Shown here: one piece after another, positions 1 to 64,000 of the stretch
How positions within the stretch are numbered: position 1 is the stretch's first letter
How the letters are laid out: each line of letters opens with the position of its first letter
Origin: a virus
DNA length: 64,000 nucleotides
Reading direction: 5' to 3' (one strand)
Virus record (IMG/VR): IMGVR_UViG_3300024346_000047
Coordinates: 4,405 to 68,404 of that record
The notes under the pieces: generated by a model
The model's database searches: none
What the model was told of the DNA's origin: nothing
The model's input: the letters and a program-made list of their open reading frames with translations, nothing else
Translations under genes and position numbers: made by a program

Positions 1-783
1 TTAGAAAAACTACTTGATGGAGGTTTATCATGGGATAAGGTTTCCGAGATTGCTAAAATTCAGTCATTAGATGTTGATTCGTTAGATGATAGACAAGCTT
101 TAGTTAAGTCATTAGAACTTAAAGACGGTTTATCAGCAGCAGAGATCAAAGGTCAGTTACTTAAGTATGATAGACTTAAAGATGCTGATATAGATTTAAT
201 GGATGAAGAAGAGCAAGTCGCACATTTCGCATTAGAAGCAGAAATGAAGAGACTAGCTAAATCAGGGAAAGAGTATCTTAATTCACTAAAGGGAGATGAA
301 GCTTATAGCTTACCAACTTTAGAGAAGCCAGAAGCTGTAAACCAAGAAGAAGTTTTAAAACAAAGACAACAAGAATTTGAAGAATTAGGACGAATGTACG
401 AAGCAGGAGTTTCTGAATCGTTGAAAGATTTCAACTCTATCAAAATAAACCTCGGAGAGGGAAATGATTATGAGTTTGAATTAAACGAAGAACAGAAACA
501 GGTGATTCAAAACAAAATGAATAAGGTTAATAGTTTTCATGAGAATTTCAACGGTGACGGAAAGATTCTTTTTAATGAAATGGCAACTTCATTTGTAGCA
601 CAAGAGTTCTTAGGAGAAATAGTAAAGTCGGCTGTTGAGAATAATACCAACAACGGAAAGGTTGAAGCGATTAAAGATATCAATAACGTTGTTGATAAAT
701 CGAAGAAGCAAGCGACTAGTACAAGTGGCAAGAATTATATGTCTGAAATAGAAGCAGGATATAGAAAAGCCCAAGGTATTTAA
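1..783 (+). CDS. 5'-truncated acidic helical protein immediately upstream of the major capsid gene (putative scaffold/head-assembly protein)
   Basis: Frame of ORF 199..783 is open from base 1 (LEKLLDGGLSW...); acidic coiled-coil composition; position before MCP. Confidence 0.6.
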   Translation, partial: LEKLLDGGLSWDKVSEIAKIQSLDVDSLDDRQALVKSLELKDGLSAAEIKGQLLKYDRLKDADIDLMDEEEQVAHFALEAEMKRLAKSGKEYLNSLKGDEAYSLPTLEKPEAVNQEEVLKQRQQEFEELGRMYEAGVSESLKDFNSIKINLGEGNDYEFELNEEQKQVIQNKMNKVNSFHENFNGDGKILFNEMATSFVAQEFLGEIVKSAVENNTNNGKVEAIKDINNVVDKSKKQATSTSGKNYMSEIEAGYRKAQGI

Positions 784-808
784 TTTTTAACATTTAAAAT
801 TTTTTACA

Positions 809-2230
809 ATGCCAATAGGTTATAACGAAGGAGGATATGTAACTCCAAACACTTACAATTGGGTAACAGGAATGGATTTAGACAAACCTGCAATTGATTC
901 AGAATTAACAGAACCTTTCGGAGATCAGACTTTAGACGGTATGATGTCTATGATTGGTGCAGAAAAAGGTGTATCAGCTTTAGAATACAAGCACGCAGAA
1001 GAGAAAAGAATCTATCCAAAGTTGAAAGCAACTAACGGTGGAGCAGGTGGAGCAGGAGAAGCAGTTACTTTTACTTTAGTAGCAGAAGCTACTAAAACTA
1101 TTGCTAACGTATCTCCTTATGATGTAGCAGCAACAGGAAAAGATGTTGTAGTACCAAGAAAAGGTGAAACTTTAATGATTAAGCCAGCAACAGGTTTAGC
1201 GACAGTAGATAACTCTATTTACGCAACTGTTACTGCTGTTAACGCAGGGGCAGGAACTTTTGTGGCTATTCCTTTAGATTCAGGAGATGTAATTCCTAAC
1301 ATGGCAACAGCTCAAGAGATCATCATCATTGGTAACGCTAATGGAGAAGGATCAGTAGCAGTAGCAGGAAGACAAGTAGAGGTTGAATATAAAACTAACC
1401 AATTACAAACTTTCAGAGGTGGAACAGAAGTTACAGGAGACGCTAGAAATATCGTTACTTGGCAAGAGTTCACAGGAAAGAATGGTGAAAAAGGTCATGT
1501 TAATTACTTACATGGTGAGGCAGCAGAGTATAAAAACTTTAAGTCTCAAATGGAATTAACTTTCTTACTTGGTAAGCCTTTAACTAATACAGACTTAGCT
1601 AATGATTCTTTTTTCGGGACTGAACACCCAGTATCAATGACTAAAGGTTTAATTCCTTCTATCTTGGATGAGGGTAATATATCCAACTATGCTGCGTTAA
1701 CAGGATGGGATAAGCAAGATGCTAAGGCTTTAGTTGAGACTTTGGATAAGCAAAAAGGAGACAAAAAGAACATGATTTGCCCAGGTATCTCTTTATCAAT
1801 GCAAATTGATGATACTCTAGCTGATTACAGAACTTCAGGTTCTATTGTTTATGGAAACTTTACTTTTGACCAAAACGCAAAAGCTAATTTCCAATTCGAT
1901 GCTTTTAATTTCGGAGGATACGAGTTTGGTAAGAAAGTTTTTAACACTTTTAATGACTTACAGTCTTTAGGAGCTGATGGATATGGTTTCCCTAACGAGG
2001 CTATGGTAATTCCAATGGGAATGACTATGGATAAGATCGATAACGTTAAAACTCAGTACCTGAGAACTAGATTCTTAGAAGACCCAAGAACAGGAGCTAG
2101 AGATCGTAGATCATCTATCATTGATAAATTCCAAGTTAACGGAACAGATACTTTCCAAGTTAACTATATTGACAAGAAAGGTTTAGAGACTTTTGCTTTA
2201 AACAAGTTCGCTTACATTAAGCAAGCATAA
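809..2230 (+). CDS. Major capsid protein, crAss-like
   Basis: 473 aa; motifs such as NQLQTFR, ELTFLLG, TKGLIPSI, LDKQKG resemble crAss-like MCPs; followed by a strong terminator. Confidence 0.85.
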   Translation: MPIGYNEGGYVTPNTYNWVTGMDLDKPAIDSELTEPFGDQTLDGMMSMIGAEKGVSALEYKHAEEKRIYPKLKATNGGAGGAGEAVTFTLVAEATKTIANVSPYDVAATGKDVVVPRKGETLMIKPATGLATVDNSIYATVTAVNAGAGTFVAIPLDSGDVIPNMATAQEIIIIGNANGEGSVAVAGRQVEVEYKTNQLQTFRGGTEVTGDARNIVTWQEFTGKNGEKGHVNYLHGEAAEYKNFKSQMELTFLLGKPLTNTDLANDSFFGTEHPVSMTKGLIPSILDEGNISNYAALTGWDKQDAKALVETLDKQKGDKKNMICPGISLSMQIDDTLADYRTSGSIVYGNFTFDQNAKANFQFDAFNFGGYEFGKKVFNTFNDLQSLGADGYGFPNEAMVIPMGMTMDKIDNVKTQYLRTRFLEDPRTGARDRRSSIIDKFQVNGTDTFQVNYIDKKGLETFALNKFAYIKQA

Positions 2231-2236
2231 TACACT

Positions 2237-2265
2237 AGGGAGAGGGTAATACCTCTCCCTTTTTA
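2237..2265 (+). terminator. Rho-independent terminator after MCP
   Basis: agggagagg-gtaata-cctctccct followed by T run. Confidence 0.85.
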
Positions 2266-2286
2266 TAAATTAAAACTAAAATTAAA

Positions 2287-3378
2287 ATGCCAGAATTAAA
2301 AAAAGCTCCAGCAGGAATGACTGCTAGAAACACTAGTAATAGGATTTTCAACCTAGTAAAAAGAAACCCTAAAGGTGGTTATCCAGCCACTTCTAATATT
2401 CCAGCAGAAGATGAAGTATATATGGAATGGACAGATAAAAAATCAGGAGAGAAAAAATCAGGATTAAGACATATTAGATTTTCTATTGGTGAATCATCTA
2501 TATATGTAGATGAACAATCAGAAAAATCTGAAACCCGTAGAGGTAAGATTAAATTCACTGACGGTTTACTTACTGTTAATGAAATGGAGAAAACTAAAAT
2601 TGAATTTTTAGAAGTTTGTAATTACAATAAGTCAAACCATGAAAATGGTACAGCTATGGTAGGTAAGTCAGCTTTATTTAGATCAGATGCTAGTAAGCAT
2701 GAAGCTAGATTAAGATTAAACAAGAGACATCAAAAACAAAAATTAAATAATATTGTAGCTAACTATTCCATCGAAGAAATCGAAGGTATCTGTTTAGCCT
2801 TACAAGTTCCTATTAACGTTAATGACGAAGAATCAATAATGTTAGCTAAAGATAGATTCGGAAGAATGATCGATTATAACGCTGATAGATTTGAAAAAGA
2901 AGTTAACTCAGAGATGTTAAGAATGAAAACCGTTCTTCATTATGCTTTAAGAGATAATATTATTTCTTTTGATAGAGCAGGAAGTGAGTGGTATTTTGAA
3001 ATCGGAGGAAAACGTAGAATCCTTTCAGTTCCAAGAAGTTCAGATAAGTTTGAGTTTTTTGCAGAAATGGTAACTGTTAAGGAAGATATTAGGGAAGTGT
3101 TTAATGATATAAAATCTTTAGTAAAAGACGGTAAGAAGCCTTCAAATAAAAAACTAAACCCTAATACTAAATCATACAAATTAGTAAACGAAGGAATGGA
3201 GTTAAAAGTAATTAAAAACAACTTAGGAACTTTAGTAGCTAATAACATTGGTCAATTAGGAGAACCTGATTCAGGCATCGAAGGTGCAGTTCATCATTTA
3301 ATGGAAGATAAAGGAACGATGAAAGCAGTAGAAGAATTAATAGCATTAGCTAAAGAGGACGCTAAAAAGAAAAAATAG
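2287..3378 (+). CDS. Conserved crAss-like protein downstream of MCP
   Basis: 363 aa; RHIRFSIGESSIYVDEQ and IKFTDGLLTV motifs typical of the post-MCP gene in this phage group. Confidence 0.65.
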   Translation: MPELKKAPAGMTARNTSNRIFNLVKRNPKGGYPATSNIPAEDEVYMEWTDKKSGEKKSGLRHIRFSIGESSIYVDEQSEKSETRRGKIKFTDGLLTVNEMEKTKIEFLEVCNYNKSNHENGTAMVGKSALFRSDASKHEARLRLNKRHQKQKLNNIVANYSIEEIEGICLALQVPINVNDEESIMLAKDRFGRMIDYNADRFEKEVNSEMLRMKTVLHYALRDNIISFDRAGSEWYFEIGGKRRILSVPRSSDKFEFFAEMVTVKEDIREVFNDIKSLVKDGKKPSNKKLNPNTKSYKLVNEGMELKVIKNNLGTLVANNIGQLGEPDSGIEGAVHHLMEDKGTMKAVEELIALAKEDAKKKK

Positions 3379-3402
3379 TATTTTATAATATAATTACTAA
3401 CT

Positions 3403-3438
3403 AAAAAGAGAGGTGTAAAAAGCCTCTCTTTTTTTTTG
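3403..3438. terminator. Bidirectional-type terminator
   Basis: aaaaagagagg-tgtaaaaag-cctctctttttttt. Confidence 0.8.
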
Positions 3439-3469
3439 TGTATATTTATAAAATAAATTATAAAAGAAC

Positions 3470-5242
3470 ATGGCAATTATACCAAATGTTAAATTAAACA
3501 TCTCATATTCATTAGATTCAAGCACTCCTCAGTTTGTTTTTACAGATGTTACGGACTACGGATCTTACACAGGGGTTATAGGAACTATAAATGTAACATC
3601 TCCAAGTGGGGTTACATCTTCAGGTAGCATAACTGTAGATACATCGAGGATTAATGGAGGTATATCTATACCTATGCTTTCGGATAGCACTCCTGAAATA
3701 GGAATGTATAGTTTTAATTATTCAGCGGTATCAGGTGGAGATTCAGGGGTTTATTTAAAAACTTTTGATTTTCAATATGTAAAACCTAAAGCAGATATTA
3801 CAGCGGTAGTAGATTGTTTGTCTCCATACCTTTATACAGAAGATACAACTAATTACTTAGTGGGTAGCGTTACGCCTTCGGATAGGTTTATAATATCTTC
3901 TGTTGATTCTATAAATAATACATTTAGCGTTTCAGGAGAAAAATCAGCTTTTGTCAGAGCAGGTGACACATTTAGTATTATAAGTTCTTCAGCAAATAAC
4001 GGAGATTATACTGTTCTAGATGTTTCATATACAGAGTTAACTAATGAAACAGTAATAAGTGTATTCAATGTAGCAGATGGAACACTAGGTGGAACAACGC
4101 TAGTAACTAGAAAAGCTAACATATTCTACCCTCAAGTTTTAGGTTTAGATCCGTTGGTTGGTGATAGTAAGAAATTAGGTACAAGTGTTTTTTATGACAA
4201 GACCCACGAGTTTAAGTACGTAACTAAAGGTTTTTATGATTACGGAGATGGAGTCTCAGTTGTAGATTACTTTACAGATTCAACAGAATTAGACGTTCAG
4301 TGTGATGTTAGGTTGTGTGAGGTTTTTTGTTGTATTAACTCAGTTTTTAAAGAATACTTAGGCTTAAAATGTAGAAATAAAACATTAGCAGATATAGCTT
4401 TAGAAAAATACGTATTAGCAACATCTCATTTATCAGCTTTAAGACAAGCCTTTGAGTGTGGTCAAAGTGAAGCTGTAGACTCATTAGTTTCTGAAATAAA
4501 AAAAGTCACTAGTTGTACAGATGATTGTAGTTGTAGTGATACTAAGCCTACTTTGATAACAGGTTTAGGTTCAGGAGGATCTATATCTGTAGTGGCTTCA
4601 GGAGACAATAATATCAACGTAGCTTCTTCTGTAAGTGGGGATACTACTACATATACTTTAACTTTATCTGAATCTATACTAAACGATATAGCTAATATAG
4701 GAGACACAAGTGTAGTTGAATCTGAAGATTCTTCTATTATTGTAGAATCTGTAACCTCCGCTGGTGTTACAACATACGACTTAAGTGTAGCTCCTCCATC
4801 AGATCTTGTTGCTCCAAGAGAGTTTATAGCTTTTAATGTAGAGGCAAACTTTCAGGATTCAGTTTTTACAATATCTGATGTCGTAATTCAAAACAAAAAT
4901 AATTTAAACGAAACCTCTTTAACAGTAGAAGATGGAAATTCATCATCTGCAAACTGGCATCAGCAAGTTATAACGGTAAAAGATTTTCAATCAACCGCTA
5001 ATTCAACTTACAAGGCTTTTGTTAGTAATACTTATACTGAAGGTGAAAACACTGCATGGGTTGGTATTGAGTCGTCTATAAGGTATTGGGGAGTAGGTTC
5101 TTTAGTATACGACAGCTGTATAACTGAAAAAAACGATGGAAGCTTTAGTTTTGTTATTTCAGATCAGATAAGAAGAGAAATTGTTTCAAGAGGTACTGCT
5201 TCGGAGTCTATTTTAAAATTTAATATTCAAATAATAGAATAA
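3470..5242 (+). CDS. Virion structural protein with Cys-rich central segment
   Basis: 590 aa, beta-rich S/T/V composition, central CDVRLCEVFCC...CTDDCSC; located in structural operon. Confidence 0.6.
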   Translation: MAIIPNVKLNISYSLDSSTPQFVFTDVTDYGSYTGVIGTINVTSPSGVTSSGSITVDTSRINGGISIPMLSDSTPEIGMYSFNYSAVSGGDSGVYLKTFDFQYVKPKADITAVVDCLSPYLYTEDTTNYLVGSVTPSDRFIISSVDSINNTFSVSGEKSAFVRAGDTFSIISSSANNGDYTVLDVSYTELTNETVISVFNVADGTLGGTTLVTRKANIFYPQVLGLDPLVGDSKKLGTSVFYDKTHEFKYVTKGFYDYGDGVSVVDYFTDSTELDVQCDVRLCEVFCCINSVFKEYLGLKCRNKTLADIALEKYVLATSHLSALRQAFECGQSEAVDSLVSEIKKVTSCTDDCSCSDTKPTLITGLGSGGSISVVASGDNNINVASSVSGDTTTYTLTLSESILNDIANIGDTSVVESEDSSIIVESVTSAGVTTYDLSVAPPSDLVAPREFIAFNVEANFQDSVFTISDVVIQNKNNLNETSLTVEDGNSSSANWHQQVITVKDFQSTANSTYKAFVSNTYTEGENTAWVGIESSIRYWGVGSLVYDSCITEKNDGSFSFVISDQIRREIVSRGTASESILKFNIQIIE

Positions 5243-7113
5243 TGTCAATAAAAACAGAATTATCAAAATACGGATCAGGAATAGGTATTATATATCTAAC
5301 AGATTCTAATGATTTAATAAAATATCAAAAATTAAACGATAAAAGAGGGAGAGAAGAATCTGAAAGACTGATGCTAGTTTCTTCTACTTTAAGCTCTAAC
5401 ATATCAGCTACATCATTAGTTGAAGTTACAGCTAGTGGTGGTAATATAACCAATTTATCTTACAACGGGGTGTCTGTTTTCAACACAACAACACCAGTAA
5501 CAGGTGCTACAACATCAGACTTAGCGTTATCACTAGCATTAGCTATTAATTCTAACGTAAGTACACCTAATTATACAGCGGTATCATCAGGTTCTTTTGT
5601 AACTGTATATTTAAGCGCAGACCAAGGAGATTCTTTAAACGGTCAAGTTGCAGGGTTTTCAACAACAGGTACAGCAGATTTAACAGCAACACCATTAGAC
5701 GGAGGGTCTTACTCCTCAGGTTCAGAGGTGGATTCTCAAGTTGGATACAAAATGTATCTAAATTCAAATGATTCAGCAGTAGTAGATACATTGGTAGGAG
5801 CTACTGATATTACTTCGGCAGTTTTAAGAAAATCATCATCTTCTCCATACACGATTCGAGAATCGCAAATATCTTCAGGAAGTATATCTGTAAACAGAGA
5901 TACGAATATTACAATAGTTAACGTTCAGACAGAAGGTTCTGTTGCGACAGACGACTTAACTTCAATTAACGAGGGTATATTTAATGATGGGGATACAATT
6001 GTTTTAGTAGCCAAAGAATCAACTAAGGTTATAACGGTAAAAGAAAATCAGGGAGGGAATATAGAGTTGTCAAATGGTGTAGATTTTATAACAGGAGGTA
6101 AGGATTTTTCTATATCTTTAAGATATAGTGCTTCAGATAATAAGTGGTATGAATCATCAAGATCTCCAGGAACAGATTTAAGTGTTTCTTCTTTAAGGTC
6201 ATCAGGAATAGCTACACCAATACAAGGAGTAGAAGTTACTGTTTTAGCAACAACAGGTGGTACGGTTAATTTAGTACCAGGAGTTGATAAGGGTTATGTT
6301 TCTTTAACAGGAACAGGAACTTTAACAGGTTCTTGGAATTACACGTTAGGGGCAGGTGTTGTAGATGGTGACACATTTATTATAGATTATAACGGATTAT
6401 TTACACCAGGAGCAAATACAGTAACACTCTTTGGGATTACACTAACAGATAAACAGGTATCTGAAGGAAGTGTAGTAGCTAAAGCAGTTTACAGTGGTTA
6501 TCTTTCAGCTTGGGTTGTTACATTAATTAGGGATACTCAATCAGTAGACTTAGCAGATGAAACAGATTTAGTCTTAAAAGAAAACTCTCTAGGAGATCCT
6601 TCTGTAGACGGATATGTATTATCATCTTCAGTAGCAGGAGTCAGAAGTTGGGTTGCTAACAATACAGATATATATTTAAATACCGACACATCAACAGGGT
6701 CTAGTGTAGGTACTTCAGAAACAACATTAAGAACAATTACAGTACCTTCTAATACTTTAAGCTCTGACAATTCTTCTTTAATTATATATTTTGGAGGAAG
6801 TTTTGGAGCTAATGCTAACACTAAAACTTTAAAGGTGAAGTTTGATGGAAATTTAATCGTTTCTAATACTAACACAACAGCTCCTAATGGTGTAAACTTT
6901 TTATCTAAAGTGATTATATCAAGGATGTCTAATACTCAAATTAGAGCAACGGGAGAGATTAATATAGATGGATCAGTAAACGAAGTAGAGCTTACTACTT
7001 TATCAGGATTTAATTTTACCACTACTTCTTATAATGTAGAAGCAACAGGTCAAGGCGTTTTAAACTCTGATGTAGATGTTTTTCAATCAATAGCTAATAA
7101 AATTATAGCATAA
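5242..7113 (+). CDS. Virion structural/fibre-like protein
   Basis: 623 aa, S/T/G/V-rich beta protein translationally coupled to neighbours. Confidence 0.6.
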   Translation: MSIKTELSKYGSGIGIIYLTDSNDLIKYQKLNDKRGREESERLMLVSSTLSSNISATSLVEVTASGGNITNLSYNGVSVFNTTTPVTGATTSDLALSLALAINSNVSTPNYTAVSSGSFVTVYLSADQGDSLNGQVAGFSTTGTADLTATPLDGGSYSSGSEVDSQVGYKMYLNSNDSAVVDTLVGATDITSAVLRKSSSSPYTIRESQISSGSISVNRDTNITIVNVQTEGSVATDDLTSINEGIFNDGDTIVLVAKESTKVITVKENQGGNIELSNGVDFITGGKDFSISLRYSASDNKWYESSRSPGTDLSVSSLRSSGIATPIQGVEVTVLATTGGTVNLVPGVDKGYVSLTGTGTLTGSWNYTLGAGVVDGDTFIIDYNGLFTPGANTVTLFGITLTDKQVSEGSVVAKAVYSGYLSAWVVTLIRDTQSVDLADETDLVLKENSLGDPSVDGYVLSSSVAGVRSWVANNTDIYLNTDTSTGSSVGTSETTLRTITVPSNTLSSDNSSLIIYFGGSFGANANTKTLKVKFDGNLIVSNTNTTAPNGVNFLSKVIISRMSNTQIRATGEINIDGSVNEVELTTLSGFNFTTTSYNVEATGQGVLNSDVDVFQSIANKIIA

Positions 7114-7811
7114 TGAACATAAACAAAGTGTATAATTTTTTAAAATACCTGGCTGATAAAGATCAGTCGGGTAATATTACACCTAAAGAGTTTAATTTAT
7201 CACTACCCAGAGCTTTAAACGAGTGGGTAATGAAGCGTTATAACAACGTAAAATCTGTGCAGCCTAATAAACAAGGTTGGCAGAAGAATCAAAAAATTAC
7301 AGATGATTTAAGATTTTTATTAGTAAGAAATGAGGTATCTAATGTCACCCCAGATGGTAAGTTGTCGTTACCTGATGATTATTTACATTTATCAAGCTTG
7401 GTGTATAATTACAAGTATTCAGAAGATGGGGATACAGTTTCTATTCCTAAAGATGTTGATGTTGTGAATGACAACGAAATAGCAGAATTTTTATCATCAC
7501 ACATTTATAGAAAAAGCATAAAAGCTAAGAAGTATGTTATAGGTGCTTTCTATAATGATTATTTACAAATTTACCCTAAAGATATAGGGACAGTAGATCT
7601 TACATATTTAAGAAAACCAATAGAGCCTTTTTGGGCTTTTACCTTAGAAAGAGGAAGACCAGTGTATGACCCTATAAACTCAATTGATTTGGAAGTTCCA
7701 GATGATACAGCTAACGAGATTATAGTCATGTGTGCTTCTTATCTAGGTATGAACCTAAGAGAGCCTGAGTTAGTTAATTATTCAGAAATGTTAAAAAACC
7801 AAGGGGTTTAA
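7113..7811 (+). CDS. Tail ring/tubular protein
   Basis: 232 aa; GNITPKEFN, LPDDYLHL, YLRKP motifs typical of crAss-like ring proteins. Confidence 0.7.
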   Translation: MNINKVYNFLKYLADKDQSGNITPKEFNLSLPRALNEWVMKRYNNVKSVQPNKQGWQKNQKITDDLRFLLVRNEVSNVTPDGKLSLPDDYLHLSSLVYNYKYSEDGDTVSIPKDVDVVNDNEIAEFLSSHIYRKSIKAKKYVIGAFYNDYLQIYPKDIGTVDLTYLRKPIEPFWAFTLERGRPVYDPINSIDLEVPDDTANEIIVMCASYLGMNLREPELVNYSEMLKNQGV

Positions 7812-7814
7812 TAG

Positions 7815-8441
7815 ATGGAAAGAGATAGTAGATTTATAATAGCAGAGCAAGCACAAAGAATTATAAACGGGGGTACTCCAACCCCTGACACTGAGGTTCG
7901 TATAGAGGAATTGCTGATATATGTCGATCAGTCTTTTTCTAAAATGATTAAAGCTAGTTATTTTGAAAATAGACAAGACGGTATTAGAGACGTTAACGGA
8001 GCTTTTATTTATTCTTTTATAGTAGACGTAGCTGAAGATAAGATGAGGGGTCTTCTTAAAGCTAAGATACCTTCAGCGTATGTTAACCTCCCGTTAGGTA
8101 CAGGTATTTATCAAGTATCTCAAGTTAACGATATGTTTAATACTATTATTCCTGTAAATGTAAGCTTCTTGGCTTTGTCTAGAGGATTAAAAGTAGGAAG
8201 TATGGAAGGTAGGCAGGGTTATTTTGTAGAGAACACAAGTATGTTTTTTGTAAATATTAAACCTTCAGATTGTGTAGATAAGGTTTTAATTAAATTAGCA
8301 GGAGGGATTCAAGGAGAACTAGACCCTGAAGTGGAAATTCCTGTAGATATGCAATCTGATTTAGTTAATTTTACTGTTCAGATGTATATGCAACAAAGGC
8401 AATTACCTAAAGATGATATTAACGACAATAATAAAAACTAA
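7815..8441 (+). CDS. Tail ring protein
   Basis: 208 aa, between two ring-like genes. Confidence 0.55.
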   Translation: MERDSRFIIAEQAQRIINGGTPTPDTEVRIEELLIYVDQSFSKMIKASYFENRQDGIRDVNGAFIYSFIVDVAEDKMRGLLKAKIPSAYVNLPLGTGIYQVSQVNDMFNTIIPVNVSFLALSRGLKVGSMEGRQGYFVENTSMFFVNIKPSDCVDKVLIKLAGGIQGELDPEVEIPVDMQSDLVNFTVQMYMQQRQLPKDDINDNNKN

Positions 8442-9196
8442 TGGAGTTAGAAAAAGTAGTTAGAGAATTTTTAATAGAATCAGGAAGAACAGAGCATAGA
8501 TTTGTCCAAGCTTTACAGTTTGGAATTTCTTGTTTAAGAGAATTAAATTATGACGTAACAGGTTCTCCTTCTATTAAGATACTGACTGTAAATGATAATG
8601 ATACGGTAGATTTACCAGATGATTATCTAAATTATATTAGATTAGGTTTTACAGACGGTAGGGGTAGATTTAGAGAATTAGGAAGAAACAAAGACATAGC
8701 ATTAAATAGAAGTTTAAATGATTGTGGTGAAAGAGGAGACAGATATGACTCTACTAAAAAAGAGACAGGGTTGTTTCCTTATTATTCTTCTGATTATCAT
8801 TCAAATCATTTTAGAAACGGTGAAAGTGTAGGAAGGTTTTACGGAGCTGGAGGAGGTAACAACTCAAATGGAGGTTTTAAAATAGATAATAATTATTCGC
8901 AAATACAATTAGATTGTTATGCAGGAGGTAGCACAATTACTCTAGAATACTTATCAGACCCTAATAAAGCCGAGGGCAATTTTAATGTACATCCGTTCTC
9001 AGTTGAAACAGTTAAGTCATGGATAGATTGGAAGATAAACGCTAACAATCCAAACGTACCTGCTGGATACTCGGAACAAAAAAGATTATTATATTCACGT
9101 AATAAAAAGCTATTGTTTGCTAGAATGTCTTCTATGAGTGTACAAGATATGTTACAATCATTTAGAAAAGGAAATAAAGCTTCACCAAAATTTTAA
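8441..9196 (+). CDS. Tail ring/tubular protein
   Basis: 251 aa; LPDDYLNY and ITLEYLSD motifs, paralogous to 7113..7811. Confidence 0.7.
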   Translation: MELEKVVREFLIESGRTEHRFVQALQFGISCLRELNYDVTGSPSIKILTVNDNDTVDLPDDYLNYIRLGFTDGRGRFRELGRNKDIALNRSLNDCGERGDRYDSTKKETGLFPYYSSDYHSNHFRNGESVGRFYGAGGGNNSNGGFKIDNNYSQIQLDCYAGGSTITLEYLSDPNKAEGNFNVHPFSVETVKSWIDWKINANNPNVPAGYSEQKRLLYSRNKKLLFARMSSMSVQDMLQSFRKGNKASPKF

Positions 9197-9199
9197 CAA

Positions 9200-12100
9200 A
9201 TGGGTTACGAAAAGAGACAGTTTTTATACGGTATGGATTTCGATACCGAAGAAAGATTAATACAACAAGGTTATAGTCGTAAAAATGTTAATGTAAGGAT
9301 AGGGTCTTCAACAGATGATGGAGTTTTTTCTGCTGAAAATGTACAAGGAAATACGCTTATACTAAATTTAGAACTTCCAGACGGAGAAAATAAAGTTATA
9401 GGTAGTTTTTGGTATCATTTAAAAAACCTTAATTACTATTTTGTATGGAATAGCGAGGGTAATCATGGTATATTTGAATATAACCATGTTGATTCTCTCA
9501 TCACTAGAGTTATGATTGCTAAGGTTTTAAACTTTAGCAAGGATTATTTAATTACAGGAATAAATGTAGTAGAGTTTGATGATGACAATGATTTATTGTA
9601 TTGGTCAGAAAAGTCTAATCCACCTAGAAAAATTAACATTAATAAAGCTAAATCTAATGGGTATGATTTACCTATTACGGAAGAGGTTATAGACGCTATA
9701 AAGTACCCTCCATTATGTCAACCTACAGCATTTTTTCAAACCGACAAAGATCAAAAAACTAATTACTTAATAGATTCTATTTGGCAGTTTAAAGCTAGGT
9801 ATATATATGACGATAAAGAGAAGTCTGCGTTCTCTCCTATATCCTCTCAGATATTGCCAAATAAGAGTTGTTTATCAGATGCTCAGGGTAACACAATTAG
9901 AATAGTAATCCCTAAAGGAGGAGAGCTAGTAACTAGAGTAGAGATAGCAGGTAGAAAGGGTAATGTAAACGACTTTGAACAAGTAATAGATTTAGAGGTA
10001 GAAGAATATGATATAGATGAAGAAGGTAATTATATTTATATTTTCAGAAATGACAAAGCATTAAAAGGCATACCAGTACCTGAATCTATTAAACTATACG
10101 ATAATGTTCCTCAAATAGCGGGAGCGCAGGAGTTTATTGCTAATAGATTGATGTACGCAGATGTAACAGAAGGTTATGATAATGTAGAAGTAGATTATGA
10201 ATTAGGTGTTTCTTATGATGAAATAGAGGATGAAAAACCTTTAAATACTATTACAGGACATTTACGAATTGTTAACAATGAAGGTGCATTTCAACCAATA
10301 CATAAAAACAGTTCTGGTAAGGTTATGTATGGGGGTTTCTCAAAATATGGTTATGCTAGAAACGCTTTTGCAGGAACAAATAATGTTGTAAATCGAGCAT
10401 CCCAATCTTTACCTTTAAAAGGTTTTGTTATTTATTTAGCAGGTACAACCCATCATGCTATATCTTTTCAGTCCCCAGGTAATAACACAGAGATACAAAC
10501 TAATGATAAATATAGAACTTATGATTCATCTGGAAACTCTAATAAAGGGAATATTAGAAGCGAGATGGAAGGTTCAGGGTCTAACCCGTGGGGTAAATCC
10601 AGATTAAAATCTACATTTAAGATAGAAAATGTTCCAGACGGAGAGTATATTTTAAGAGTGGCTTCTAATCTTACTAAAGCTATAGATTTAGCAGATGATA
10701 ACCTAGGTTATCAAAAAACATCAACTTGCGTTCTTAGAATCGAAAATAGTTTTAATTATAATAATTCTGGATTACCTATTAAAGAAATAAAGGTAAAGGT
10801 ACAAGGAGGAGAAGTAGTAAGTGATATATTTATAACTATTTCTGATGGAAGTCTTAAGGATTATAATAGAGCAGTTTACCCTAGTGGGTATTTAGTTAAC
10901 ACCCCAGATCCAGATTACAATCCGACATCAATAAGTCAAGCTTTAGGTCAAGTAAGAATGGATTACGCAGATTTAGCTAGAGGATCATCAAGTACAGATC
11001 ATAATGGATTTTTCTTTGGAGGTGCTTTTACAGGGATTGTAGGTGTAGTATCGGGAGGGTTCGCAGATTATGATTATAAAGCTTATCTTCTTTCAGACAC
11101 CAGTACTGATCCCGCCCCTATAGATGAGATTGAATTTCTTAGATCAGTTTATGTAGTTAATAATAGTAATATTTATAATTATTCAAAAACAGAAGGGTTA
11201 TTAAGGGTTCAAGATTCTAATGGATTAGGATTGGAAGGGGTTTCTATTGTAACCTCAAGAGGGCAAACATCATTTACTGATATAGATGGAAACGCAAAAA
11301 TTACTTTTTATACAAATACAAAAATAGGAGGAAGCTTTGCAAGAAAGTTACATATTTTCGCTTACACTTCTGGTTTTTGTGGTGTAACTTTTTTACCTTC
11401 TCAAATTAAAAAAGATGTATTAATAGGAGAAGATTTTAACAACACTATTACAGCAGAAGATGAACCTGTAGATTTAGGTGTTATTAATGCTACATTCTTA
11501 GTAGACCCTAGTTTTTCAGGTTTAAAACCAGGGGGAGTTTATAGATATGGATTGGTTTATTACGATAAAGCTAATAGAAGTGGTTTAACTAATGTTACAA
11601 CTAATCCTGAATTATCAGTTCCTTTTTACACAGAATTAGAAAACCCTAATATCAGGTCAGTATCAGGTACGTGGGAAATTAAAAGTTTACCTCCAGAATG
11701 GGCTACTCATTACCAATGGGTTAGAACGAAAGATACAGCTATAGACTCCTATATACAATGGTATACAGATAATGTAACCTACATAGAGAGTGAAACACTT
11801 ATAGAAATAGATATAACAAACTTAACAGACCAGTATGTTACTAATAACCCTTCTAGCAATTTGTCTTATGGTTATAAAGAAGGCGATAGATTACGACTCA
11901 TAAAAAACAGCGCAGGAGATTACTTTGATGAGTATACAGATTTAAAGGTTGTTAAGTTTGAAACAGGGATAATTACAGTAGAGAATTTAGCTTCTGCTCC
12001 AGATTTTAGAGAAGGATTAATGTTTGAAGTGTATCACCCTAGATTAGATGTAGATGAGGACTTATACTACGAGGTAGGAGAGTGTTATGAAATATTAGAG

Positions 12101-13663
12101 ATAGAAGTAGGGAGAGAAGAAGAAAGATACACGGTTAGAGTTCACCAAGGACAAGACACAGATCAGTCACCTATTCAGCCTTCTTTAGAGCCTGCTACAG
12201 GAACTTTTAAAACAGGAGATACGTATTTTAGAAATAGATCAATACCTGTTTCTGACCTTGTAAATGGAAATTACAACAACTTAATAGATTCTAAAAGTTT
12301 TAGTGATTTTTGGTTATCTGAAGTATCAGATATTGGAAGAATAAGTAAAGTAGACTTAGATGCTAAAAGAGTAACTAGACCGACTACTATTTATTATTCT
12401 GAACGATTCATACCTGAAACTAATATAAACGGCTTAAACAGCTTTTATGATGATTCGTTTGAAACTTACGATAGAAATTTTGGAGCTATTAAAAAACTAT
12501 TTTCTTATAATAATAGATTAGATTGTTTTCAAGAATTAAGAGTAAGTAAAATATTAGTAGAGGAAAACGTAATATACGATCAGTTTGATAAAGGAACGAT
12601 AGCGGCAAGTGCAAAAGTATTATCCAAGGAGATTTATTACCAAGGGGAATATGGAACATCTAATCCTGAGAGTTTTGTTTCTAATGAAGGAAGAAGATAT
12701 TTCTTTGATATTAGAAACGGAAAAGTATTAAGATTATCTAATGATGGTCTTACTCCTATTTCGGATAATAAAATGCACAGTTATTTTGAATCTAAAAGTA
12801 ATTTTTATTCAGCATTTAATATTATACCTGAAATATGGGGTACGTTTGATGAGAATTTTGATGAATATATTATTAATTTTGGTGTTGTTACACGAGATGA
12901 AGGATTTACACCTGACGAGTTAGAGTTAGTTAGTTCTCAAGCTGAGGTTGTTACAGAAACTATAGATGGAACTGTTTATACTTTTGTTATAGAATATGGG
13001 GAAAACGAAGAGGGTGTTAATACAGAGTTTACCGTAGTCGAAGATTTATCTAATGGAGTTTATGTGATAAACAGTAACGCAGGAGATATAACTTTAGATA
13101 GACAAAAAATACTATCTATTCCTTCTGAGACTTTAGGTTTTAGTGAAAAAACTAAACATTGGACTTCTTTCTATACTTATCTACCTGAATGTATGGGAAG
13201 AATAGGTATTGATTTTCTAACTTTTAGAAACGGTAGAGCTTATTTACACAATACAAACCATGAAAGAAATACTTTTTACGGAATAGGTTCTTCAAGCGAG
13301 GTTTGGGCGGTATTCAACCAAGACCCAAGTAACAATAAGGTTTATCAATCTTTAAATCAAGAAAGTGATACTGTGTGGGAGGCAAGAGAGATATTAACTC
13401 AGAAAGGTCAAAAAAGTAATCTTATAAAACAAGATTTTGCTGTTGATTATGGAGATGGTCACACACTTTATAGTAGAGAAAACATTCATTCAGCAGCAGT
13501 ATTAAAGGATGAAAATACACCTAATGTTGATATACCTTTAATAGAGGGGGATTCAATGAGAGATGTAAGTATATTGTTTAAGTTAATAAACGAGTCAACG
13601 GATAAAGAAAGGTTATTCGCTTCTAGTGTTAGATACTCTTTATCAGCAAGAACAAACAGGTAG
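9200..13663 (+). CDS. Tail stabilization/muzzle protein (P22 gp10-like)
   Basis: 1487 aa; N-terminal GMDFD..ER, NPPRKINI, GEYGTSNPESF, YFFDIRNGKVLRLSNDGLTPIS, WTSFY motifs. Confidence 0.8.
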   Translation: MGYEKRQFLYGMDFDTEERLIQQGYSRKNVNVRIGSSTDDGVFSAENVQGNTLILNLELPDGENKVIGSFWYHLKNLNYYFVWNSEGNHGIFEYNHVDSLITRVMIAKVLNFSKDYLITGINVVEFDDDNDLLYWSEKSNPPRKININKAKSNGYDLPITEEVIDAIKYPPLCQPTAFFQTDKDQKTNYLIDSIWQFKARYIYDDKEKSAFSPISSQILPNKSCLSDAQGNTIRIVIPKGGELVTRVEIAGRKGNVNDFEQVIDLEVEEYDIDEEGNYIYIFRNDKALKGIPVPESIKLYDNVPQIAGAQEFIANRLMYADVTEGYDNVEVDYELGVSYDEIEDEKPLNTITGHLRIVNNEGAFQPIHKNSSGKVMYGGFSKYGYARNAFAGTNNVVNRASQSLPLKGFVIYLAGTTHHAISFQSPGNNTEIQTNDKYRTYDSSGNSNKGNIRSEMEGSGSNPWGKSRLKSTFKIENVPDGEYILRVASNLTKAIDLADDNLGYQKTSTCVLRIENSFNYNNSGLPIKEIKVKVQGGEVVSDIFITISDGSLKDYNRAVYPSGYLVNTPDPDYNPTSISQALGQVRMDYADLARGSSSTDHNGFFFGGAFTGIVGVVSGGFADYDYKAYLLSDTSTDPAPIDEIEFLRSVYVVNNSNIYNYSKTEGLLRVQDSNGLGLEGVSIVTSRGQTSFTDIDGNAKITFYTNTKIGGSFARKLHIFAYTSGFCGVTFLPSQIKKDVLIGEDFNNTITAEDEPVDLGVINATFLVDPSFSGLKPGGVYRYGLVYYDKANRSGLTNVTTNPELSVPFYTELENPNIRSVSGTWEIKSLPPEWATHYQWVRTKDTAIDSYIQWYTDNVTYIESETLIEIDITNLTDQYVTNNPSSNLSYGYKEGDRLRLIKNSAGDYFDEYTDLKVVKFETGIITVENLASAPDFREGLMFEVYHPRLDVDEDLYYEVGECYEILEIEVGREEERYTVRVHQGQDTDQSPIQPSLEPATGTFKTGDTYFRNRSIPVSDLVNGNYNNLIDSKSFSDFWLSEVSDIGRISKVDLDAKRVTRPTTIYYSERFIPETNINGLNSFYDDSFETYDRNFGAIKKLFSYNNRLDCFQELRVSKILVEENVIYDQFDKGTIAASAKVLSKEIYYQGEYGTSNPESFVSNEGRRYFFDIRNGKVLRLSNDGLTPISDNKMHSYFESKSNFYSAFNIIPEIWGTFDENFDEYIINFGVVTRDEGFTPDELELVSSQAEVVTETIDGTVYTFVIEYGENEEGVNTEFTVVEDLSNGVYVINSNAGDITLDRQKILSIPSETLGFSEKTKHWTSFYTYLPECMGRIGIDFLTFRNGRAYLHNTNHERNTFYGIGSSSEVWAVFNQDPSNNKVYQSLNQESDTVWEAREILTQKGQKSNLIKQDFAVDYGDGHTLYSRENIHSAAVLKDENTPNVDIPLIEGDSMRDVSILFKLINESTDKERLFASSVRYSLSARTNR

Positions 13664-13711
13664 CATTTTGCTACTTATTTTTAATTAGTTAAATTAGTAA
13701 AAAAGAAAGAT

Positions 13712-14425
13712 ATGGCATTGTCAGCAGTTTTATCAGCAATCCCAGCAGTAGTACAAGCAGGGACAGGTATTTACCAAGCGTATCAAGGGAATAAATTAGC
13801 AAACAGTATGGAGCGTCCAGATTATTCTATACCTCAAGAGGTTTTGGATAATCTAACAGATTCTCAAATCCAAGCTTTACGTGGTCTCCCAGAGGAACAG
13901 CGTCAGCAATACATGGAAAATATTATGAGGTCAGCTCAAACTTCTATATCCGCATTAGGAGATAGAAAAGGAGGTTTAGCTGGTATGTCAAGTGTTCAAC
14001 AACAACAGAATGACGCTTATAAGAATTTACTTTCAATTGATGCTCAAAAACGAGAAGAGAACGAAAGAAACCTACAGGCTACTAGAAATACAATGTCAGA
14101 ATACAAAGATAAGCAGTTTCAAATGAATGAAATGCAACCGTTCCAAGATACAATGGCAGCAGCTGAAGGTATGCAAGGAGCAGGTATTCAGAATATAATG
14201 GGAGGTGTTACATCAGGATCTAAAATGGGATTAGACTATATGAAGTATATGGAATTATTAAACTCTATGGGTTCAGCCGATGTAGGTAAAACAGGTTCAG
14301 CGTTATCTGAAATACCAGGAGGTTCTGGTAAATCTAATGGGTTATTAAAGATGCTACAATCATTTTTAGGCGGAGGCGATCCTTCTAATAGCTCAGGATC
14401 TAATATTTCACTTCCAACTCCCTAA
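13712..14425 (+). CDS. Putative ejection (cargo) protein
   Basis: 237 aa, Q/G/A/M-rich with hydrophobic Gly-rich N-terminus; follows muzzle gene. Confidence 0.55.
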   Translation: MALSAVLSAIPAVVQAGTGIYQAYQGNKLANSMERPDYSIPQEVLDNLTDSQIQALRGLPEEQRQQYMENIMRSAQTSISALGDRKGGLAGMSSVQQQQNDAYKNLLSIDAQKREENERNLQATRNTMSEYKDKQFQMNEMQPFQDTMAAAEGMQGAGIQNIMGGVTSGSKMGLDYMKYMELLNSMGSADVGKTGSALSEIPGGSGKSNGLLKMLQSFLGGGDPSNSSGSNISLPTP

Positions 14426-14430
14426 TTAAT

Positions 14431-14652
14431 ATGTACAACAACGACCTAGGAATATATAAAAATTATAAAAGGATTAAATCTCAACAAGAATTGATGAATC
14501 CTAAGAACGCTATGCCTCAACAGCCGATAGCTAATCAACCAGTAGTAGAAGAACCAAAGAAGTTTACTCCTGAAGATAAAATGAGGTATGATGAACTGAA
14601 GAATAAGATTGCAATGCAACAAGGAAATTTAAACACAAAAGGAAATAAGTAA
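14431..14652 (+). CDS. Small hypothetical protein
   Basis: 73 aa ORF coupled to the next gene. Confidence 0.5.
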   Translation: MYNNDLGIYKNYKRIKSQQELMNPKNAMPQQPIANQPVVEEPKKFTPEDKMRYDELKNKIAMQQGNLNTKGNK

Positions 14653-16328
14653 TGGCTGATCCGTTAGGAATATCAACAGGACAAGGAAAAGGTAGAGCGC
14701 AAGTATTTGGTGATACTTATAACGACTACTTTGCTGAAAAAGTTAAGACAGGTACTGAAGAGAAGAAAGTTCAACAAGAAGAACTAGCTAAACTTCAAGC
14801 TGCTGATGGTTTATGGGATAGAGATAACGAATTATTTAAGCCAAAAATAGAAGCTCTAAGGAAGTATTATAGGGAAAACGCACGAAACATAATCAAAGGT
14901 GATTTCGATGCTACTACTAACTTACAAGCTATGAAAGATGACCTCACACAATTCATAGGGTCATCTAAAGCATCTAAAGAATTTTACATAGATCTGAAAA
15001 AGAAGATTGCATCAGATCCTGGGAAATACTCTGACGCTACTAAAGCTAGAATGGATGAGTACCAAAGAACAGGAGGGAGATTTGATAATGATATCGCTTT
15101 CGCTTCTAAGTACAACGCAAAAGATACTATTGATAGTTTATCAGATAAAGTAAAGTCAGCAGGTTATGACTTAGATAATATTACTTACGGAACAGACCCA
15201 AGTGGTAAGACTTACATGATTGATAAGTCAGGTCAAAAAGTAGACATAGATAAAATGGTGGATAGTGTTATATCAGCCGAGGATTCTTTCTATGGGGATA
15301 AACAAGTTTCGGAATATTGGAATCAACCAGGAAGAAGAGATCAGCTTAAAGAGGCTTTAACAAGTCTGGAGGGTGAGAAGAGAAGTACTAAATATTCTCC
15401 TGTTATATCATCTTATGACAGAGGACAAGGGGATAAAAAAGATTTAGCTACTATACTTATAAATGACAACTGGCACGCTAGGAATTACATTCCTGACGTA
15501 ACAGAGGCTGTTTTAGATAAAATAGTAGAAAGCGTCAGTAGTCTAAAGAGTGCGGTTCACACTAACTCTAGTAAAGACTTACAAGCTAAGTACCCTGGAT
15601 CAGGAGGAGTTGTGTTTTCAACTGTCGATAATAAAGGTGCTGTTAAAGAAGAGTTTATACCTTCAAAAGATTATAACAGGTTTTTAAAAAAGCTTCAAAA
15701 CACAAAAGAGTATAATTCTTTAAAGGGGTATGATTTGTCTAAGATAGATGAATACACTCCTACAAAAGAAGAGTTAGCTTATCAAGAAGATAAAGGTAAC
15801 GTTTACGACCCAACAGAGGTTTATGATAAAGATATAAATGATTATGCTACTGTTTTAGGTGGTACTCCTTCTGCAACAGAGCCTGCCACAATTAGGGTTC
15901 TGCAATCATTAGGGATTACAGGAAAATCTCAGACAGAGCTACTTAAGAAGTATGCTAACATAAACAGCCCTCAAGCTCAGGATTTTATTAATTTAATTAA
16001 ACCTGATTTAATTAAAAAATCACAACGTATACCTATACGTAATAACGACCCTGAAGGTGGTGGGTCTCTAGTAGGTGGTAAACTTAAAAATGTAAAAATA
16101 GACGACAATGTAATGACGTTTTATTTTAAAGACTCCACAGGTAAAGCAGTAAAAGGAGATTACAACCGAATAGATTACACTAAAAAAGATAATGAAGAAT
16201 TTAACGTAACTAATATTCTTAGGGAGTTATTAAAAAAAGGAGGAACTAAAGTTAAAGTTGAAGAAGAATCCGTATCTTCGGAAAAGAAACCTCTTAATAA
16301 AGGTGATATAAACGACTTACCTGATTAA
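14652..16328 (+). CDS. Putative ejection (cargo) protein
   Basis: 558 aa helical protein in cargo-gene position. Confidence 0.55.
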   Translation: MADPLGISTGQGKGRAQVFGDTYNDYFAEKVKTGTEEKKVQQEELAKLQAADGLWDRDNELFKPKIEALRKYYRENARNIIKGDFDATTNLQAMKDDLTQFIGSSKASKEFYIDLKKKIASDPGKYSDATKARMDEYQRTGGRFDNDIAFASKYNAKDTIDSLSDKVKSAGYDLDNITYGTDPSGKTYMIDKSGQKVDIDKMVDSVISAEDSFYGDKQVSEYWNQPGRRDQLKEALTSLEGEKRSTKYSPVISSYDRGQGDKKDLATILINDNWHARNYIPDVTEAVLDKIVESVSSLKSAVHTNSSKDLQAKYPGSGGVVFSTVDNKGAVKEEFIPSKDYNRFLKKLQNTKEYNSLKGYDLSKIDEYTPTKEELAYQEDKGNVYDPTEVYDKDINDYATVLGGTPSATEPATIRVLQSLGITGKSQTELLKKYANINSPQAQDFINLIKPDLIKKSQRIPIRNNDPEGGGSLVGGKLKNVKIDDNVMTFYFKDSTGKAVKGDYNRIDYTKKDNEEFNVTNILRELLKKGGTKVKVEEESVSSEKKPLNKGDINDLPD

Positions 16329-16345
16329 ATAAAACAAGATATAAT

Positions 16346-19300
16346 ATGCCAAATAACTTATCAGTAAACCTACCTGAATACGGATCATATACTAAAGAAC
16401 AATTAGTAGATAAGTACGGGGAAGGATGGGAGAACAGGGTTAACGATTTAAACGGATCTGTATCTCTAGAGGGGTACGGTGAGTATTCTGTATCTGATCT
16501 TAGGAACAAGTATGGTGACGATTGGGAAAACAGAGTAGATTTAATCAATAATCCTAAAAAAAAAGAACAAGAGGAACAGGTTCAAGAAGATTCGGAATCA
16601 GTTTCGGAAGATGGTTCTTTGGAATCACAAGAAGTAACTGAGGAAGTAGATTATAGTCAGGTTAAAAAACCTGAAGATTATCAGTTTAAAACTCAAAACG
16701 AACTAGAGTTAGAGGCTATAGAAAAACAGCAATCAGAACTTGTTGATATATCGGATGAGGCTTTATTAAAAATAGAAGAGGATAGAAAAGCAGCGTCTAA
16801 AGATCAAAGGTTAGAGTTAGAAGAAGCAGTTTCTTATGTAGGAGCTAACCTTACTGATGATCAGTTATTATCTAAAAGCACTCAAGATTTAGCGGATGAA
16901 TTAGATACTGATATATATTCTTCGGATTTAAACTTTGCTTTAAAAGGAAGGAAGAATGATATTATAAACGCTAGAACTAAAGAGTATTCAGAGGAAGTAA
17001 AAAAATCACAAATAGATTCTTTATTATCTGAGGGATTACCTCAAGCAGAAGCGGATAGTATTTACGCTAGTACTAAAAAAGATGATTTATTAAAGTCAGG
17101 TATAAAGGTATTAGGTTTAGATGAAGAAGAGGTTTTAAAGTATAGTGATTTTATTACAGAGTACTACACACTTAGAAATAAAGGATCAGAAAGAACAGAC
17201 GAAGAAAATATAAAGCTAGTAGGGTTAGGCGAAGAGATAAAGAACCTAAGAGAGGATATGAACGCTAAGGAGTTTATTAATCCCGAAACAAATAACATCG
17301 ATCAAGAAAAAGCAGAGGAGTCTATTAATCTTGTCCTTAAGTACGAGAAAGAATTAAAAACAGATCAACAAAAGTTTTCAGAAAGATACTCATCAGAGAG
17401 AGATAAGTTAAAATATCTAGAGAAAGAACTTTTATCAATGTTTGATGAAGGATCAGGTAAGGATGGAATAACTCGATCTTCTGTGATAGAAGACATACCT
17501 TCGGTATTAAAAGGTGGTGGGGTTTTGGATAATATTTACATGAGAGACGAAGCTGAAGAGGCTGTAAATAAATACAAATCATTATACGAAGAATACGAAG
17601 ACACTAAATCTAACTTCAGCGCATTAAGTAGAGCTTTGTTGTTAAATGAAGATCCAGCTTCTGTATCAAGAGGTTTAGGAGAATCTGATATTCCATATCT
17701 AGGAGCAGTGATGAACGTTATAGGTAACGTTATTACAGCAGGGGGAGAGTCTTTAATTGAGGAGTCTACAGGTTTTAATGTACAAACGGATTCAGACTTC
17801 GCTAGTAAGATTGTACAAATAGCTAATGAAGAAGGTGTTAAGGTTACTCCTGAGCAAGCTGAAAGAGCTATACCAGAGTTTAGTGAGCAATTAGGATCAG
17901 GGATTGGAGCTTCTTTACCAATGATGTCTGACATTATTATAAATACTGTAATCGGTAATAAAATTAAAGGAGTGTTAGGAGTGCCTAAATTCTTCTCTAA
18001 ACTAGAGTATTTAAAAAAATCTCCAAAGATAACTAAGTTATTAGATAATACATTAGAAGCTACTCAGCAAGCTTTAGTTTTTGAGTTCTCAGAGGGAGGT
18101 TCAGCAGCAATGGGGGTAGGAGAGTTTTTAGGAGAGAAAGGTTTTGAAAAAGCCATCTCTAAATTAGGAGGTAAATACGGGAAAGTGTTTAAGTTGTTAG
18201 GTAAAACTTTGTCAGCAGGTGTAGGTGGTACATTCGGGGAGTACGGAGGAGATTTAGCAGAACAAAGCTTTAAGCATGGTTTACTAACTAAGGCTTCTTT
18301 TAGAGAGACATTTGGAAGAGACTATAATGAAGGCTTAGATAAGCTGATTCTTACAGGGGTTATTTCTACCATTATGGGTGGTGGTTCTCAAGTAGGTTCT
18401 TTCTTGTCAGATAGTAAGGCTTATTATGAATCGATAGGAGACACACAAAGAGTAGGGGATATTCAGCAATTGATTGATGCTAATAAAGCTAATGATTTAG
18501 CGGCTAGAGTAAAATCAGGAGAAGCTACAATAGAAGAGTTGGAATCTGTCTTAGGCTCAGGTAAAGATAAACCTAAGAAGTTAGACGATATGTCTAAAGA
18601 GGAGTTGGATGCTTATGCTAAAGAGAACGATATAGAATTAGAAGAAATAGAAAAGACATTAACACCTGAAGAAACAGAAGAGGAAGTTGTACCAGAAGAA
18701 GAAATAGAAAAGACATTAACACCTGAAGAAACAGAAGAGGAAGTTGTACCAGAAGAAGAAATAGAAAAGACATTAACACCTGAAGAAACAGAAGAGGAAG
18801 TTGTACCAGAAGAAGAAATAGAGGAAGAAGAAAAACCTAAAACAAAAGATCCTGAAGATAATACATTAACTCTTGAAGAAGAAGTTGTAGAAGAACCTAT
18901 TACAGAACCTGACACAATTAGTGAAGAAGAAATAGAAGAGTCAGAGGAGGTGGAGAGCATCCCTAAAGAGGAAGCGGTAGAAAAAATAACACAGAAAGAA
19001 TCACTAGTAGTTGATTCAGAAGAGAGTAAGGAGAACAAGGAGGATATTTTTACTCCATCAGACTTAGAAGAGTTAAACCCTAAAGCAAAACTACTAGTAG
19101 AAAAATCAATTAACTCTTTAGAAAACACAAAGAAACAATTAGCTGAATCTATTAGGAAGAAAGACACTTTATCTATAAAAGAGAACACCTCTAGAATTGG
19201 CAGATTAGAAGTTTATTTAAAAAAACAAAAGCAGAACCTAATAAAGAAGAAGAAGGCAGAAGTTAAACGTATAGAAAGACAAGAGTTAAAAGCTAAAAAA

Positions 19301-22300
19301 GAAGCCTCTAGATTAGAAGAAGAAAGACAAATAAGGGAGTCAAAATCTAGTACGCTATCAAAAGTTAAATCCAAATGGGCTTCAGAACACTCTAAAGAGA
19401 CTAAAGGGGAGTCGTTTGAATTAGAAACCGAAGGAAGTGATAATATCGGTCTGATAGAAGGTTATGATTCAAGAACTGGTTCTGTTATTTACGGTGCTTA
19501 CAAAAATGGAAATAGAACTAGAGTTGGGATATCTTCTTACAAAGGTGATCTTTTTACAGAGGGTGAGGTTGCTAAATTAAAAAAACTAGAGCAAGAGTTA
19601 AGAGATCAGGACTTGGAAAATTCTAAGAAAGGAAGTCCTTTCGATTTAAAAGAATCAGATGTAGTGTCTACACCAAGTGTCTCAGAAGGTAACAATATAC
19701 TTGTAAAAGCTTTAAAGAAAGCTTTCGGATTGGATGGTGTTAAGATATTAATTACTACAGATTCAGATTTAACTAATGAGGTTTTTGAAGAGTATAATCT
19801 AACGGGAGATTACGGAAAAGTAAGAAGTGCTAAACTTAACTCTGCTGAAAAACAAACAAGAGGTGTAACGTCTAGAATTAAAGAAGGAGAACATTATATC
19901 TATGTAGATGAATCTTTAACCCCTGAGCAACAAGCAGTAGTTTTATCTCATGAATTTGGGCATATACTTCAGAAGGAAAAATTTAATAAGTTATCAGAAA
20001 CAGAGCAACAGTTAGTTAAAGATGAATATAATAAATGGTACGCTAGTTTAACAGGTAAAACCTTAAAGGAGGTAAGAGAAGAGGTTAGCGATGTTTCTAT
20101 GTGGGAGATAATGAATGATACAGACTCTGTATTTAATCCTAACCAAAGGTTTGATAGATACTTATCTTCTTTTTCTGAGTGGTTCGCAGATAACGTATCT
20201 AAATATGTGTCTTCTTCTGAAAAACCTAAGAGTGCTTTAGATAAGTTCTTTTATGATATTTATTCAGCTTTGAAGAAGATATATACGTCTTTTAAAAAGA
20301 AGAATAAAAAATTCCCTAAATTCGAAGAGTGGTTGGACTCAGTATTCGACCCTGTGAAAGCTGAGGAAGTTTTAGAAGAGTATAGTGTTCAGAAATCTAA
20401 AAGTGGTTTTAGTAAAACAGAGCTTCAAAACAAAGCGGACACTTTAGCGGATAAATCTAAAAAAGAATACGACAAGCAAAAAACTCAAGGTAAAAACTCT
20501 AAGCAAGCAGCAGAAGAGACTTTCAGAAAAGTGTTTAAAAATGCTTCTTGGTTTAATAAATTATCAAAAGTAGATCAAGCTTCAGTGGAGGCAGATTTTA
20601 ATAACAGATTAGTTGAAACTTTTGAAAACCCTAATCCAGCAAAGAATCAAAAAGGTAAACCTCCTAAACCTAAAGATACTTCAGATAAAGTAGTTACTAC
20701 TGTAATGAAGCAATTAAAAGAAAAATGGAAGAACCAAGATAAAGGTATTACTGAAGGTAAGAGAGAGGCTTTAAAAACAGTAAAAGAATCTCAAGCTGAA
20801 TTTCAAAAAGACTTAAACGAGGTTACTAAGTATCTTTCTGAAAGTAAGAGAAAAAGAGCAGAGCTATTACTAAGAAAAGTAAAAGATCAGAAATCTTTAG
20901 AAGAATCTAGAGCAGCTTTAGATGCCTTGGTTTCAGATAAGCAAGTTTATGTAACAGCTAAAGAATCTGATATAAATGCAGAACTAATAAGAGCTGAAAA
21001 GAAAGCTGAAAAGAATCTAACTATAGAGCAAAGAAAAAGATTAAAAGAAATAACTAAAGATTTAAAAGGAAGGTTAAAAGGAAAGGTTAATTTAAGAACA
21101 GCAATCCAAATAGCTAATAAGCTAGCAGGGTTAGATCCTTTTGATATATCTAAGGTTGCAGAATTTGAAAGCTTTGTAAATAACGTAGTAGAAGACACAG
21201 AGTACACTACTAAAAAATCAACAGCTAAAAGTTTACAAACCAAGATTAAGAATAAGTTAAAATCTTTAAACAAACAAGCAGGTAAATCTAAACTAGGTAT
21301 TAGACAGGTTAAAGCAACTGAATTAGCTAAACTTGATATAAACAGAATAGAAGACTTAGAAGCTTTTAATGAAATAGCTGAAAAGGTACTACAATCTTTA
21401 AGTGGTAAACAAGTTTCTTTTGCTGAGGTGTCTAGTCAACTAGATGCTTTAGTTTCTGAAACACAGAAAGCGACTAAAGAATTTAACGAAAAATTAGCTA
21501 AAGAACAAGAAGCTAAAATAAGAGCTGAATACGAAGCTAGTCCTATGAGGGATACTATGTCTTTTGAAAAATACCAAGAGATAGTAGAAGATATAAGACA
21601 AGATGAGTTAACAGCTAAAGCAGAAGCTAAACTAGAAGAGTCATCAGATGAGATGAGATCATGGGTTGCTAATAGAATAGATGTTATTAAGTCTAACCTA
21701 GACGTTATTACTTCAGGTATGACACCTGCTCAGAAAGCTATAATTAAAACTCTTATTAAGGCTAAAGATATTATCTCTAACAAAAGCATAGTAGGTGTTA
21801 AATCTTTAGCGAAGATTAATCAAGCTTTAGATGAGATTATAACTTACAACTCCACTTCAGGGGTTGGTATTATAGATGCAGAGTTAGAAGCTCTAAGAGC
21901 GTCTGTAAATCTAGCGAGAACTCTTAAAGGAAAGTTAGACCCTGGTAATTTTTTAGCTAAGAAAGGTAAAGGGTTTATGAAGATTGTATCTCAAAAATCA
22001 AACCTAACACAATTCTTTAAAGGAATAACAAAAGGAGGAGAAGCTATGAGAAATATAGCTCAGAAAACAGTAGCTAAATTTGAATCGGGTTTTAAAAACG
22101 CTAAAGTTTTACATAAAAAATTCAATACTTCGTTAATAGCTTTAGCTGATGCGTTAGACATTAAAGAAGATCAATCTATAAGAATAGGTATAATCTCAAG
22201 ACTAGAGCAGAATACTCAGGGTTTAACCGAAGAGGAATCTAATTTAGACTTAGAAGAGAAGATTACGGCTATAAAGAACGAGATTAAAACTTTAAAATTA

Positions 22301-24115
22301 TCAGAGTATAAACCAGATAAAAGAATGGGTGCTAAATTAGAAAAAGCATTTAACTCTTTAAAGCTAGAAGGTATAAAAACTAAAAAGGAATTAAAATCTA
22401 AACTAACAGATAACGAAAACAAGTTTCTTGATTTTGCTAAACTAGAGTTTTCTAAAATAAGAGAATCATATCAAGATACTTATAGAAACTCATACGGTAA
22501 AGAGTTAGAATTAGAAGACAATTACCTTCCTACTTTTGCTAGAAAAAAAGGAGAGAGTAAGAAAGATATAGAGTCTAATAATTACGCTAGAACAATGGAT
22601 TCTGATTCTCAAGGAAGATCAATTAAGAGAGCTAAGACAGATATGACAGGTGCTACTGTTTATAACTACGACATTAAGAGAACAGCTTCTGAAGGTTATT
22701 ACCAGACTCAGTATGATATTAATACTTTAAGAGATAGGCAGGTTTTAAATTCTTTAATGAACTCTCCAGTTTTTAAGGATTTATTAATGGGTAGAAATGC
22801 AGAAAATGTAAATGGAAGTCATATAGAGTTGTATGAAGAATTTGTAAATAGAATGAAAACCTTAGCAGGTAAAAGAAAATCTTCTACATCTTTAATTGAA
22901 GCAGAGAAGTCTAAATTAAAAAAAGTAAGCTCTAGAATAGGTAATGCTTTAATTGCGCTTCCTTTAAAAGATGTGACACAATTCATAAAACAACCTGCTG
23001 CTATTATAATTAATACTTTATTAAGACATCCTGCTACTACTATCCAAGCATTTGGTGATGTATCTAAAATGATATTATCAGCTAACATACCAGGGGCAAC
23101 ACAAACAGAAGAAACAAAAGCAATAGTTTCTTTATTAGGTGAGGGTAACACTAAGTTAAGGGACACTATGGGTGATTTAGATTTTAAAAATGCTGAATCT
23201 ATTATTGAGAATTTAACCAATTTAACACCTAAAAAAATGAAAAGGATTATAAACGCTTTAGGGTCTGGGTCTTTAGGTGAAGCGGATATGATAGCTACAC
23301 AAGGAAACTGGATGGCTAATTATAGATCTTTTAGAAGAAAGCAAGAAGGATCAGGTTTTAAGTTTGACATTATAGAAGAAGCTAAGAATCCTAACTCTGA
23401 TGCTGTTACCGCTGCTAATTTAGCGGCAGATGAAGTAAATAACGTTTCAGATTCTACTACTAAAAATCAAGATGAAACTGCTGTGTTAAATACATTATTC
23501 TTTTTATTTAAAAGTTTTTCTATTAATCAAACAATACACACCTACTTGGATATAAAAAACGCTTTTAAATCAGATTCTAAATCAGATAAAATTGAAGCAA
23601 CTAAAGCATTAACAGGTTCATTAACTGGTATTATGGCTTTTGTTGCTGTGAAACAATACGTACTAGATAAGGGTATAGACTCTATAATGGATGAGTTTTT
23701 CGGAGAGCTTGACAAGGAAGACGAAGACGAAGAAAAAGGGGTTTTATCATTTTTAGCTGAAGGTTTATCTGAACTGTTTATGGGTGGATTACCTGATGAT
23801 ATTATGTGGGCAGCTAAAGAGGGAGTAAATTATATCTCTGATAAAGTATCAGAAGACGAAGTGTTTAAAATTTACAGCAGCAAAGTAGGAGTAATAGGGT
23901 TGGGTACATCTTACGTTAAAGATATTGCAGATGATATAGATATATTATTTGGAAATAACGAGTATAAAGAAGACGGAAGAACTTATGAAATAGATTACAG
24001 TTCGTCTATGAAAAAAGCAGCAGTAGCAGACTTAGTAGGAGTACTTACTCAATGGGGTAACACGAAAAGAGTAGGAGAGAAAACTAAAAGAGCAATAAAA
24101 AAGAGAGAAAAATAA
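16346..24115 (+). CDS. Giant virion ejection protein with zincin-like metallopeptidase motif
   Basis: 2589 aa; VLSHEFGHILQ plus downstream EWFAD; Gly/Ala-rich hydrophobic segment; long K/E coiled coils. Confidence 0.7.
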   Translation: MPNNLSVNLPEYGSYTKEQLVDKYGEGWENRVNDLNGSVSLEGYGEYSVSDLRNKYGDDWENRVDLINNPKKKEQEEQVQEDSESVSEDGSLESQEVTEEVDYSQVKKPEDYQFKTQNELELEAIEKQQSELVDISDEALLKIEEDRKAASKDQRLELEEAVSYVGANLTDDQLLSKSTQDLADELDTDIYSSDLNFALKGRKNDIINARTKEYSEEVKKSQIDSLLSEGLPQAEADSIYASTKKDDLLKSGIKVLGLDEEEVLKYSDFITEYYTLRNKGSERTDEENIKLVGLGEEIKNLREDMNAKEFINPETNNIDQEKAEESINLVLKYEKELKTDQQKFSERYSSERDKLKYLEKELLSMFDEGSGKDGITRSSVIEDIPSVLKGGGVLDNIYMRDEAEEAVNKYKSLYEEYEDTKSNFSALSRALLLNEDPASVSRGLGESDIPYLGAVMNVIGNVITAGGESLIEESTGFNVQTDSDFASKIVQIANEEGVKVTPEQAERAIPEFSEQLGSGIGASLPMMSDIIINTVIGNKIKGVLGVPKFFSKLEYLKKSPKITKLLDNTLEATQQALVFEFSEGGSAAMGVGEFLGEKGFEKAISKLGGKYGKVFKLLGKTLSAGVGGTFGEYGGDLAEQSFKHGLLTKASFRETFGRDYNEGLDKLILTGVISTIMGGGSQVGSFLSDSKAYYESIGDTQRVGDIQQLIDANKANDLAARVKSGEATIEELESVLGSGKDKPKKLDDMSKEELDAYAKENDIELEEIEKTLTPEETEEEVVPEEEIEKTLTPEETEEEVVPEEEIEKTLTPEETEEEVVPEEEIEEEEKPKTKDPEDNTLTLEEEVVEEPITEPDTISEEEIEESEEVESIPKEEAVEKITQKESLVVDSEESKENKEDIFTPSDLEELNPKAKLLVEKSINSLENTKKQLAESIRKKDTLSIKENTSRIGRLEVYLKKQKQNLIKKKKAEVKRIERQELKAKKEASRLEEERQIRESKSSTLSKVKSKWASEHSKETKGESFELETEGSDNIGLIEGYDSRTGSVIYGAYKNGNRTRVGISSYKGDLFTEGEVAKLKKLEQELRDQDLENSKKGSPFDLKESDVVSTPSVSEGNNILVKALKKAFGLDGVKILITTDSDLTNEVFEEYNLTGDYGKVRSAKLNSAEKQTRGVTSRIKEGEHYIYVDESLTPEQQAVVLSHEFGHILQKEKFNKLSETEQQLVKDEYNKWYASLTGKTLKEVREEVSDVSMWEIMNDTDSVFNPNQRFDRYLSSFSEWFADNVSKYVSSSEKPKSALDKFFYDIYSALKKIYTSFKKKNKKFPKFEEWLDSVFDPVKAEEVLEEYSVQKSKSGFSKTELQNKADTLADKSKKEYDKQKTQGKNSKQAAEETFRKVFKNASWFNKLSKVDQASVEADFNNRLVETFENPNPAKNQKGKPPKPKDTSDKVVTTVMKQLKEKWKNQDKGITEGKREALKTVKESQAEFQKDLNEVTKYLSESKRKRAELLLRKVKDQKSLEESRAALDALVSDKQVYVTAKESDINAELIRAEKKAEKNLTIEQRKRLKEITKDLKGRLKGKVNLRTAIQIANKLAGLDPFDISKVAEFESFVNNVVEDTEYTTKKSTAKSLQTKIKNKLKSLNKQAGKSKLGIRQVKATELAKLDINRIEDLEAFNEIAEKVLQSLSGKQVSFAEVSSQLDALVSETQKATKEFNEKLAKEQEAKIRAEYEASPMRDTMSFEKYQEIVEDIRQDELTAKAEAKLEESSDEMRSWVANRIDVIKSNLDVITSGMTPAQKAIIKTLIKAKDIISNKSIVGVKSLAKINQALDEIITYNSTSGVGIIDAELEALRASVNLARTLKGKLDPGNFLAKKGKGFMKIVSQKSNLTQFFKGITKGGEAMRNIAQKTVAKFESGFKNAKVLHKKFNTSLIALADALDIKEDQSIRIGIISRLEQNTQGLTEEESNLDLEEKITAIKNEIKTLKLSEYKPDKRMGAKLEKAFNSLKLEGIKTKKELKSKLTDNENKFLDFAKLEFSKIRESYQDTYRNSYGKELELEDNYLPTFARKKGESKKDIESNNYARTMDSDSQGRSIKRAKTDMTGATVYNYDIKRTASEGYYQTQYDINTLRDRQVLNSLMNSPVFKDLLMGRNAENVNGSHIELYEEFVNRMKTLAGKRKSSTSLIEAEKSKLKKVSSRIGNALIALPLKDVTQFIKQPAAIIINTLLRHPATTIQAFGDVSKMILSANIPGATQTEETKAIVSLLGEGNTKLRDTMGDLDFKNAESIIENLTNLTPKKMKRIINALGSGSLGEADMIATQGNWMANYRSFRRKQEGSGFKFDIIEEAKNPNSDAVTAANLAADEVNNVSDSTTKNQDETAVLNTLFFLFKSFSINQTIHTYLDIKNAFKSDSKSDKIEATKALTGSLTGIMAFVAVKQYVLDKGIDSIMDEFFGELDKEDEDEEKGVLSFLAEGLSELFMGGLPDDIMWAAKEGVNYISDKVSEDEVFKIYSSKVGVIGLGTSYVKDIADDIDILFGNNEYKEDGRTYEIDYSSSMKKAAVADLVGVLTQWGNTKRVGEKTKRAIKKREK
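18641..18822 (+). repeat. 57-bp perfect coding tandem repeat, 3 copies plus partial (EEIEKTLTPEETEEEVVPE)
   Basis: Units at 18641, 18698 and 18755 are identical. Confidence 0.95.
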
Positions 24116-24148
24116 AATAACTATCTTAGGTATTCTTAATAAAGAAAA

Positions 24149-26923
24149 ATGGCAGGAACTCAAAACGTACAAGGAATAAACGCAATAGCAATAGCGAGAG
24201 GAAAAGAAGAGCCGTCTAACAGGAATGTTTTATGGCTTGACGAAAACATCACAGGATCTTTTTATAAAATCATTAAATGTTTTAATTTAGAATCAGGTAA
24301 ATGGGAGTTACTTTCTCGTTCTAATCTAGAATTGTTATCTGACCTTAAAACAGTAGATGGTAAAGGCTCTGGATTGGATGCGGATACAATACAAGGTTTA
24401 ACTCCTGAAGAGTTATTAGGAGATAACGCTATACCTAATTTATCTACAGGTCAAATTATTGCTGGGCAGGCTGACACAATTGGTGTAGCGAAAACAGTTG
24501 GCGGTGTGGTAACAATGGATGCAGATGGTAATTTCGCTTACACACCTAACTCTATCTCTCATACAGGTTTATCGGATATAGGTACTAATACACACGCTCA
24601 GATAGACACTCATATATCTAATGCGTCTAACCCTCATTCGGTAACAGCTTCACAAGTAGGTAACACTTTACCTCAATGGAACGCTAATAGTATAGAGGGT
24701 AATTTAACAAACTTAGGAACATTAGGGGTAGGTCAAGATGGGTATTCTATAACATGGGATAATGCAACATCTAGATTTATAACTACGAGTGTAGATTCTA
24801 TTTATAATAGTGACGGAGAGTTGTCAGGAAATAGAATTATTAGTGGAGGTGGAACAAAAAGCTTGTCTTTAGGAGATAATGTCTTAAATGAAAACCTTGG
24901 CTATATTAAAACTAATTCAACTCAAGGATTAGAGCAGTTTTCAAGTGTATTTCCGATTACAAGTGCAGGTTTAGAGGTAATTAAAAATCCTGCTAACTTT
25001 ATAGCAAATGTAAAGTCAAGTGCAACTGATTATTCTCAATTTAGATTACAAAGTGATGAATTTATAGTAAATAGTTTTTTAGGTACTAATAACTATATGC
25101 ACTCAAGTACTCCTGCTTTAAGTAGTACAATTATATCTGATGGAGGAGCAGGAACAAATTCAAGACTTTTGCTGTATGGCTCAGGTAGAGTTGATTTAGG
25201 TACAACAGGCTCAGTTGGAGCTTATATTACCTTAGATACTTCAAACACTTTTACAGATAGAAATACAACTCCAAAAGGACTTGAATATACTTTGGACTAT
25301 TCTGCTAATTTTACAAACCGTTCTTTAGTTGATAAAGAATATGTTGATAATAATGCAGGAGGTGATTCAATCTATACGGCTGATGGTACATTGACAGGGA
25401 ATAGAACGGTTGATTTAGACGGGAATGATTTAAGTTTTGAAGGAAATTCGGGGTTAAATATTGATAATACAGCAGTAAACAACAATAAAGCTTTACTATC
25501 TCTTTCTAAGGGAATGAGTAATTCTGAAACACGTTCAACATTTATAGAGGGTATTCAAAACGGTTCAACAAATAATTATTGGAAAATATACCAAAAAGGA
25601 AGTTCAAACTTTATGAACAACAACGGTATTGGGTTTTATAGAAATAATACCGCTAGTCAAGGAACTGAATACGGAATGACGGGAATAAGTGCGATTAATA
25701 GTGCTTTATATATTGCTAACTATACAGATTCAACACCTCGTATGACGCTATATGGTGGAACTACTAATGTTACGGGTAACGGATATTTGAAGTTTTGGGA
25801 CTACAACGCATCGACTCAAAGAATACAAATAGCAAGAAGTGGAACGAATTTTATTAATCCCGACACGAGAACGGGTGGAGTTGCAGGGTTGATTGTAATG
25901 GGCGACACTTATGTAGGAACTGAAAAAATAAGCCTACAAGGTTCAACACTAATCAAAGGAAACGGAACTTCAACGGGTTCAACTTTAGCTTTATATAACA
26001 ACGATACAACACCCGTTAAGACTTGGGATTTCTTGGATAATGGGAATGTAAATTTAGGGGTTGATAGTACGGTTGATTTAGATAGTAATAAATTAACTTT
26101 TGACGCGGGAAATTCTACAGATGGCGGTGTTGTTGTTGATGGTTCAAATTACACAGGGAATCAAGACCCTGTTTTTACTGTTTTAGGTCAGGTAAATAGT
26201 AGTTTTCGGATAAACGAAAAAGGTTTTATCACTAACAGCGAAATAGAAGATAATAACATTTTAAAATTAGAAACTTCTAATAATTCATTCAATTTAATTC
26301 ACGAAGCTGGGATATTTAGTTCCAAAGCTTCGAGCTTCAAATTTATACACCCAACATTTACCACGAATTATGTAGAAATAGACGCAAGTAGAACACGTAT
26401 GAAATTCTTTTTTTTAGGGAATGCCGTACACGATATAATGGCGGAATTTGATACTAACTTCTACCAAAGTGGTTTTTCCTCAAATAAATGGATTTCTTTT
26501 GGTTCTTCTTCAAGAATTTCAACCGAAGATATATCCTTACAAGGCGATACATTAATTGATGGCTCGTTGGATATGAACAACAACCGTATAACAAACACGA
26601 TTGTTAATCCATCAGTTCAAGAAACAACTTCAACGGCAACTTTTACAATAAACGTAGATGAAGAAACAACGGGAGTTTTGACGGCTATTGCATTAGCTAC
26701 GACAATAGCAAGTCCAACGGGAACACCCGTACAAAGTCAGAATTTAATATTTAGGTTTAAAGACAATGGTACTGCAAGAGCATTAACTTGGAACGCAATA
26801 TTTAGAGCAATAGGAATAACTTTACCAACAACAACAACTGCAAACAAATTACTTTACGTAGGTTGTAAATACAATTCAACAGACACTAAATGGGATGTTG
26901 TTTCAGTACAAGAAGAAGCATAA
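24149..26923 (+). CDS. Tail fibre / receptor-binding protein
   Basis: 924 aa; VDGKGSGLDAD, HISNASNPHSVT and repeated DSIY.DG.L.GNR motifs typical of phage fibres. Confidence 0.75.
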   Translation: MAGTQNVQGINAIAIARGKEEPSNRNVLWLDENITGSFYKIIKCFNLESGKWELLSRSNLELLSDLKTVDGKGSGLDADTIQGLTPEELLGDNAIPNLSTGQIIAGQADTIGVAKTVGGVVTMDADGNFAYTPNSISHTGLSDIGTNTHAQIDTHISNASNPHSVTASQVGNTLPQWNANSIEGNLTNLGTLGVGQDGYSITWDNATSRFITTSVDSIYNSDGELSGNRIISGGGTKSLSLGDNVLNENLGYIKTNSTQGLEQFSSVFPITSAGLEVIKNPANFIANVKSSATDYSQFRLQSDEFIVNSFLGTNNYMHSSTPALSSTIISDGGAGTNSRLLLYGSGRVDLGTTGSVGAYITLDTSNTFTDRNTTPKGLEYTLDYSANFTNRSLVDKEYVDNNAGGDSIYTADGTLTGNRTVDLDGNDLSFEGNSGLNIDNTAVNNNKALLSLSKGMSNSETRSTFIEGIQNGSTNNYWKIYQKGSSNFMNNNGIGFYRNNTASQGTEYGMTGISAINSALYIANYTDSTPRMTLYGGTTNVTGNGYLKFWDYNASTQRIQIARSGTNFINPDTRTGGVAGLIVMGDTYVGTEKISLQGSTLIKGNGTSTGSTLALYNNDTTPVKTWDFLDNGNVNLGVDSTVDLDSNKLTFDAGNSTDGGVVVDGSNYTGNQDPVFTVLGQVNSSFRINEKGFITNSEIEDNNILKLETSNNSFNLIHEAGIFSSKASSFKFIHPTFTTNYVEIDASRTRMKFFFLGNAVHDIMAEFDTNFYQSGFSSNKWISFGSSSRISTEDISLQGDTLIDGSLDMNNNRITNTIVNPSVQETTSTATFTINVDEETTGVLTAIALATTIASPTGTPVQSQNLIFRFKDNGTARALTWNAIFRAIGITLPTTTTANKLLYVGCKYNSTDTKWDVVSVQEEA

Positions 26924-26959
26924 AAAGTGGTAATAATAACTATTAAAAATTAAAAAAAA

Positions 26960-27241
26960 GTGATAACAATAATTAGTAAAATAGAGTTAGAGGGTGAGGA
27001 CAACCTTAAATCATCAGATGTAGGATATACATCTGATGTTGATGTTATAAATGAAATAAACGAAGCCTATGACGCTTCATTAGGGTTGTTTTTAGGAGAA
27101 AATAGAACTAAACTTGAGTTAAACCTTGTAAGTGTAAGTTCTTTCTTTTCTGAAACTCCTTATGTAAACGAGGCAAGAACTCAGGTTGAAAACACAGAAG
27201 GCTTAGTTTTAATTGAGATAACTAACATAAATCAATTATAA
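26960..27241 (+). CDS. Hypothetical tail-associated protein
   Basis: 93 aa, GTG start, between fibre genes. Confidence 0.5.
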   Translation: MITIISKIELEGEDNLKSSDVGYTSDVDVINEINEAYDASLGLFLGENRTKLELNLVSVSSFFSETPYVNEARTQVENTEGLVLIEITNINQL

Positions 27242-27906
27242 TGTCTGTACCTATTAAAGGAAATACTACAAGTAATAATTCAACTCCAGGTGGTAGTTTT
27301 AGAAATCAAGCACACACCCAAAATACGGGTAGTGGCGGATTAATAGTTGCTCAATTTTGTATGAGTAATAGTGTATCCTATTCAAGTGCTACTTATGGAG
27401 GATTTGCAATGACTCAGTTATATCAAATTAACAGAAGCGGATTAGGTCAAAGAATGGCTTTTTTTTATTTAGAAAATCCACCAACAGGAAGTAATACTTT
27501 AAGAGTTAATTTCAGTGGTTCACAATGGAATCCACTTAGTACGCACATAAGAAGCTTTACAAACTCAGGAGGTATTGGTAACTCATTAAGATCAGGAGGT
27601 TCTGCAACACCACATAACGCAAGTTTAACGGTTTCTGATGATAGCTTGATAATGATGACTTCATGTAGTATTAACGCTATTACAAGCCAACAAATACCAA
27701 CAGGAACAAATCAATCATACAGCCAACATAACACCAATAGACAAGTTGCTACAGGTGCTATTTCATCAAATGCTGGTCATAGTGCAGGTAGTATTGCATT
27801 AAGAGCCACATCGACATTTGGTAATATATCATTAGATAGAACAGAAATATTAGGTGTATCTTCGCCAGTTAGTACGGGTAACGGAGATTTTTTCTTAGTG
27901 ATGTAA
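27241..27906 (+). CDS. Tail-associated beta-rich structural protein
   Basis: 221 aa S/G/T/N-rich; FYLENPPTGSNT motif. Confidence 0.55.
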   Translation: MSVPIKGNTTSNNSTPGGSFRNQAHTQNTGSGGLIVAQFCMSNSVSYSSATYGGFAMTQLYQINRSGLGQRMAFFYLENPPTGSNTLRVNFSGSQWNPLSTHIRSFTNSGGIGNSLRSGGSATPHNASLTVSDDSLIMMTSCSINAITSQQIPTGTNQSYSQHNTNRQVATGAISSNAGHSAGSIALRATSTFGNISLDRTEILGVSSPVSTGNGDFFLVM

Positions 27907-27930
27907 AAATAATTTTAATATATTTATAAA

Positions 27931-28284
27931 ATGGAAAGTACAAATTCAATTTATTACAAAGTAACAGGGAGTTTAACAAGCGACTTCGGAGAAACAATTA
28001 CAAACCCTATTGTTAAAATAGATGTAAGTTCAACAGGTGCAGAAAGTGATGGTTTACTGAAGTGCGAATACAAAGTTTATTTTTCTGAACAAAGTTATTT
28101 AGATGGAAAATATTTTTTTAAATCATGGGATTTGGAAGAAAATAAAAGAATTGTAAACTTTAATTATCCAGTTATTGATGTTCCAACATGGGGATTTATG
28201 ACGTATAAAGAATTACAGCGAAAAATAATTGCCGATCAATTTGGATGGACAATTGAAAACGTTGTTTTAGTAGAAGAAGCTTAA
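27931..28284 (+). CDS. Hypothetical protein, possible fibre chaperone
   Basis: 117 aa acidic ORF after fibre genes. Confidence 0.45.
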   Translation: MESTNSIYYKVTGSLTSDFGETITNPIVKIDVSSTGAESDGLLKCEYKVYFSEQSYLDGKYFFKSWDLEENKRIVNFNYPVIDVPTWGFMTYKELQRKIIADQFGWTIENVVLVEEA

Positions 28285-28637
28285 TGTTAGGGTTTTTATT
28301 ATTAATAATAGCACTAGTGTTATCAGTCATCCTGTTTCCTTTAGGTTGGTTGTATTCTTTATTTACTTTTAAATTAAGCATAAGAAGGTTAGGTAGTTAT
28401 TTTAAAGCTATAGCTATATCCATAGATCAATTAGGAAATGTGGTAATGTCTAACCTTTTAGATGACACACTTATAAAAAAACATGGTTATAAGTTTGGAA
28501 ATCCTGATGAAACTATTAGTATGGTGTTAGGGATAAACAAAAAGGATAAATCTTTAACTAAGTGGGGTGTTAGATTAGCAAACATCTTAAACAAGATAGA
28601 AGATAATCACGTAGAAAAAGCTATAGAGAAAAGATAA
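28284..28637 (+). CDS. Phage membrane protein
   Basis: N-terminal TM segment; AISIDQLGN...FGNPDETIS motif recurrent in phages. Confidence 0.55.
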   Translation: MLGFLLLIIALVLSVILFPLGWLYSLFTFKLSIRRLGSYFKAIAISIDQLGNVVMSNLLDDTLIKKHGYKFGNPDETISMVLGINKKDKSLTKWGVRLANILNKIEDNHVEKAIEKR

Positions 28638-28702
28638 TTTTATCTTGCTATATAATGTTTTTAGTTATAACTTAGATTAATTAATAATTAAAACTATATT
28701 TT

Positions 28703-28885
28703 ATGTTAAGTAAAGAAGAAGTTAAAAACTTAGAAGCTATTTTCTCATTAGCTAGGATTCAAATCACCAACACTAGACCAGATCATAAAAACGATCTTAT
28801 TCAATTGTTAAACTTTGAAACATCAATTTTGGAAAAGTTATCCGAAAAAGAACAAAAAGAAGATTCAGAACCATTAGAATACTAA
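28703..28885 (+). CDS. Small hypothetical protein
   Basis: 60 aa with own promoter-like motif and downstream terminator. Confidence 0.5.
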   Translation: MLSKEEVKNLEAIFSLARIQITNTRPDHKNDLIQLLNFETSILEKLSEKEQKEDSEPLEY

Positions 28886-28917
28886 AAAAAAGGAGAGCTT
28901 AGGTTCTCCTTTTTTTT
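28886..28917. terminator. Bidirectional-type terminator
   Basis: aaaaaaaggaga-gcttaggt-tctccttttttt. Confidence 0.8.
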
Positions 28918-29031
28918 GACATATTTTTCTTAAAATAATTTTTAACAGTAAAAATAACTTCGTTCAAAGATATTTTTTAACAGTGTTGATTTTTTTATTT
29001 ATATTACGTTTAATATAAAAATACTATATTT

Positions 29032-29325
29032 ATGACTGATATAACTATAAAAAAAAGCATAATGGATAACTCTATTTTTGGAATAATTTTTAATTCTATA
29101 GGATCTCTTTTTGGGTGGATAGTGATAGGAGAAAGTGTAGACTCTATAAGAGATAGTGTTCCAAGTCTAGATTATATTAAAATAATTGTAACTAATGCTT
29201 CTGAATCAGGAATAGATGTAACAAGCAAAGTAGCTGTTTTATCTCTAACAATTATGTCTTTAATTACATCTTCAATAACTATAGGTCAGTTTATTTATAA
29301 AGTATATAGTAATAAAAAAAAGTAA
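29032..29325 (+). CDS. Small membrane protein (holin-like)
   Basis: Two hydrophobic segments, basic C-terminus, upstream of endolysin. Confidence 0.45.
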   Translation: MTDITIKKSIMDNSIFGIIFNSIGSLFGWIVIGESVDSIRDSVPSLDYIKIIVTNASESGIDVTSKVAVLSLTIMSLITSSITIGQFIYKVYSNKKK

Positions 29326-29491
29326 CTAATTTATGTTATCTTTCGTTTAAAAACGATGAGAAATTTATATGTAAGAATTTGTAAAGTTTTAGCTGGGGTA
29401 ATTTTATTTGCTTTGGCTATTTTAGCTTTTTACCTTAACGTAAATGTTTTAATTGATTTTTTTAAAAATGTAAAATAAAAAACTTAGTTGT

Positions 29492-29920
29492 ATGGCAAGA
29501 AAGATAACAGAGAATTTTTCAGATGTAGAAGTGCTACCGAAAGAATATCATGGTAGAAAGTGGGAGATTTTTATAGATAAAAGAATAGTAGAAATAGCTC
29601 AAGAGCTTAGAAATGTATTTGGAGCTATTACTATTAATGATAAATCGATAGGGGGTAGCTATAACCTTTCAGGATGGAGACCATTTGATTGTAAGATAGG
29701 AGCTAAACATTCTTCTCATAAATTTGGAAGAGGATTAGATTTAAAGTTTAATACTAAAGGAGTAGATCCTATTTTAGTTCAGGATTATATTTTAAAAAAT
29801 CAGGAACGGTTTATGAAGTTAGGATTAACAAGATTAGAGAATGCAGAAATAACTAAAACTTGGTTGCATATAGATTGTAGCTCAACAGGTTTAGATAAGG
29901 TATACGTTTTTAACCCGTAG
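29492..29920 (+). CDS. Endolysin, peptidase M15-type
   Basis: SGWR...HSSHKFGRGLDL...WLHID zinc-peptidase signature. Confidence 0.8.
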   Translation: MARKITENFSDVEVLPKEYHGRKWEIFIDKRIVEIAQELRNVFGAITINDKSIGGSYNLSGWRPFDCKIGAKHSSHKFGRGLDLKFNTKGVDPILVQDYILKNQERFMKLGLTRLENAEITKTWLHIDCSSTGLDKVYVFNP

Positions 29921-29922
29921 AT

Positions 29923-30402
29923 ATGAATAAGTTTGTAAAGTTTTTAGGAAAAGCCAAAGGAGTGATTACTTCTAAGGGAGGAGATGTAGCTCAATTAGCG
30001 ATTGCAGCAGCTACGGGAGATTTTAAAGGTGCTTTAAAGGAGGTTGGTGATATTTTAGGTGCTGACTTAACCGATGAGGGTAAAGCTCTTTCAGAAGAGT
30101 TTAAAATCAGTATTAAGGAGTTTGAGCTGGAACACGCTAAGATTGAAATGGCTGATAGAGACTCAGCTAGAGAAATGCAATCAGAAGCATTAAATCAAAA
30201 TGATTTATTTTCTAAGCGTTTTATATACTACTTAGCTGCTTTTTGGAGTGTAGTAGGTGCTGCTTTTGTGTTACTAGTATTCTTTGTTGATATACCTGAA
30301 AAGAATCTTAGGTTAGTTGATACCCTTGAAGGGTTTGTGTTGAGTGGTGTTGTATCTACGATTATAGCTTTCTTTTATGGAGGGATGAACAATAAAGACT
30401 AA
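29923..30402 (+). CDS. Holin (3TM/GTA-like)
   Basis: DRDSAREMQ motif, C-terminal TM helices ending FFYG; follows endolysin. Confidence 0.7.
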   Translation: MNKFVKFLGKAKGVITSKGGDVAQLAIAAATGDFKGALKEVGDILGADLTDEGKALSEEFKISIKEFELEHAKIEMADRDSAREMQSEALNQNDLFSKRFIYYLAAFWSVVGAAFVLLVFFVDIPEKNLRLVDTLEGFVLSGVVSTIIAFFYGGMNNKD

Positions 30403-30737
30403 TCATCCCCAAATATTTTATAATACCTCAAATAGTTATTCTGTTTGAGGTATTTTTTTTGTTCATCTGTTAGGTTGAACTTCCTGATCTGGTCAAGTGT
30501 TCCGAACTCGTAAATTTGGTGGCAGGGTAAGCAAATAATCTTAAAGTTATCAGGATCTAATCTTAACTTAGGTTCTTTACTCTTAGGGATGATATGAGAA
30601 AAGTAAGCAGGATTAGGATCATCTCCTAAATCTTTATCACAGTTCTGGCAATAATGCTTTTTCTTTTCACTCCATAATTTAAGATGTAATTCTCTTTCCC
30701 CTGTAGGTTTTTTCTTTTTATATTTTATTCTACCCAT
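30399..30737 (-). CDS. HNH endonuclease
   Basis: CQNC...SHIIPKS...N...CLPCH. Confidence 0.8.
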   Translation of the reverse strand: MGRIKYKKKKPTGERELHLKLWSEKKKHYCQNCDKDLGDDPNPAYFSHIIPKSKEPKLRLDPDNFKIICLPCHQIYEFGTLDQIRKFNLTDEQKKYLKQNNYLRYYKIFGDD

Positions 30738-30747
30738 AGTGACACAT

Positions 30748-30957
30748 TTAGTACATATTTCTCTTATGATCAGGATTAGACTTAAACTCTACCTCTGATA
30801 ACACCTCTTCTACTTTTATGGTGTTAAGGAGTAAGTGTTTAAATCCATCATCTTCTTCCTTTACAGCTGTTGTAAATGTGTCGCACCGAGAAACTATGGT
30901 GTACTTAAAACCTTTATGAATAAACCTTCCGTATAATGGTACTCTTTGTACTTCCAT
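30748..30957 (-). CDS. Hypothetical protein
   Basis: 69 aa ORF in operon. Confidence 0.5.
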   Translation of the reverse strand: MEVQRVPLYGRFIHKGFKYTIVSRCDTFTTAVKEEDDGFKHLLLNTIKVEEVLSEVEFKSNPDHKRNMY

Positions 30958-30962
30958 TTTTT

Positions 30963-32114
30963 TTATTTGAATAAATGTGTAATCTTCGCTACTTGTCCGT
31001 ACTCTTTAGAATGAATAAACCCCTCGACTGCTTTAGGTGCGTGTTGATATTGATTTCTATGATGCCATGAATCTGTTCCACTAGGCGACCTTAAGTACTC
31101 AACTGTAATGCCTGGGTAATCTGAAGATGTTAAGAATTTATACTTTTTGTTGTGATGTATATGGTGCAAGTAAATGTATCTGTATGTAGCTTTAGACCAA
31201 TCCTCAGACTCTACAGCCATAGTTAAAGGTAATGTATCCATCTTCCCTCCATCACCGTGGCTTGTACCTATTAAAGAGCATCCGTACATAAAATATTTTC
31301 TATGAGCAATACTTACATCCCAAGTTATATTTTTACTTTTTCTAAACCAACAGAAAATAGAGTCAGCCAACATAAATCCTGACATATAATCATGGTTACT
31401 AGGATTGTGAACTATATGAACATCAGCAATCTGCATTAAAGAGCTAATTATTTCAATATACATATCCCTAGCTATGGTATAATTAGAGTGCCACATTCTG
31501 TCTGTGTCCTGCGGAGTACCTGAAGTAGTAGTTGATTTAGTGTTGTCTGTATGAAGAACATCGTTACCTATTACAAATAATATTTTATCGATATTGAATC
31601 CTTTTGATTTATCTAAGATACCTTGTACACCTTCTAATCCTCTTTGTACTGCTATTTCTGTATTGTACTGTTGACCTGATTCTGTTGCTTCTGCTAACTT
31701 ACCTATATGTAAATCTGCTATATCTATTATTAGTAGATGACCTTCTTTGTTGTCCTTTCGTTTTATTTTACTAAATGTGGGACTATGCTTTTTTAGTTTA
31801 CTAACGAATGAATCTCTCATATCGTCAAAACTAACTACTGTTTGTTTATTATTAATCTTTACTGAAACTTCCGAGCTTTTAATCCAAGCTGTAGACCAAG
31901 GCTGATCTTCGGGTACATTGAAATCCTTTAAAGTGTCTTCCACTATTGTGTTACCATTAAAAGGAGTGCCGTACTCTTGGAACTTTCTTCTAATATATCG
32001 AGAAGCAAATTCTACTCCTTTTTCTTTTTTAAGCCATTTTTGAATTTTAATTGAGTTATAACCTTGATTCTTTAGTTCTAGTAATTCAGGGTAGTAGTCT
32101 TTGAATACAGCCAT
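30963..32114 (-). CDS. Calcineurin-like metallophosphoesterase with N-terminal HTH-like segment
   Basis: DLHIG, GND..H.D, SNHD, HGD, HIHH motifs. Confidence 0.8.
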   Translation of the reverse strand: MAVFKDYYPELLELKNQGYNSIKIQKWLKKEKGVEFASRYIRRKFQEYGTPFNGNTIVEDTLKDFNVPEDQPWSTAWIKSSEVSVKINNKQTVVSFDDMRDSFVSKLKKHSPTFSKIKRKDNKEGHLLIIDIADLHIGKLAEATESGQQYNTEIAVQRGLEGVQGILDKSKGFNIDKILFVIGNDVLHTDNTKSTTTSGTPQDTDRMWHSNYTIARDMYIEIISSLMQIADVHIVHNPSNHDYMSGFMLADSIFCWFRKSKNITWDVSIAHRKYFMYGCSLIGTSHGDGGKMDTLPLTMAVESEDWSKATYRYIYLHHIHHNKKYKFLTSSDYPGITVEYLRSPSGTDSWHHRNQYQHAPKAVEGFIHSKEYGQVAKITHLFK

Positions 32115-32190
32115 TTAAGCTTATAGTTTTAGTTTTCTACACTAATATAACAATAAATGTGCAACCCTATAAAAGATTGCACATTTTGTA

Positions 32191-33453
32191 TTATTTATAA
32201 TTCTTAATATTAACTCTAAACGTACTTTTATATTCTTCTTTTTTAGCGTCCCAGAATTTTTTACTTAAGACTCTACCATTACTACCTTCATCTCCAAACT
32301 CTATCGTTGAGTCGTATCTAGTAGAAGATAGTAGCTTGTTTTTAATACCATCTTGCTCTGCTTTAAGATCTTTTATAGTATCATTGATAACTTTGTATCT
32401 AACAGCTTTATCCCATTCATCTTGAGTACCTAACCTAGAAGCATCTTCTAAAGTCTCTTTATATCTAGATGTATACCATTCTTTATAAGATTCATTTGCT
32501 GAAGGTTCAGGTTCTAATTCGTAAATCTTACGATCGAGTTCTGAAATTAATAGTTTTAAATCTTCTCCTTGGTCTGAATTTTGTTGAGCTGATGACATTG
32601 AAGCTAATTTATCTTCTAATGGTTTTAACTCAGCGTAAATAGGTCGAGCCTCTTGTACACGTTTCCAAAAATCATAAGACTTAACAATTAAATCTTGACA
32701 AATATCAAAGTCCATTTCAAAAGGAGTAACCTTAGAATCAAACCCTCCCGTTAAACTAGCAATTTCCGCATAAGTAGTATTTGTAACTAGCATTTGTTGA
32801 TGAAGCTGAAATACGTATCTGACTGGTATACCTCCGTTATATTTCTGAGCAGCAAAATAACTTATGTTCTTAACTTCTATGGAAAAGTCAAAGTTTATAA
32901 CTTCTCCTGTAAAGGGGCTTTTCTGACCTCCTAAGGCAAGATAATCTAAAGAAGCTGATAAGTGTGGATAATCTAAATTAATTGCGTAACAAGGTATCTC
33001 TGCCTTTTGTCTTACTTTCTTACCTGAAGACCAAATCTCTGCCCATCCATCATCTGTACCATCGTTAAAATCCCATAAGTCAGCGATACCAGATTCAAAG
33101 TGAGAGCCTGCTGTCATAAACTTGGAATATACTTTAGGTGTACTCATTCCTATTTTTTCCCAAAACATCTTAACAGGGTCTCCATATTCATCATGGTCTG
33201 TTAATGTAGCTATACTGGAAGCTCCTATTGTATAATATCTAAATGTATACCAATCTTCATTATTAGCTCCTGATTTTGTAAACTGAGGAATAAAGAATCC
33301 CCATACGCCTTCCTTAATAGGTTTAGCATATTTTTTGTATTCTTCTAAATGTGCGATTTCTGGTGGTAACTCGTAAGTTCCAATATCTTTTTTATTAAGA
33401 TCGAAATCTAATGGTTTTAGCTTCTTCATAATATTGTTAAAAAATAGGGGCAT
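32191..33453 (-). CDS. YqaJ/lambda-exonuclease-like recombination nuclease
   Basis: W..FR..TIGASS, G..FE, SASLD, EVKN, Y..QLHQQM motifs; true start probably the second Met (MKKLK). Confidence 0.8.
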   Translation of the reverse strand: MPLFFNNIMKKLKPLDFDLNKKDIGTYELPPEIAHLEEYKKYAKPIKEGVWGFFIPQFTKSGANNEDWYTFRYYTIGASSIATLTDHDEYGDPVKMFWEKIGMSTPKVYSKFMTAGSHFESGIADLWDFNDGTDDGWAEIWSSGKKVRQKAEIPCYAINLDYPHLSASLDYLALGGQKSPFTGEVINFDFSIEVKNISYFAAQKYNGGIPVRYVFQLHQQMLVTNTTYAEIASLTGGFDSKVTPFEMDFDICQDLIVKSYDFWKRVQEARPIYAELKPLEDKLASMSSAQQNSDQGEDLKLLISELDRKIYELEPEPSANESYKEWYTSRYKETLEDASRLGTQDEWDKAVRYKVINDTIKDLKAEQDGIKNKLLSSTRYDSTIEFGDEGSNGRVLSKKFWDAKKEEYKSTFRVNIKNYK

Positions 33454-33503
33454 CGACCACCTCCCCTGTGTATAATAAAAAGTCTTCTTTAATTGTAATT
33501 TAT

Positions 33504-34163
33504 TTAAAAAGGCAAATCGTCCTCTTCTTCTTCTTCTTCTTGAGAAGCTACTACTGGTGCAACAAAAGGCTCAGGAGTATAAGTTCCTTCCATTTGTGCG
33601 TCCATACTTTCAGCTACACCACCATCTAATACGTTGGTAGATAGAGGTTTTAAACTAGCGCACATTTCCATCAACTTAACATTTAAGTCAAAGAAATCTC
33701 TTTCAATTGTACCATTCTTCTTTTTAGTAACTTCAATAAGCTCTTTCTGCTCATCCATACTTAAAGCCCATCTAGGTTTCTTATCTCCGTTTACATCTAA
33801 GTAAACAGCAGGATAATCTTTCCCCTCGTAAGTTCTAGTAGCTAAAGAAATACTAATCATACCTAATTCAGGTACAGAACATAATGTGTTCATAATACTT
33901 CTACAAGTCATACTTAAAGAAGATTCAATCACATAGTCTACTCCTTGATCAGCAATAGTTAGATTCATTCTTTTAGTAGTAACACCATCATAAGTGTTGT
34001 CTTGAAAAGAAATAGATTTGAAGTACCCACTTACAAATGTTTCTTCTTGTGTGCAAACGTACTTACCTGTACTTGCATCTTTCGTGTAAATTTTAAACAC
34101 TGGTTTATCCTTAGTGTTTAATTTTAAATACGTCCTTGGATTGTTATCTCTTCCTAGTCCCAT
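33504..34163 (-). CDS. Single-stranded DNA-binding protein (putative)
   Basis: Acidic tail ending EEDDLPF; between nuclease and primase-helicase. Confidence 0.65.
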   Translation of the reverse strand: MGLGRDNNPRTYLKLNTKDKPVFKIYTKDASTGKYVCTQEETFVSGYFKSISFQDNTYDGVTTKRMNLTIADQGVDYVIESSLSMTCRSIMNTLCSVPELGMISISLATRTYEGKDYPAVYLDVNGDKKPRWALSMDEQKELIEVTKKKNGTIERDFFDLNVKLMEMCASLKPLSTNVLDGGVAESMDAQMEGTYTPEPFVAPVVASQEEEEEEDDLPF

Positions 34164-34191
34164 AATATATAATTGTTTATTGATTACTTAA

Positions 34192-36291
34192 TTAAAATGG
34201 AGGTGCGTCTTCAGTGCTTTCTTCTTCTAAATGTGCGTCCTCCTCTGTTGTTCTTGATCTTTTAAAAACTGAGCCTTTATTAAAGTCATGATACTCTTGA
34301 GATGAATTATTATCCTCTGGTTCTTCGTTGTTATCTTCGTAAACTTGTTCTTGGATTGTTGGTTCAATTACTTCTATAGATTGCTCACCTAAGATAGTCT
34401 TTTTGAACCATCCTCGCAAGGGAGATTCGTTTTTTGAGTCATAAAAACTAAAGAAATCTCTATATTTCCCTCTACCCATGTTTAAGAGTACAGGATTAGC
34501 TAAAGTTGTTTCCATTCCCCCAGTGTGTTTAGATTTAACTTTTTTAACTGCTATCTGAGTTTGGTTTCTTAATTCTTCTACAAACTTATATCTGTGTACT
34601 AATAGTAAATGTGTCGCTTTGTTCTCCCAAACTACTCCATCTGCTAAATCTGCTGCATTTAAAGGAGCTGGATTATCTTTTAAATCTCCTGACTGATGAA
34701 CTCTCCTAGCTGACTCCGTATTAGAGTGCATACCAACGTAAAGAGACATATCTTTAGCTTTACACCATTTTTGTAATCTAGTCGTCACCTGAAGCGTATA
34801 TTGGTAAGTATTAAGCTTACGATCTACTTCTGTATAGTCTAGTTTTAAAGCATTCCATGGGTCTATAAAAAGTATATCAAACTTACCTTTTTGCTTCTCT
34901 ATTTTATCAGCCATATTAATAACATCTAAATACGACAGCATATCTTCAGTCTCTATAAAGGCAAATTGCTTATCTAGGTAAGCTAAACCTAAATCTCTGT
35001 GTGCTTTAGGTATGTCTTTTACTCTCTCTCCGTATAAAAACTCAAGTATAAAAACTTTTAATTCCCAAGCTGGGTTTTCAGTAGAATATATTATTACTTT
35101 TTTACCATGCAATGCGTTAGCTAGTGCAAACAAAAAACAAGCAATAGTTGTCTTACCTAAACCTGCTGTTCCTCCTATAATATCAAAAGCTTGAGGTTTA
35201 AATCTATAATGGTTATCTAAGTCATCATATCCCGTTGATAAACCCATAGGTATTTTACCCGTTGCAAAATCATCAATAAAAGAGTTAACGTCTGATCCTA
35301 CTAAAAACTCATGTGTATCATTAAACTCTACGGGTTCATCTACTCTTTTAAATTTAGACTCTGGTTTTCTACCGTAATTTAATTCTGAAAGCTCTCTAGC
35401 TGCTTGCTTAAAATCTCCACCACATTCTAATATTGTGTAGATAGAAAAAGGATTGTAAGATTTATCTGAGTCAAAAATACTTGATGTACTAAACACTCTC
35501 AATAAATTATACTTAGTATCAAAGTTACCTGAAACAGGAGATTTACTTCCTGGTCTTTTAACTGGGTACTTACTTCCTTGTTGTGTTTTTATAGTCCACC
35601 CATGTTTAGTCATTACCGACTGCCAATCCCCCCTAGAATTAAAATCCTCCCAAGGTGTTAATCCTGAAGAAGCATAAGAAACTTGAGGGTTTTCCATAAA
35701 AACAGGAGGCATAGTATCATCAAACATTCTACAGCAAGAAAATATAGTATCTCTTTCTGCTTTTGTAATAGTAGGTATTTCAGATAATGATCCTTGTATT
35801 ATATTATACCCCTCAGTTGGTACTGTTACGATATACCCAGACTCTCCTCTAGTTTCTAGTAATACAACTTTCTTCTCTCCTTCTTTTTGTTCCTTTTTAG
35901 TAGCATCTCTAGAGGCTAGTTTTACATTACCACATATCTTCTCACATTTATAAATAAGATGATATCCTCCGTTTATAGTTTCTGCTACCGTAAGTTTTTT
36001 ATATAAACCTTTAGAGAATAATTCCATCTTAGATTTAAGCTGATCTATTAGATGACCTTCTTCTTCTATGTATATCTCATTCTTTTGATCTACGTCTATA
36101 ACTTCTAAGTTTCCACTAACTTCTCCGCATACTAATCCTAAAGATTCGAATAGATGTGCATTCTCCTCTATATTTATAAAGTCTTTTTGATATCTCTTCC
36201 AAGAGTTAATATTAGGTCGTTTATCTTTTTTAAGGGGAACAATAGAAAGTTTTTTAGCTATAAATCCTTTAAGTATTTTTTTATCTATCAT
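34192..36291 (-). CDS. Bifunctional Prim-Pol domain fused to DnaB-like (SF4) helicase
   Basis: N-terminal VPL..DKRP..SW..YQ, VIDVD, TINGGYHL, ETRGESGY; C-terminal STGY..LD, GTAGLGKT, IDP. Confidence 0.85.
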   Translation of the reverse strand: MIDKKILKGFIAKKLSIVPLKKDKRPNINSWKRYQKDFINIEENAHLFESLGLVCGEVSGNLEVIDVDQKNEIYIEEEGHLIDQLKSKMELFSKGLYKKLTVAETINGGYHLIYKCEKICGNVKLASRDATKKEQKEGEKKVVLLETRGESGYIVTVPTEGYNIIQGSLSEIPTITKAERDTIFSCCRMFDDTMPPVFMENPQVSYASSGLTPWEDFNSRGDWQSVMTKHGWTIKTQQGSKYPVKRPGSKSPVSGNFDTKYNLLRVFSTSSIFDSDKSYNPFSIYTILECGGDFKQAARELSELNYGRKPESKFKRVDEPVEFNDTHEFLVGSDVNSFIDDFATGKIPMGLSTGYDDLDNHYRFKPQAFDIIGGTAGLGKTTIACFLFALANALHGKKVIIYSTENPAWELKVFILEFLYGERVKDIPKAHRDLGLAYLDKQFAFIETEDMLSYLDVINMADKIEKQKGKFDILFIDPWNALKLDYTEVDRKLNTYQYTLQVTTRLQKWCKAKDMSLYVGMHSNTESARRVHQSGDLKDNPAPLNAADLADGVVWENKATHLLLVHRYKFVEELRNQTQIAVKKVKSKHTGGMETTLANPVLLNMGRGKYRDFFSFYDSKNESPLRGWFKKTILGEQSIEVIEPTIQEQVYEDNNEEPEDNNSSQEYHDFNKGSVFKRSRTTEEDAHLEEESTEDAPPF

Positions 36292-36388
36292 ATTTTCTAA
36301 TTGTGCAATGATTAAAAAAGAGGCAATCTTAAGATTAACCTCCTTTAGTATTCTCCGACTGCTAATCTAAATCAAATAATTGTATATA

Positions 36389-36396
36389 CAAAGATA
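36389..36396 (-). promoter_or_regulatory. Bacteroidota-type -7 promoter element (TATCTTTG) upstream of primase-helicase
   Basis: Matches TAnnTTTG consensus about 100 nt upstream of the ATG. Confidence 0.5.
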
Positions 36397-36404
36397 AATT
36401 AGAA

Positions 36405-36710
36405 TTAAAATAATTTATCTGCTTCTTTTTTTAAAAAATCTAGTTCTGATACATCGATTTCTTCTTCCTTATTTAATTTATCTACCAACCCTGTCATCAG
36501 GGCGCACATTTTTATATACTCAATAGAAAGGGTTCTTACTTCCTCTACGTATCTTAATCTAAACTCTGCGTTGGTTTTATACTTCTTGTATTCTGTAGGG
36601 TCTGTAGGAGTAAATGTGCTATTCTCTACAACTCCTAAAGTTTTAAGCTTTTTCTCTGTTTGGTCTACCAGGTAGTCAGATCCTTTCTTAATCTTTTTTA
36701 ACGTGTTCAT
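36405..36710 (-). CDS. Hypothetical protein
   Basis: 101 aa ORF. Confidence 0.55.
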   Translation of the reverse strand: MNTLKKIKKGSDYLVDQTEKKLKTLGVVENSTFTPTDPTEYKKYKTNAEFRLRYVEEVRTLSIEYIKMCALMTGLVDKLNKEEEIDVSELDFLKKEADKLF

Positions 36711-36737
36711 ATTTTATATTCGTTAAGTTGTGTTAAA

Positions 36738-36813
36738 TTTCTAACAGTATTGTAACTGCCATTCTCGTACCTCGAACGTGCGCACAAGCGCAGTTACAAG
36801 GGTGTTATAGCCA
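36738..36813. mobile_element. attC-like hairpin site A1 (73 bp identical to 42986-43058)
   Basis: ctaac-agta-ttgtaactgc...gcagttacaa-gggt-gttatag imperfect palindrome. Confidence 0.8.
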
Positions 36814-36814
36814 A

Positions 36815-37135
36815 TTAGCCTTGTTCGTAATCGCAACTTGTGAACTCATCTAAAATGGTATCATAAATAATTACATAATCAGCAGTAGTACTTCGGTTGC
36901 AACTTTCGTTTGCATCATTAAAATCGTAACCAAAAAAGAAAACTATTTTTTTAGTATCATAATCACATTCTTCAGGCATTATTTCAAAGTCCTTGTGTGC
37001 GTGTTGTTTAAATTGCAATATTCTTTCAAAGTGGTCTGCTTGTATTCTTTCTGCAATTAATATTTCTTCTTGTTCATTGTATAGGTCTAAAAATAGTTTC
37101 CCAAAATCAATGTAATTATTTATTTGTGCTTCCAT
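36815..37135 (-). CDS. Cassette-borne acidic hypothetical protein
   Basis: 106 aa; flanked by complementary boxes gttatagcca (36804) and tggctataac (37161). Confidence 0.7.
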   Translation of the reverse strand: MEAQINNYIDFGKLFLDLYNEQEEILIAERIQADHFERILQFKQHAHKDFEIMPEECDYDTKKIVFFFGYDFNDANESCNRSTTADYVIIYDTILDEFTSCDYEQG

Positions 37136-37160
37136 AATGGTCTGCGTTTATTTAAATAAC

Positions 37161-37260
37161 TGGCTATAACAACGTGTATAGTTAAAAAGCCAATTAAGGT
37201 TAGTAATTATTTTAAAGTTGGTTGCTATGGCTTTCAAACCATACACAAACCGTTATAAAT
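37161..37260. mobile_element. attC-like site A2
   Basis: taac-aac-gtgtat..aaagcca...tggcttt..atacac-aaacc-gtta. Confidence 0.8.
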
Positions 37261-37405
37261 CATTTAAAATTTGTTTAGTAGTTGGCTTTTTCTGCTTTGA
37301 ACAGTACTCCCTCTTATTACATACTGGGCACTTTTTTCCACCTTCAGCGATTTCGCAATCACAAGTAGTACACCAGTGTTGCTTGCGTTTATACTTCCCT
37401 TTCAT
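37253..37405 (-). CDS. Cassette-borne 50-aa Zn-ribbon protein (not in ORF track)
   Basis: MKGKYKRKQHWCTTCDCEIAEGGKKCPVCNKREYC...; stop TAA lies inside the TAAC box. Confidence 0.7.
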   Translation of the reverse strand: MKGKYKRKQHWCTTCDCEIAEGGKKCPVCNKREYCSKQKKPTTKQILNDL

Positions 37406-37423
37406 CTATTCAAATTTTAAACA

Positions 37424-37481
37424 ATTCATAACATCAATTTAAAAACAATTAAAACAGTTTTAACTTGTAGCATTAGCATTA
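37424..37481. mobile_element. Short degenerate attC-like site A3
   Basis: attcataac...taaaaac..gtttta...cattagcatta (GTTA box reads ATTA). Confidence 0.6.
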
Positions 37482-37484
37482 ATA

Positions 37485-37703
37485 CTAAACTTTTATTTTA
37501 AATAAATACTCTTGGGTATCATCCTTAAATATTTTCAATGTATATCCTCCTATTTTTATCTCTTTGGAAAAGTCACTCTCTTTGGATACATAAAAAGTAT
37601 CGGTAATAAGTAGGTATAAATCTTTTCCTACAAAAACTTCTGCTTTTTTCTTATACTTTATCTTGTCTAATTCTTTTACAATAGATATTAATATCTCCTT
37701 CAT
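37485..37703 (-). CDS. Cassette-borne hypothetical protein
   Basis: 72 aa; boxes attagcatta (37472) / taatgctaac (37736). Confidence 0.6.
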   Translation of the reverse strand: MKEILISIVKELDKIKYKKKAEVFVGKDLYLLITDTFYVSKESDFSKEIKIGGYTLKIFKDDTQEYLFKIKV

Positions 37704-37735
37704 TCTGTTTAGTTTTATTCATTAACAATCCGTAC

Positions 37736-37792
37736 TAATGCTAACTAGTATTAATAACAACTAACGCAGTTATTACACTTATCATTATAAAC
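37736..37792. mobile_element. Short degenerate attC-like site A4
   Basis: taatgctaac..aataac...gttatt..cattataaac. Confidence 0.6.
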
Positions 37793-37804
37793 AATTAAAT
37801 ATTA

Positions 37805-37984
37805 TTACGCTTTTCTGCATTTTGAGCAATTACATATAAACTTTCTAAATCTACCGCAACCCTTTGCGTATATATACCCTTCTTTTATTAACTCATCATA
37901 ATCCCCGTTAACCTTCCATTTTTCAAGTGTTTTAGGGTTGGTTATACGTAAAGTAACCACACAAGGCTTTTCCCATTGTTCCAT
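37805..37984 (-). CDS. 59-aa Cys-rich hypothetical protein (not in ORF track)
   Basis: MEQWEKPCVVTLRI...CNCSKCRKA. Confidence 0.55.
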   Translation of the reverse strand: MEQWEKPCVVTLRITNPKTLEKWKVNGDYDELIKEGYIYAKGCGRFRKFICNCSKCRKA

Positions 37985-37993
37985 AATATTTAA

Positions 37994-38176
37994 CTACTTA
38001 TAACAGGATATTATTTTATGAATAACAAACCCCTTCTCTGATTGTTTTTTGCGAAACTTACTATAAGCAGCCTCCTTTGTTCCTGCTTTTATCTTGTCTT
38101 TAAGCGTGTAGATTAAATACGGTACAGTTTGATTAGTTTTATCTTTAACAGATGCTTTAAATATAAATTCATACAT
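37994..38176 (-). CDS. Hypothetical protein
   Basis: 60 aa ORF. Confidence 0.5.
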   Translation of the reverse strand: MYEFIFKASVKDKTNQTVPYLIYTLKDKIKAGTKEAAYSKFRKKQSEKGFVIHKIISCYK

Positions 38177-38206
38177 ATTCTAAAAGTTTATAACACAGTA
38201 TAAAAA

Positions 38207-38452
38207 CTATTGTATTTGCTTTTTACAATCCATACATTTATTATAGTCTAATTCTATTCTTGCTCTTTCGTGTCTTAATAGTTCACAATCACATTTTATA
38301 ATATCATCTGAAACAACATTATTTTTAACGTGTTCAACAACTATATCAATCGCAACACCTATATCTCTAGGTTTTAACATTGGTTCTGAGTCTTCTCCTC
38401 TTCTCCATCTGTTGTGAGTTTCTAATATTCCGATTGCTTGTTTTATGTCCAT
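38207..38452 (-). CDS. Hypothetical protein reading through an attC-like remnant
   Basis: HNRWRRG motif common in phage small proteins; NNVVSDDIIKC is the translation of a half-site. Confidence 0.6.
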   Translation of the reverse strand: MDIKQAIGILETHNRWRRGEDSEPMLKPRDIGVAIDIVVEHVKNNVVSDDIIKCDCELLRHERARIELDYNKCMDCKKQIQ

Positions 38453-38458
38453 AATTAA

Positions 38459-39094
38459 TTACTTACCTAAAACTTGTTTATTGATAAACTCTTTTAGTTC
38501 TGATGTCGCACAATTAGTCATAAAATCTGCTAAGTCAGGATACTTACCTTCAGGATCGTAATTCTTAAGCTTACCTACAAGAGTAATCCTAGTAACACCC
38601 ATCTTTTTTAAAGACTCAGACATTTTCTTTAATCCGTCAACACTTCTATCGTCAGTTATAAAGTCTAAACTAATAGACTTTACTCCTTTCTTAGCTTTAG
38701 CTACAGTGTTAGCTCCTTTCTCTATGATTTCTTTCTTCTCTACTACTTTCTTTTTAGATTTAGCGTTAATTACTTCCTCTTCGGATGCAAAGTTATTGGT
38801 GTTAGACACTCCTAGAGATTTTAATGCTCTACCTATAGACGAGGTTTCAGCGTTTTCTAACCAACTTGTTCCGTTTATAGTACCAAAACCTTCTCGTTCA
38901 CTTGCGTGACCTGTAGCTACTGTTAAACCCTCTTGGTTTATTATTCTACACATAAAGTCTGCCTGGTATTTCTTCTCAGGGGTAAGTGTGTGAGATAATA
39001 ACTCTGTAATTATACTGTGATTTGGGTAGTCTCTTTTGAATATAATAATTCTTTCTGCTACTGTGTCGTAGTCTTTTAGTCCTTCTTTTTTCAT
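38459..39094 (-). CDS. Putative single-strand annealing protein (Sak/ERF-like)
   Basis: Y.TVAERI..F...YP, ATGHASE, ENAETSSIGRAL motifs. Confidence 0.55.
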   Translation of the reverse strand: MKKEGLKDYDTVAERIIIFKRDYPNHSIITELLSHTLTPEKKYQADFMCRIINQEGLTVATGHASEREGFGTINGTSWLENAETSSIGRALKSLGVSNTNNFASEEEVINAKSKKKVVEKKEIIEKGANTVAKAKKGVKSISLDFITDDRSVDGLKKMSESLKKMGVTRITLVGKLKNYDPEGKYPDLADFMTNCATSELKEFINKQVLGK

Positions 39095-39115
39095 TATTTA
39101 TGTTTAAATGTATTA

Positions 39116-39355
39116 TTAAAAATTATCCCAACACCAAATTGGCGTTTTATCACCAACATACGAACCGCTTACGTTATATGTAAAATGCTCCATAGAGTCT
39201 GTGTAACTCATTTCTAACATAAGAATATCTAAGCATTTAGAAACAGAGTATATTAACCTCATTTCTGTTTCGTCTACACCTATTATCGCATCGTCAAACC
39301 CATCAGCTTTTAAGAACTGTTCTTCATGGTAATGTTCGATTATATCGTTTATCAT
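39116..39355 (-). CDS. Conserved phage hypothetical protein
   Basis: ADGFDDAIIG...YNVSGSYVGDKTP motif. Confidence 0.65.
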   Translation of the reverse strand: MINDIIEHYHEEQFLKADGFDDAIIGVDETEMRLIYSVSKCLDILMLEMSYTDSMEHFTYNVSGSYVGDKTPIWCWDNF

Positions 39356-39441
39356 TTAGTTTATTTACCTTTTAAATATATAGTATACAGTATTTCTGTA
39401 ATCACCCATGTTACAAATATTAAAACAACAACATCCATAAG

Positions 39442-39579
39442 TTATATACGGTATTTTTCTTTAACTGAAATTCTTATTAATTCTGAAACTGAAACTGATT
39501 TTTTAGCAGCAATAATTTTTAGTTTATTAATAATTTCTTTTTCTACTCTGAATAAATATCTGGTATCTTTCTTAGCCAT
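39442..39579 (-). CDS. Ribbon-helix-helix (Arc/CopG-like) DNA-binding protein
   Basis: YLFRV....INKLKIIAAKKSVSVSELIR; start re-assigned to MAKK. Confidence 0.7.
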   Translation of the reverse strand: MAKKDTRYLFRVEKEIINKLKIIAAKKSVSVSELIRISVKEKYRI

Positions 39580-39937
39580 TTTGTAATTTTTTAACTTGTT
39601 CAGGAGTTGCCCTGTAAACATCTCCACTTTTTAGTTGTTTAATAAATGACCTTAAATCTAAAAGATCTTGTATTTCTAATGATGCCATTTCCGAGAATAT
39701 ATCTTGATATACTTCTTGGATTCCAACAATTAAGTTTATGTCAGATTCTTTTTTACATAACTCATCCTCTACAGGAACTACTTTTTTCTCTAAAGCTTCA
39801 AAGAATCTATTGCCATGGAATTTAATTTCTTTAGACCATAAGGCTGTGTCTTTTAAATCTTCTACGTTTTCTAGTAATATTATACCATTACACATAAAAG
39901 ATGTAGCTAACGACTTGTAATTATCTATTTTATTCAT
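39572..39937 (-). CDS. Hypothetical protein
   Basis: 121 aa ORF. Confidence 0.55.
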   Translation of the reverse strand: MNKIDNYKSLATSFMCNGIILLENVEDLKDTALWSKEIKFHGNRFFEALEKKVVPVEDELCKKESDINLIVGIQEVYQDIFSEMASLEIQDLLDLRSFIKQLKSGDVYRATPEQVKKLQNG

Positions 39938-39954
39938 TTCTTTAAAATTAAGAA

Positions 39955-40122
39955 TTAATAACTACTACCATACCTATTCATACCGCCTAAATTAGGTGAT
40001 GAAATTTTGTTTTCCATGACTGTACCGCATTTTGGACACTTCACTTCCGCTTGGTAGTTCTTTACTAATACGTCTTTTAATTCTTCTTTACATTTTGGGC
40101 ATTTTTTATCAAAAAAAGGCAT
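39955..40122 (-). CDS. FmdB-like Zn-ribbon protein, 55 aa (not in ORF track)
   Basis: MPFFDKKCPKC...VKCPKCG. Confidence 0.7.
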   Translation of the reverse strand: MPFFDKKCPKCKEELKDVLVKNYQAEVKCPKCGTVMENKISSPNLGGMNRYGSSY

Positions 40123-40125
40123 TGG

Positions 40126-40730
40126 CTATAAGTATTTAATGTTAATAATAATATCATGAGGAGCGAAATCTTTACCTCCAAAATAAGGAAATAAATTCAC
40201 CCCAAAAAGGTATTTCTTTTCTGTAGTTAACTTTATAGATGACCTCACATTTATGTTAATAGACTGTATGTGGGATACGCTTCTTTTGCCTTTCTCGTAT
40301 TCATAAAGAAATAAATCAATCTTATCAGAATAAGGATTATACTTCCAACCTATACGAGAACTGTTATAATGTATAAAAATAGAGCCGAAACCAAATAATT
40401 TATTAATTTGTTCTGACAATTGAATACCACCATTGTATCTACAGCTATCATTAAATAAAACAGAAACTTTTTGTTCTTTTTTATTTATGAAAAACTTTAA
40501 TCTATAACCCGAATAGTGATTACCTTTTTTAATTTTAAAATCTCCTGATCTTAATTTAAACATCCAAAACAAAAAAGGAGATAAAATCATTACTAATACC
40601 GCAATAGAGAAAAACAATACAAAATACCATATTGTTATTTCTTCAAGTATTTCTGACGGTTTAATATAAGACAAAATTATAAACCCCATACCTATTGCTA
40701 TTAAGGAGTATATTGCTATTGTTTTTTTCA
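40126..40730 (-). CDS. Membrane-anchored hypothetical protein
   Basis: Two N-terminal TM segments from MKKTIAIY; soluble beta domain (NKLFG...H.NS.R.GW). Confidence 0.55.
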
Positions 40731-40925
40731 TATTTATTTTTTTTAGTAAATACAAACTTAAATATAATATTTGTATTGACAAAGTGTTAATTATAATCTT
40801 CCATGTCATCTATTAGTTCATTTACTAAGATATCAAGCATAACCTCAATATTTACTGAATTAAAGCCGAATGATTCTCCATCGTAAAAAACTTCAAAAGT
40901 GACATAATTATTACCTAGTTCAAAT

Positions 40926-41270
40926 TTAGATCTTTCTTCCATTTATAGAATTTCCTTTTAATTTACGGATATTTTTGTTTACATTTTTAAGTTTTAACAA
41001 ATTATCGTCTGTTGGATTTTCTAAATGTACTGAACTATACTCTTCTAGTTTTTGTTTTAATTGTCTCATTTGCTCCTCCCTAGTTATAACGCAATTAAGA
41101 TAGTCTCTTATCGCTTTTAAAGAACCTACTCCTGATAAAGAGAACTTCTTACCAGGAATAAGTCCTCTTCTGTCATAAGACTCCCCTATTAAGAAAGTAA
41201 TTATATCGTAAGATTCGTTACAAGTTATAACTGCGTTTCCTTCTTCATCTAATATAAGTGTCCTATCCAT
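40926..41270 (-). CDS. Hypothetical protein
   Basis: 114 aa ORF. Confidence 0.5.
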   Translation of the reverse strand: MDRTLILDEEGNAVITCNESYDIITFLIGESYDRRGLIPGKKFSLSGVGSLKAIRDYLNCVITREEQMRQLKQKLEEYSSVHLENPTDDNLLKLKNVNKNIRKLKGNSINGRKI

Positions 41271-41272
41271 AG

Positions 41273-41437
41273 TTATTTATTATAAGCCTTAATATACCAC
41301 TCGCCTTTTAGTTTTCTTCTCTTAAGAACCCCCCCTTGAGCTTGTCTTTTTACTGTTGATAATTTCTTACCGAAAACTTCAGCGTAATCTTCTATAGGAT
41401 AGTAAATCCCATCTGGGAACGTAACTCTATCTAGCAT
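41273..41437 (-). CDS. 54-aa excisionase-like HTH DNA-binding protein (not in ORF track)
   Basis: YYPIEDYAEVFGKKLSTVKRQAQGGVL...KGEWYI. Confidence 0.6.
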   Translation of the reverse strand: MLDRVTFPDGIYYPIEDYAEVFGKKLSTVKRQAQGGVLKRRKLKGEWYIKAYNK

Positions 41438-42305
41438 ATTTTTGTTCTTTTCTTTTTTCTTGACTTAATGATATTTTACCATACAATTCAGGTGATAACT
41501 TCATAACCGCCACCTTTAAGCTATATACATCTAAGTATTCAAAAAACATATTATTTAGAGCAGACCATGTTACCCCTCCTTCTATAACTTTGTCTATAGT
41601 TTCTTTATCCTGATTATAAACCTTACTAGCTAAAGATGACCTGTGCCTTTTAACCATACTATACATATTAGGGTGTGATTTTTTTAATCTATACTTAAAA
41701 GAATCACAATTAGAATATTGAAAGTATTTATCATTTAAATCAGAGTATGAAAAACCTGATGATATATCATCCATCATTTCCTCTATGTTTTTATCAATTT
41801 TACTATCAAATCTTGTTTTAACTTGTTGAGATTTACTAACTATTAATACATCTTTTACTTTAATACTACTTAAATCTTCTCCTGTTATTTTTTCTTTTAT
41901 TTCTAAAAAATGATTGGTAAGCGATTTACCATTTAACATTCTAGAATCCATCATGTGTAATCCAGATACATAGCCTCTTAAATAGTGTAGGTAAGTGGTT
42001 CTATGTTTTTTAGTTAACTGTAAAGCTTTTGTAAAGTAAATAGAGTTTTTTGGGTTTTTGCTTTGATCTATAACTAAATAAAAAAACACAACCATTGGAA
42101 TTATATCTTCTGACTTTTTTGACCTTGGGATAAGAGTGTTTATTTCAAAATAATCCATTACTGAATTACTTATCAAATGTATTAATGGGTCTTGCTGAAG
42201 AGATAATATCTTTGCTTTTTTTAAATCATAACCTTGTTTTAAAAAGTTAACTATAGAGTCTAAATCTTTATCTGAGTAAATTTTTTCTTTGATTTGTTTT
42301 TTCAT
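41427..42305 (-). CDS. DNA-binding protein with DnaA domain-IV-like HTH and two C-terminal helical repeats
   Basis: SVMDYFEI...RSKK.EDII....FFYL and KHRTTYLH resemble the DnaA C-terminal domain. Confidence 0.5.
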   Translation of the reverse strand: MKKQIKEKIYSDKDLDSIVNFLKQGYDLKKAKILSLQQDPLIHLISNSVMDYFEINTLIPRSKKSEDIIPMVVFFYLVIDQSKNPKNSIYFTKALQLTKKHRTTYLHYLRGYVSGLHMMDSRMLNGKSLTNHFLEIKEKITGEDLSSIKVKDVLIVSKSQQVKTRFDSKIDKNIEEMMDDISSGFSYSDLNDKYFQYSNCDSFKYRLKKSHPNMYSMVKRHRSSLASKVYNQDKETIDKVIEGGVTWSALNNMFFEYLDVYSLKVAVMKLSPELYGKISLSQEKRKEQKYAR

Positions 42306-42946
42306 TTTGTATTGGCTAATATGTTTTCAGTTCTTACTGCTATATAATCTACTTTTTCTATTTTAATAGTGTAGATTGCTTGCTCTCTTACGGCAAATGT
42401 GTCACCTGGTGCGTATCCTTCTTTAATAAGCTGTCTAGATAAGTGCGTAGACTGTAATATATCCTCTCTCTTCTTTTGTTTTAAATGTTCGGGTATAATT
42501 ATCGTAGAACTTTGATGAATCTGCTCAACAGGCTTAAAAAGATTCCAATCAAAAGTTGGTATTATTTCTCCATCTACAATCTGACATATAATATTAGAAG
42601 TAATAGATCCAACCATATCTCTAGGATAAGAAAGGTGGTATTCATCCTCTCCAGCTAATCTATCTTCGTTAACTGCTAAGTGATGTAAGTAAACCGTACA
42701 TCCTTCTATTAATTCATCTAATGTCATACCAGCTTTGGTTGCTTTTCTACCTAAAGCTAATGGTTTTTGTATAAGTTTACCTTTAAAAGGAATATACTCA
42801 TCACCTTCAGGAATATAATCTTTATCTAATCTGTTGTAGATATTACCTAAATCTAAAGTTTTAATTCCATCTGCTGTTTTTATTTCAGTTGTAAGGTTTT
42901 GATCTTTTTTAATCTCTACCCTCATAAAGTCTTTTATGTATTTCAT
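42302..42946 (-). CDS. GroES-like co-chaperonin (extended/duplicated)
   Basis: C-terminal SSTIIIPE...PGD...IKIEKVDYIAVRTENILA. Confidence 0.6.
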   Translation of the reverse strand: MKYIKDFMRVEIKKDQNLTTEIKTADGIKTLDLGNIYNRLDKDYIPEGDEYIPFKGKLIQKPLALGRKATKAGMTLDELIEGCTVYLHHLAVNEDRLAGEDEYHLSYPRDMVGSITSNIICQIVDGEIIPTFDWNLFKPVEQIHQSSTIIIPEHLKQKKREDILQSTHLSRQLIKEGYAPGDTFAVREQAIYTIKIEKVDYIAVRTENILANTK

Positions 42947-42985
42947 TTTTTTTTATTTTATATATTTTATGGGTCTTAATTAAAT

Positions 42986-43061
42986 TTTCTAACAGTATTG
43001 TAACTGCCATTCTCGTACCTCGAACGTGCGCACAAGCGCAGTTACAAGGGTGTTATAGTTA
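42986..43061. mobile_element. attC-like hairpin site B1 (identical to A1)
   Basis: 73-bp identity with 36738-36810. Confidence 0.8.
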
Positions 43062-43062
43062 A

Positions 43063-43236
43063 TTATTCCTCTCTTTGGTAATCGTCAACTTTTAAACTTA
43101 AATCACTTCCCTTTTTAATTTGCTTTAGTATCGTTGTAATTTCATAAAGAAGCTCTTGCCCTTTATCTGTTAGCTCGTTATTCCTATTTAAAAAGCTTAA
43201 CCTTTCTTTTTCACTTTCTAATCTTTTATACTTCAT
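43063..43236 (-). CDS. Cassette-borne 57-aa protein (not in ORF track)
   Basis: MKYKRLESEKERLSFL...; within segment bounded by gttatagtta / taactataac. Confidence 0.55.
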   Translation of the reverse strand: MKYKRLESEKERLSFLNRNNELTDKGQELLYEITTILKQIKKGSDLSLKVDDYQREE

Positions 43237-43239
43237 TGT

Positions 43240-43518
43240 TTAAAGTTTATTAATCCAGTCTTTAACTGTTTTAATTAATGTATTTACAAATGGTTTTTCT
43301 GTTGGTATTCCATAATCTCGTTCTGGGTAATCCATAACATCAAGACTTAAATCATCTATTAGATTAAATATTTCATCATCTGGTATCTGTTTAAGCTTTG
43401 CTTGGTGGTATTTACACATAGCTTCCGCTATACTTGGATGGTTACGGACTAACATGCCTGTGCAATCGTAAAGTATCTGGTCTAACAGTGGCGCTTCATA
43501 AAATTCTTTATCTCTCAT
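43240..43518 (-). CDS. Cassette-borne hypothetical protein
   Basis: 92 aa ORF in the same segment. Confidence 0.6.
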   Translation of the reverse strand: MRDKEFYEAPLLDQILYDCTGMLVRNHPSIAEAMCKYHQAKLKQIPDDEIFNLIDDLSLDVMDYPERDYGIPTEKPFVNTLIKTVKDWINKL

Positions 43519-43583
43519 TTTACTTGGTTTAAATTTTATCTTATTTATAAATTATTAGTTTACTTATTCATAGTATTTTAAAC

Positions 43584-43640
43584 TAACTATAACACAAAAG
43601 TAAAAAGCAATAAACAGCTTTTACTTTACTCGTTATGTAC
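43584..43640. mobile_element. attC-like site B2
   Basis: taac-ac-aaaagtaaaaagc-aataaaca-gcttttacttt-actc-gtta. Confidence 0.8.
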
Positions 43641-44220
43641 AATGTTCACTTAAATTTTCGCATATTAAATCATTCGGCAAGAAGTCTACACAGAAATATG
43701 AACTACTAAACGTAATTTTATTGTTTGGTTTTCCGTAAGGATTATTAAACTTTATCCTTTTATCAAACATTAGTAATTGCATTTGTTTATTTGCTTCCAT
43801 AAAAACTTTTTTTGAGTAAGCGTCATTCAACCACGCATTAGTCATTATTAAAGCAAAAGGTTTATTAAAACTTAACGCTCTTTCAAAGAATTGTCGCTTC
43901 CCTTTAAATGGTGGGTTACTTACTATGCAATCCCAATCTTCTTTAGGCTCATAATCAAAAAAGTTTTGCCCAGTGCTTATATGAGAATGTATTACTTTAT
44001 TAGTCTTACTTATCATTTTAACAAATGCAGAATCAGCTTCGTCAAAAGGACACCAAACAACAAAATTACTTGGTATGTATTTTAAAATAGGCTTTACACC
44101 ATATTTAGGAGTATATGCTTCATCGTTTCCTGTTTTATTATAAAGTATTTTTTGGCTATCAATTTGTTTGTTTTGCCTCATTACGTTATTGTACATTTGT
44201 TGGGTTCTGTCTTCATTCAT
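43633..44220 (-). CDS. Cassette-borne DNA amino-methyltransferase-like protein
   Basis: DEAYTP, WCPFD, IVSNPPF motifs; stop inside TAAC box; boxes gttatgtac / gtacataac. Confidence 0.75.
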   Translation of the reverse strand: MNEDRTQQMYNNVMRQNKQIDSQKILYNKTGNDEAYTPKYGVKPILKYIPSNFVVWCPFDEADSAFVKMISKTNKVIHSHISTGQNFFDYEPKEDWDCIVSNPPFKGKRQFFERALSFNKPFALIMTNAWLNDAYSKKVFMEANKQMQLLMFDKRIKFNNPYGKPNNKITFSSSYFCVDFLPNDLICENLSEHCT

Positions 44221-44248
44221 AGTTTATTGCTTTTTAACCGTTCACACA

Positions 44249-44383
44249 GTACATAACAACATGTATAATCCATTGCTATTTTCTGCTTTTTCAAAGGCTT
44301 GTTATTATTAATTTATTTAGTTTTTAATCCGATAATTTCTGTCTGTTAAAACGCAACATATCATACACAAACCGTTAGCATTA
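44249..44383. mobile_element. attC-like site B3
   Basis: taac-aac-atgtat..ttgc...gcaa..atacac-aaacc-gttag. Confidence 0.75.
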
Positions 44384-44545
44384 ATTAGAAAACTTCACAA
44401 TATAATTTTGTTTGTAAAAAGCTAAATCTCTTGAGTGGTAAAAACCATCAAAGTGATTCATATTTCTACTTCCATCTATATTGTAAAATTTAACTATTCC
44501 TGTAAATGTTGATATTACTGCTATCGGTTTATTTTTCTTATTCAT
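44381..44545 (-). CDS. Cassette-borne hypothetical protein
   Basis: Start re-assigned to MNKKNKP; boxes gttagcatta / taatgctaac. Confidence 0.55.
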   Translation of the reverse strand: MNKKNKPIAVISTFTGIVKFYNIDGSRNMNHFDGFYHSRDLAFYKQNYIVKFSN

Positions 44546-44566
44546 ATTGTTTATTTTAAAATTAAC

Positions 44567-44705
44567 TAATGCTAACAAAGTATATAAGTAATGGCTAAAG
44601 CATACCTAAGAGCTGAACCTTCGGGTCTTTCGGGGTTACTCGTTTGTATGCGGTACTGTTAACCCTTATTCCCGCCACTACTTATATACAAACCATTATG
44701 CGTAA
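44567..44705. mobile_element. attC-like site B4
   Basis: taac-aaa-gtatataagta-atggc...gccac-tacttatatac-aaacc-atta. Confidence 0.75.
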
Positions 44706-44751
44706 CTATATTTTGCCACTAATTAGCGTTTAGTGGCTATTTATAGAATTA

Positions 44752-44967
44752 CTAACTTTTACCAAAAAAGTATTCTGTGACACAATTTTTACAACAAAAA
44801 TGTAGCTCTCGACCGCCGTTATATTCTAAACCTTTGTTATCGGGAATATCATTTTTAATAATAGCATTTTTAAAAGTTACCCACTCTTTTGGGTATTCAA
44901 ATCCATCGTATGTTTCTTTACTTGAATCTGTTTCTATATTACAGTTATCACAAAAATATCTTTTCAT
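44752..44967 (-). CDS. Small Zn-binding protein
   Basis: CDNC...HFCCKNC. Confidence 0.6.
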   Translation of the reverse strand: MKRYFCDNCNIETDSSKETYDGFEYPKEWVTFKNAIIKNDIPDNKGLEYNGGRELHFCCKNCVTEYFFGKS

Positions 44968-45033
44968 AACTTTTCTATTTCTTGTTTTACTTCACGCCAG
45001 TTATTACTGTATTCGTTGGTGGTAATACCTCAA

Positions 45034-45258
45034 TTAATGGTAACTTACTTTTTGTAAATTTTCTGAATCTCTTAAAAGGATATCGTATTCTTTTTTACTT
45101 ATAGTTATATCGGTACTACAACCAACATCGGTTAAAGTTAATGCTTTACTTCTTATTTTATGAATAGCATCAGTTATAAGTATTTTATCTTTGTTGTTTA
45201 ATTCCGTAGCATCAAGCATATTCATTGCTTTATTAGCTAATTGTATTATTTCGTCCAT
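45034..45258 (-). CDS. Hypothetical protein containing a read-through attC-like half-site
   Basis: 74 aa; ALTLTDVGCS segment. Confidence 0.55.
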   Translation of the reverse strand: MDEIIQLANKAMNMLDATELNNKDKILITDAIHKIRSKALTLTDVGCSTDITISKKEYDILLRDSENLQKVSYH

Positions 45259-45310
45259 TTTTATTAAATTTATTTATTATTAAATCAGCACTAACCTTAA
45301 CCGCAATACG

Positions 45311-45634
45311 TTATAAACTACTTAATAATATTCTTTCAGCTACAAACGTGCAGCCTCTTCTAAAACCTATGTACTTTCCTGATGAGAATCTTTTTTCTAA
45401 TTCTGAAGAATCTTTCTTAAACCCTTCTTCCATCCGAGCAGCTTCATCAACATCTTTTTTAGATGGTAAAAAGTTTATAACATCACCTAAAGCACTATTA
45501 TTAACTTTCTTTAGTTCTTCTTTCCAACTTTTTGCCCATAAATCAACATTTGTTATTGTGGCTTTGTTATCTGTTGAATTTTTTTCAATAGTTGAAATTA
45601 AATCCTGTAAAATTTCTTTAGCTGTCATCTTCAT
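45311..45634 (-). CDS. Chimeric ORF fused across an attC-like half-site
   Basis: 107 aa; C-terminal half bounded by gttataaact (45310) and agtttataac (45472). Confidence 0.6.
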   Translation of the reverse strand: MKMTAKEILQDLISTIEKNSTDNKATITNVDLWAKSWKEELKKVNNSALGDVINFLPSKKDVDEAARMEEGFKKDSSELEKRFSSGKYIGFRRGCTFVAERILLSSL

Positions 45635-45671
45635 CTCTTTAAATCATTAATAACATTGTTTAGTTGTAACA

Positions 45672-45968
45672 TTATAGGCACATACCAAGTACCTTCTTAA
45701 TCAAACTTTCTGCGTGTTTTAATGCTTCTGCGTATAATTCTAATTCCTTTTCATCTGAACACCGCAGCATTCTAACTGCAAGTTCTTTTTTGTATTCCAA
45801 TATGTGCTGTAAACTATCGGTTGTCTTTTCAATATCCATAAATGCTGCTATGTGCAAATCATTAAATGGCTCTATTCTAATCGTTGCCTTTTCAGCAGAT
45901 TCAGCAGTACGTGCCATAACATTTTGTATAGCACGTTGCTGTAGTGTTTTTAATCTTATATCATACAT
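45672..45968 (-). CDS. Hypothetical protein
   Basis: 98 aa; stop overlaps a degenerate box. Confidence 0.6.
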   Translation of the reverse strand: MYDIRLKTLQQRAIQNVMARTAESAEKATIRIEPFNDLHIAAFMDIEKTTDSLQHILEYKKELAVRMLRCSDEKELELYAEALKHAESLIKKVLGMCL

Positions 45969-46044
45969 AATTCAAAGTTTTGTGTTATCAATTTAAGTTA
46001 GCGAGGCAACGTGTCATACAATAGCCGTTATAAGTAATAAAAAA

Positions 46045-46194
46045 CTAAAGTTGTTTAAACTTTTGACATTTTTCACATTTATATAAATCAAACCCACCGA
46101 ATCCACCTGTTTTATCTGGTTGTAACTTATAGCTATGTTTGCAAGTCTGTTGCTTGCAAATTTTCTTTATCCATAAAATTAAATCTCCTATCAT
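46045..46194 (-). CDS. Cassette-borne 49-aa Cys/His protein (not in ORF track)
   Basis: MIGDLILWIKKICKQQTCKHSY...CEKC; boxes gttataagt / acttataac. Confidence 0.65.
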   Translation of the reverse strand: MIGDLILWIKKICKQQTCKHSYKLQPDKTGGFGGFDLYKCEKCQKFKQL

Positions 46195-46209
46195 AATCCG
46201 TTTTTTAAA

Positions 46210-46266
46210 ACTTATAACATTATTTAAAAATCATTAAAACGTTTTTTACATTTAGCATTATAAAAA
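46210..46266. mobile_element. Short degenerate attC-like site
   Basis: acttataac..taaaaa...ttttta..gcattataaaa; similar to site at 37424. Confidence 0.55.
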
Positions 46267-46268
46267 GA

Positions 46269-46655
46269 CTACTGCACATTTAGGATTAAACAACCTTTAA
46301 TATCAGGAGGAGTAAAAGAATTAGGTTTAGATATTTTACCATTACTATCCTTTACTACTTTACCATTGTGTAGCTTACTCATATTAGATCGGTGTATCTC
46401 GTCCATAATACGCTCTAAGCTATCACCATCTAAACCATGTTTGTACGCTGTCCCTATAACTAAATAAAGCATATCACCGATAGCATCTGCTATTTCTATA
46501 GGGTCTTTATCTATACAAGCTAATCTGTATTCATCTATCTCCTCTTGTATCATATCAAACTCTAGTTCGTATTCGGTTATACATCCAAATGTGTCCCTTT
46601 TAGATATATTAAAACAGTTGTTAAACTCTTTTCTTTGATTAAACAACTTTTTCAT
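46269..46655 (-). CDS. All-alpha NTP pyrophosphohydrolase (MazG/PRA-PH-like)
   Basis: EEIDEY, EIADAIGD, EIHRSNMSK, GKISKP motifs. Confidence 0.85.
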   Translation of the reverse strand: MKKLFNQRKEFNNCFNISKRDTFGCITEYELEFDMIQEEIDEYRLACIDKDPIEIADAIGDMLYLVIGTAYKHGLDGDSLERIMDEIHRSNMSKLHNGKVVKDSNGKISKPNSFTPPDIKGCLILNVQ

Positions 46656-46902
46656 ACTTTTCTTTTAATTCGTTCTTAGTTAATTTTTCAATCTTTCCGC
46701 TTGGATGTATTATCTCATATACATCTCCTGATTCAATAACTTTTACAACTGAGGGTTTTGTTCTGTAGAATTGTGTTTTCATTTTTCTAAATGTGTTATG
46801 TTTATTTTTATCCATTCCTTAATACACGATTCACAACAGGTAAACTTTTTTTCAGGCTTACCACATATCTCACATTTACCAGGGAATAAGCTTAATTGTC
46901 TT

Positions 46903-47577
46903 TTATAAGAATTGTTCGTAGATTTCATCGTTGTAAATCCTATGTACTTTTGATACGTTCATCTTAACAACTCTAGCTATGGTTCTAAAGGATGTTTGAA
47001 GCTCAGAATCGTTATCCTTCATTCTGTATATTTGCTTAACTACTTCCATTTCTTTTAGATTAGGTATTAAGTCTTTATCTTTTCTTGTAAATCCGTAAGG
47101 AGTCTTACCTGAGTAAACCTTAAGGTTTTGTTTTCTGTGTTGTAATGATTTTTTTACTCTATCTCTAATTGTGTGACGCTCTAACTCTGCAAAAGCTAAC
47201 ATCATAGTCACCATCATTCTTCCTAAAGGCGTAGATGAGTCTAAAGTTTCACCTGACATATCAATCACTGAGAAATCTATATTGTTAGCGTTAAAGTCGT
47301 TTAAAACAGTTAACCCATCCACTACTGATCTAGTCATTCTGTCTAATTTGTAAACAACAATGTTATCTATTTCTTTATTGTCTAAACATTTTTTTAAGCG
47401 TGAACCTGCTGGTCTATCGAACAATCTAACACCTCCTGATACATTAGAGTCTATGAAAACATCAACTACTTCGTAACCTTTCATATTGCAATAAGTAAGG
47501 CATTTTTCAGACTGCATTAATTCTGAGTTTTCCTGATTACCAGTTGAAACTCTTATATATATAGCCGTTTTTTTCAT
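46903..47577 (-). CDS. Serine recombinase (resolvase family)
   Basis: YIRVSTGNQ catalytic Ser, DSNVSG..RP, VYKLDRMTR, FAELER, TPYGF; C-terminal HTH. Confidence 0.9.
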   Translation of the reverse strand: MKKTAIYIRVSTGNQENSELMQSEKCLTYCNMKGYEVVDVFIDSNVSGGVRLFDRPAGSRLKKCLDNKEIDNIVVYKLDRMTRSVVDGLTVLNDFNANNIDFSVIDMSGETLDSSTPLGRMMVTMMLAFAELERHTIRDRVKKSLQHRKQNLKVYSGKTPYGFTRKDKDLIPNLKEMEVVKQIYRMKDNDSELQTSFRTIARVVKMNVSKVHRIYNDEIYEQFL

Positions 47578-47645
47578 AGTTTTACTAAGTTAAATTATTT
47601 ATTTTGTATTGACAAGTTTATTTATCAAACCGACACATTAAAACG

Positions 47646-47704
47646 TGTCATAACGTTCTATAATAGCAATCCTACGGACAGCCTATTATTTCAACGTTAT
47701 AAAT
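47646..47704. mobile_element. attC-like site C1
   Basis: taacgtt-ct-ataatag...ctattat-ttc-aacgtta. Confidence 0.75.
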
Positions 47705-47873
47705 AATTAAATTTTCCAGAATGGTGCTTGAAATGATAATAAGATTCCTTAAGATATTCAACCATCTCATCGTAATTAGTATTGAAGAATATTTTATCTT
47801 CCTTATCTATATCATTTCCTAGTTGTGCATTGTGGTCTATAATCCACATTCTTTGCTTTTCGTTATCTGTCAT
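47697..47873 (-). CDS. Cassette-borne 58-aa protein (not in ORF track)
   Basis: MTDNEKQRMWIIDH...FNYL; stop inside TAAC box. Confidence 0.65.
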   Translation of the reverse strand: MTDNEKQRMWIIDHNAQLGNDIDKEDKIFFNTNYDEMVEYLKESYYHFKHHSGKFNYL

Positions 47874-47889
47874 TTTGTAAAATTTAAAA

Positions 47890-48038
47890 GTTTATAACAA
47901 TATTTAATAGCAATATTTACTTGGGGCACGGTTTATTTCCTGTCGCTTTTCTATACCGTAATTCTATGCTTAATGTACAATCCACATAGTGCAACATTCC
48001 CCCAGTAAATACAGCCTATTACATTTAACATTATATGC
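47890..48038. mobile_element. attC-like site C2
   Basis: taac..taatag..tatttact-tgggg...cccc-agtaaata..ctatta..cattatatgc. Confidence 0.75.
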
Positions 48039-48040
48039 AA

Positions 48041-48232
48041 CTATTTTTCAGTAGATTTTATAGCACTTGATAAGTGTTCAAAATTACCTCCATCGTTGTT
48101 TTCTTCACCGTTAACTTTTTCTACGGTATACAACCTATCATTATAATGGTTTTGTTCATAAACCTCTAAATCATCTCCGTTAGAGTTTTTAATACTAATT
48201 GTTCTGTACGATACGTTTTTATTCTTTCCCAT
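48041..48232 (-). CDS. Cassette-borne hypothetical protein
   Basis: 63 aa; boxes attatatgc / gcatataac. Confidence 0.6.
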   Translation of the reverse strand: MGKNKNVSYRTISIKNSNGDDLEVYEQNHYNDRLYTVEKVNGEENNDGGNFEHLSSAIKSTEK

Positions 48233-48269
48233 TGTAATTTAATTTAGTACGCTGTTAAAAGTGGTCGCA

Positions 48270-48333
48270 GCATATAACACCACCTAAAAATAATTTCGTT
48301 CCTCAACTCTTTTTAGCCAAAACGTTAAAAAGG
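48270..48333. mobile_element. attC-like site C3
   Basis: gcatataac..ctaaaaa..ttcgttcctcaa..tttttag-ccaaaac-gtta. Confidence 0.7.
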
Positions 48334-48831
48334 TTTTACAAAATCAACTAAACAGAATTAAAGCGAAGTTCAGCCAAAACGTTTATAATTTTTAATTTTG
48401 GCGTTAAAACCGTCACTAATTTATAATATAATTGGGACAAAACATTACTATAAACAGAATACTAATGTTTATAATTTATCCAAAAATATACAAAAGAAGT
48501 AAGTTTTTAATTTAACATTTAATCTAAAGTGTCATTTTTTATAATATAATCACACTTTCCTTTTTTTATTCCTTTTTTATAAGGAGTCCAATTCATATAA
48601 GAATCCCCAAAAGGTTCAGGTTTTCTAGTGTATCTTAAGCAATTAAATTTTAAGTTACAATTAACTGCTAAACACTTTGCTTCTTTTAGATTTTTCATTT
48701 TTTTTATTTTAAATGTGAGAATTTACTTTTTTGTTTAAACTTAACAAAAATTCATAGTTATATTATTTAGATTAATTCATCTATTTAACTGTTGGACAAA
48801 AATGTTAGTAGTCTAGGGTGAAACCCTACTT

Positions 48832-49752
48832 CTAAAACTTAATCCCCAAACAATACTTAGCCAAGAAAGAAGAATATCTAAGATCTAACTTAAATAAGAA
48901 CTTAGAACAGAAATCCTCTCCTCCTCCATAAATGGAATCAGATATTAATTCTCCTGTATCCTCGCTCCTTTTCAAAAAACAAACCTTGTTATACAATTTC
49001 TTGTATATGTTCCCTTTCTTATGAAATATTGTAGGGTCATCGTAAGCTCTTCTAAGCTCCGCTGCTCTCATTTCGTTACCACTGCATACTTTACCAGCTC
49101 TTTTTTGGTCAGAGATAATATTTTGCATAGATAACGACTTAAGAGTACGAGAAGCTTCCATAGCTGAACAACCCCATAATTCTGAACACTTTTCTCTTGA
49201 TGCTGTAACATCCATACTTCTTAAAAAACTCGAATGCGATTTTAATTGTTCCTCATTATTAAGAATCATGGCTTTCATGCCTCTGACTCCTAAAGATTTG
49301 AAATATTTCACCTGTTCCTTGCTTGCGTTTTTTAATACTTTGTATTCCTGAGATTTAATATGTTCTTTTAATGATTGAGATCTTAATAAATCTTTAATAG
49401 TAAAGACTTTATTAGATGCGAATTTTATTTTTTTTGGTGAATTTTCATTATAATCACACCCAACTGTTAAACAAATCTTTCTTAAAGATCTTAAATAGAT
49501 ATTATCACCTATTACATCTATCCATCCTAAAGATTTAAGAGCTTGTATTCTTCTTTTAACTGTTTTTAATGATAGTTGTGCTTCAAATGAAAAATTAAAT
49601 AGGTCATAATCTTTTATACAACCACTTTTTTCTAAAGTCTTAAGATAACCATAGAACTCAAATTCTTTCACCTTCTTACTCGTTAGGATAGCATTTGCTA
49701 AACCAGGAGTTAAAGTTATTTGTGTATGTGATAGAAATTTGTTATTTTGCAC
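48832..49752 (-). CDS. Putative replication initiator / winged-helix DNA-binding protein
   Basis: Two HTH-like segments (LSLKTVKRRIQALKSLGWI; SAMEASRTLKSL); GTG start. Confidence 0.45.
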   Translation of the reverse strand: MQNNKFLSHTQITLTPGLANAILTSKKVKEFEFYGYLKTLEKSGCIKDYDLFNFSFEAQLSLKTVKRRIQALKSLGWIDVIGDNIYLRSLRKICLTVGCDYNENSPKKIKFASNKVFTIKDLLRSQSLKEHIKSQEYKVLKNASKEQVKYFKSLGVRGMKAMILNNEEQLKSHSSFLRSMDVTASREKCSELWGCSAMEASRTLKSLSMQNIISDQKRAGKVCSGNEMRAAELRRAYDDPTIFHKKGNIYKKLYNKVCFLKRSEDTGELISDSIYGGGEDFCSKFLFKLDLRYSSFLAKYCLGIKF

Positions 49753-49786
49753 CTGTATTTAATTTAAGCGATTACAATATACGAAA

Positions 49787-49832
49787 AAATCCCTAACCTT
49801 CAAACTTAATTCTTAAGTGGTTAGGGATTTTT
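49787..49832. terminator. Stem-loop terminator
   Basis: aaaatccctaacc...ggttagggatttt. Confidence 0.7.
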
Positions 49833-49836
49833 ATTT

Positions 49837-52588
49837 CTACCCCCTATTAATTACCTTATCATCGCACATTTCAACGCTAAATTCACATTGAAACACTCTA
49901 CCAAGGTTAGTTAGTCTAGAATCACCGTTAGGATTAAACTCTTTCAGCTCTCTACTAAGTTTAGGAATTTTTAATAATCCTAAGTGTGTGAAGTGATATG
50001 TTTTTACAGTATGCATCATGATTCTAATTCTTCAATTTCAGCCTTTAATCTTTTAAGCCGTTCAAGTTTTAATTTCTTTTTCTCTTCAACAACTAACGGG
50101 TTAATTAAACCCCAGATCTTTGTTACTTCTTCTTCGTTGTTAAACGTTAAGTACTTACCAAGTAAATCACCAATATTATCAACTTTTAAGCTCCATTTTT
50201 CATTAGCTATCCAAAGATCAAGAATATGCTTATCTATTTCCACAGTAGCTCTAAACTCATCAGCCTTAATAAATTTAAAGTCCCCTTCTAGTAGTTTTCC
50301 TTTAAAGTACTCTGCTACTTCTTTTATTTTTTTTTCCATATTATAAGTGTGTGATTATCTGTGTTTTAAACATTTAGTAACTCCAGAAGAGTTGAAGTAA
50401 ATTTCTTCAGCTTTATGTATATCCTCTCTAAAACTATCCCTCCCTGGTCTAGTTTTAAAATCCCATACGTTAATATCTAAATATCTTTTATTTTCAGCAG
50501 CAGGAAGCAAATCCCTCCTTGTTAAGTGTATTATTTTCTTCATGGCTTATTGGTTTTAAAAGGCTGAGGAATATCAGGAATCCTAGTCCATTCAGCGTAG
50601 TTTCTATTAGCTATTTCCCATATAGTACCGTCATTACATAAAGCGGTAGTTATGTATTCACATTGTGTTGTTAACGATTCATCTACCCTTATGGTGGATA
50701 TCTGTATTACTTGTCTTATGTTTTCCATATTCTAAATGTGTTATGGTTAAGAGAATATTTTTATTATAAGAAATACAAAAAGCATAAAGTAAACACAACC
50801 ATGAAATACAGTTCTGTTAAATGCTTTAATTCTTTCTATTTGTATTTTATCTTGCAGAGTTCCGATAGCTTCTTCTTTACTTTCTAGTAAGTCTGCTGCT
50901 TTCTTACCTACATCTATAGCTTTTTGGGAAGTATCGTTTGAATCTTTAAGTAAGTCTTGTAAGTCGCTGTTAAATTCCTTTTCAGTTTTTAAATCGTGAC
51001 TTAAACCTAAGTATTTTAAATTTAAAGTTTCAAGTTTTTCTTTAAGTTGTCTTATGGTTTCTTGAGAGTTCATTAGCTTAGTGTTTTATGGTTAAATATT
51101 AATTGTTCTAATCTTTCTATGTTTAATTTAAGCTCACTAATTGTTTTAGTTTTAATGGCAAGATTACTGTTTTCAAATATTTTTCTTGCGGTAGTTTTTA
51201 TTTTTAAACTTTGTATCTCTATTAAAGATTTTGATTCCTCTGTAGTTATTATCATCTTTTGTTTTTTACCATTATTAGTATTAATATAATTTAATTGGTA
51301 TCAGAAGCAGTATCATGGTTTTAGTATAAATTCCGAAAGCTTACACATTTTGTCTTTCATCACTTTGTATTGTGTAGAGTCATCTATATATTCGCATTGA
51401 AAGCTATTAATATTAAGAACACCTTGTTCTGTAATTTCAGCACAACAACTGGAGTTATCTGTATCTATAGATATTGCATTGTTATCCCATACTCTAATTC
51501 TATAATCTTCTTTAATCATATTTTTATCTTTTAGGTAAAATTAGCAATATATAACATGATGTCCATGTAATAATTGGAATAAATGGATTCTCAAAGTACC
51601 AACCAAAAGGTATGGCTGCAAAACATATCCAAAAAAACATTTTGCAAAATATATTTATAACTGTATTCATATTACATTTCTAATAAACCGAATCCAAAAT
51701 TAACTTCAAATTTAAACCTTTCACATTTAAAAGGAATACTATTTGGAGCTTTAAATCCAAAATGTAGAGTAATAATTTCTCCGTCCATAATATAAGCATA
51801 CCCTTTACCTGAATAGTATTTTTCAGGAGTTCCACCAGGAAGGCTAAATGCTGACCCATGTAGATCAGTTATCGGGTTAATTGTAAAGTATTCAACTTGC
51901 TCTGATCTTTCTGCAAGCTGCCATTCTGTTGCTTTGTCAAGCTGTTTAATCCAGCCTTCAGTTAAACTTTTCATTCTACGTTTAGCGTCACTATAATTTT
52001 TAGAGGACACAAGCACAGGGTTAACAGAGAACACACCCTTAGAACGTATTAAAATGCCTTGTTGATACATATTATTAGTATCAGATTCTATATCAAAATA
52101 GTCTTGTGTTAAATTTTTAACTGTATTTCCTCTTAAGTAGTATTGAAATGTATTTTCCATGATTGAATTATTTAATTGTTTAATTTATTATTCTGTTTCA
52201 ATGCAAGCGAATGAAACGCTTGCTAATATTAATAGTGACACAATTACCCAAGTAGAAATCTTTATGTTAATCATTAAAGGAAGAACATGAAAGATAAATA
52301 TTAAAGTAGGTAAGAAGAGCCAAAACATTATTTTTTTCATAATTATGTAAGATTTAAAAGTTTTTCTTCATCAGTATAATAAGAGAACATTTCCATCCAA
52401 GTATCAGACACATTACTATAAATTAAAAAATTAACCTGAACCATAGCATCAGGATTAATTGAGGATATTAAATCCCCTATTTCTTTTATTTTATATTTAG
52501 CAACTGCATCTCCGTATTCAACGTCAATTGTTGTTCTTACTGATTTTTTACCACTTTCTTTTACTCTGATTTCTATTGATTTTTGCAT
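49837..52588 (-). CDS. Cluster of small hypothetical ORFs (49837, 50016, 50355, 50540, 50747, 51073, 51313, 51672, 52343)
   Basis: Tightly packed co-oriented 60-162 aa ORFs; 50747..51073 has coiled coil plus C-terminal TM. Confidence 0.55.
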
Positions 52589-52633
52589 GATTTTACACCT
52601 ATTTCTAGGATTTTATTTAGGGTTTAATAAAAA

Positions 52634-52702
52634 GCATATAACGCTACCTATATGCAAAACTCCTTTACTCTACGTTCAGCACATAGCCAAACCGTTATAT
52701 GC
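52634..52702. mobile_element. attC-like site D1
   Basis: gcatataac..ctatatgc...gcacatag-ccaaacc-gttatatgc. Confidence 0.8.
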
Positions 52703-52704
52703 AA

Positions 52705-53013
52705 TTAAAGACTCTTGTTCAACTCTAATAATTCAACACAAGTTTCTTCATAATCAGGAGAGTCAATTCCGATATAATAATTTGTTGAATTTGAAGTTAA
52801 AATATACTCATCAGTCCAACTCATAAGTTCTTTTAAATCTTGTTTCATCAATTCTTTATTTCTACTCGCTTGGCTAATCCATCCAATTAATTCATTAATA
52901 AAAGATTCTCTGTGAATTATTGAAAATTCGTGTAATTCTTCATCTCTTATCTTATCATTAAGTTTAGTGCCATTAATCCTATCTTCTGTCAATATAAATT
53001 TCTGCTTTTCCAT
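52705..53013 (-). CDS. Cassette-borne hypothetical protein
   Basis: 102 aa between two related attC-like sites. Confidence 0.7.
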   Translation of the reverse strand: MEKQKFILTEDRINGTKLNDKIRDEELHEFSIIHRESFINELIGWISQASRNKELMKQDLKELMSWTDEYILTSNSTNYYIGIDSPDYEETCVELLELNKSL

Positions 53014-53043
53014 TTTAATTTATTTTTAATCTATTAATAAAAA

Positions 53044-53108
53044 GCATATAACACTAGCTATATGCCATACTCGTTCCTCGTTCAGCACATAGCCAAACCG
53101 TTAGTAAA
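53044..53108. mobile_element. attC-like site D2
   Basis: gcatataac..gctatatgc...gcacatagc-caaacc-gttag; shares 19-bp and 25-bp blocks with D1. Confidence 0.8.
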
Positions 53109-53247
53109 TATATTCCCATTCACCAATATTATAAGCTTCATTTATAATATATTCGTCACTTATATTATTATGTGGATCTACACCTCTATCTCTTAGAGAT
53201 TTAATCATTTTTTCAAAAGTTGTAATATTTCCTAAATATTTTATCAT
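53101..53247 (-). CDS. 48-aa hypothetical protein (not in ORF track)
   Basis: MIKYLGNITTF...EYIY; preceded by 28-bp leader, stop inside TAAC box. Confidence 0.6.
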   Translation of the reverse strand: MIKYLGNITTFEKMIKSLRDRGVDPHNNISDEYIINEAYNIGEWEYIY

Positions 53248-53275
53248 AATTTTACACCTATTTCTAGGATTTTAT

Positions 53276-53596
53276 TTAGTGTTTAATTGTTATTAAATTT
53301 CCGTTCCATTCTTTATCGTTTAGATACCAAACTCCTTTCCGTTGGGATATTTGTACACCATTAAGTCCGTTTAATCTTTCTTTTGTAGTGTTACTTTTCC
53401 ATCCAGCGTTGGTAATCTTTAAAACTTTCTTACGTTTGGTTTTATGTATTTCTGCAATTTTGTTGTCGTGTAAGTAAAGCTCTGCCTATACTGGTAATCC
53501 TTTTTCAGTACCTAGTATTTTTACTTTCATGTTGCTTTTATTAAAAGGTGTTAAACTTTCAAAAGCTTTGATTTATTCTTCTGTAATTTTTCTCAT
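53276..53596 (-). pseudogene. Pseudogene of a common phage early protein, two in-frame stops
   Basis: MRKITEE*IKAF...LPV*AELYLHDNKIA...NAGWKSNTTKERLNG...WYLN; TAA at 53573-75, TAG at 53486-88. Confidence 0.75.
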
Positions 53597-53622
53597 GATT
53601 GATTGTTTTAAAGGTTTTACAT

Positions 53623-56600
53623 TTAGATTAAAGAAGTTTTATTAAACCTCTGCATTGTATCTTTTATAAAGCTTTTAGGTGCTCTTTGCCAATTAGTAAT
53701 AGCGTTACCATCTATCAATTGTCGTTGATAGAAGTGGTGACATTTAGACATTTTAAACTGAACAGTTTTATACTTATTGTACTTACACTGTATTGTGATT
53801 ATATTTCCCATAGTTGCACATTTAGATTAATTCATAACTAACATAAGTATCAGTTATAGTTTCGTAAAGATTATTATAAGTGTATTCTTCATTTTCTAAT
53901 ATAAAGTCTAACACAGATCCAAAGTTATGTTCTAAGTGTGATTCTGACTTTATGTTATTCATCCACGTTTCAGCGTTATTTGAATGAGACGATATAAAAC
54001 CATCACGAGATGAATACGTTTCTTTTATATGTTTTTCAAAGGCTGACCAGTTACTTTTAATGTAGTCTATTACCTTGTTGTATTCGTGTTGTGTTATTTC
54101 ATACTCACAATTGATACTATCATTTGTAAAGTTGTAATATTTAGGACTAACTAGTTTTTGAAATTTAACTTTAACATCAAAGCCTATTTCTTCTAGTATT
54201 TCTTCTATTCCTGAGCAACATTCCTGAGACATACCGTTATGATAGTCATCATAATGCCATGTAAAGTCATCATAGTTGTAGTCAGTGTCATTTTCCTCAT
54301 TGTATGAGTCTATTTCGTATTCCTCACTGTGTGATTCAAATATTGTGTTGTAAAATCCAGGAAATAGGGGTAGGTAAGATTCGATTGATTTTTTCATTTT
54401 ATTAGATTTTAGTATTAATTACTGCACATTTAGATTAATTCTCCTTCACTAGTAAACTCATAGTCATTACACTCTATAGCTTCTTCTATAGCTTCTCTAG
54501 AAGTATAGTACTCGTGTACTTGTTCTAAGGAACGGTGTATCTTGTTACATATATTCTCGTAGTGTTCTCTTATTTCTTCTAAGATATCTTCTAAGATGTC
54601 ACCTATTCTAGAATAGGTTTTACCGTACCAATCATTAGTCATTTCGGCATCTAGGTTATCTGAATAGCTTTTTGAGTGGTAGTAGTGTCCCTGATGAGTA
54701 AAGCTGCCGTATATATTTATGTGACCGTTTTTAATTAGCTTAATAACTCTATACCAGTCTTTTTGATATTCTTTATTATTGTAGCCAGGAGTTATAAAGT
54801 GTAGTATATCTTTGTTTGGAGATCCTTCGAACATAGCACCATCGCCCTGTGACCAAAATCCTGAGAAGTATATTTTATTAATATCAAATCCCGTTTCATC
54901 TTCCATATACATTTCGTATACACTATCCCACCATTCGTAATCGGTGTATGTATGTCGGTTTTTTTCTATTACTTTTTCTTGTACTTCTTCACTAAGTTCC
55001 TCGAACTTGTAAACTTTTGTTTCTATTGTTCTCATTTTATTAAATTTTAGTATTAATTACTTAATGTGATAGGTTTCGTTATAATCTTTATACTTTTCAT
55101 CTCTTAAGTACTGGTTAATTGCTTTCTTAATTTTAGAGATGTTTTTACCGTAAAAACTAGGATTAGCATAAGCTGAAGCTAGGTATTCATTTTTATTTAA
55201 ATTTATACCAAAACCTTTATACGTTTGATATTCTACTTTCATAATATTAGGGTTTTATATTATATTTCCGTCTTCGTCTATTTTATTTCCATCATAATCT
55301 CTTACACCGTTTCTAAAATCATTAAATTCGTTGATTAATTGAATTGGTGTCTTGTTATCGTTAAGAGATTCATTGCGATAATTTGACCAATTTGCAAGTG
55401 ATCGTATAAATTCTATTCCTTCAAGATTTTTTTTGTATTGACTAACTTTTTTCATAATCTTACACCTATTTCTAGGATTTTATTTAGGGTTGCACATTTA
55501 GTATTAGGCTCTCATTACCATATTAAGAGGTATGTCATAACCATTAGGGTCAATAATAGGTTCAGATTCCTTGTATCCTTCTTCATCAGGCTCTGAGTCT
55601 TCATCTATTATGTATTCTATTTCTAGCCAATCACTTATTCTAGGGTTATCACTTCCCCATGCGTCTCTTACTCTTGCTGAGTCTCCGCAATCACTTAGTT
55701 CTATTTCGTAACCTCCTGTATTTGAAATAGTATATCCGCCATGAACCTTAAAACTTTTGTGTTTTTCGTATTCATTAATAGCAAGTTCTAAACATTCATT
55801 AAAGTTTTCTACATTTTCTTGAAACTTTTTTATTTTTAAGTCTTTGCTATTTGTTAGGTCGAATATGTATTGATTCCAGTCACCAGTTATTTCAAGTTCA
55901 TCAAACATAGTTTCTGCATGGTTTCTGTCTTCCCATACGTCAAACCATATTTTTAGATTGTTTTCTGTCTCTATTTGTACGCTTGAAACTATTCCAGCGG
56001 TTTCTAATTCTATTTTAATTACTTTCATAATTTTACACCTATTTCTAGGATTTTATTTAGGGTTTGCAGTTTTAAACTAATTCTATTTTAGGGGTAATTG
56101 TGTAGTCTGTAACCCCCCATCTTACTTCACATGAAACGTTGTATCCTCTTTTTTCTATTGCAGATACTATTTCATTTTTATAATTCCATACATCTTGATT
56201 CCAATTAGGATCAGAACAAGTTGACATTTTAGTGCTGCCATTTTTATCTGCGTACTTACATTCATTATTAATAACATCTGTTAATCTTTCTTTTAATTCT
56301 TTCATAATTTTACACCTATTTCTAGGATTTTATTTAGTGTTGAAATTCTCCTATATAAAAATTACCGTTTTCAAAACTAGGCTCGTATTCTTTGTGGTCT
56401 GCTAACATATCATCAGTTTCAAAAAAGTCAGAAGAGCAAGCTAGTTTTAAGTCATGACATACGCATATAATTGGATACTCATCACCTGCAATTGGATGTT
56501 CAACAAAAGATATGTTTTGCCCCTTAGAGTTTACAAAACTTTCATATTCACTTGGGTTGTGATTCATTAATTTATTATAATTTAGCATTTTTTTACACCT

Positions 56601-58197
56601 ATTTCTAGGATTTTATTTAGGGTTGCACATTTAGATTAATTCACTTACACATATTCTCCTAGTAGAGGTATGAAATGAGTTGTCGTCTTCTAGGTATTGA
56701 TTAAGGAACACATCTTTACTATCAGGAGACATTTCATTAAATAAATCTCTCACTTGTTGACGTTGCCCGTTTATAAGGGATTCAACAATATATTCAAAGT
56801 ATTGAGATGGGTATTCCCATCCGTACTCTCTTGCCAAGTCTTCTGCGTGTTTAGTCTTCATTTCGTTCGTTTTTAGCGTGGTTTGTAATATTAGTAAGGT
56901 TAGCTTCTAAAATCTCAATAGCTTCGTTGTACTTCGCTTTAAATACACTCATAGCGTGATCTTTTATTACTTCTTTGTTTATGTTTGGCTCATTACAGTG
57001 TATCTCTAATAATAGTTGTTCAAAGGTGTAATTTTCCATCAGGTTTCGAGACTTCTCATAACCGCTTTTTAAATCTATATTATTCCAGTCCATTTTAATT
57101 GGGGGTTTAGATCGTGCGACATTGCACATTTAGTATTAGTATAATTTTTAAAGTTCGTAAACAGTTTCCCATGAATGTCTATTCAATCGTCCTGCGTATT
57201 CAATTAATATTCCTCCTCCGTTACAATCTAGTGTTTTCCATAGTTTAAACCTTTCGGAGTCATGGTCGTACTTTTCGATTAGCATATCACCTGAATGACA
57301 TTGTTCTATGTATTCCATTCCGTCTTCGTCTGCGTCAATTACATCATTGATATTAGCATCGAAATACTTTTGTAATTCTTCTTGAGTAAATTCCATTTTA
57401 ATTGGGGTTTTAGTTTGTGCAACATTGCACATTTATGAATAATAAACTTTTATTATTTTTTGAATAAGACTGTTTGCTTGATTCATAACCGCAGTAGTTT
57501 CTTCACCTGCTAGATATAGTTCTTTAGTTTTTTCAAACTCTCCTTCTAAACACATAGGCTTATAGTCGGGGTCTTGTGTGTTTTTTATTATCTTAAGGGA
57601 GCACCCTAGGTTTAAAGCTGTGTTGCAATTGTCCTCAATAAGGATTCGCATTATTTGCTCACCTTTGTCTCTAAGTATTTCGGTGTATTCATCAGATTTT
57701 AAATATTCTTTTCTAGCTTTTTCTATTTTTGCTATTTCAATATCAAAATCTGACTTGCTTAATTTTTGTAATTCTTCAAAAGTTTTCATAATACTGGGGG
57801 TTTTAGGTGTGCAACATTGCACATTTAGAATAATTCACATGTCATTAATAACACAAAGGACACTGCAAGAGTGTAAAGAGTTACTGCAATACATTTGTCT
57901 ATTATTTTTTCTGTTTTTTCTAAATTCATTTTAATGGGGGTTTTAGTAGTTTTTATTAATCCACTGAATAATAGCTTTTTTATTTTCACTGTCGAATTGA
58001 TGCCATAATCTTAAAAATGCCATCGTACCATCCTCTAATTTTACCGCTAATTGGTGAAATTTTTCAGCTAAATGGTCTGGGTAACTTGTTGATATTAAAC
58101 ACTCAGGAGCGTATATGTCCCGTTCTGAATTATCAATGCAAAATAATTTTAATTTGTAATTTGATGCGTAAAGCATGAATTTTTCTACTTGTTCCAT
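53623..58197 (-). CDS. Array of small, mostly acidic early proteins (53623, 53822, 54430, 55057, 55255, 55504, 56072, 56334, 56631, 56851, 57148, 57433, 57943)
   Basis: Co-oriented ORFs each preceded by repeat motifs; likely true starts 57093, 57396 and 57789 for three ORFs extended through the repeat. Confidence 0.65.
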
Positions 58198-58238
58198 TTT
58201 AACGGGGGTTTAGTTTGTGCAACGTTGCACATTTAGTA

Positions 58239-58304
58239 TAGAACCATTAAAGGATTTGCACCTTTATACACTATGTGAGAATAGAGCAGTAACTATACAT
58301 GGCT
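58239..58304 (-). ncRNA. Degenerate tRNA-like element
   Basis: Acceptor-like stem AGCCAT/ATGGTT and T-arm TAAAGG-TGCAAAT-CCTTTA. Confidence 0.45.
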
Positions 58305-58600
58305 TTTTAATTTAACACAGTGGCACATTTAGTATAATGCCACCGTATCAAATAACATTATTAATAAGCTATAATAAGAAACAAGAAACACGCAAAAAAA
58401 TTGGTTATTAATTACGGTTCAAATTTCCTTTCTACTTATTAATTAAGTCTCAAACATTTCACTTTTTTTGTTGGTCGCTCTTGTATTGAATTTACTAACC
58501 TTGTCAAGATACATTACTGCATAGGGTGTTTAATTCAAAACTTAAGCGCAAAAAATTGCACACGTTTAAATTTTTGTCAGGATGTCAAATAACTAAAAAA

Positions 58601-58653
58601 TAGAACGGGCTAAAGGATTCGAACCTTTAAAACTTTGCGACCGTGCGCCCGTT
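58601..58653 (-). ncRNA. Mini tRNA-like element (acceptor stem plus T-arm only)
   Basis: AACGGGC...TAAAGG-TTCGAAT-CCTTTA-GCCCGTT; no anticodon arm. Confidence 0.55.
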
Positions 58654-58663
58654 AAAAATAAAA

Positions 58664-59146
58664 TTATAATGTGAAGTCTTCGAATATGTCTTTAACGTTA
58701 TAACCCGTTAATAAGTCTTTAATTTCGTTAAAAAAACGACCTTTAGCCTTATTCAAATCTTGTTTACTGCCTTGCTTATAATTGTACGCTTTTACCGTTC
58801 CCTTTTCTTCTGTAGTAAGTATAATTTTGCGCGAATTGTTCCATGTCAAAATAATTTCCAAAGGTTTACTTATTTGAATAGGGTTAAAAGGTCGTAGTCC
58901 ATCACTTTTACGCTTTTTTTCTCTTTCTACGAGAGCGTAAGTACCGTTAACAATAGCTAACAAAGACTGTTTTTGGTTAAATTTATTTGTTGTTTTAAAG
59001 TCCCAAATTTTAAGGTCAATTTTTTGGTCGCTTGTTAATTTGTCGGTCGAAAGTTCTTTTTTAGTTGTTACAACTTTTTGACTTTGTCTGATTACGACAC
59101 GTAAAGAGTTTTCTTTTTTCGGGGTTACTGCTTTAATAGTTTTCAT
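58664..59146 (-). CDS. Basic hypothetical protein, first gene of the leftward arm
   Basis: 160 aa, Lys-rich. Confidence 0.6.
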   Translation of the reverse strand: MKTIKAVTPKKENSLRVVIRQSQKVVTTKKELSTDKLTSDQKIDLKIWDFKTTNKFNQKQSLLAIVNGTYALVEREKKRKSDGLRPFNPIQISKPLEIILTWNNSRKIILTTEEKGTVKAYNYKQGSKQDLNKAKGRFFNEIKDLLTGYNVKDIFEDFTL

Positions 59147-60154
59147 AATAATTAAATTTATGGCTTAAGCCTTATTTTTGGACAATATTGTCCTATAGAT
59201 GCCGTGTGGCATATTACTAATAAAGAACGTCTGAATGCTAAGTTAAGATAAAACAAACGTATATACAAAATAAAAAGTAAAATAAAACGAAAATAAATTA
59301 TAAGTAACTGATAATGAGACAAATAAATTTTATTAAAAATACTACTAATTTAAAAAATTAGGTAAAAATATTAATTACTGCACATTTAGAAAGGATAAAA
59401 GAAAGTTTAACAACTAAAGAAAGGACAAAGGAAAGGATATATAAAAAATGATCCTTTTAATATGTACACCGTTAAAACATCATAAACGGGGTAAGGGAAA
59501 AATACAGACCACCGCACAATTAGAAAAGTAAAACAATAAGAACAAACAATATAAAGGAAAGAACAAAGGATAAAGCAAAGGGATGGACTAAAAATATATA
59601 AGGGGTTAAGGTTATACAATAAAGATACCAGCACGCAACAAATAAAAAACAAGCCTTTAACCTTTAAATTCCCTACGTTATGAACGGCGCTTGTTCGTTC
59701 GCTATCATTAGAAACAGAACGCTTAAAAACTTAATTATCAAGTAGTTAGCACTAAAAACAAACATAAAAAAAATAGTTAGGCAGGTACTAAGCAAGCGAG
59801 AGAACGACCCCACCCCCCTAAAGTTTTTGGACTTCCCAGATCAACATTACCCCGCCTAAAAATCCTAATAACCCCACTCAAACCCCCACACAGACTACCT
59901 CTAGAAATAATTTTAAAAAATTTTTTAAAAATTTCAAAACCTAAAACATATAACTCCAACTTTTAAAAACCCCAAAACCTCTGTCCTTCAATACTTTAGA
60001 CTATTACACAACTCGATATGTAAAAAAACCAATCCCTATATATAGGAAGTATAAAATTAAGAAAGTTTTAAAAAAGGAAGTTCCCATCAGGATATTTTTT
60101 AATAAAAAGATTAGGAATTATAAGAAATAAAGAATTACATTTGCACAGCTAGGT

Positions 60155-60403
60155 GTGCATATAGTAAGAATCTGCGATAAGGGAGACGACAATATGATAG
60201 AAAAAGACATAATAAAGGTGTTAAGTAAAGTTAGGAAGGAGAAGAAGATTACTTTTATAGAAGCTTCTGAATCTTTGGGATTACATAGAAATAGTTTAAG
60301 TAGGTTAGAATCAGGAAAGGTTAATAATGTTCGGTATGAGTTTATCGAGAGGTATGCTGAATTACTGGGATATGATTTAATATTGATACACAGGTTAAAA
60401 TAA
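60155..60403 (+). CDS. XRE-family HTH transcriptional regulator
   Basis: LSKVRKEKKIT..EASESLGLHRNSLSRLESG; TACATTTG promoter motif at 60136; start may be MIEKD. Confidence 0.85.
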   Translation: MHIVRICDKGDDNMIEKDIIKVLSKVRKEKKITFIEASESLGLHRNSLSRLESGKVNNVRYEFIERYAELLGYDLILIHRLK

Positions 60404-60408
60404 ATGTT

Positions 60409-60591
60409 ATGACAAAAGAGCAAAAACTTTTAATTGAATACAGTTCATTAATAGGATACACCGATGGAATGTTAAGCACATTAATTGATCATTGGGATTT
60501 ACCTGAAGAGTTAATAGTTAGACTAAAGGCTTCGTTAACAACGGTAAGGAATCATGGAGGTAAGTTGGATGATTATTTTAAGGGTGTATGA
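60409..60591 (+). CDS. Hypothetical protein
   Basis: 60 aa ORF. Confidence 0.55.
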   Translation: MTKEQKLLIEYSSLIGYTDGMLSTLIDHWDLPEELIVRLKASLTTVRNHGGKLDDYFKGV

Positions 60592-60755
60592 GTATAACAG
60601 AAGAAGGCTATCAGTTTTGCCACACCTGTAATAATGATACGCTACATACTCCTAAGTTAGGATTAGTGTTACAGGGAGAAAGATTGTGTACTGAATGTAG
60701 GACATCTAATAAATATAAAGATTTGTACACTGATTTATCCAAACAAAAGGATTAA
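60588..60755 (+). CDS. 55-aa Zn-finger protein (not in ORF track)
   Basis: FCHTCNNDTLH...CTEC. Confidence 0.6.
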   Translation: MSITEEGYQFCHTCNNDTLHTPKLGLVLQGERLCTECRTSNKYKDLYTDLSKQKD

Positions 60756-61042
60756 CTTTATAAAAACATTAACAGCGTAACGGAATTAAAATCCCCACTG
60801 CTTATTTGGGGGATTTAAATAAGACATACCTTATGGTTTTATTGACAAGCTGGACTTGATTGTTATACGTCAGTAAAACTTTAAAAAAGCCTACCGTTTT
60901 AAATCATTATGGCAAGGATGTAAAAGCAGATTAAATTAGGTTAAGTGTGATATCGTAAGGCTGATCCACTTTTAGAAGAACGATACTTATTTTTTACACA
61001 ACCGCTAGACTCTAGAAAACCTAGCGGTTTTACTTTTACATT

Positions 61043-62026
61043 ATGGATAGTATAGAAATATTAATAGCGGAAAGAACTTTAACTGCACACTTCGAATTAT
61101 CATCTTGCCCTGGGGATTATTGGACACCACCTGATTTTTACTTTAGCGTTAATTCCATAGAGGATAGCTCAGGTTCGGATATCATAGCTGTCGTACAAAG
61201 GTATTGTGATATAGTCAATATTGATCTAGAATATTTAGTATTGGAAGAGATAAAAGAGCAGAGTGATGATTGGGGATGTTAAACATTAAAGATAATGCGA
61301 TTGTAATTGATTGTTTGCGATTTGCGAATTAAAAACCAGCTTTAGAATTAAAATTAAACCCCATGCCTCTCTTTGATGCACACTTGGGGTTTGTTTCTTT
61401 AGAAAATCCTTGTATATATACTAAAGAATTTCTATTTTAGGAGACATGGACGATAGATATGTATCAGACTATGAAAAAATACGTCATTATGACGAGCATG
61501 GTCAACGTGTAATTTGGAAAGCGCAAAAGAACGATCTTTATGTAGAAGATTTAGGAAATCAACATTTAGTTTCAGTCTGGAACTATGTTAACGGTAAAAA
61601 CCCCTTAGAACCTAAGTTAAAATATATCGGGGCAGAAATAAAATTCAGAGGACTTCAAGACAAGATAAATGAGTAAAGATTTAGAGAAACTTAAGAAGGA
61701 TAGGGATGAGTTTTGGAGAAATACGGAAATTGATGAGATATTTGGTATTCCTCAAGATTATATTGAAAACTCAATTACATATAGGTTAATGTGCGATCAA
61801 ATAGAAAACTATGAAGAAATTGAGCTTATGCGAGACAATTCTAGACGAGAGTAAATTTTTAGAATCTCACAAGCAAAGAATATTAAACGGAAGCGGAAGA
61901 AAGAGGAATATATATCCTTTTATTTCAAGACTAGAGCGTTACGCTTTAGATAATGAAAAGATGTTATGCAATAAGTGTTATGAAGTCTACGGAAAAGAAG
62001 AAAAAGGAAATCATAAGTGTAGGTAA
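61043..62026 (+). CDS. Small hypothetical ORFs (61043..61282, 61446..61676, 61669..61854, 61811..62026)
   Basis: Co-oriented short ORFs; CPGDYWTPP motif in the first. Confidence 0.5.
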
Positions 62027-62615
62027 GAATACTGAAGATTATTTTCCTCAAATAGAGTTAGAGGATTTACAGTCTATGGAGGAGTTGTACTTCCTTTGGT
62101 ATCTATGTGATTTAAAAGATGCTGGGTACGTGGAAGATGCCTGGTATGAGGATGACACATTTACTCTAGGAAAGGGATACGAGAAAGAGTATAAGGTTGT
62201 AATGAAAACTAAGACTAAGATTAAATCAGAGACAGTTGTTAAGCCAACAGTTTATACTCCTGACTTTAAGATTAAGTGGACAGATAAAGCTGTAGGTGTT
62301 TTTTACATGGATTACGTAGCAGAAGAAAGGATTACTTATAGCAGTAAACCTGTTTTTAGTTTAGGTATGGATTTAACAAGTTATATTGAGGTTAAACCAG
62401 ATTTTGATTTTAACAATATGACTAGGTATGCTAAAATAAAGATTAATTGGTTGTTTCAGCAAACAGGTGTTTTTACAAACCTTGTAAAAGTTCCAACTAT
62501 TTTTAAAAATACGTTTACTCCTAATAGGTATATTCTTACGGATAATAATAAAAGAACTAGACAAATTAAGTTTAAGATAAAAACAATTCAGGAGTTTGCT
62601 GATACAAAGATTTGA
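61953..62615 (+). CDS. PD-(D/E)xK nuclease (endonuclease I/resolvase-like)
   Basis: S.EE..F, YTPDF, IEVK motifs. Confidence 0.7.
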   Translation: MKRCYAISVMKSTEKKKKEIISVGKNTEDYFPQIELEDLQSMEELYFLWYLCDLKDAGYVEDAWYEDDTFTLGKGYEKEYKVVMKTKTKIKSETVVKPTVYTPDFKIKWTDKAVGVFYMDYVAEERITYSSKPVFSLGMDLTSYIEVKPDFDFNNMTRYAKIKINWLFQQTGVFTNLVKVPTIFKNTFTPNRYILTDNNKRTRQIKFKIKTIQEFADTKI

Positions 62616-62669
62616 TTATAATTGTTTGTTTGTGATTAGGATAGGGACTTTAAGCTCTATCCTTTTTTT

Positions 62670-62996
62670 ATGATTAAAAATATATTAATTAAAAATATGT
62701 ATATTAGTATTATGGACAGAGAAGTAGTTGATGACATCTTTCAGTTAACTGTTTTCAATAAGGTTATTGGAGAGGGTTCAGGTTTTGTATGGAAGCTTGG
62801 CAATACTTATAGGGTTAATCAAAAACGATTTATTTGTTCTAAAATAATGAGGGATGATAATTCCTTTTACTTTACAGGAGTTGCTTGCTGGGCTATATAT
62901 CTGAAATGTCCTAATACCGATGAGGAGTTCAGACACATGGATTACGAGAATGCCGCTGTAGAGATTAAAAGAAATGCCCCTAAACACTTAATATAA
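62670..62996 (+). CDS. Hypothetical protein
   Basis: 108 aa ORF; start probably a downstream Met. Confidence 0.5.
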   Translation: MIKNILIKNMYISIMDREVVDDIFQLTVFNKVIGEGSGFVWKLGNTYRVNQKRFICSKIMRDDNSFYFTGVACWAIYLKCPNTDEEFRHMDYENAAVEIKRNAPKHLI

Positions 62997-63097
62997 AAAA
63001 ATTAATAAGATCTTCTTTTCAATTTTCATAATGTGTTTAACCCTGTATTCTAAAGATTACGGGGTTTTTTATTATATTAGTGTAAATTAAAATTAAA

Positions 63098-63457
63098 ATG
63101 AAAAGACCAAAAATTATAGATTCAAAAGCCTCAAGGTATGCGGATTACCTTGAAGGAAAGTTAAAAGATTTTTCGTTAGAGTCTCAAAAAGTAAAAACTT
63201 ATTTATCGTTAAAGAACTTTGTAGAGCAATCTAGTAAGTTGCTTATGAATTTTAAAGTTTCAGACGATGAGGACAACCTTTCAGATAAAGATGATAAAGC
63301 TTTGGATAGGGGTTTAAAGTTTGGTAAAGAGATAGATGACTTACAAACGTTATTAGATAAGATGTATGTGGGGATTGGAGAGTTACCAGAGGATAAAGGT
63401 AAGCAAGAGGCAGCAGGAGCTTACGAGGAATCAATGAGAAAGCTTAAAAAATCATAA
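63098..63457 (+). CDS. Putative terminase small subunit
   Basis: 119 aa helical protein overlapping the TerL start; position only. Confidence 0.4.
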   Translation: MKRPKIIDSKASRYADYLEGKLKDFSLESQKVKTYLSLKNFVEQSSKLLMNFKVSDDEDNLSDKDDKALDRGLKFGKEIDDLQTLLDKMYVGIGELPEDKGKQEAAGAYEESMRKLKKS

Positions 63458-64000
63458 TGGCTACTCTTTCTAAAAGAGCAATGAAGCCCTCTGGGTTTCA
63501 GCGAACTCACCAGGTTAAACTTGGTGATGTAGTGGAGTTTGAATATGAACTACCTCAACCCCCTAAGAATTATAAAGATATAGCGAATTGGAATTTACCT
63601 ATAAACAAACAGAGGTGGGTTATACCAGTTGAAATACTTTCTCAGTCTGAATACGAAGAATTAGACACTGATGAAGCTGCGGATTATTTGGTTCAAATTA
63701 TGGATTGGAGGATTAATGGTTATTGGTTTTATAATCATGGTAATATTGAGTATTTAACAGGAGATCATTTCTTCTATTTAGCATTTTGGAGAATTGATGG
63801 GGTTATTCCTTACTGGAAAGATTCTGACTCTACTTTTTTTTATATTGAACGTTATTGTCAGTTAAAAAAGAATTGTTACGGGTGGATGCAAGTTACTAAC
63901 CGTAGAGATGGTAAAACAGGTAAAGCTACTTCTATTATATACAATAGAATTACTTTAAACTATAATGCCAACGGAGGTATAACGTCTAAAAAATTAAAAG
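63457..64000 (+). CDS. terL: Terminase large subunit, 3'-truncated (crAss-like)
   Basis: Open to window end; RINGYWFYNHG..EYLTGDHFFYL and Walker A-like NRRDGKT. Confidence 0.85.
   Translation, partial: MATLSKRAMKPSGFQRTHQVKLGDVVEFEYELPQPPKNYKDIANWNLPINKQRWVIPVEILSQSEYEELDTDEAADYLVQIMDWRINGYWFYNHGNIEYLTGDHFFYLAFWRIDGVIPYWKDSDSTFFYIERYCQLKKNCYGWMQVTNRRDGKTGKATSIIYNRITLNYNANGGITSKKLK

Follow-up and report, generated by a model that had tools for sequence, protein, structure and literature searches.

Gene clusters of a lytic phage of marine Bacteroidota that may be arrays of mobile, integron-type cassettes

Between positions 36738 and 53108 of a 64,000 nt stretch of viral DNA (hereafter the window), small accessory genes lie in four clusters and are separated by hairpins that resemble the attC sites of integrons. 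Are these genes mobile cassettes, and what might move them, or are the hairpins elements of another kind? On balance, we lean towards reading the four clusters as arrays of mobile integron-type gene cassettes in a lytic, 68-kb phage of marine Bacteroidota.

The preliminary description of this DNA had listed 12 pairs of short boxes, one opening and one closing each segment, and all of them were found at the coordinates it gave, eight as perfect reverse complements and four with one mismatch. Partner boxes match at 63/72 of the variable positions 5–10 (12 pairs), a score reached in 0/100,000 permutations, while non-partner boxes match at a mean of 2.6 of 6 positions. The two boxes of one hairpin had been described as usually not complementary, and in all six hairpins tested they match at only 0–3 of 6 positions. 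The actual box is about 14 nt long (NTTA, 6 nt, NTTA): positions 12–14 match in 10–11 of the 12 pairs, and position 11 shows a Watson-Crick match in none of the 12. Stop codons, said to lie inside the box in six ORFs, do so in 5 of the 12 first ORFs when the original 8–10 nt box is used, and in 9 of the 12 with the 14 nt box. An unanchored raw count in the window (nine GTTA-led 9-mer inverted pairs at 60–900 nt spacing, seven of them in the cassette region) is less striking than the anchored box test. The box and hairpin observation is real and far beyond chance.

On the plus strand of the window, each cassette unit begins with the TT of a GTT and ends with the G of the following GTT; it holds an opening box, one or two small minus-strand genes, a short 5′ leader, a closing box and one hairpin; all features described below are on the minus strand. 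The first cluster is bounded at low coordinates by hairpin A (36742–36807), which is identical to hairpin A′ (42990–43055), a second copy bounding the second cluster. Cassette 1 (36805–37252) carries an ORF at 36815–37135, a closing box at 37161–37170 and hairpin H2 (37167–37255). It is followed by cassette 2 (37253–37472; ORF 37253–37405), with a closing box at 37424–37432 that has one mismatch and a weak hairpin H3 (37429–37475) folding at only about −2 kcal/mol, and by cassette 3 (37473–37784; ORF 37485–37703; closing box 37736–37745; hairpin H4, 37742–37787). Cassette 4 (37785–38198) has two ORFs (37805–37984 and 37994–38176) and a closing box at 38186–38194; its hairpin is a stub, and the full hairpin is present at the matching place in contig L004.

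In the second cluster, cassette 5 (43053–43632) contains ORFs 43063–43236 and 43240–43518, a closing box at 43584–43593 and hairpin H7 (43590–43635), a similar hairpin to which lies between other genes in L003. Cassette 6 (43633–44374) carries a DNA methyltransferase-like ORF (43633–44220) that matches phrog_799 (E 1.1e-32), a closing box at 44249–44257 and hairpin H8 (44254–44377), which is 87% identical to a copy in L078. Cassette 7 (44375–44695; ORF 44381–44545; closing box 44567–44576) ends in the long hairpin H9 (44573–44695), which H10 (44704–44751; 83–89% identical to copies in L028 and L020) adjoins with no gene between. The loop of H9 includes a 56 nt stretch common to Klebsiella, Erwinia and Proteus phages. 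A box-bounded segment at 45310–45481 is the 3′ part of ORF 45311–45634; in L036 this ORF has a homologous 5′ part and a different box-bounded 3′ part, with the break at TAAC. A further cassette at 46028–46261 (ORF 46045–46194; closing box 46210–46218) has a weak hairpin (46215–46261) that is 90% identical to a copy in L096.

The third cluster begins with hairpin H47 (47651–47699) and its linked left flank (together 47632–47699), of which L084 has an exact copy over 67 nt and L036 a copy of 95% identity; homology to other contigs ends at the GTT. Two cassettes follow, one at 47697–48033 (ORF 47697–47873; closing box 47891–47898; hairpin H48, 47895–48033) and one at 48031–48331 (ORF 48041–48232; closing box 48270–48278), the latter with a hairpin or remnant from 48275 that has a similar counterpart in L004. 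The fourth cluster consists of hairpin H52 (52639–52697) with a closing-type box at 52634–52642 (together 52634–52697), and a cassette at 52695–53103 (ORF 52705–53013; closing box 53044–53052) whose hairpin H53 (53049–53103) is 89% identical in L027. Several of the hairpin sites are one-arm remnants. Many closing boxes end in CATAA, which resembles an Xer arm.

Both strands of 13 hairpins were folded, and 12 of the 13 fold better on the gene-sense strand, where they have 39 G-U pairs compared with 11 on the other strand. Folding with DNA parameters again gave the better structure on the sense strand in 5/5 hairpins. Box pairing is biased in the same way, with 13 wobbles on the sense strand and 1 on the other in the window, and 32 and 2, respectively, at other loci. 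An alignment of H2 shows compensatory changes at five pairs. Since stems and boxes both pair better on the sense strand through G-U/G-T wobbles, selection acts on a single-stranded fold.

With DNA parameters the five sense-strand hairpins reach only −3.7 to −14.4 kcal/mol (z-scores −1.6 to −3.9), and G-U pairs make up as many as 6 of 21 pairs in a hairpin; weak DNA folds and many G-U pairs fit RNA better than DNA. As RNA, most hairpins fold at −10 to −39 kcal/mol and are much more stable. The abundance of G-U pairs makes a function at the RNA level possible, and it is conceivable, if rather less probable, that the units are RNA modules: hairpins and box stems would work in polycistronic early or middle mRNA, the 10–14 bp stem would close each message for processing (e.g., by RNase III) or protection from exonucleases, and ordinary recombination, illegitimate or at microhomologies, would spread the units between phages while selection kept the pairing. 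The sense-strand bias, the richness in G-U and the greater stability as RNA are all as expected of such modules, and so is the linkage of each hairpin to the 5′ leader belonging to the next gene downstream. Against them, the hairpins match no Rfam family and are not like intrinsic terminators, only one minus-strand terminator-like site coinciding with a hairpin. For a site of Polaribacter phage P12002L (P12002L_attC2), possibly one other than these hairpins, recombination by IntI1 at the DNA level has been reported (Qi et al. 2023, PMC9892861).

Comparison with related sequences shows where exchange occurs. Where the window has its cassettes, the metagenome relatives L003 and L001 have others, every one of which again comes with complementary boxes of its own, and one L001 box pair contains a compensated change of a core base (GTTG with CAAC). 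Homology between L003 and the window breaks at 37785 and 36809, L001 and L003 both diverge from the window at 43055–43063, right after hairpin A′, and on the right of hairpin A the sequences of the window (two copies), L003 and L001 diverge from one another past GTTATA(G). At H2, H47 and A the left flank is retained and the sequence switches right after GTT. L001 and L036, contigs otherwise unrelated, have one cassette in common at 96% identity over 236 nt, with CGTT at its start and at its end and unlike flanks. With junctions at G|TT and a whole cassette common to two contigs, the segments behave as the discrete cassettes that had been proposed.

The expectation that breakpoints in relatives would fall at the boxes was borne out for these junctions, which lie at G|TT and at the same end of each hairpin, and failed for some gaps in L001 and in a relative from sequencing run X7. 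L001 lacks 36713–38457, both gap ends being outside boxes and hairpin A being absent too; the run X7 relative lacks 52625–53885, a gap that starts about 10 nt before a box, and 50332–50720, a gap between plain direct repeats. Among isolated shared segments, 26/72 boundaries have a GTTA or TAAC no more than 7 nt away, compared with a background of 12.75% (p = 4e-7); the other 46/72 are not near such a motif, and by a crude test only 1/13 segments has GTT at both ends. Breaks were also seen at junctions that have no hairpin and at boxes within ORFs. H2, with its box and 5′ leader, is 95.6% identical to a stretch of the unrelated contig L011, where it lies beside a different ORF; hairpin, both boxes and leader are common to the two and only the ORFs differ, which transfer of cassettes alone does not explain. 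Such reuse of leader, hairpin and boxes with different ORFs suits RNA modules, which would still need a separate process to account for fixed-base junctions and for a GTT-to-GTT cassette common to unrelated contigs. Microhomology of 4–6 nt is a weak guide for so precise an exchange, and breaks at hairpin-less junctions and at boxes inside ORFs also speak against modules of this kind.

Repeated intergenic stem-loops between small, non-essential genes in variable regions are also found in T4-type phages as PeSLs, composites of a promoter and a terminator whose recombination relies on homology inside the repeat (Arbiol et al. 2010, PMC2839356; Comeau et al. 2014, PMC4122927) and which give mini-circles (PMC2839356). 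It is unlikely that the hairpins here are such terminator-promoter composites, shuffled or excised as mini-circles by homologous recombination between repeat copies, for all that hairpins A and A′ are identical copies. Sigma-70-like sites are about as frequent as chance predicts (90 found, 96.6 expected) and just one gene-strand hairpin is terminator-like. Exchange takes place at the edge of the hairpin and not within it, the hairpins on the left side of the junction at 37785 being unrelated between the window and L003, and boxes that pair across a gene are not produced by homologous exchange.

The system is not confined to this phage. In uncultured viral contigs, 64 sites were anchored on a 16-mer and the partner box was sought within 1.5 kb. 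On the predicted side it was perfect in 14 and had at most one mismatch in 33 of the 64; the opposite side (51 sites) gave 1 and 4, and boxes swapped among loci 0.6% and 4.4%, respectively. Split complementarity extends to other phages. P12002L has the same hairpin-and-box system around its methyltransferase genes. The presence of the same cassettes and hairpins in otherwise unrelated phages suggests a dedicated gene-swapping route. The strict H2 pattern is rare in bacteria, with only three stretches in the genomes of 185,579 species.

Across many genomes the hairpins are scattered, intergenic and strand-specific, with a conserved 4 nt foot, and might be taken for ends or relics moved as single strands by a Y1 HUH enzyme, in the manner of IS200/IS605 or REP/RAYT. 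This is very unlikely: no Y1 transposase was found in the phage genome, each unit has a single hairpin and not two different ends, and pairing of boxes across a gene is not predicted.

The clusters had been described as having no integrase in view. This holds for tyrosine recombinases, none of which was found in the 68,404-bp phage genome, and not for recombinases in general, as a small serine recombinase of 224 aa with a Resolvase domain (E 8e-35) is encoded at 46903–47577. Its complete domain and its position between the second and third clusters could make it a mover of the cassettes, but we consider this hardly probable. A Resolvase match was seen in 0/28 other hairpin-bearing viral records, no complementary boxes flank the gene, and serine recombinases act on double-stranded sites, which leaves the strand-biased wobble pairing unexplained.

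Tyrosine recombinases are present in only 3/28 of the other carrier records, and in 0/3 of those at least 90% complete; the absence of a recombinase from most carrier phages would sit well with RNA modules. For cassettes of integron type, a helper supplied in trans is conceivable, since the integron integrase model TIGR02249 scored above its curated cut-off in 113/401 genomes sampled from the phylum of G029, a Bacteroidota carrier (controls, 0/14). The IntI-bearing genomes inspected have 47–62% G+C, and so are not obviously of the phage's host lineage. In Roseivirga and in two viral records (G024 and G027), a tyrosine recombinase of 267–269 aa follows the cassette arrays; these proteins have 38% identity among them.

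If the units are integron-type cassettes, exchange could proceed as follows. On the gene-sense (minus) strand the hairpin would fold into two stems, the basal one ending in AAC/GTT, with a small internal loop between them and a tip that varies. This folded single strand would be the substrate of a recombinase, which would cut it at AA|C at the 5′ foot and join it to the equivalent position in a second site; the same geometry, with AA|C cut at the 5′ foot on the strand that folds better, characterises the attC bottom strand of integrons. Such a cut would split the basal stem across the cassette, so that the opening box pairs with the closing box. The free cassette would presumably be circular, its two boxes pairing as a continuation of the hairpin to give a basal stem of 10–14 bp. 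The enzyme would mostly not be encoded by the phages, and would most likely be an integron- or Xer-type tyrosine recombinase from the host or a co-resident element. Transcribed hairpins may also be active in mRNA.

Among known systems, integrons are similar in structure: the sites are imperfect palindromes of about 46–139 nt whose feet are AAC and GTT, a small internal loop lies between their two stems and the tip varies, cassettes join at G|TT, and each cassette pairs by its start with the nearer end of the site that belongs to it. In contrast to integrons, the gene-bearing strand is the counterpart of the attC bottom strand, which places a hairpin upstream of its gene, opposite to the order in a canonical cassette. 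The split stem, about 7 nt in integrons, is 10–14 nt long here, G-U/G-T pairs show a strong bias to the sense strand, several of the arrays alternate with core phage genes, certain ORFs run on through a site, and attI and intI are absent.

In CTX-type phages, a folded single-stranded attP mimics a core site and is recombined by host XerCD, one strand being exchanged and the junction resolved by replication. A folded single strand as the recombinase site and a host-supplied recombinase are likewise proposed here, but CTX integrates a whole single-stranded phage at dif and forms no cassette arrays in a double-stranded lytic phage. The pdif modules of Acinetobacter plasmids are gene modules between inversely oriented recombination half-sites, and as in the present cassettes the two ends of a module are inverted repeats; pdif sites, however, are 28-bp, double-stranded, hairpin-less Xer sites with conserved arms, whereas the boxes described here are variable and co-vary.

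PeSLs (PMC2839356, PMC4122927) share with this system the repeated stem-loops between small accessory genes in variable regions, indels of close relatives that end at the elements, and proposed small circles. They differ in that the hairpins here have no promoter or terminator signature, exchange occurs at a fixed base of the hairpin foot, and pairing between boxes spans the gene. Integrase-less clusters of attC sites (CALINs) have been reported in virulent phages, including P12002L, for which two sites were given (PMC9892861); neither split boxes nor spread among phages is described in the abstract and section 3.4 of that paper. Methyltransferase cargo and integrase-less arrays in lytic phages are common to these CALINs and the clusters described here, and P12002L, which is among the published cases, carries the very same system as the window.

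The cassette organisation of the four clusters of small minus-strand genes at 36738–53108 is confirmed, and it generalises to other loci. Each cassette begins and ends with a short motif, or box, the opening box pairing with the closing box across the gene and a hairpin following the closing box. All 12 box pairs listed in the preliminary description were found at their proposed positions, eight of them perfect and four with one mismatch. When boxes were anchored at the feet of the hairpins and true partners were compared with all non-partners, true partners agreed at 63 of 72 variable positions against a mean of 2.6 of 6 for non-partners, and a total of 63 was reached by none of 100,000 permutations. 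The two boxes of one hairpin had been described as usually not complementary, and in six hairpins they agree at only 0–3 of 6 positions, so that the complementarity is offset by one gene. An unanchored count gave nine GTTA-led inverted 9-mers in the window, seven of them in the cassette region, a raw figure that is unimpressive; the anchored tests were therefore relied on instead.

The pairing is real, but the length of 8–10 nt first assigned to the boxes is too short. They extend over about 14 nt in the form NTTA, six letters, NTTA; positions 12–14 agree in 10–11 of the 12 pairs, and none of the pairs has a Watson-Crick match at position 11. Stop codons, earlier placed within the box in six ORFs, fall inside the box as first delimited in five of 12 ORFs; for the 14-nt box the count is nine of 12. 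At other loci, 64 usable 16-mer sites were searched for a partner box within 1.5 kb on the predicted side, and 14 had a perfect partner and 33 a partner with no more than one mismatch. On the opposite side the corresponding counts were 1 and 4 of 51, and with boxes swapped among loci the rates were 0.6% and 4.4%.

The junctions of cassettes were read in relatives, a protein alignment having led to five metagenome loci that were then compared with the window by BLAST. Locus L003 matches the window as far as GTTATA, at the right-hand foot of hairpin A (36742–36807). Different cassettes then occupy about 1.5 kb, and the match resumes precisely at 37785, the base that directly follows the A of the ATTA foot. 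Both L001 and L003 part from the window directly after hairpin A′ (42990–43055), an identical copy of A, and in L004 the neighbours change at the box at 38186–38194. The new cassettes obey the pairing rule, with four new complementary box pairs in L003 and three in L001, and in one of the L001 pairs the fourth core base is altered on both sides (GTTG with CAAC). The cleanest case is a single cassette shared by L001 and L036 (96% identity over 236 nt), with CGTT at both ends and unlike flanks.

The expectation that breakpoints fall at G/TTA holds in part. Homology stops at or just after GTT between the window and each of L001, L003, L011, L084 and L036, and between L001 and L036, but some indels, and many ends of shared segments, lie elsewhere. 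Locus L001 lacks 36713–38457, hairpin A included, and neither end of this gap is at a box; a relative in sequencing run X7 lacks 52625–53885. Among isolated shared segments, 26 of 72 boundaries were within 7 nt of a GTTA/TAAC motif, compared with a background of 12.75%. When such segments were required to carry GTT at each end, only 1 of 13 did so, in a stricter but crude test with fuzzy BLAST ends and blindness to the ATT and CAAC variants. The sequencing runs compared are contigs, which are unable to show circles, and joints with a short side (about 20 nt), being unreliable, were not used.

Other differences between the window and its relatives were seen alongside these. Direct repeats at two gene starts (50316–50355 and 50705–50744) bracket a loss of 389 nt (50332–50720) in the X7 relative, which is plain repeat recombination unrelated to the hairpins. 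A segment at 39108–39371, containing the gene at 39116–39355, is missing from L003, where 23 nt stand in its place, and no boxes were seen there. Locus L002 carries an insertion of about 330 nt (approximately 4030–4357, between window positions 38451 and 38466) with a tRNA-like gene in which ARAGORN reads a four-letter anticodon.

The sites are not confined to close relatives. A 16-nt arm of hairpin H2 (37167–37255) has exact matches in 94 IMG/VR stretches, some of them likely by chance. Whole hairpins are common to the window and otherwise unrelated contigs, at 95.6% identity over 114 nt in L011 and 100% over 67 nt in L084, and further hairpin matches in such contigs reach 87% (L078), 89% (L027) and 90% (L096). 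In L011 and L024 the homology extends leftward over closing box and 5′ leader and ends a few bases short of the start codon, the rightward homology stopping at GTTATA, and L011 bears its own array with complementary boxes. The strict H2 pattern was found in only three stretches in genomes of 185,579 species, all in Bacteroidota. A generic finder of TAAC…NTTA hairpins was dropped as too permissive, with many calls inside coding regions.

The source viral record, of which the window covers bases 4405–68404, is 68,404 bp long, is rated complete by CheckV, and has a G+C content of about 30%. Structural genes are on the plus strand, and the minus strand at about 30–59 kb carries replication genes together with small early and middle genes. 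The primase-polymerase shares about 30% identity with its counterparts in the Cellulophaga podophages phi38:1 and phi40:1, and the phage therefore probably infects a marine bacterium of the Bacteroidota. The window stretch is present in marine metagenome runs, runs holding small shares of it having been left out for habitat. Among viral contigs, the primase protein alone gave no match, alignment A1 recovered no relative, and a 21-nt piece of hairpin A had no matches. The cassette cargo includes one methyltransferase-like gene, the remaining cargo genes being without a named family. The first cassette gene has a homologue in Cellulophaga phage Nekkels_1 with no boxes or hairpins around it, so this gene is also found outside cassettes. 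Next to that homologue, an unannotated gap of Nekkels_1 (L101, 2190–2350) holds a tRNA-like T-arm sequence, at which ARAGORN calls no tRNA.

A megablast search of the phage collection gave a sole match, a 56-nt stretch at 44619–44674 in the loop of hairpin H9 (44573–44695). Phages of Klebsiella, Erwinia, Proteus and Rhizobium have counterparts of it in unannotated intergenic DNA, at 82–94% identity, and the one in RaK2 is about 45 nt away from a tRNA-Gly gene, within a tRNA cluster. The stretch, for which Rfam has no match, may represent a small phage RNA that has not been described. Another kind of modular punctuation, distinct from the hairpins and boxes, is found at 52570–56634: a conserved leader of about 30–40 nt, containing a CCTA/TAGG mini-hairpin, is present in six copies that each stop immediately upstream of an early-gene start codon (family D1). 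At 53803–58338, a TGCACATTTAG-type motif is repeated at gene ends or starts of the early arm, at times as a dyad beside a G-run (families D4–D8).

The fold of the sites was examined in 13 hairpins of 46–139 nt, selected for a TAAC left foot and a G/ATTA right foot. By folding or by eye, hairpins A, H2, H7 (43590–43635), H47 (47651–47699), H52 (52639–52697) and H53 (53049–53103) comprise a basal stem, a small internal loop, a second stem and a variable tip; H3 (37429–37475) and H46 (46215–46261) barely fold. The minus (gene-sense) strand folds better in 12 of the 13, with a mean gain of 3.8 kcal/mol and 39 G-U pairs versus 11. With DNA parameters the sense strand was better in all five of five hairpins, yet these folds are weak (−3.7 to −14.4 kcal/mol). 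Wobbles in the box stems are similarly biased, sense against other strand, at 13 to 1 in the window and 32 to 2 at other loci. An alignment of 13 sequences of the H2 family has 21 pairs, five with compensatory changes and six mostly G-U, its invariant 5′ arm being an artefact of the search word. The strand bias of hairpins and box stems, together with the compensatory changes, shows that the single-stranded fold of the sense strand is under selection.

The main rival to recombination sites is an RNA function of the same structures, which may well coexist with the cassette system. Rfam gave no match, either at gathering thresholds over the whole window or at E ≤ 1 over 36600–53300. An account of the hairpins as promoter-terminator elements was set aside, as there is no enrichment that would explain them: sigma-70 promoter-like sites numbered 90 against 96.6 expected, in a scan for this type rather than for Bacteroidota promoter types, and only one gene-strand terminator-like site is at a hairpin. 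Read on the sense strand, cassettes join at AA|C, at the hairpin's 5′ foot, which is the geometry of an attC bottom strand; the genes are on the strand with this geometry, so each site precedes its gene.

The array had been described as having no integrase in view. This stands for tyrosine recombinases, none being detected in the 68,404-bp genome with PF00589 at E ≤ 1, a search that was positive in 14 of 14 control genomes. It does not stand for serine recombinases, as the protein encoded at 46903–47577 is a small member of that group, with an N-terminal Resolvase catalytic domain (PF00239, E 8.2e-35, residues 5–151) and matches to phrog_95 and phrog_125. It was rejected as the enzyme of the system, being not flanked by boxes and having a Resolvase counterpart in none of 28 other carrier records. 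A tyrosine recombinase is present in three of those 28 records and in none of the three complete ones.

Tyrosine recombinases of 267–269 aa lie directly downstream of hairpin-cassette arrays, in the same orientation, at L106 (15697–16506, minus strand) and L107 (3638–4441). One is in the Roseivirga spongicola chromosome (at a contig end) and the other in viral records G024 and G027, with 38% identity between the groups; they are candidate enzymes, as a lead rather than a finding. Matches to TIGR02249 above the cut-off occur in 113 of 401 genomes sampled from the phylum of carrier record G029, and in none of 14 controls. The top Bacteroidota IntI matches inspected are in genomes of 47–62% G+C, and so are a poor guide to the lineage of the phage's own host.

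The clusters are best read as an integron-like cassette system in which folded sense-strand sites would be used by a putative enzyme supplied in trans. A bolder version, which we consider rather unlikely, is that the phages own a cassette-exchange system and have not borrowed an integron. Lytic Bacteroidota phages would then swap single genes, each with a sense-strand hairpin upstream, by way of circles closed on the 14-nt split stem as template. No classical integron integrase would take part; its place would be filled by recombinases of a new family, or by a step on transcribed hairpins that seals nicks or acts at the RNA level.

Turnover of accessory genes in lytic phages, including counter-defence genes such as methyltransferases, is mostly ascribed to untargeted recombination. 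In the phage cassettes, the unit of exchange, the junction base and the recognition structure can all be read from the sequence, and a sequence rule is now on hand for locating accessory genes in phage genomes. Dozens of contigs from uncultured marine phages have the same sites, as does a Polaribacter phage in culture, making the question testable at the bench.

Among known systems, IS200/IS605 and REP/RAYT elements differ in that the phage genome has no match to a Y1 HUH transposase (PF01797). The nearest phage analogue is the PeSLs of T4-type phages, which PMC2839356 and PMC4122927 present as promoter-terminator repeats recombining by homology, a description that the hairpins of the window do not fit. 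In the literature searched, no other description of a hairpin-box cassette system in flavobacterial phages was found. A complete integron is not present, the phage genome lacking intI; two of the arrays have hairpin A at one end.

With attC sites and CALINs the phage sites share an imperfect palindrome whose two feet are AAC and GTT, a cassette boundary at G|TT (not in every indel), and complementarity between the start of a cassette and the inner end of the site that belongs to it. They differ in orientation: attC genes are upstream of their site, whereas the phage ORFs are all on the minus strand with the linked hairpin at the plus-strand 3′ end of the cassette, which places the site upstream of the gene. 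Qi et al. 2023 (PMC9892861) describe integrase-less attC clusters in virulent phages, including Polaribacter phage P12002L with methyltransferase cassettes, and recombination of P12002L_attC2 with attI1 by IntI1; attC2 may be among the hairpins considered here. Hairpins of the kind seen in the window also occupy intergenic gaps of P12002L, where boxes pair across gp35, gp53 and gp54. The few attC sites reported for virulent phages in 2023 are extended to a widespread and structurally distinct family.
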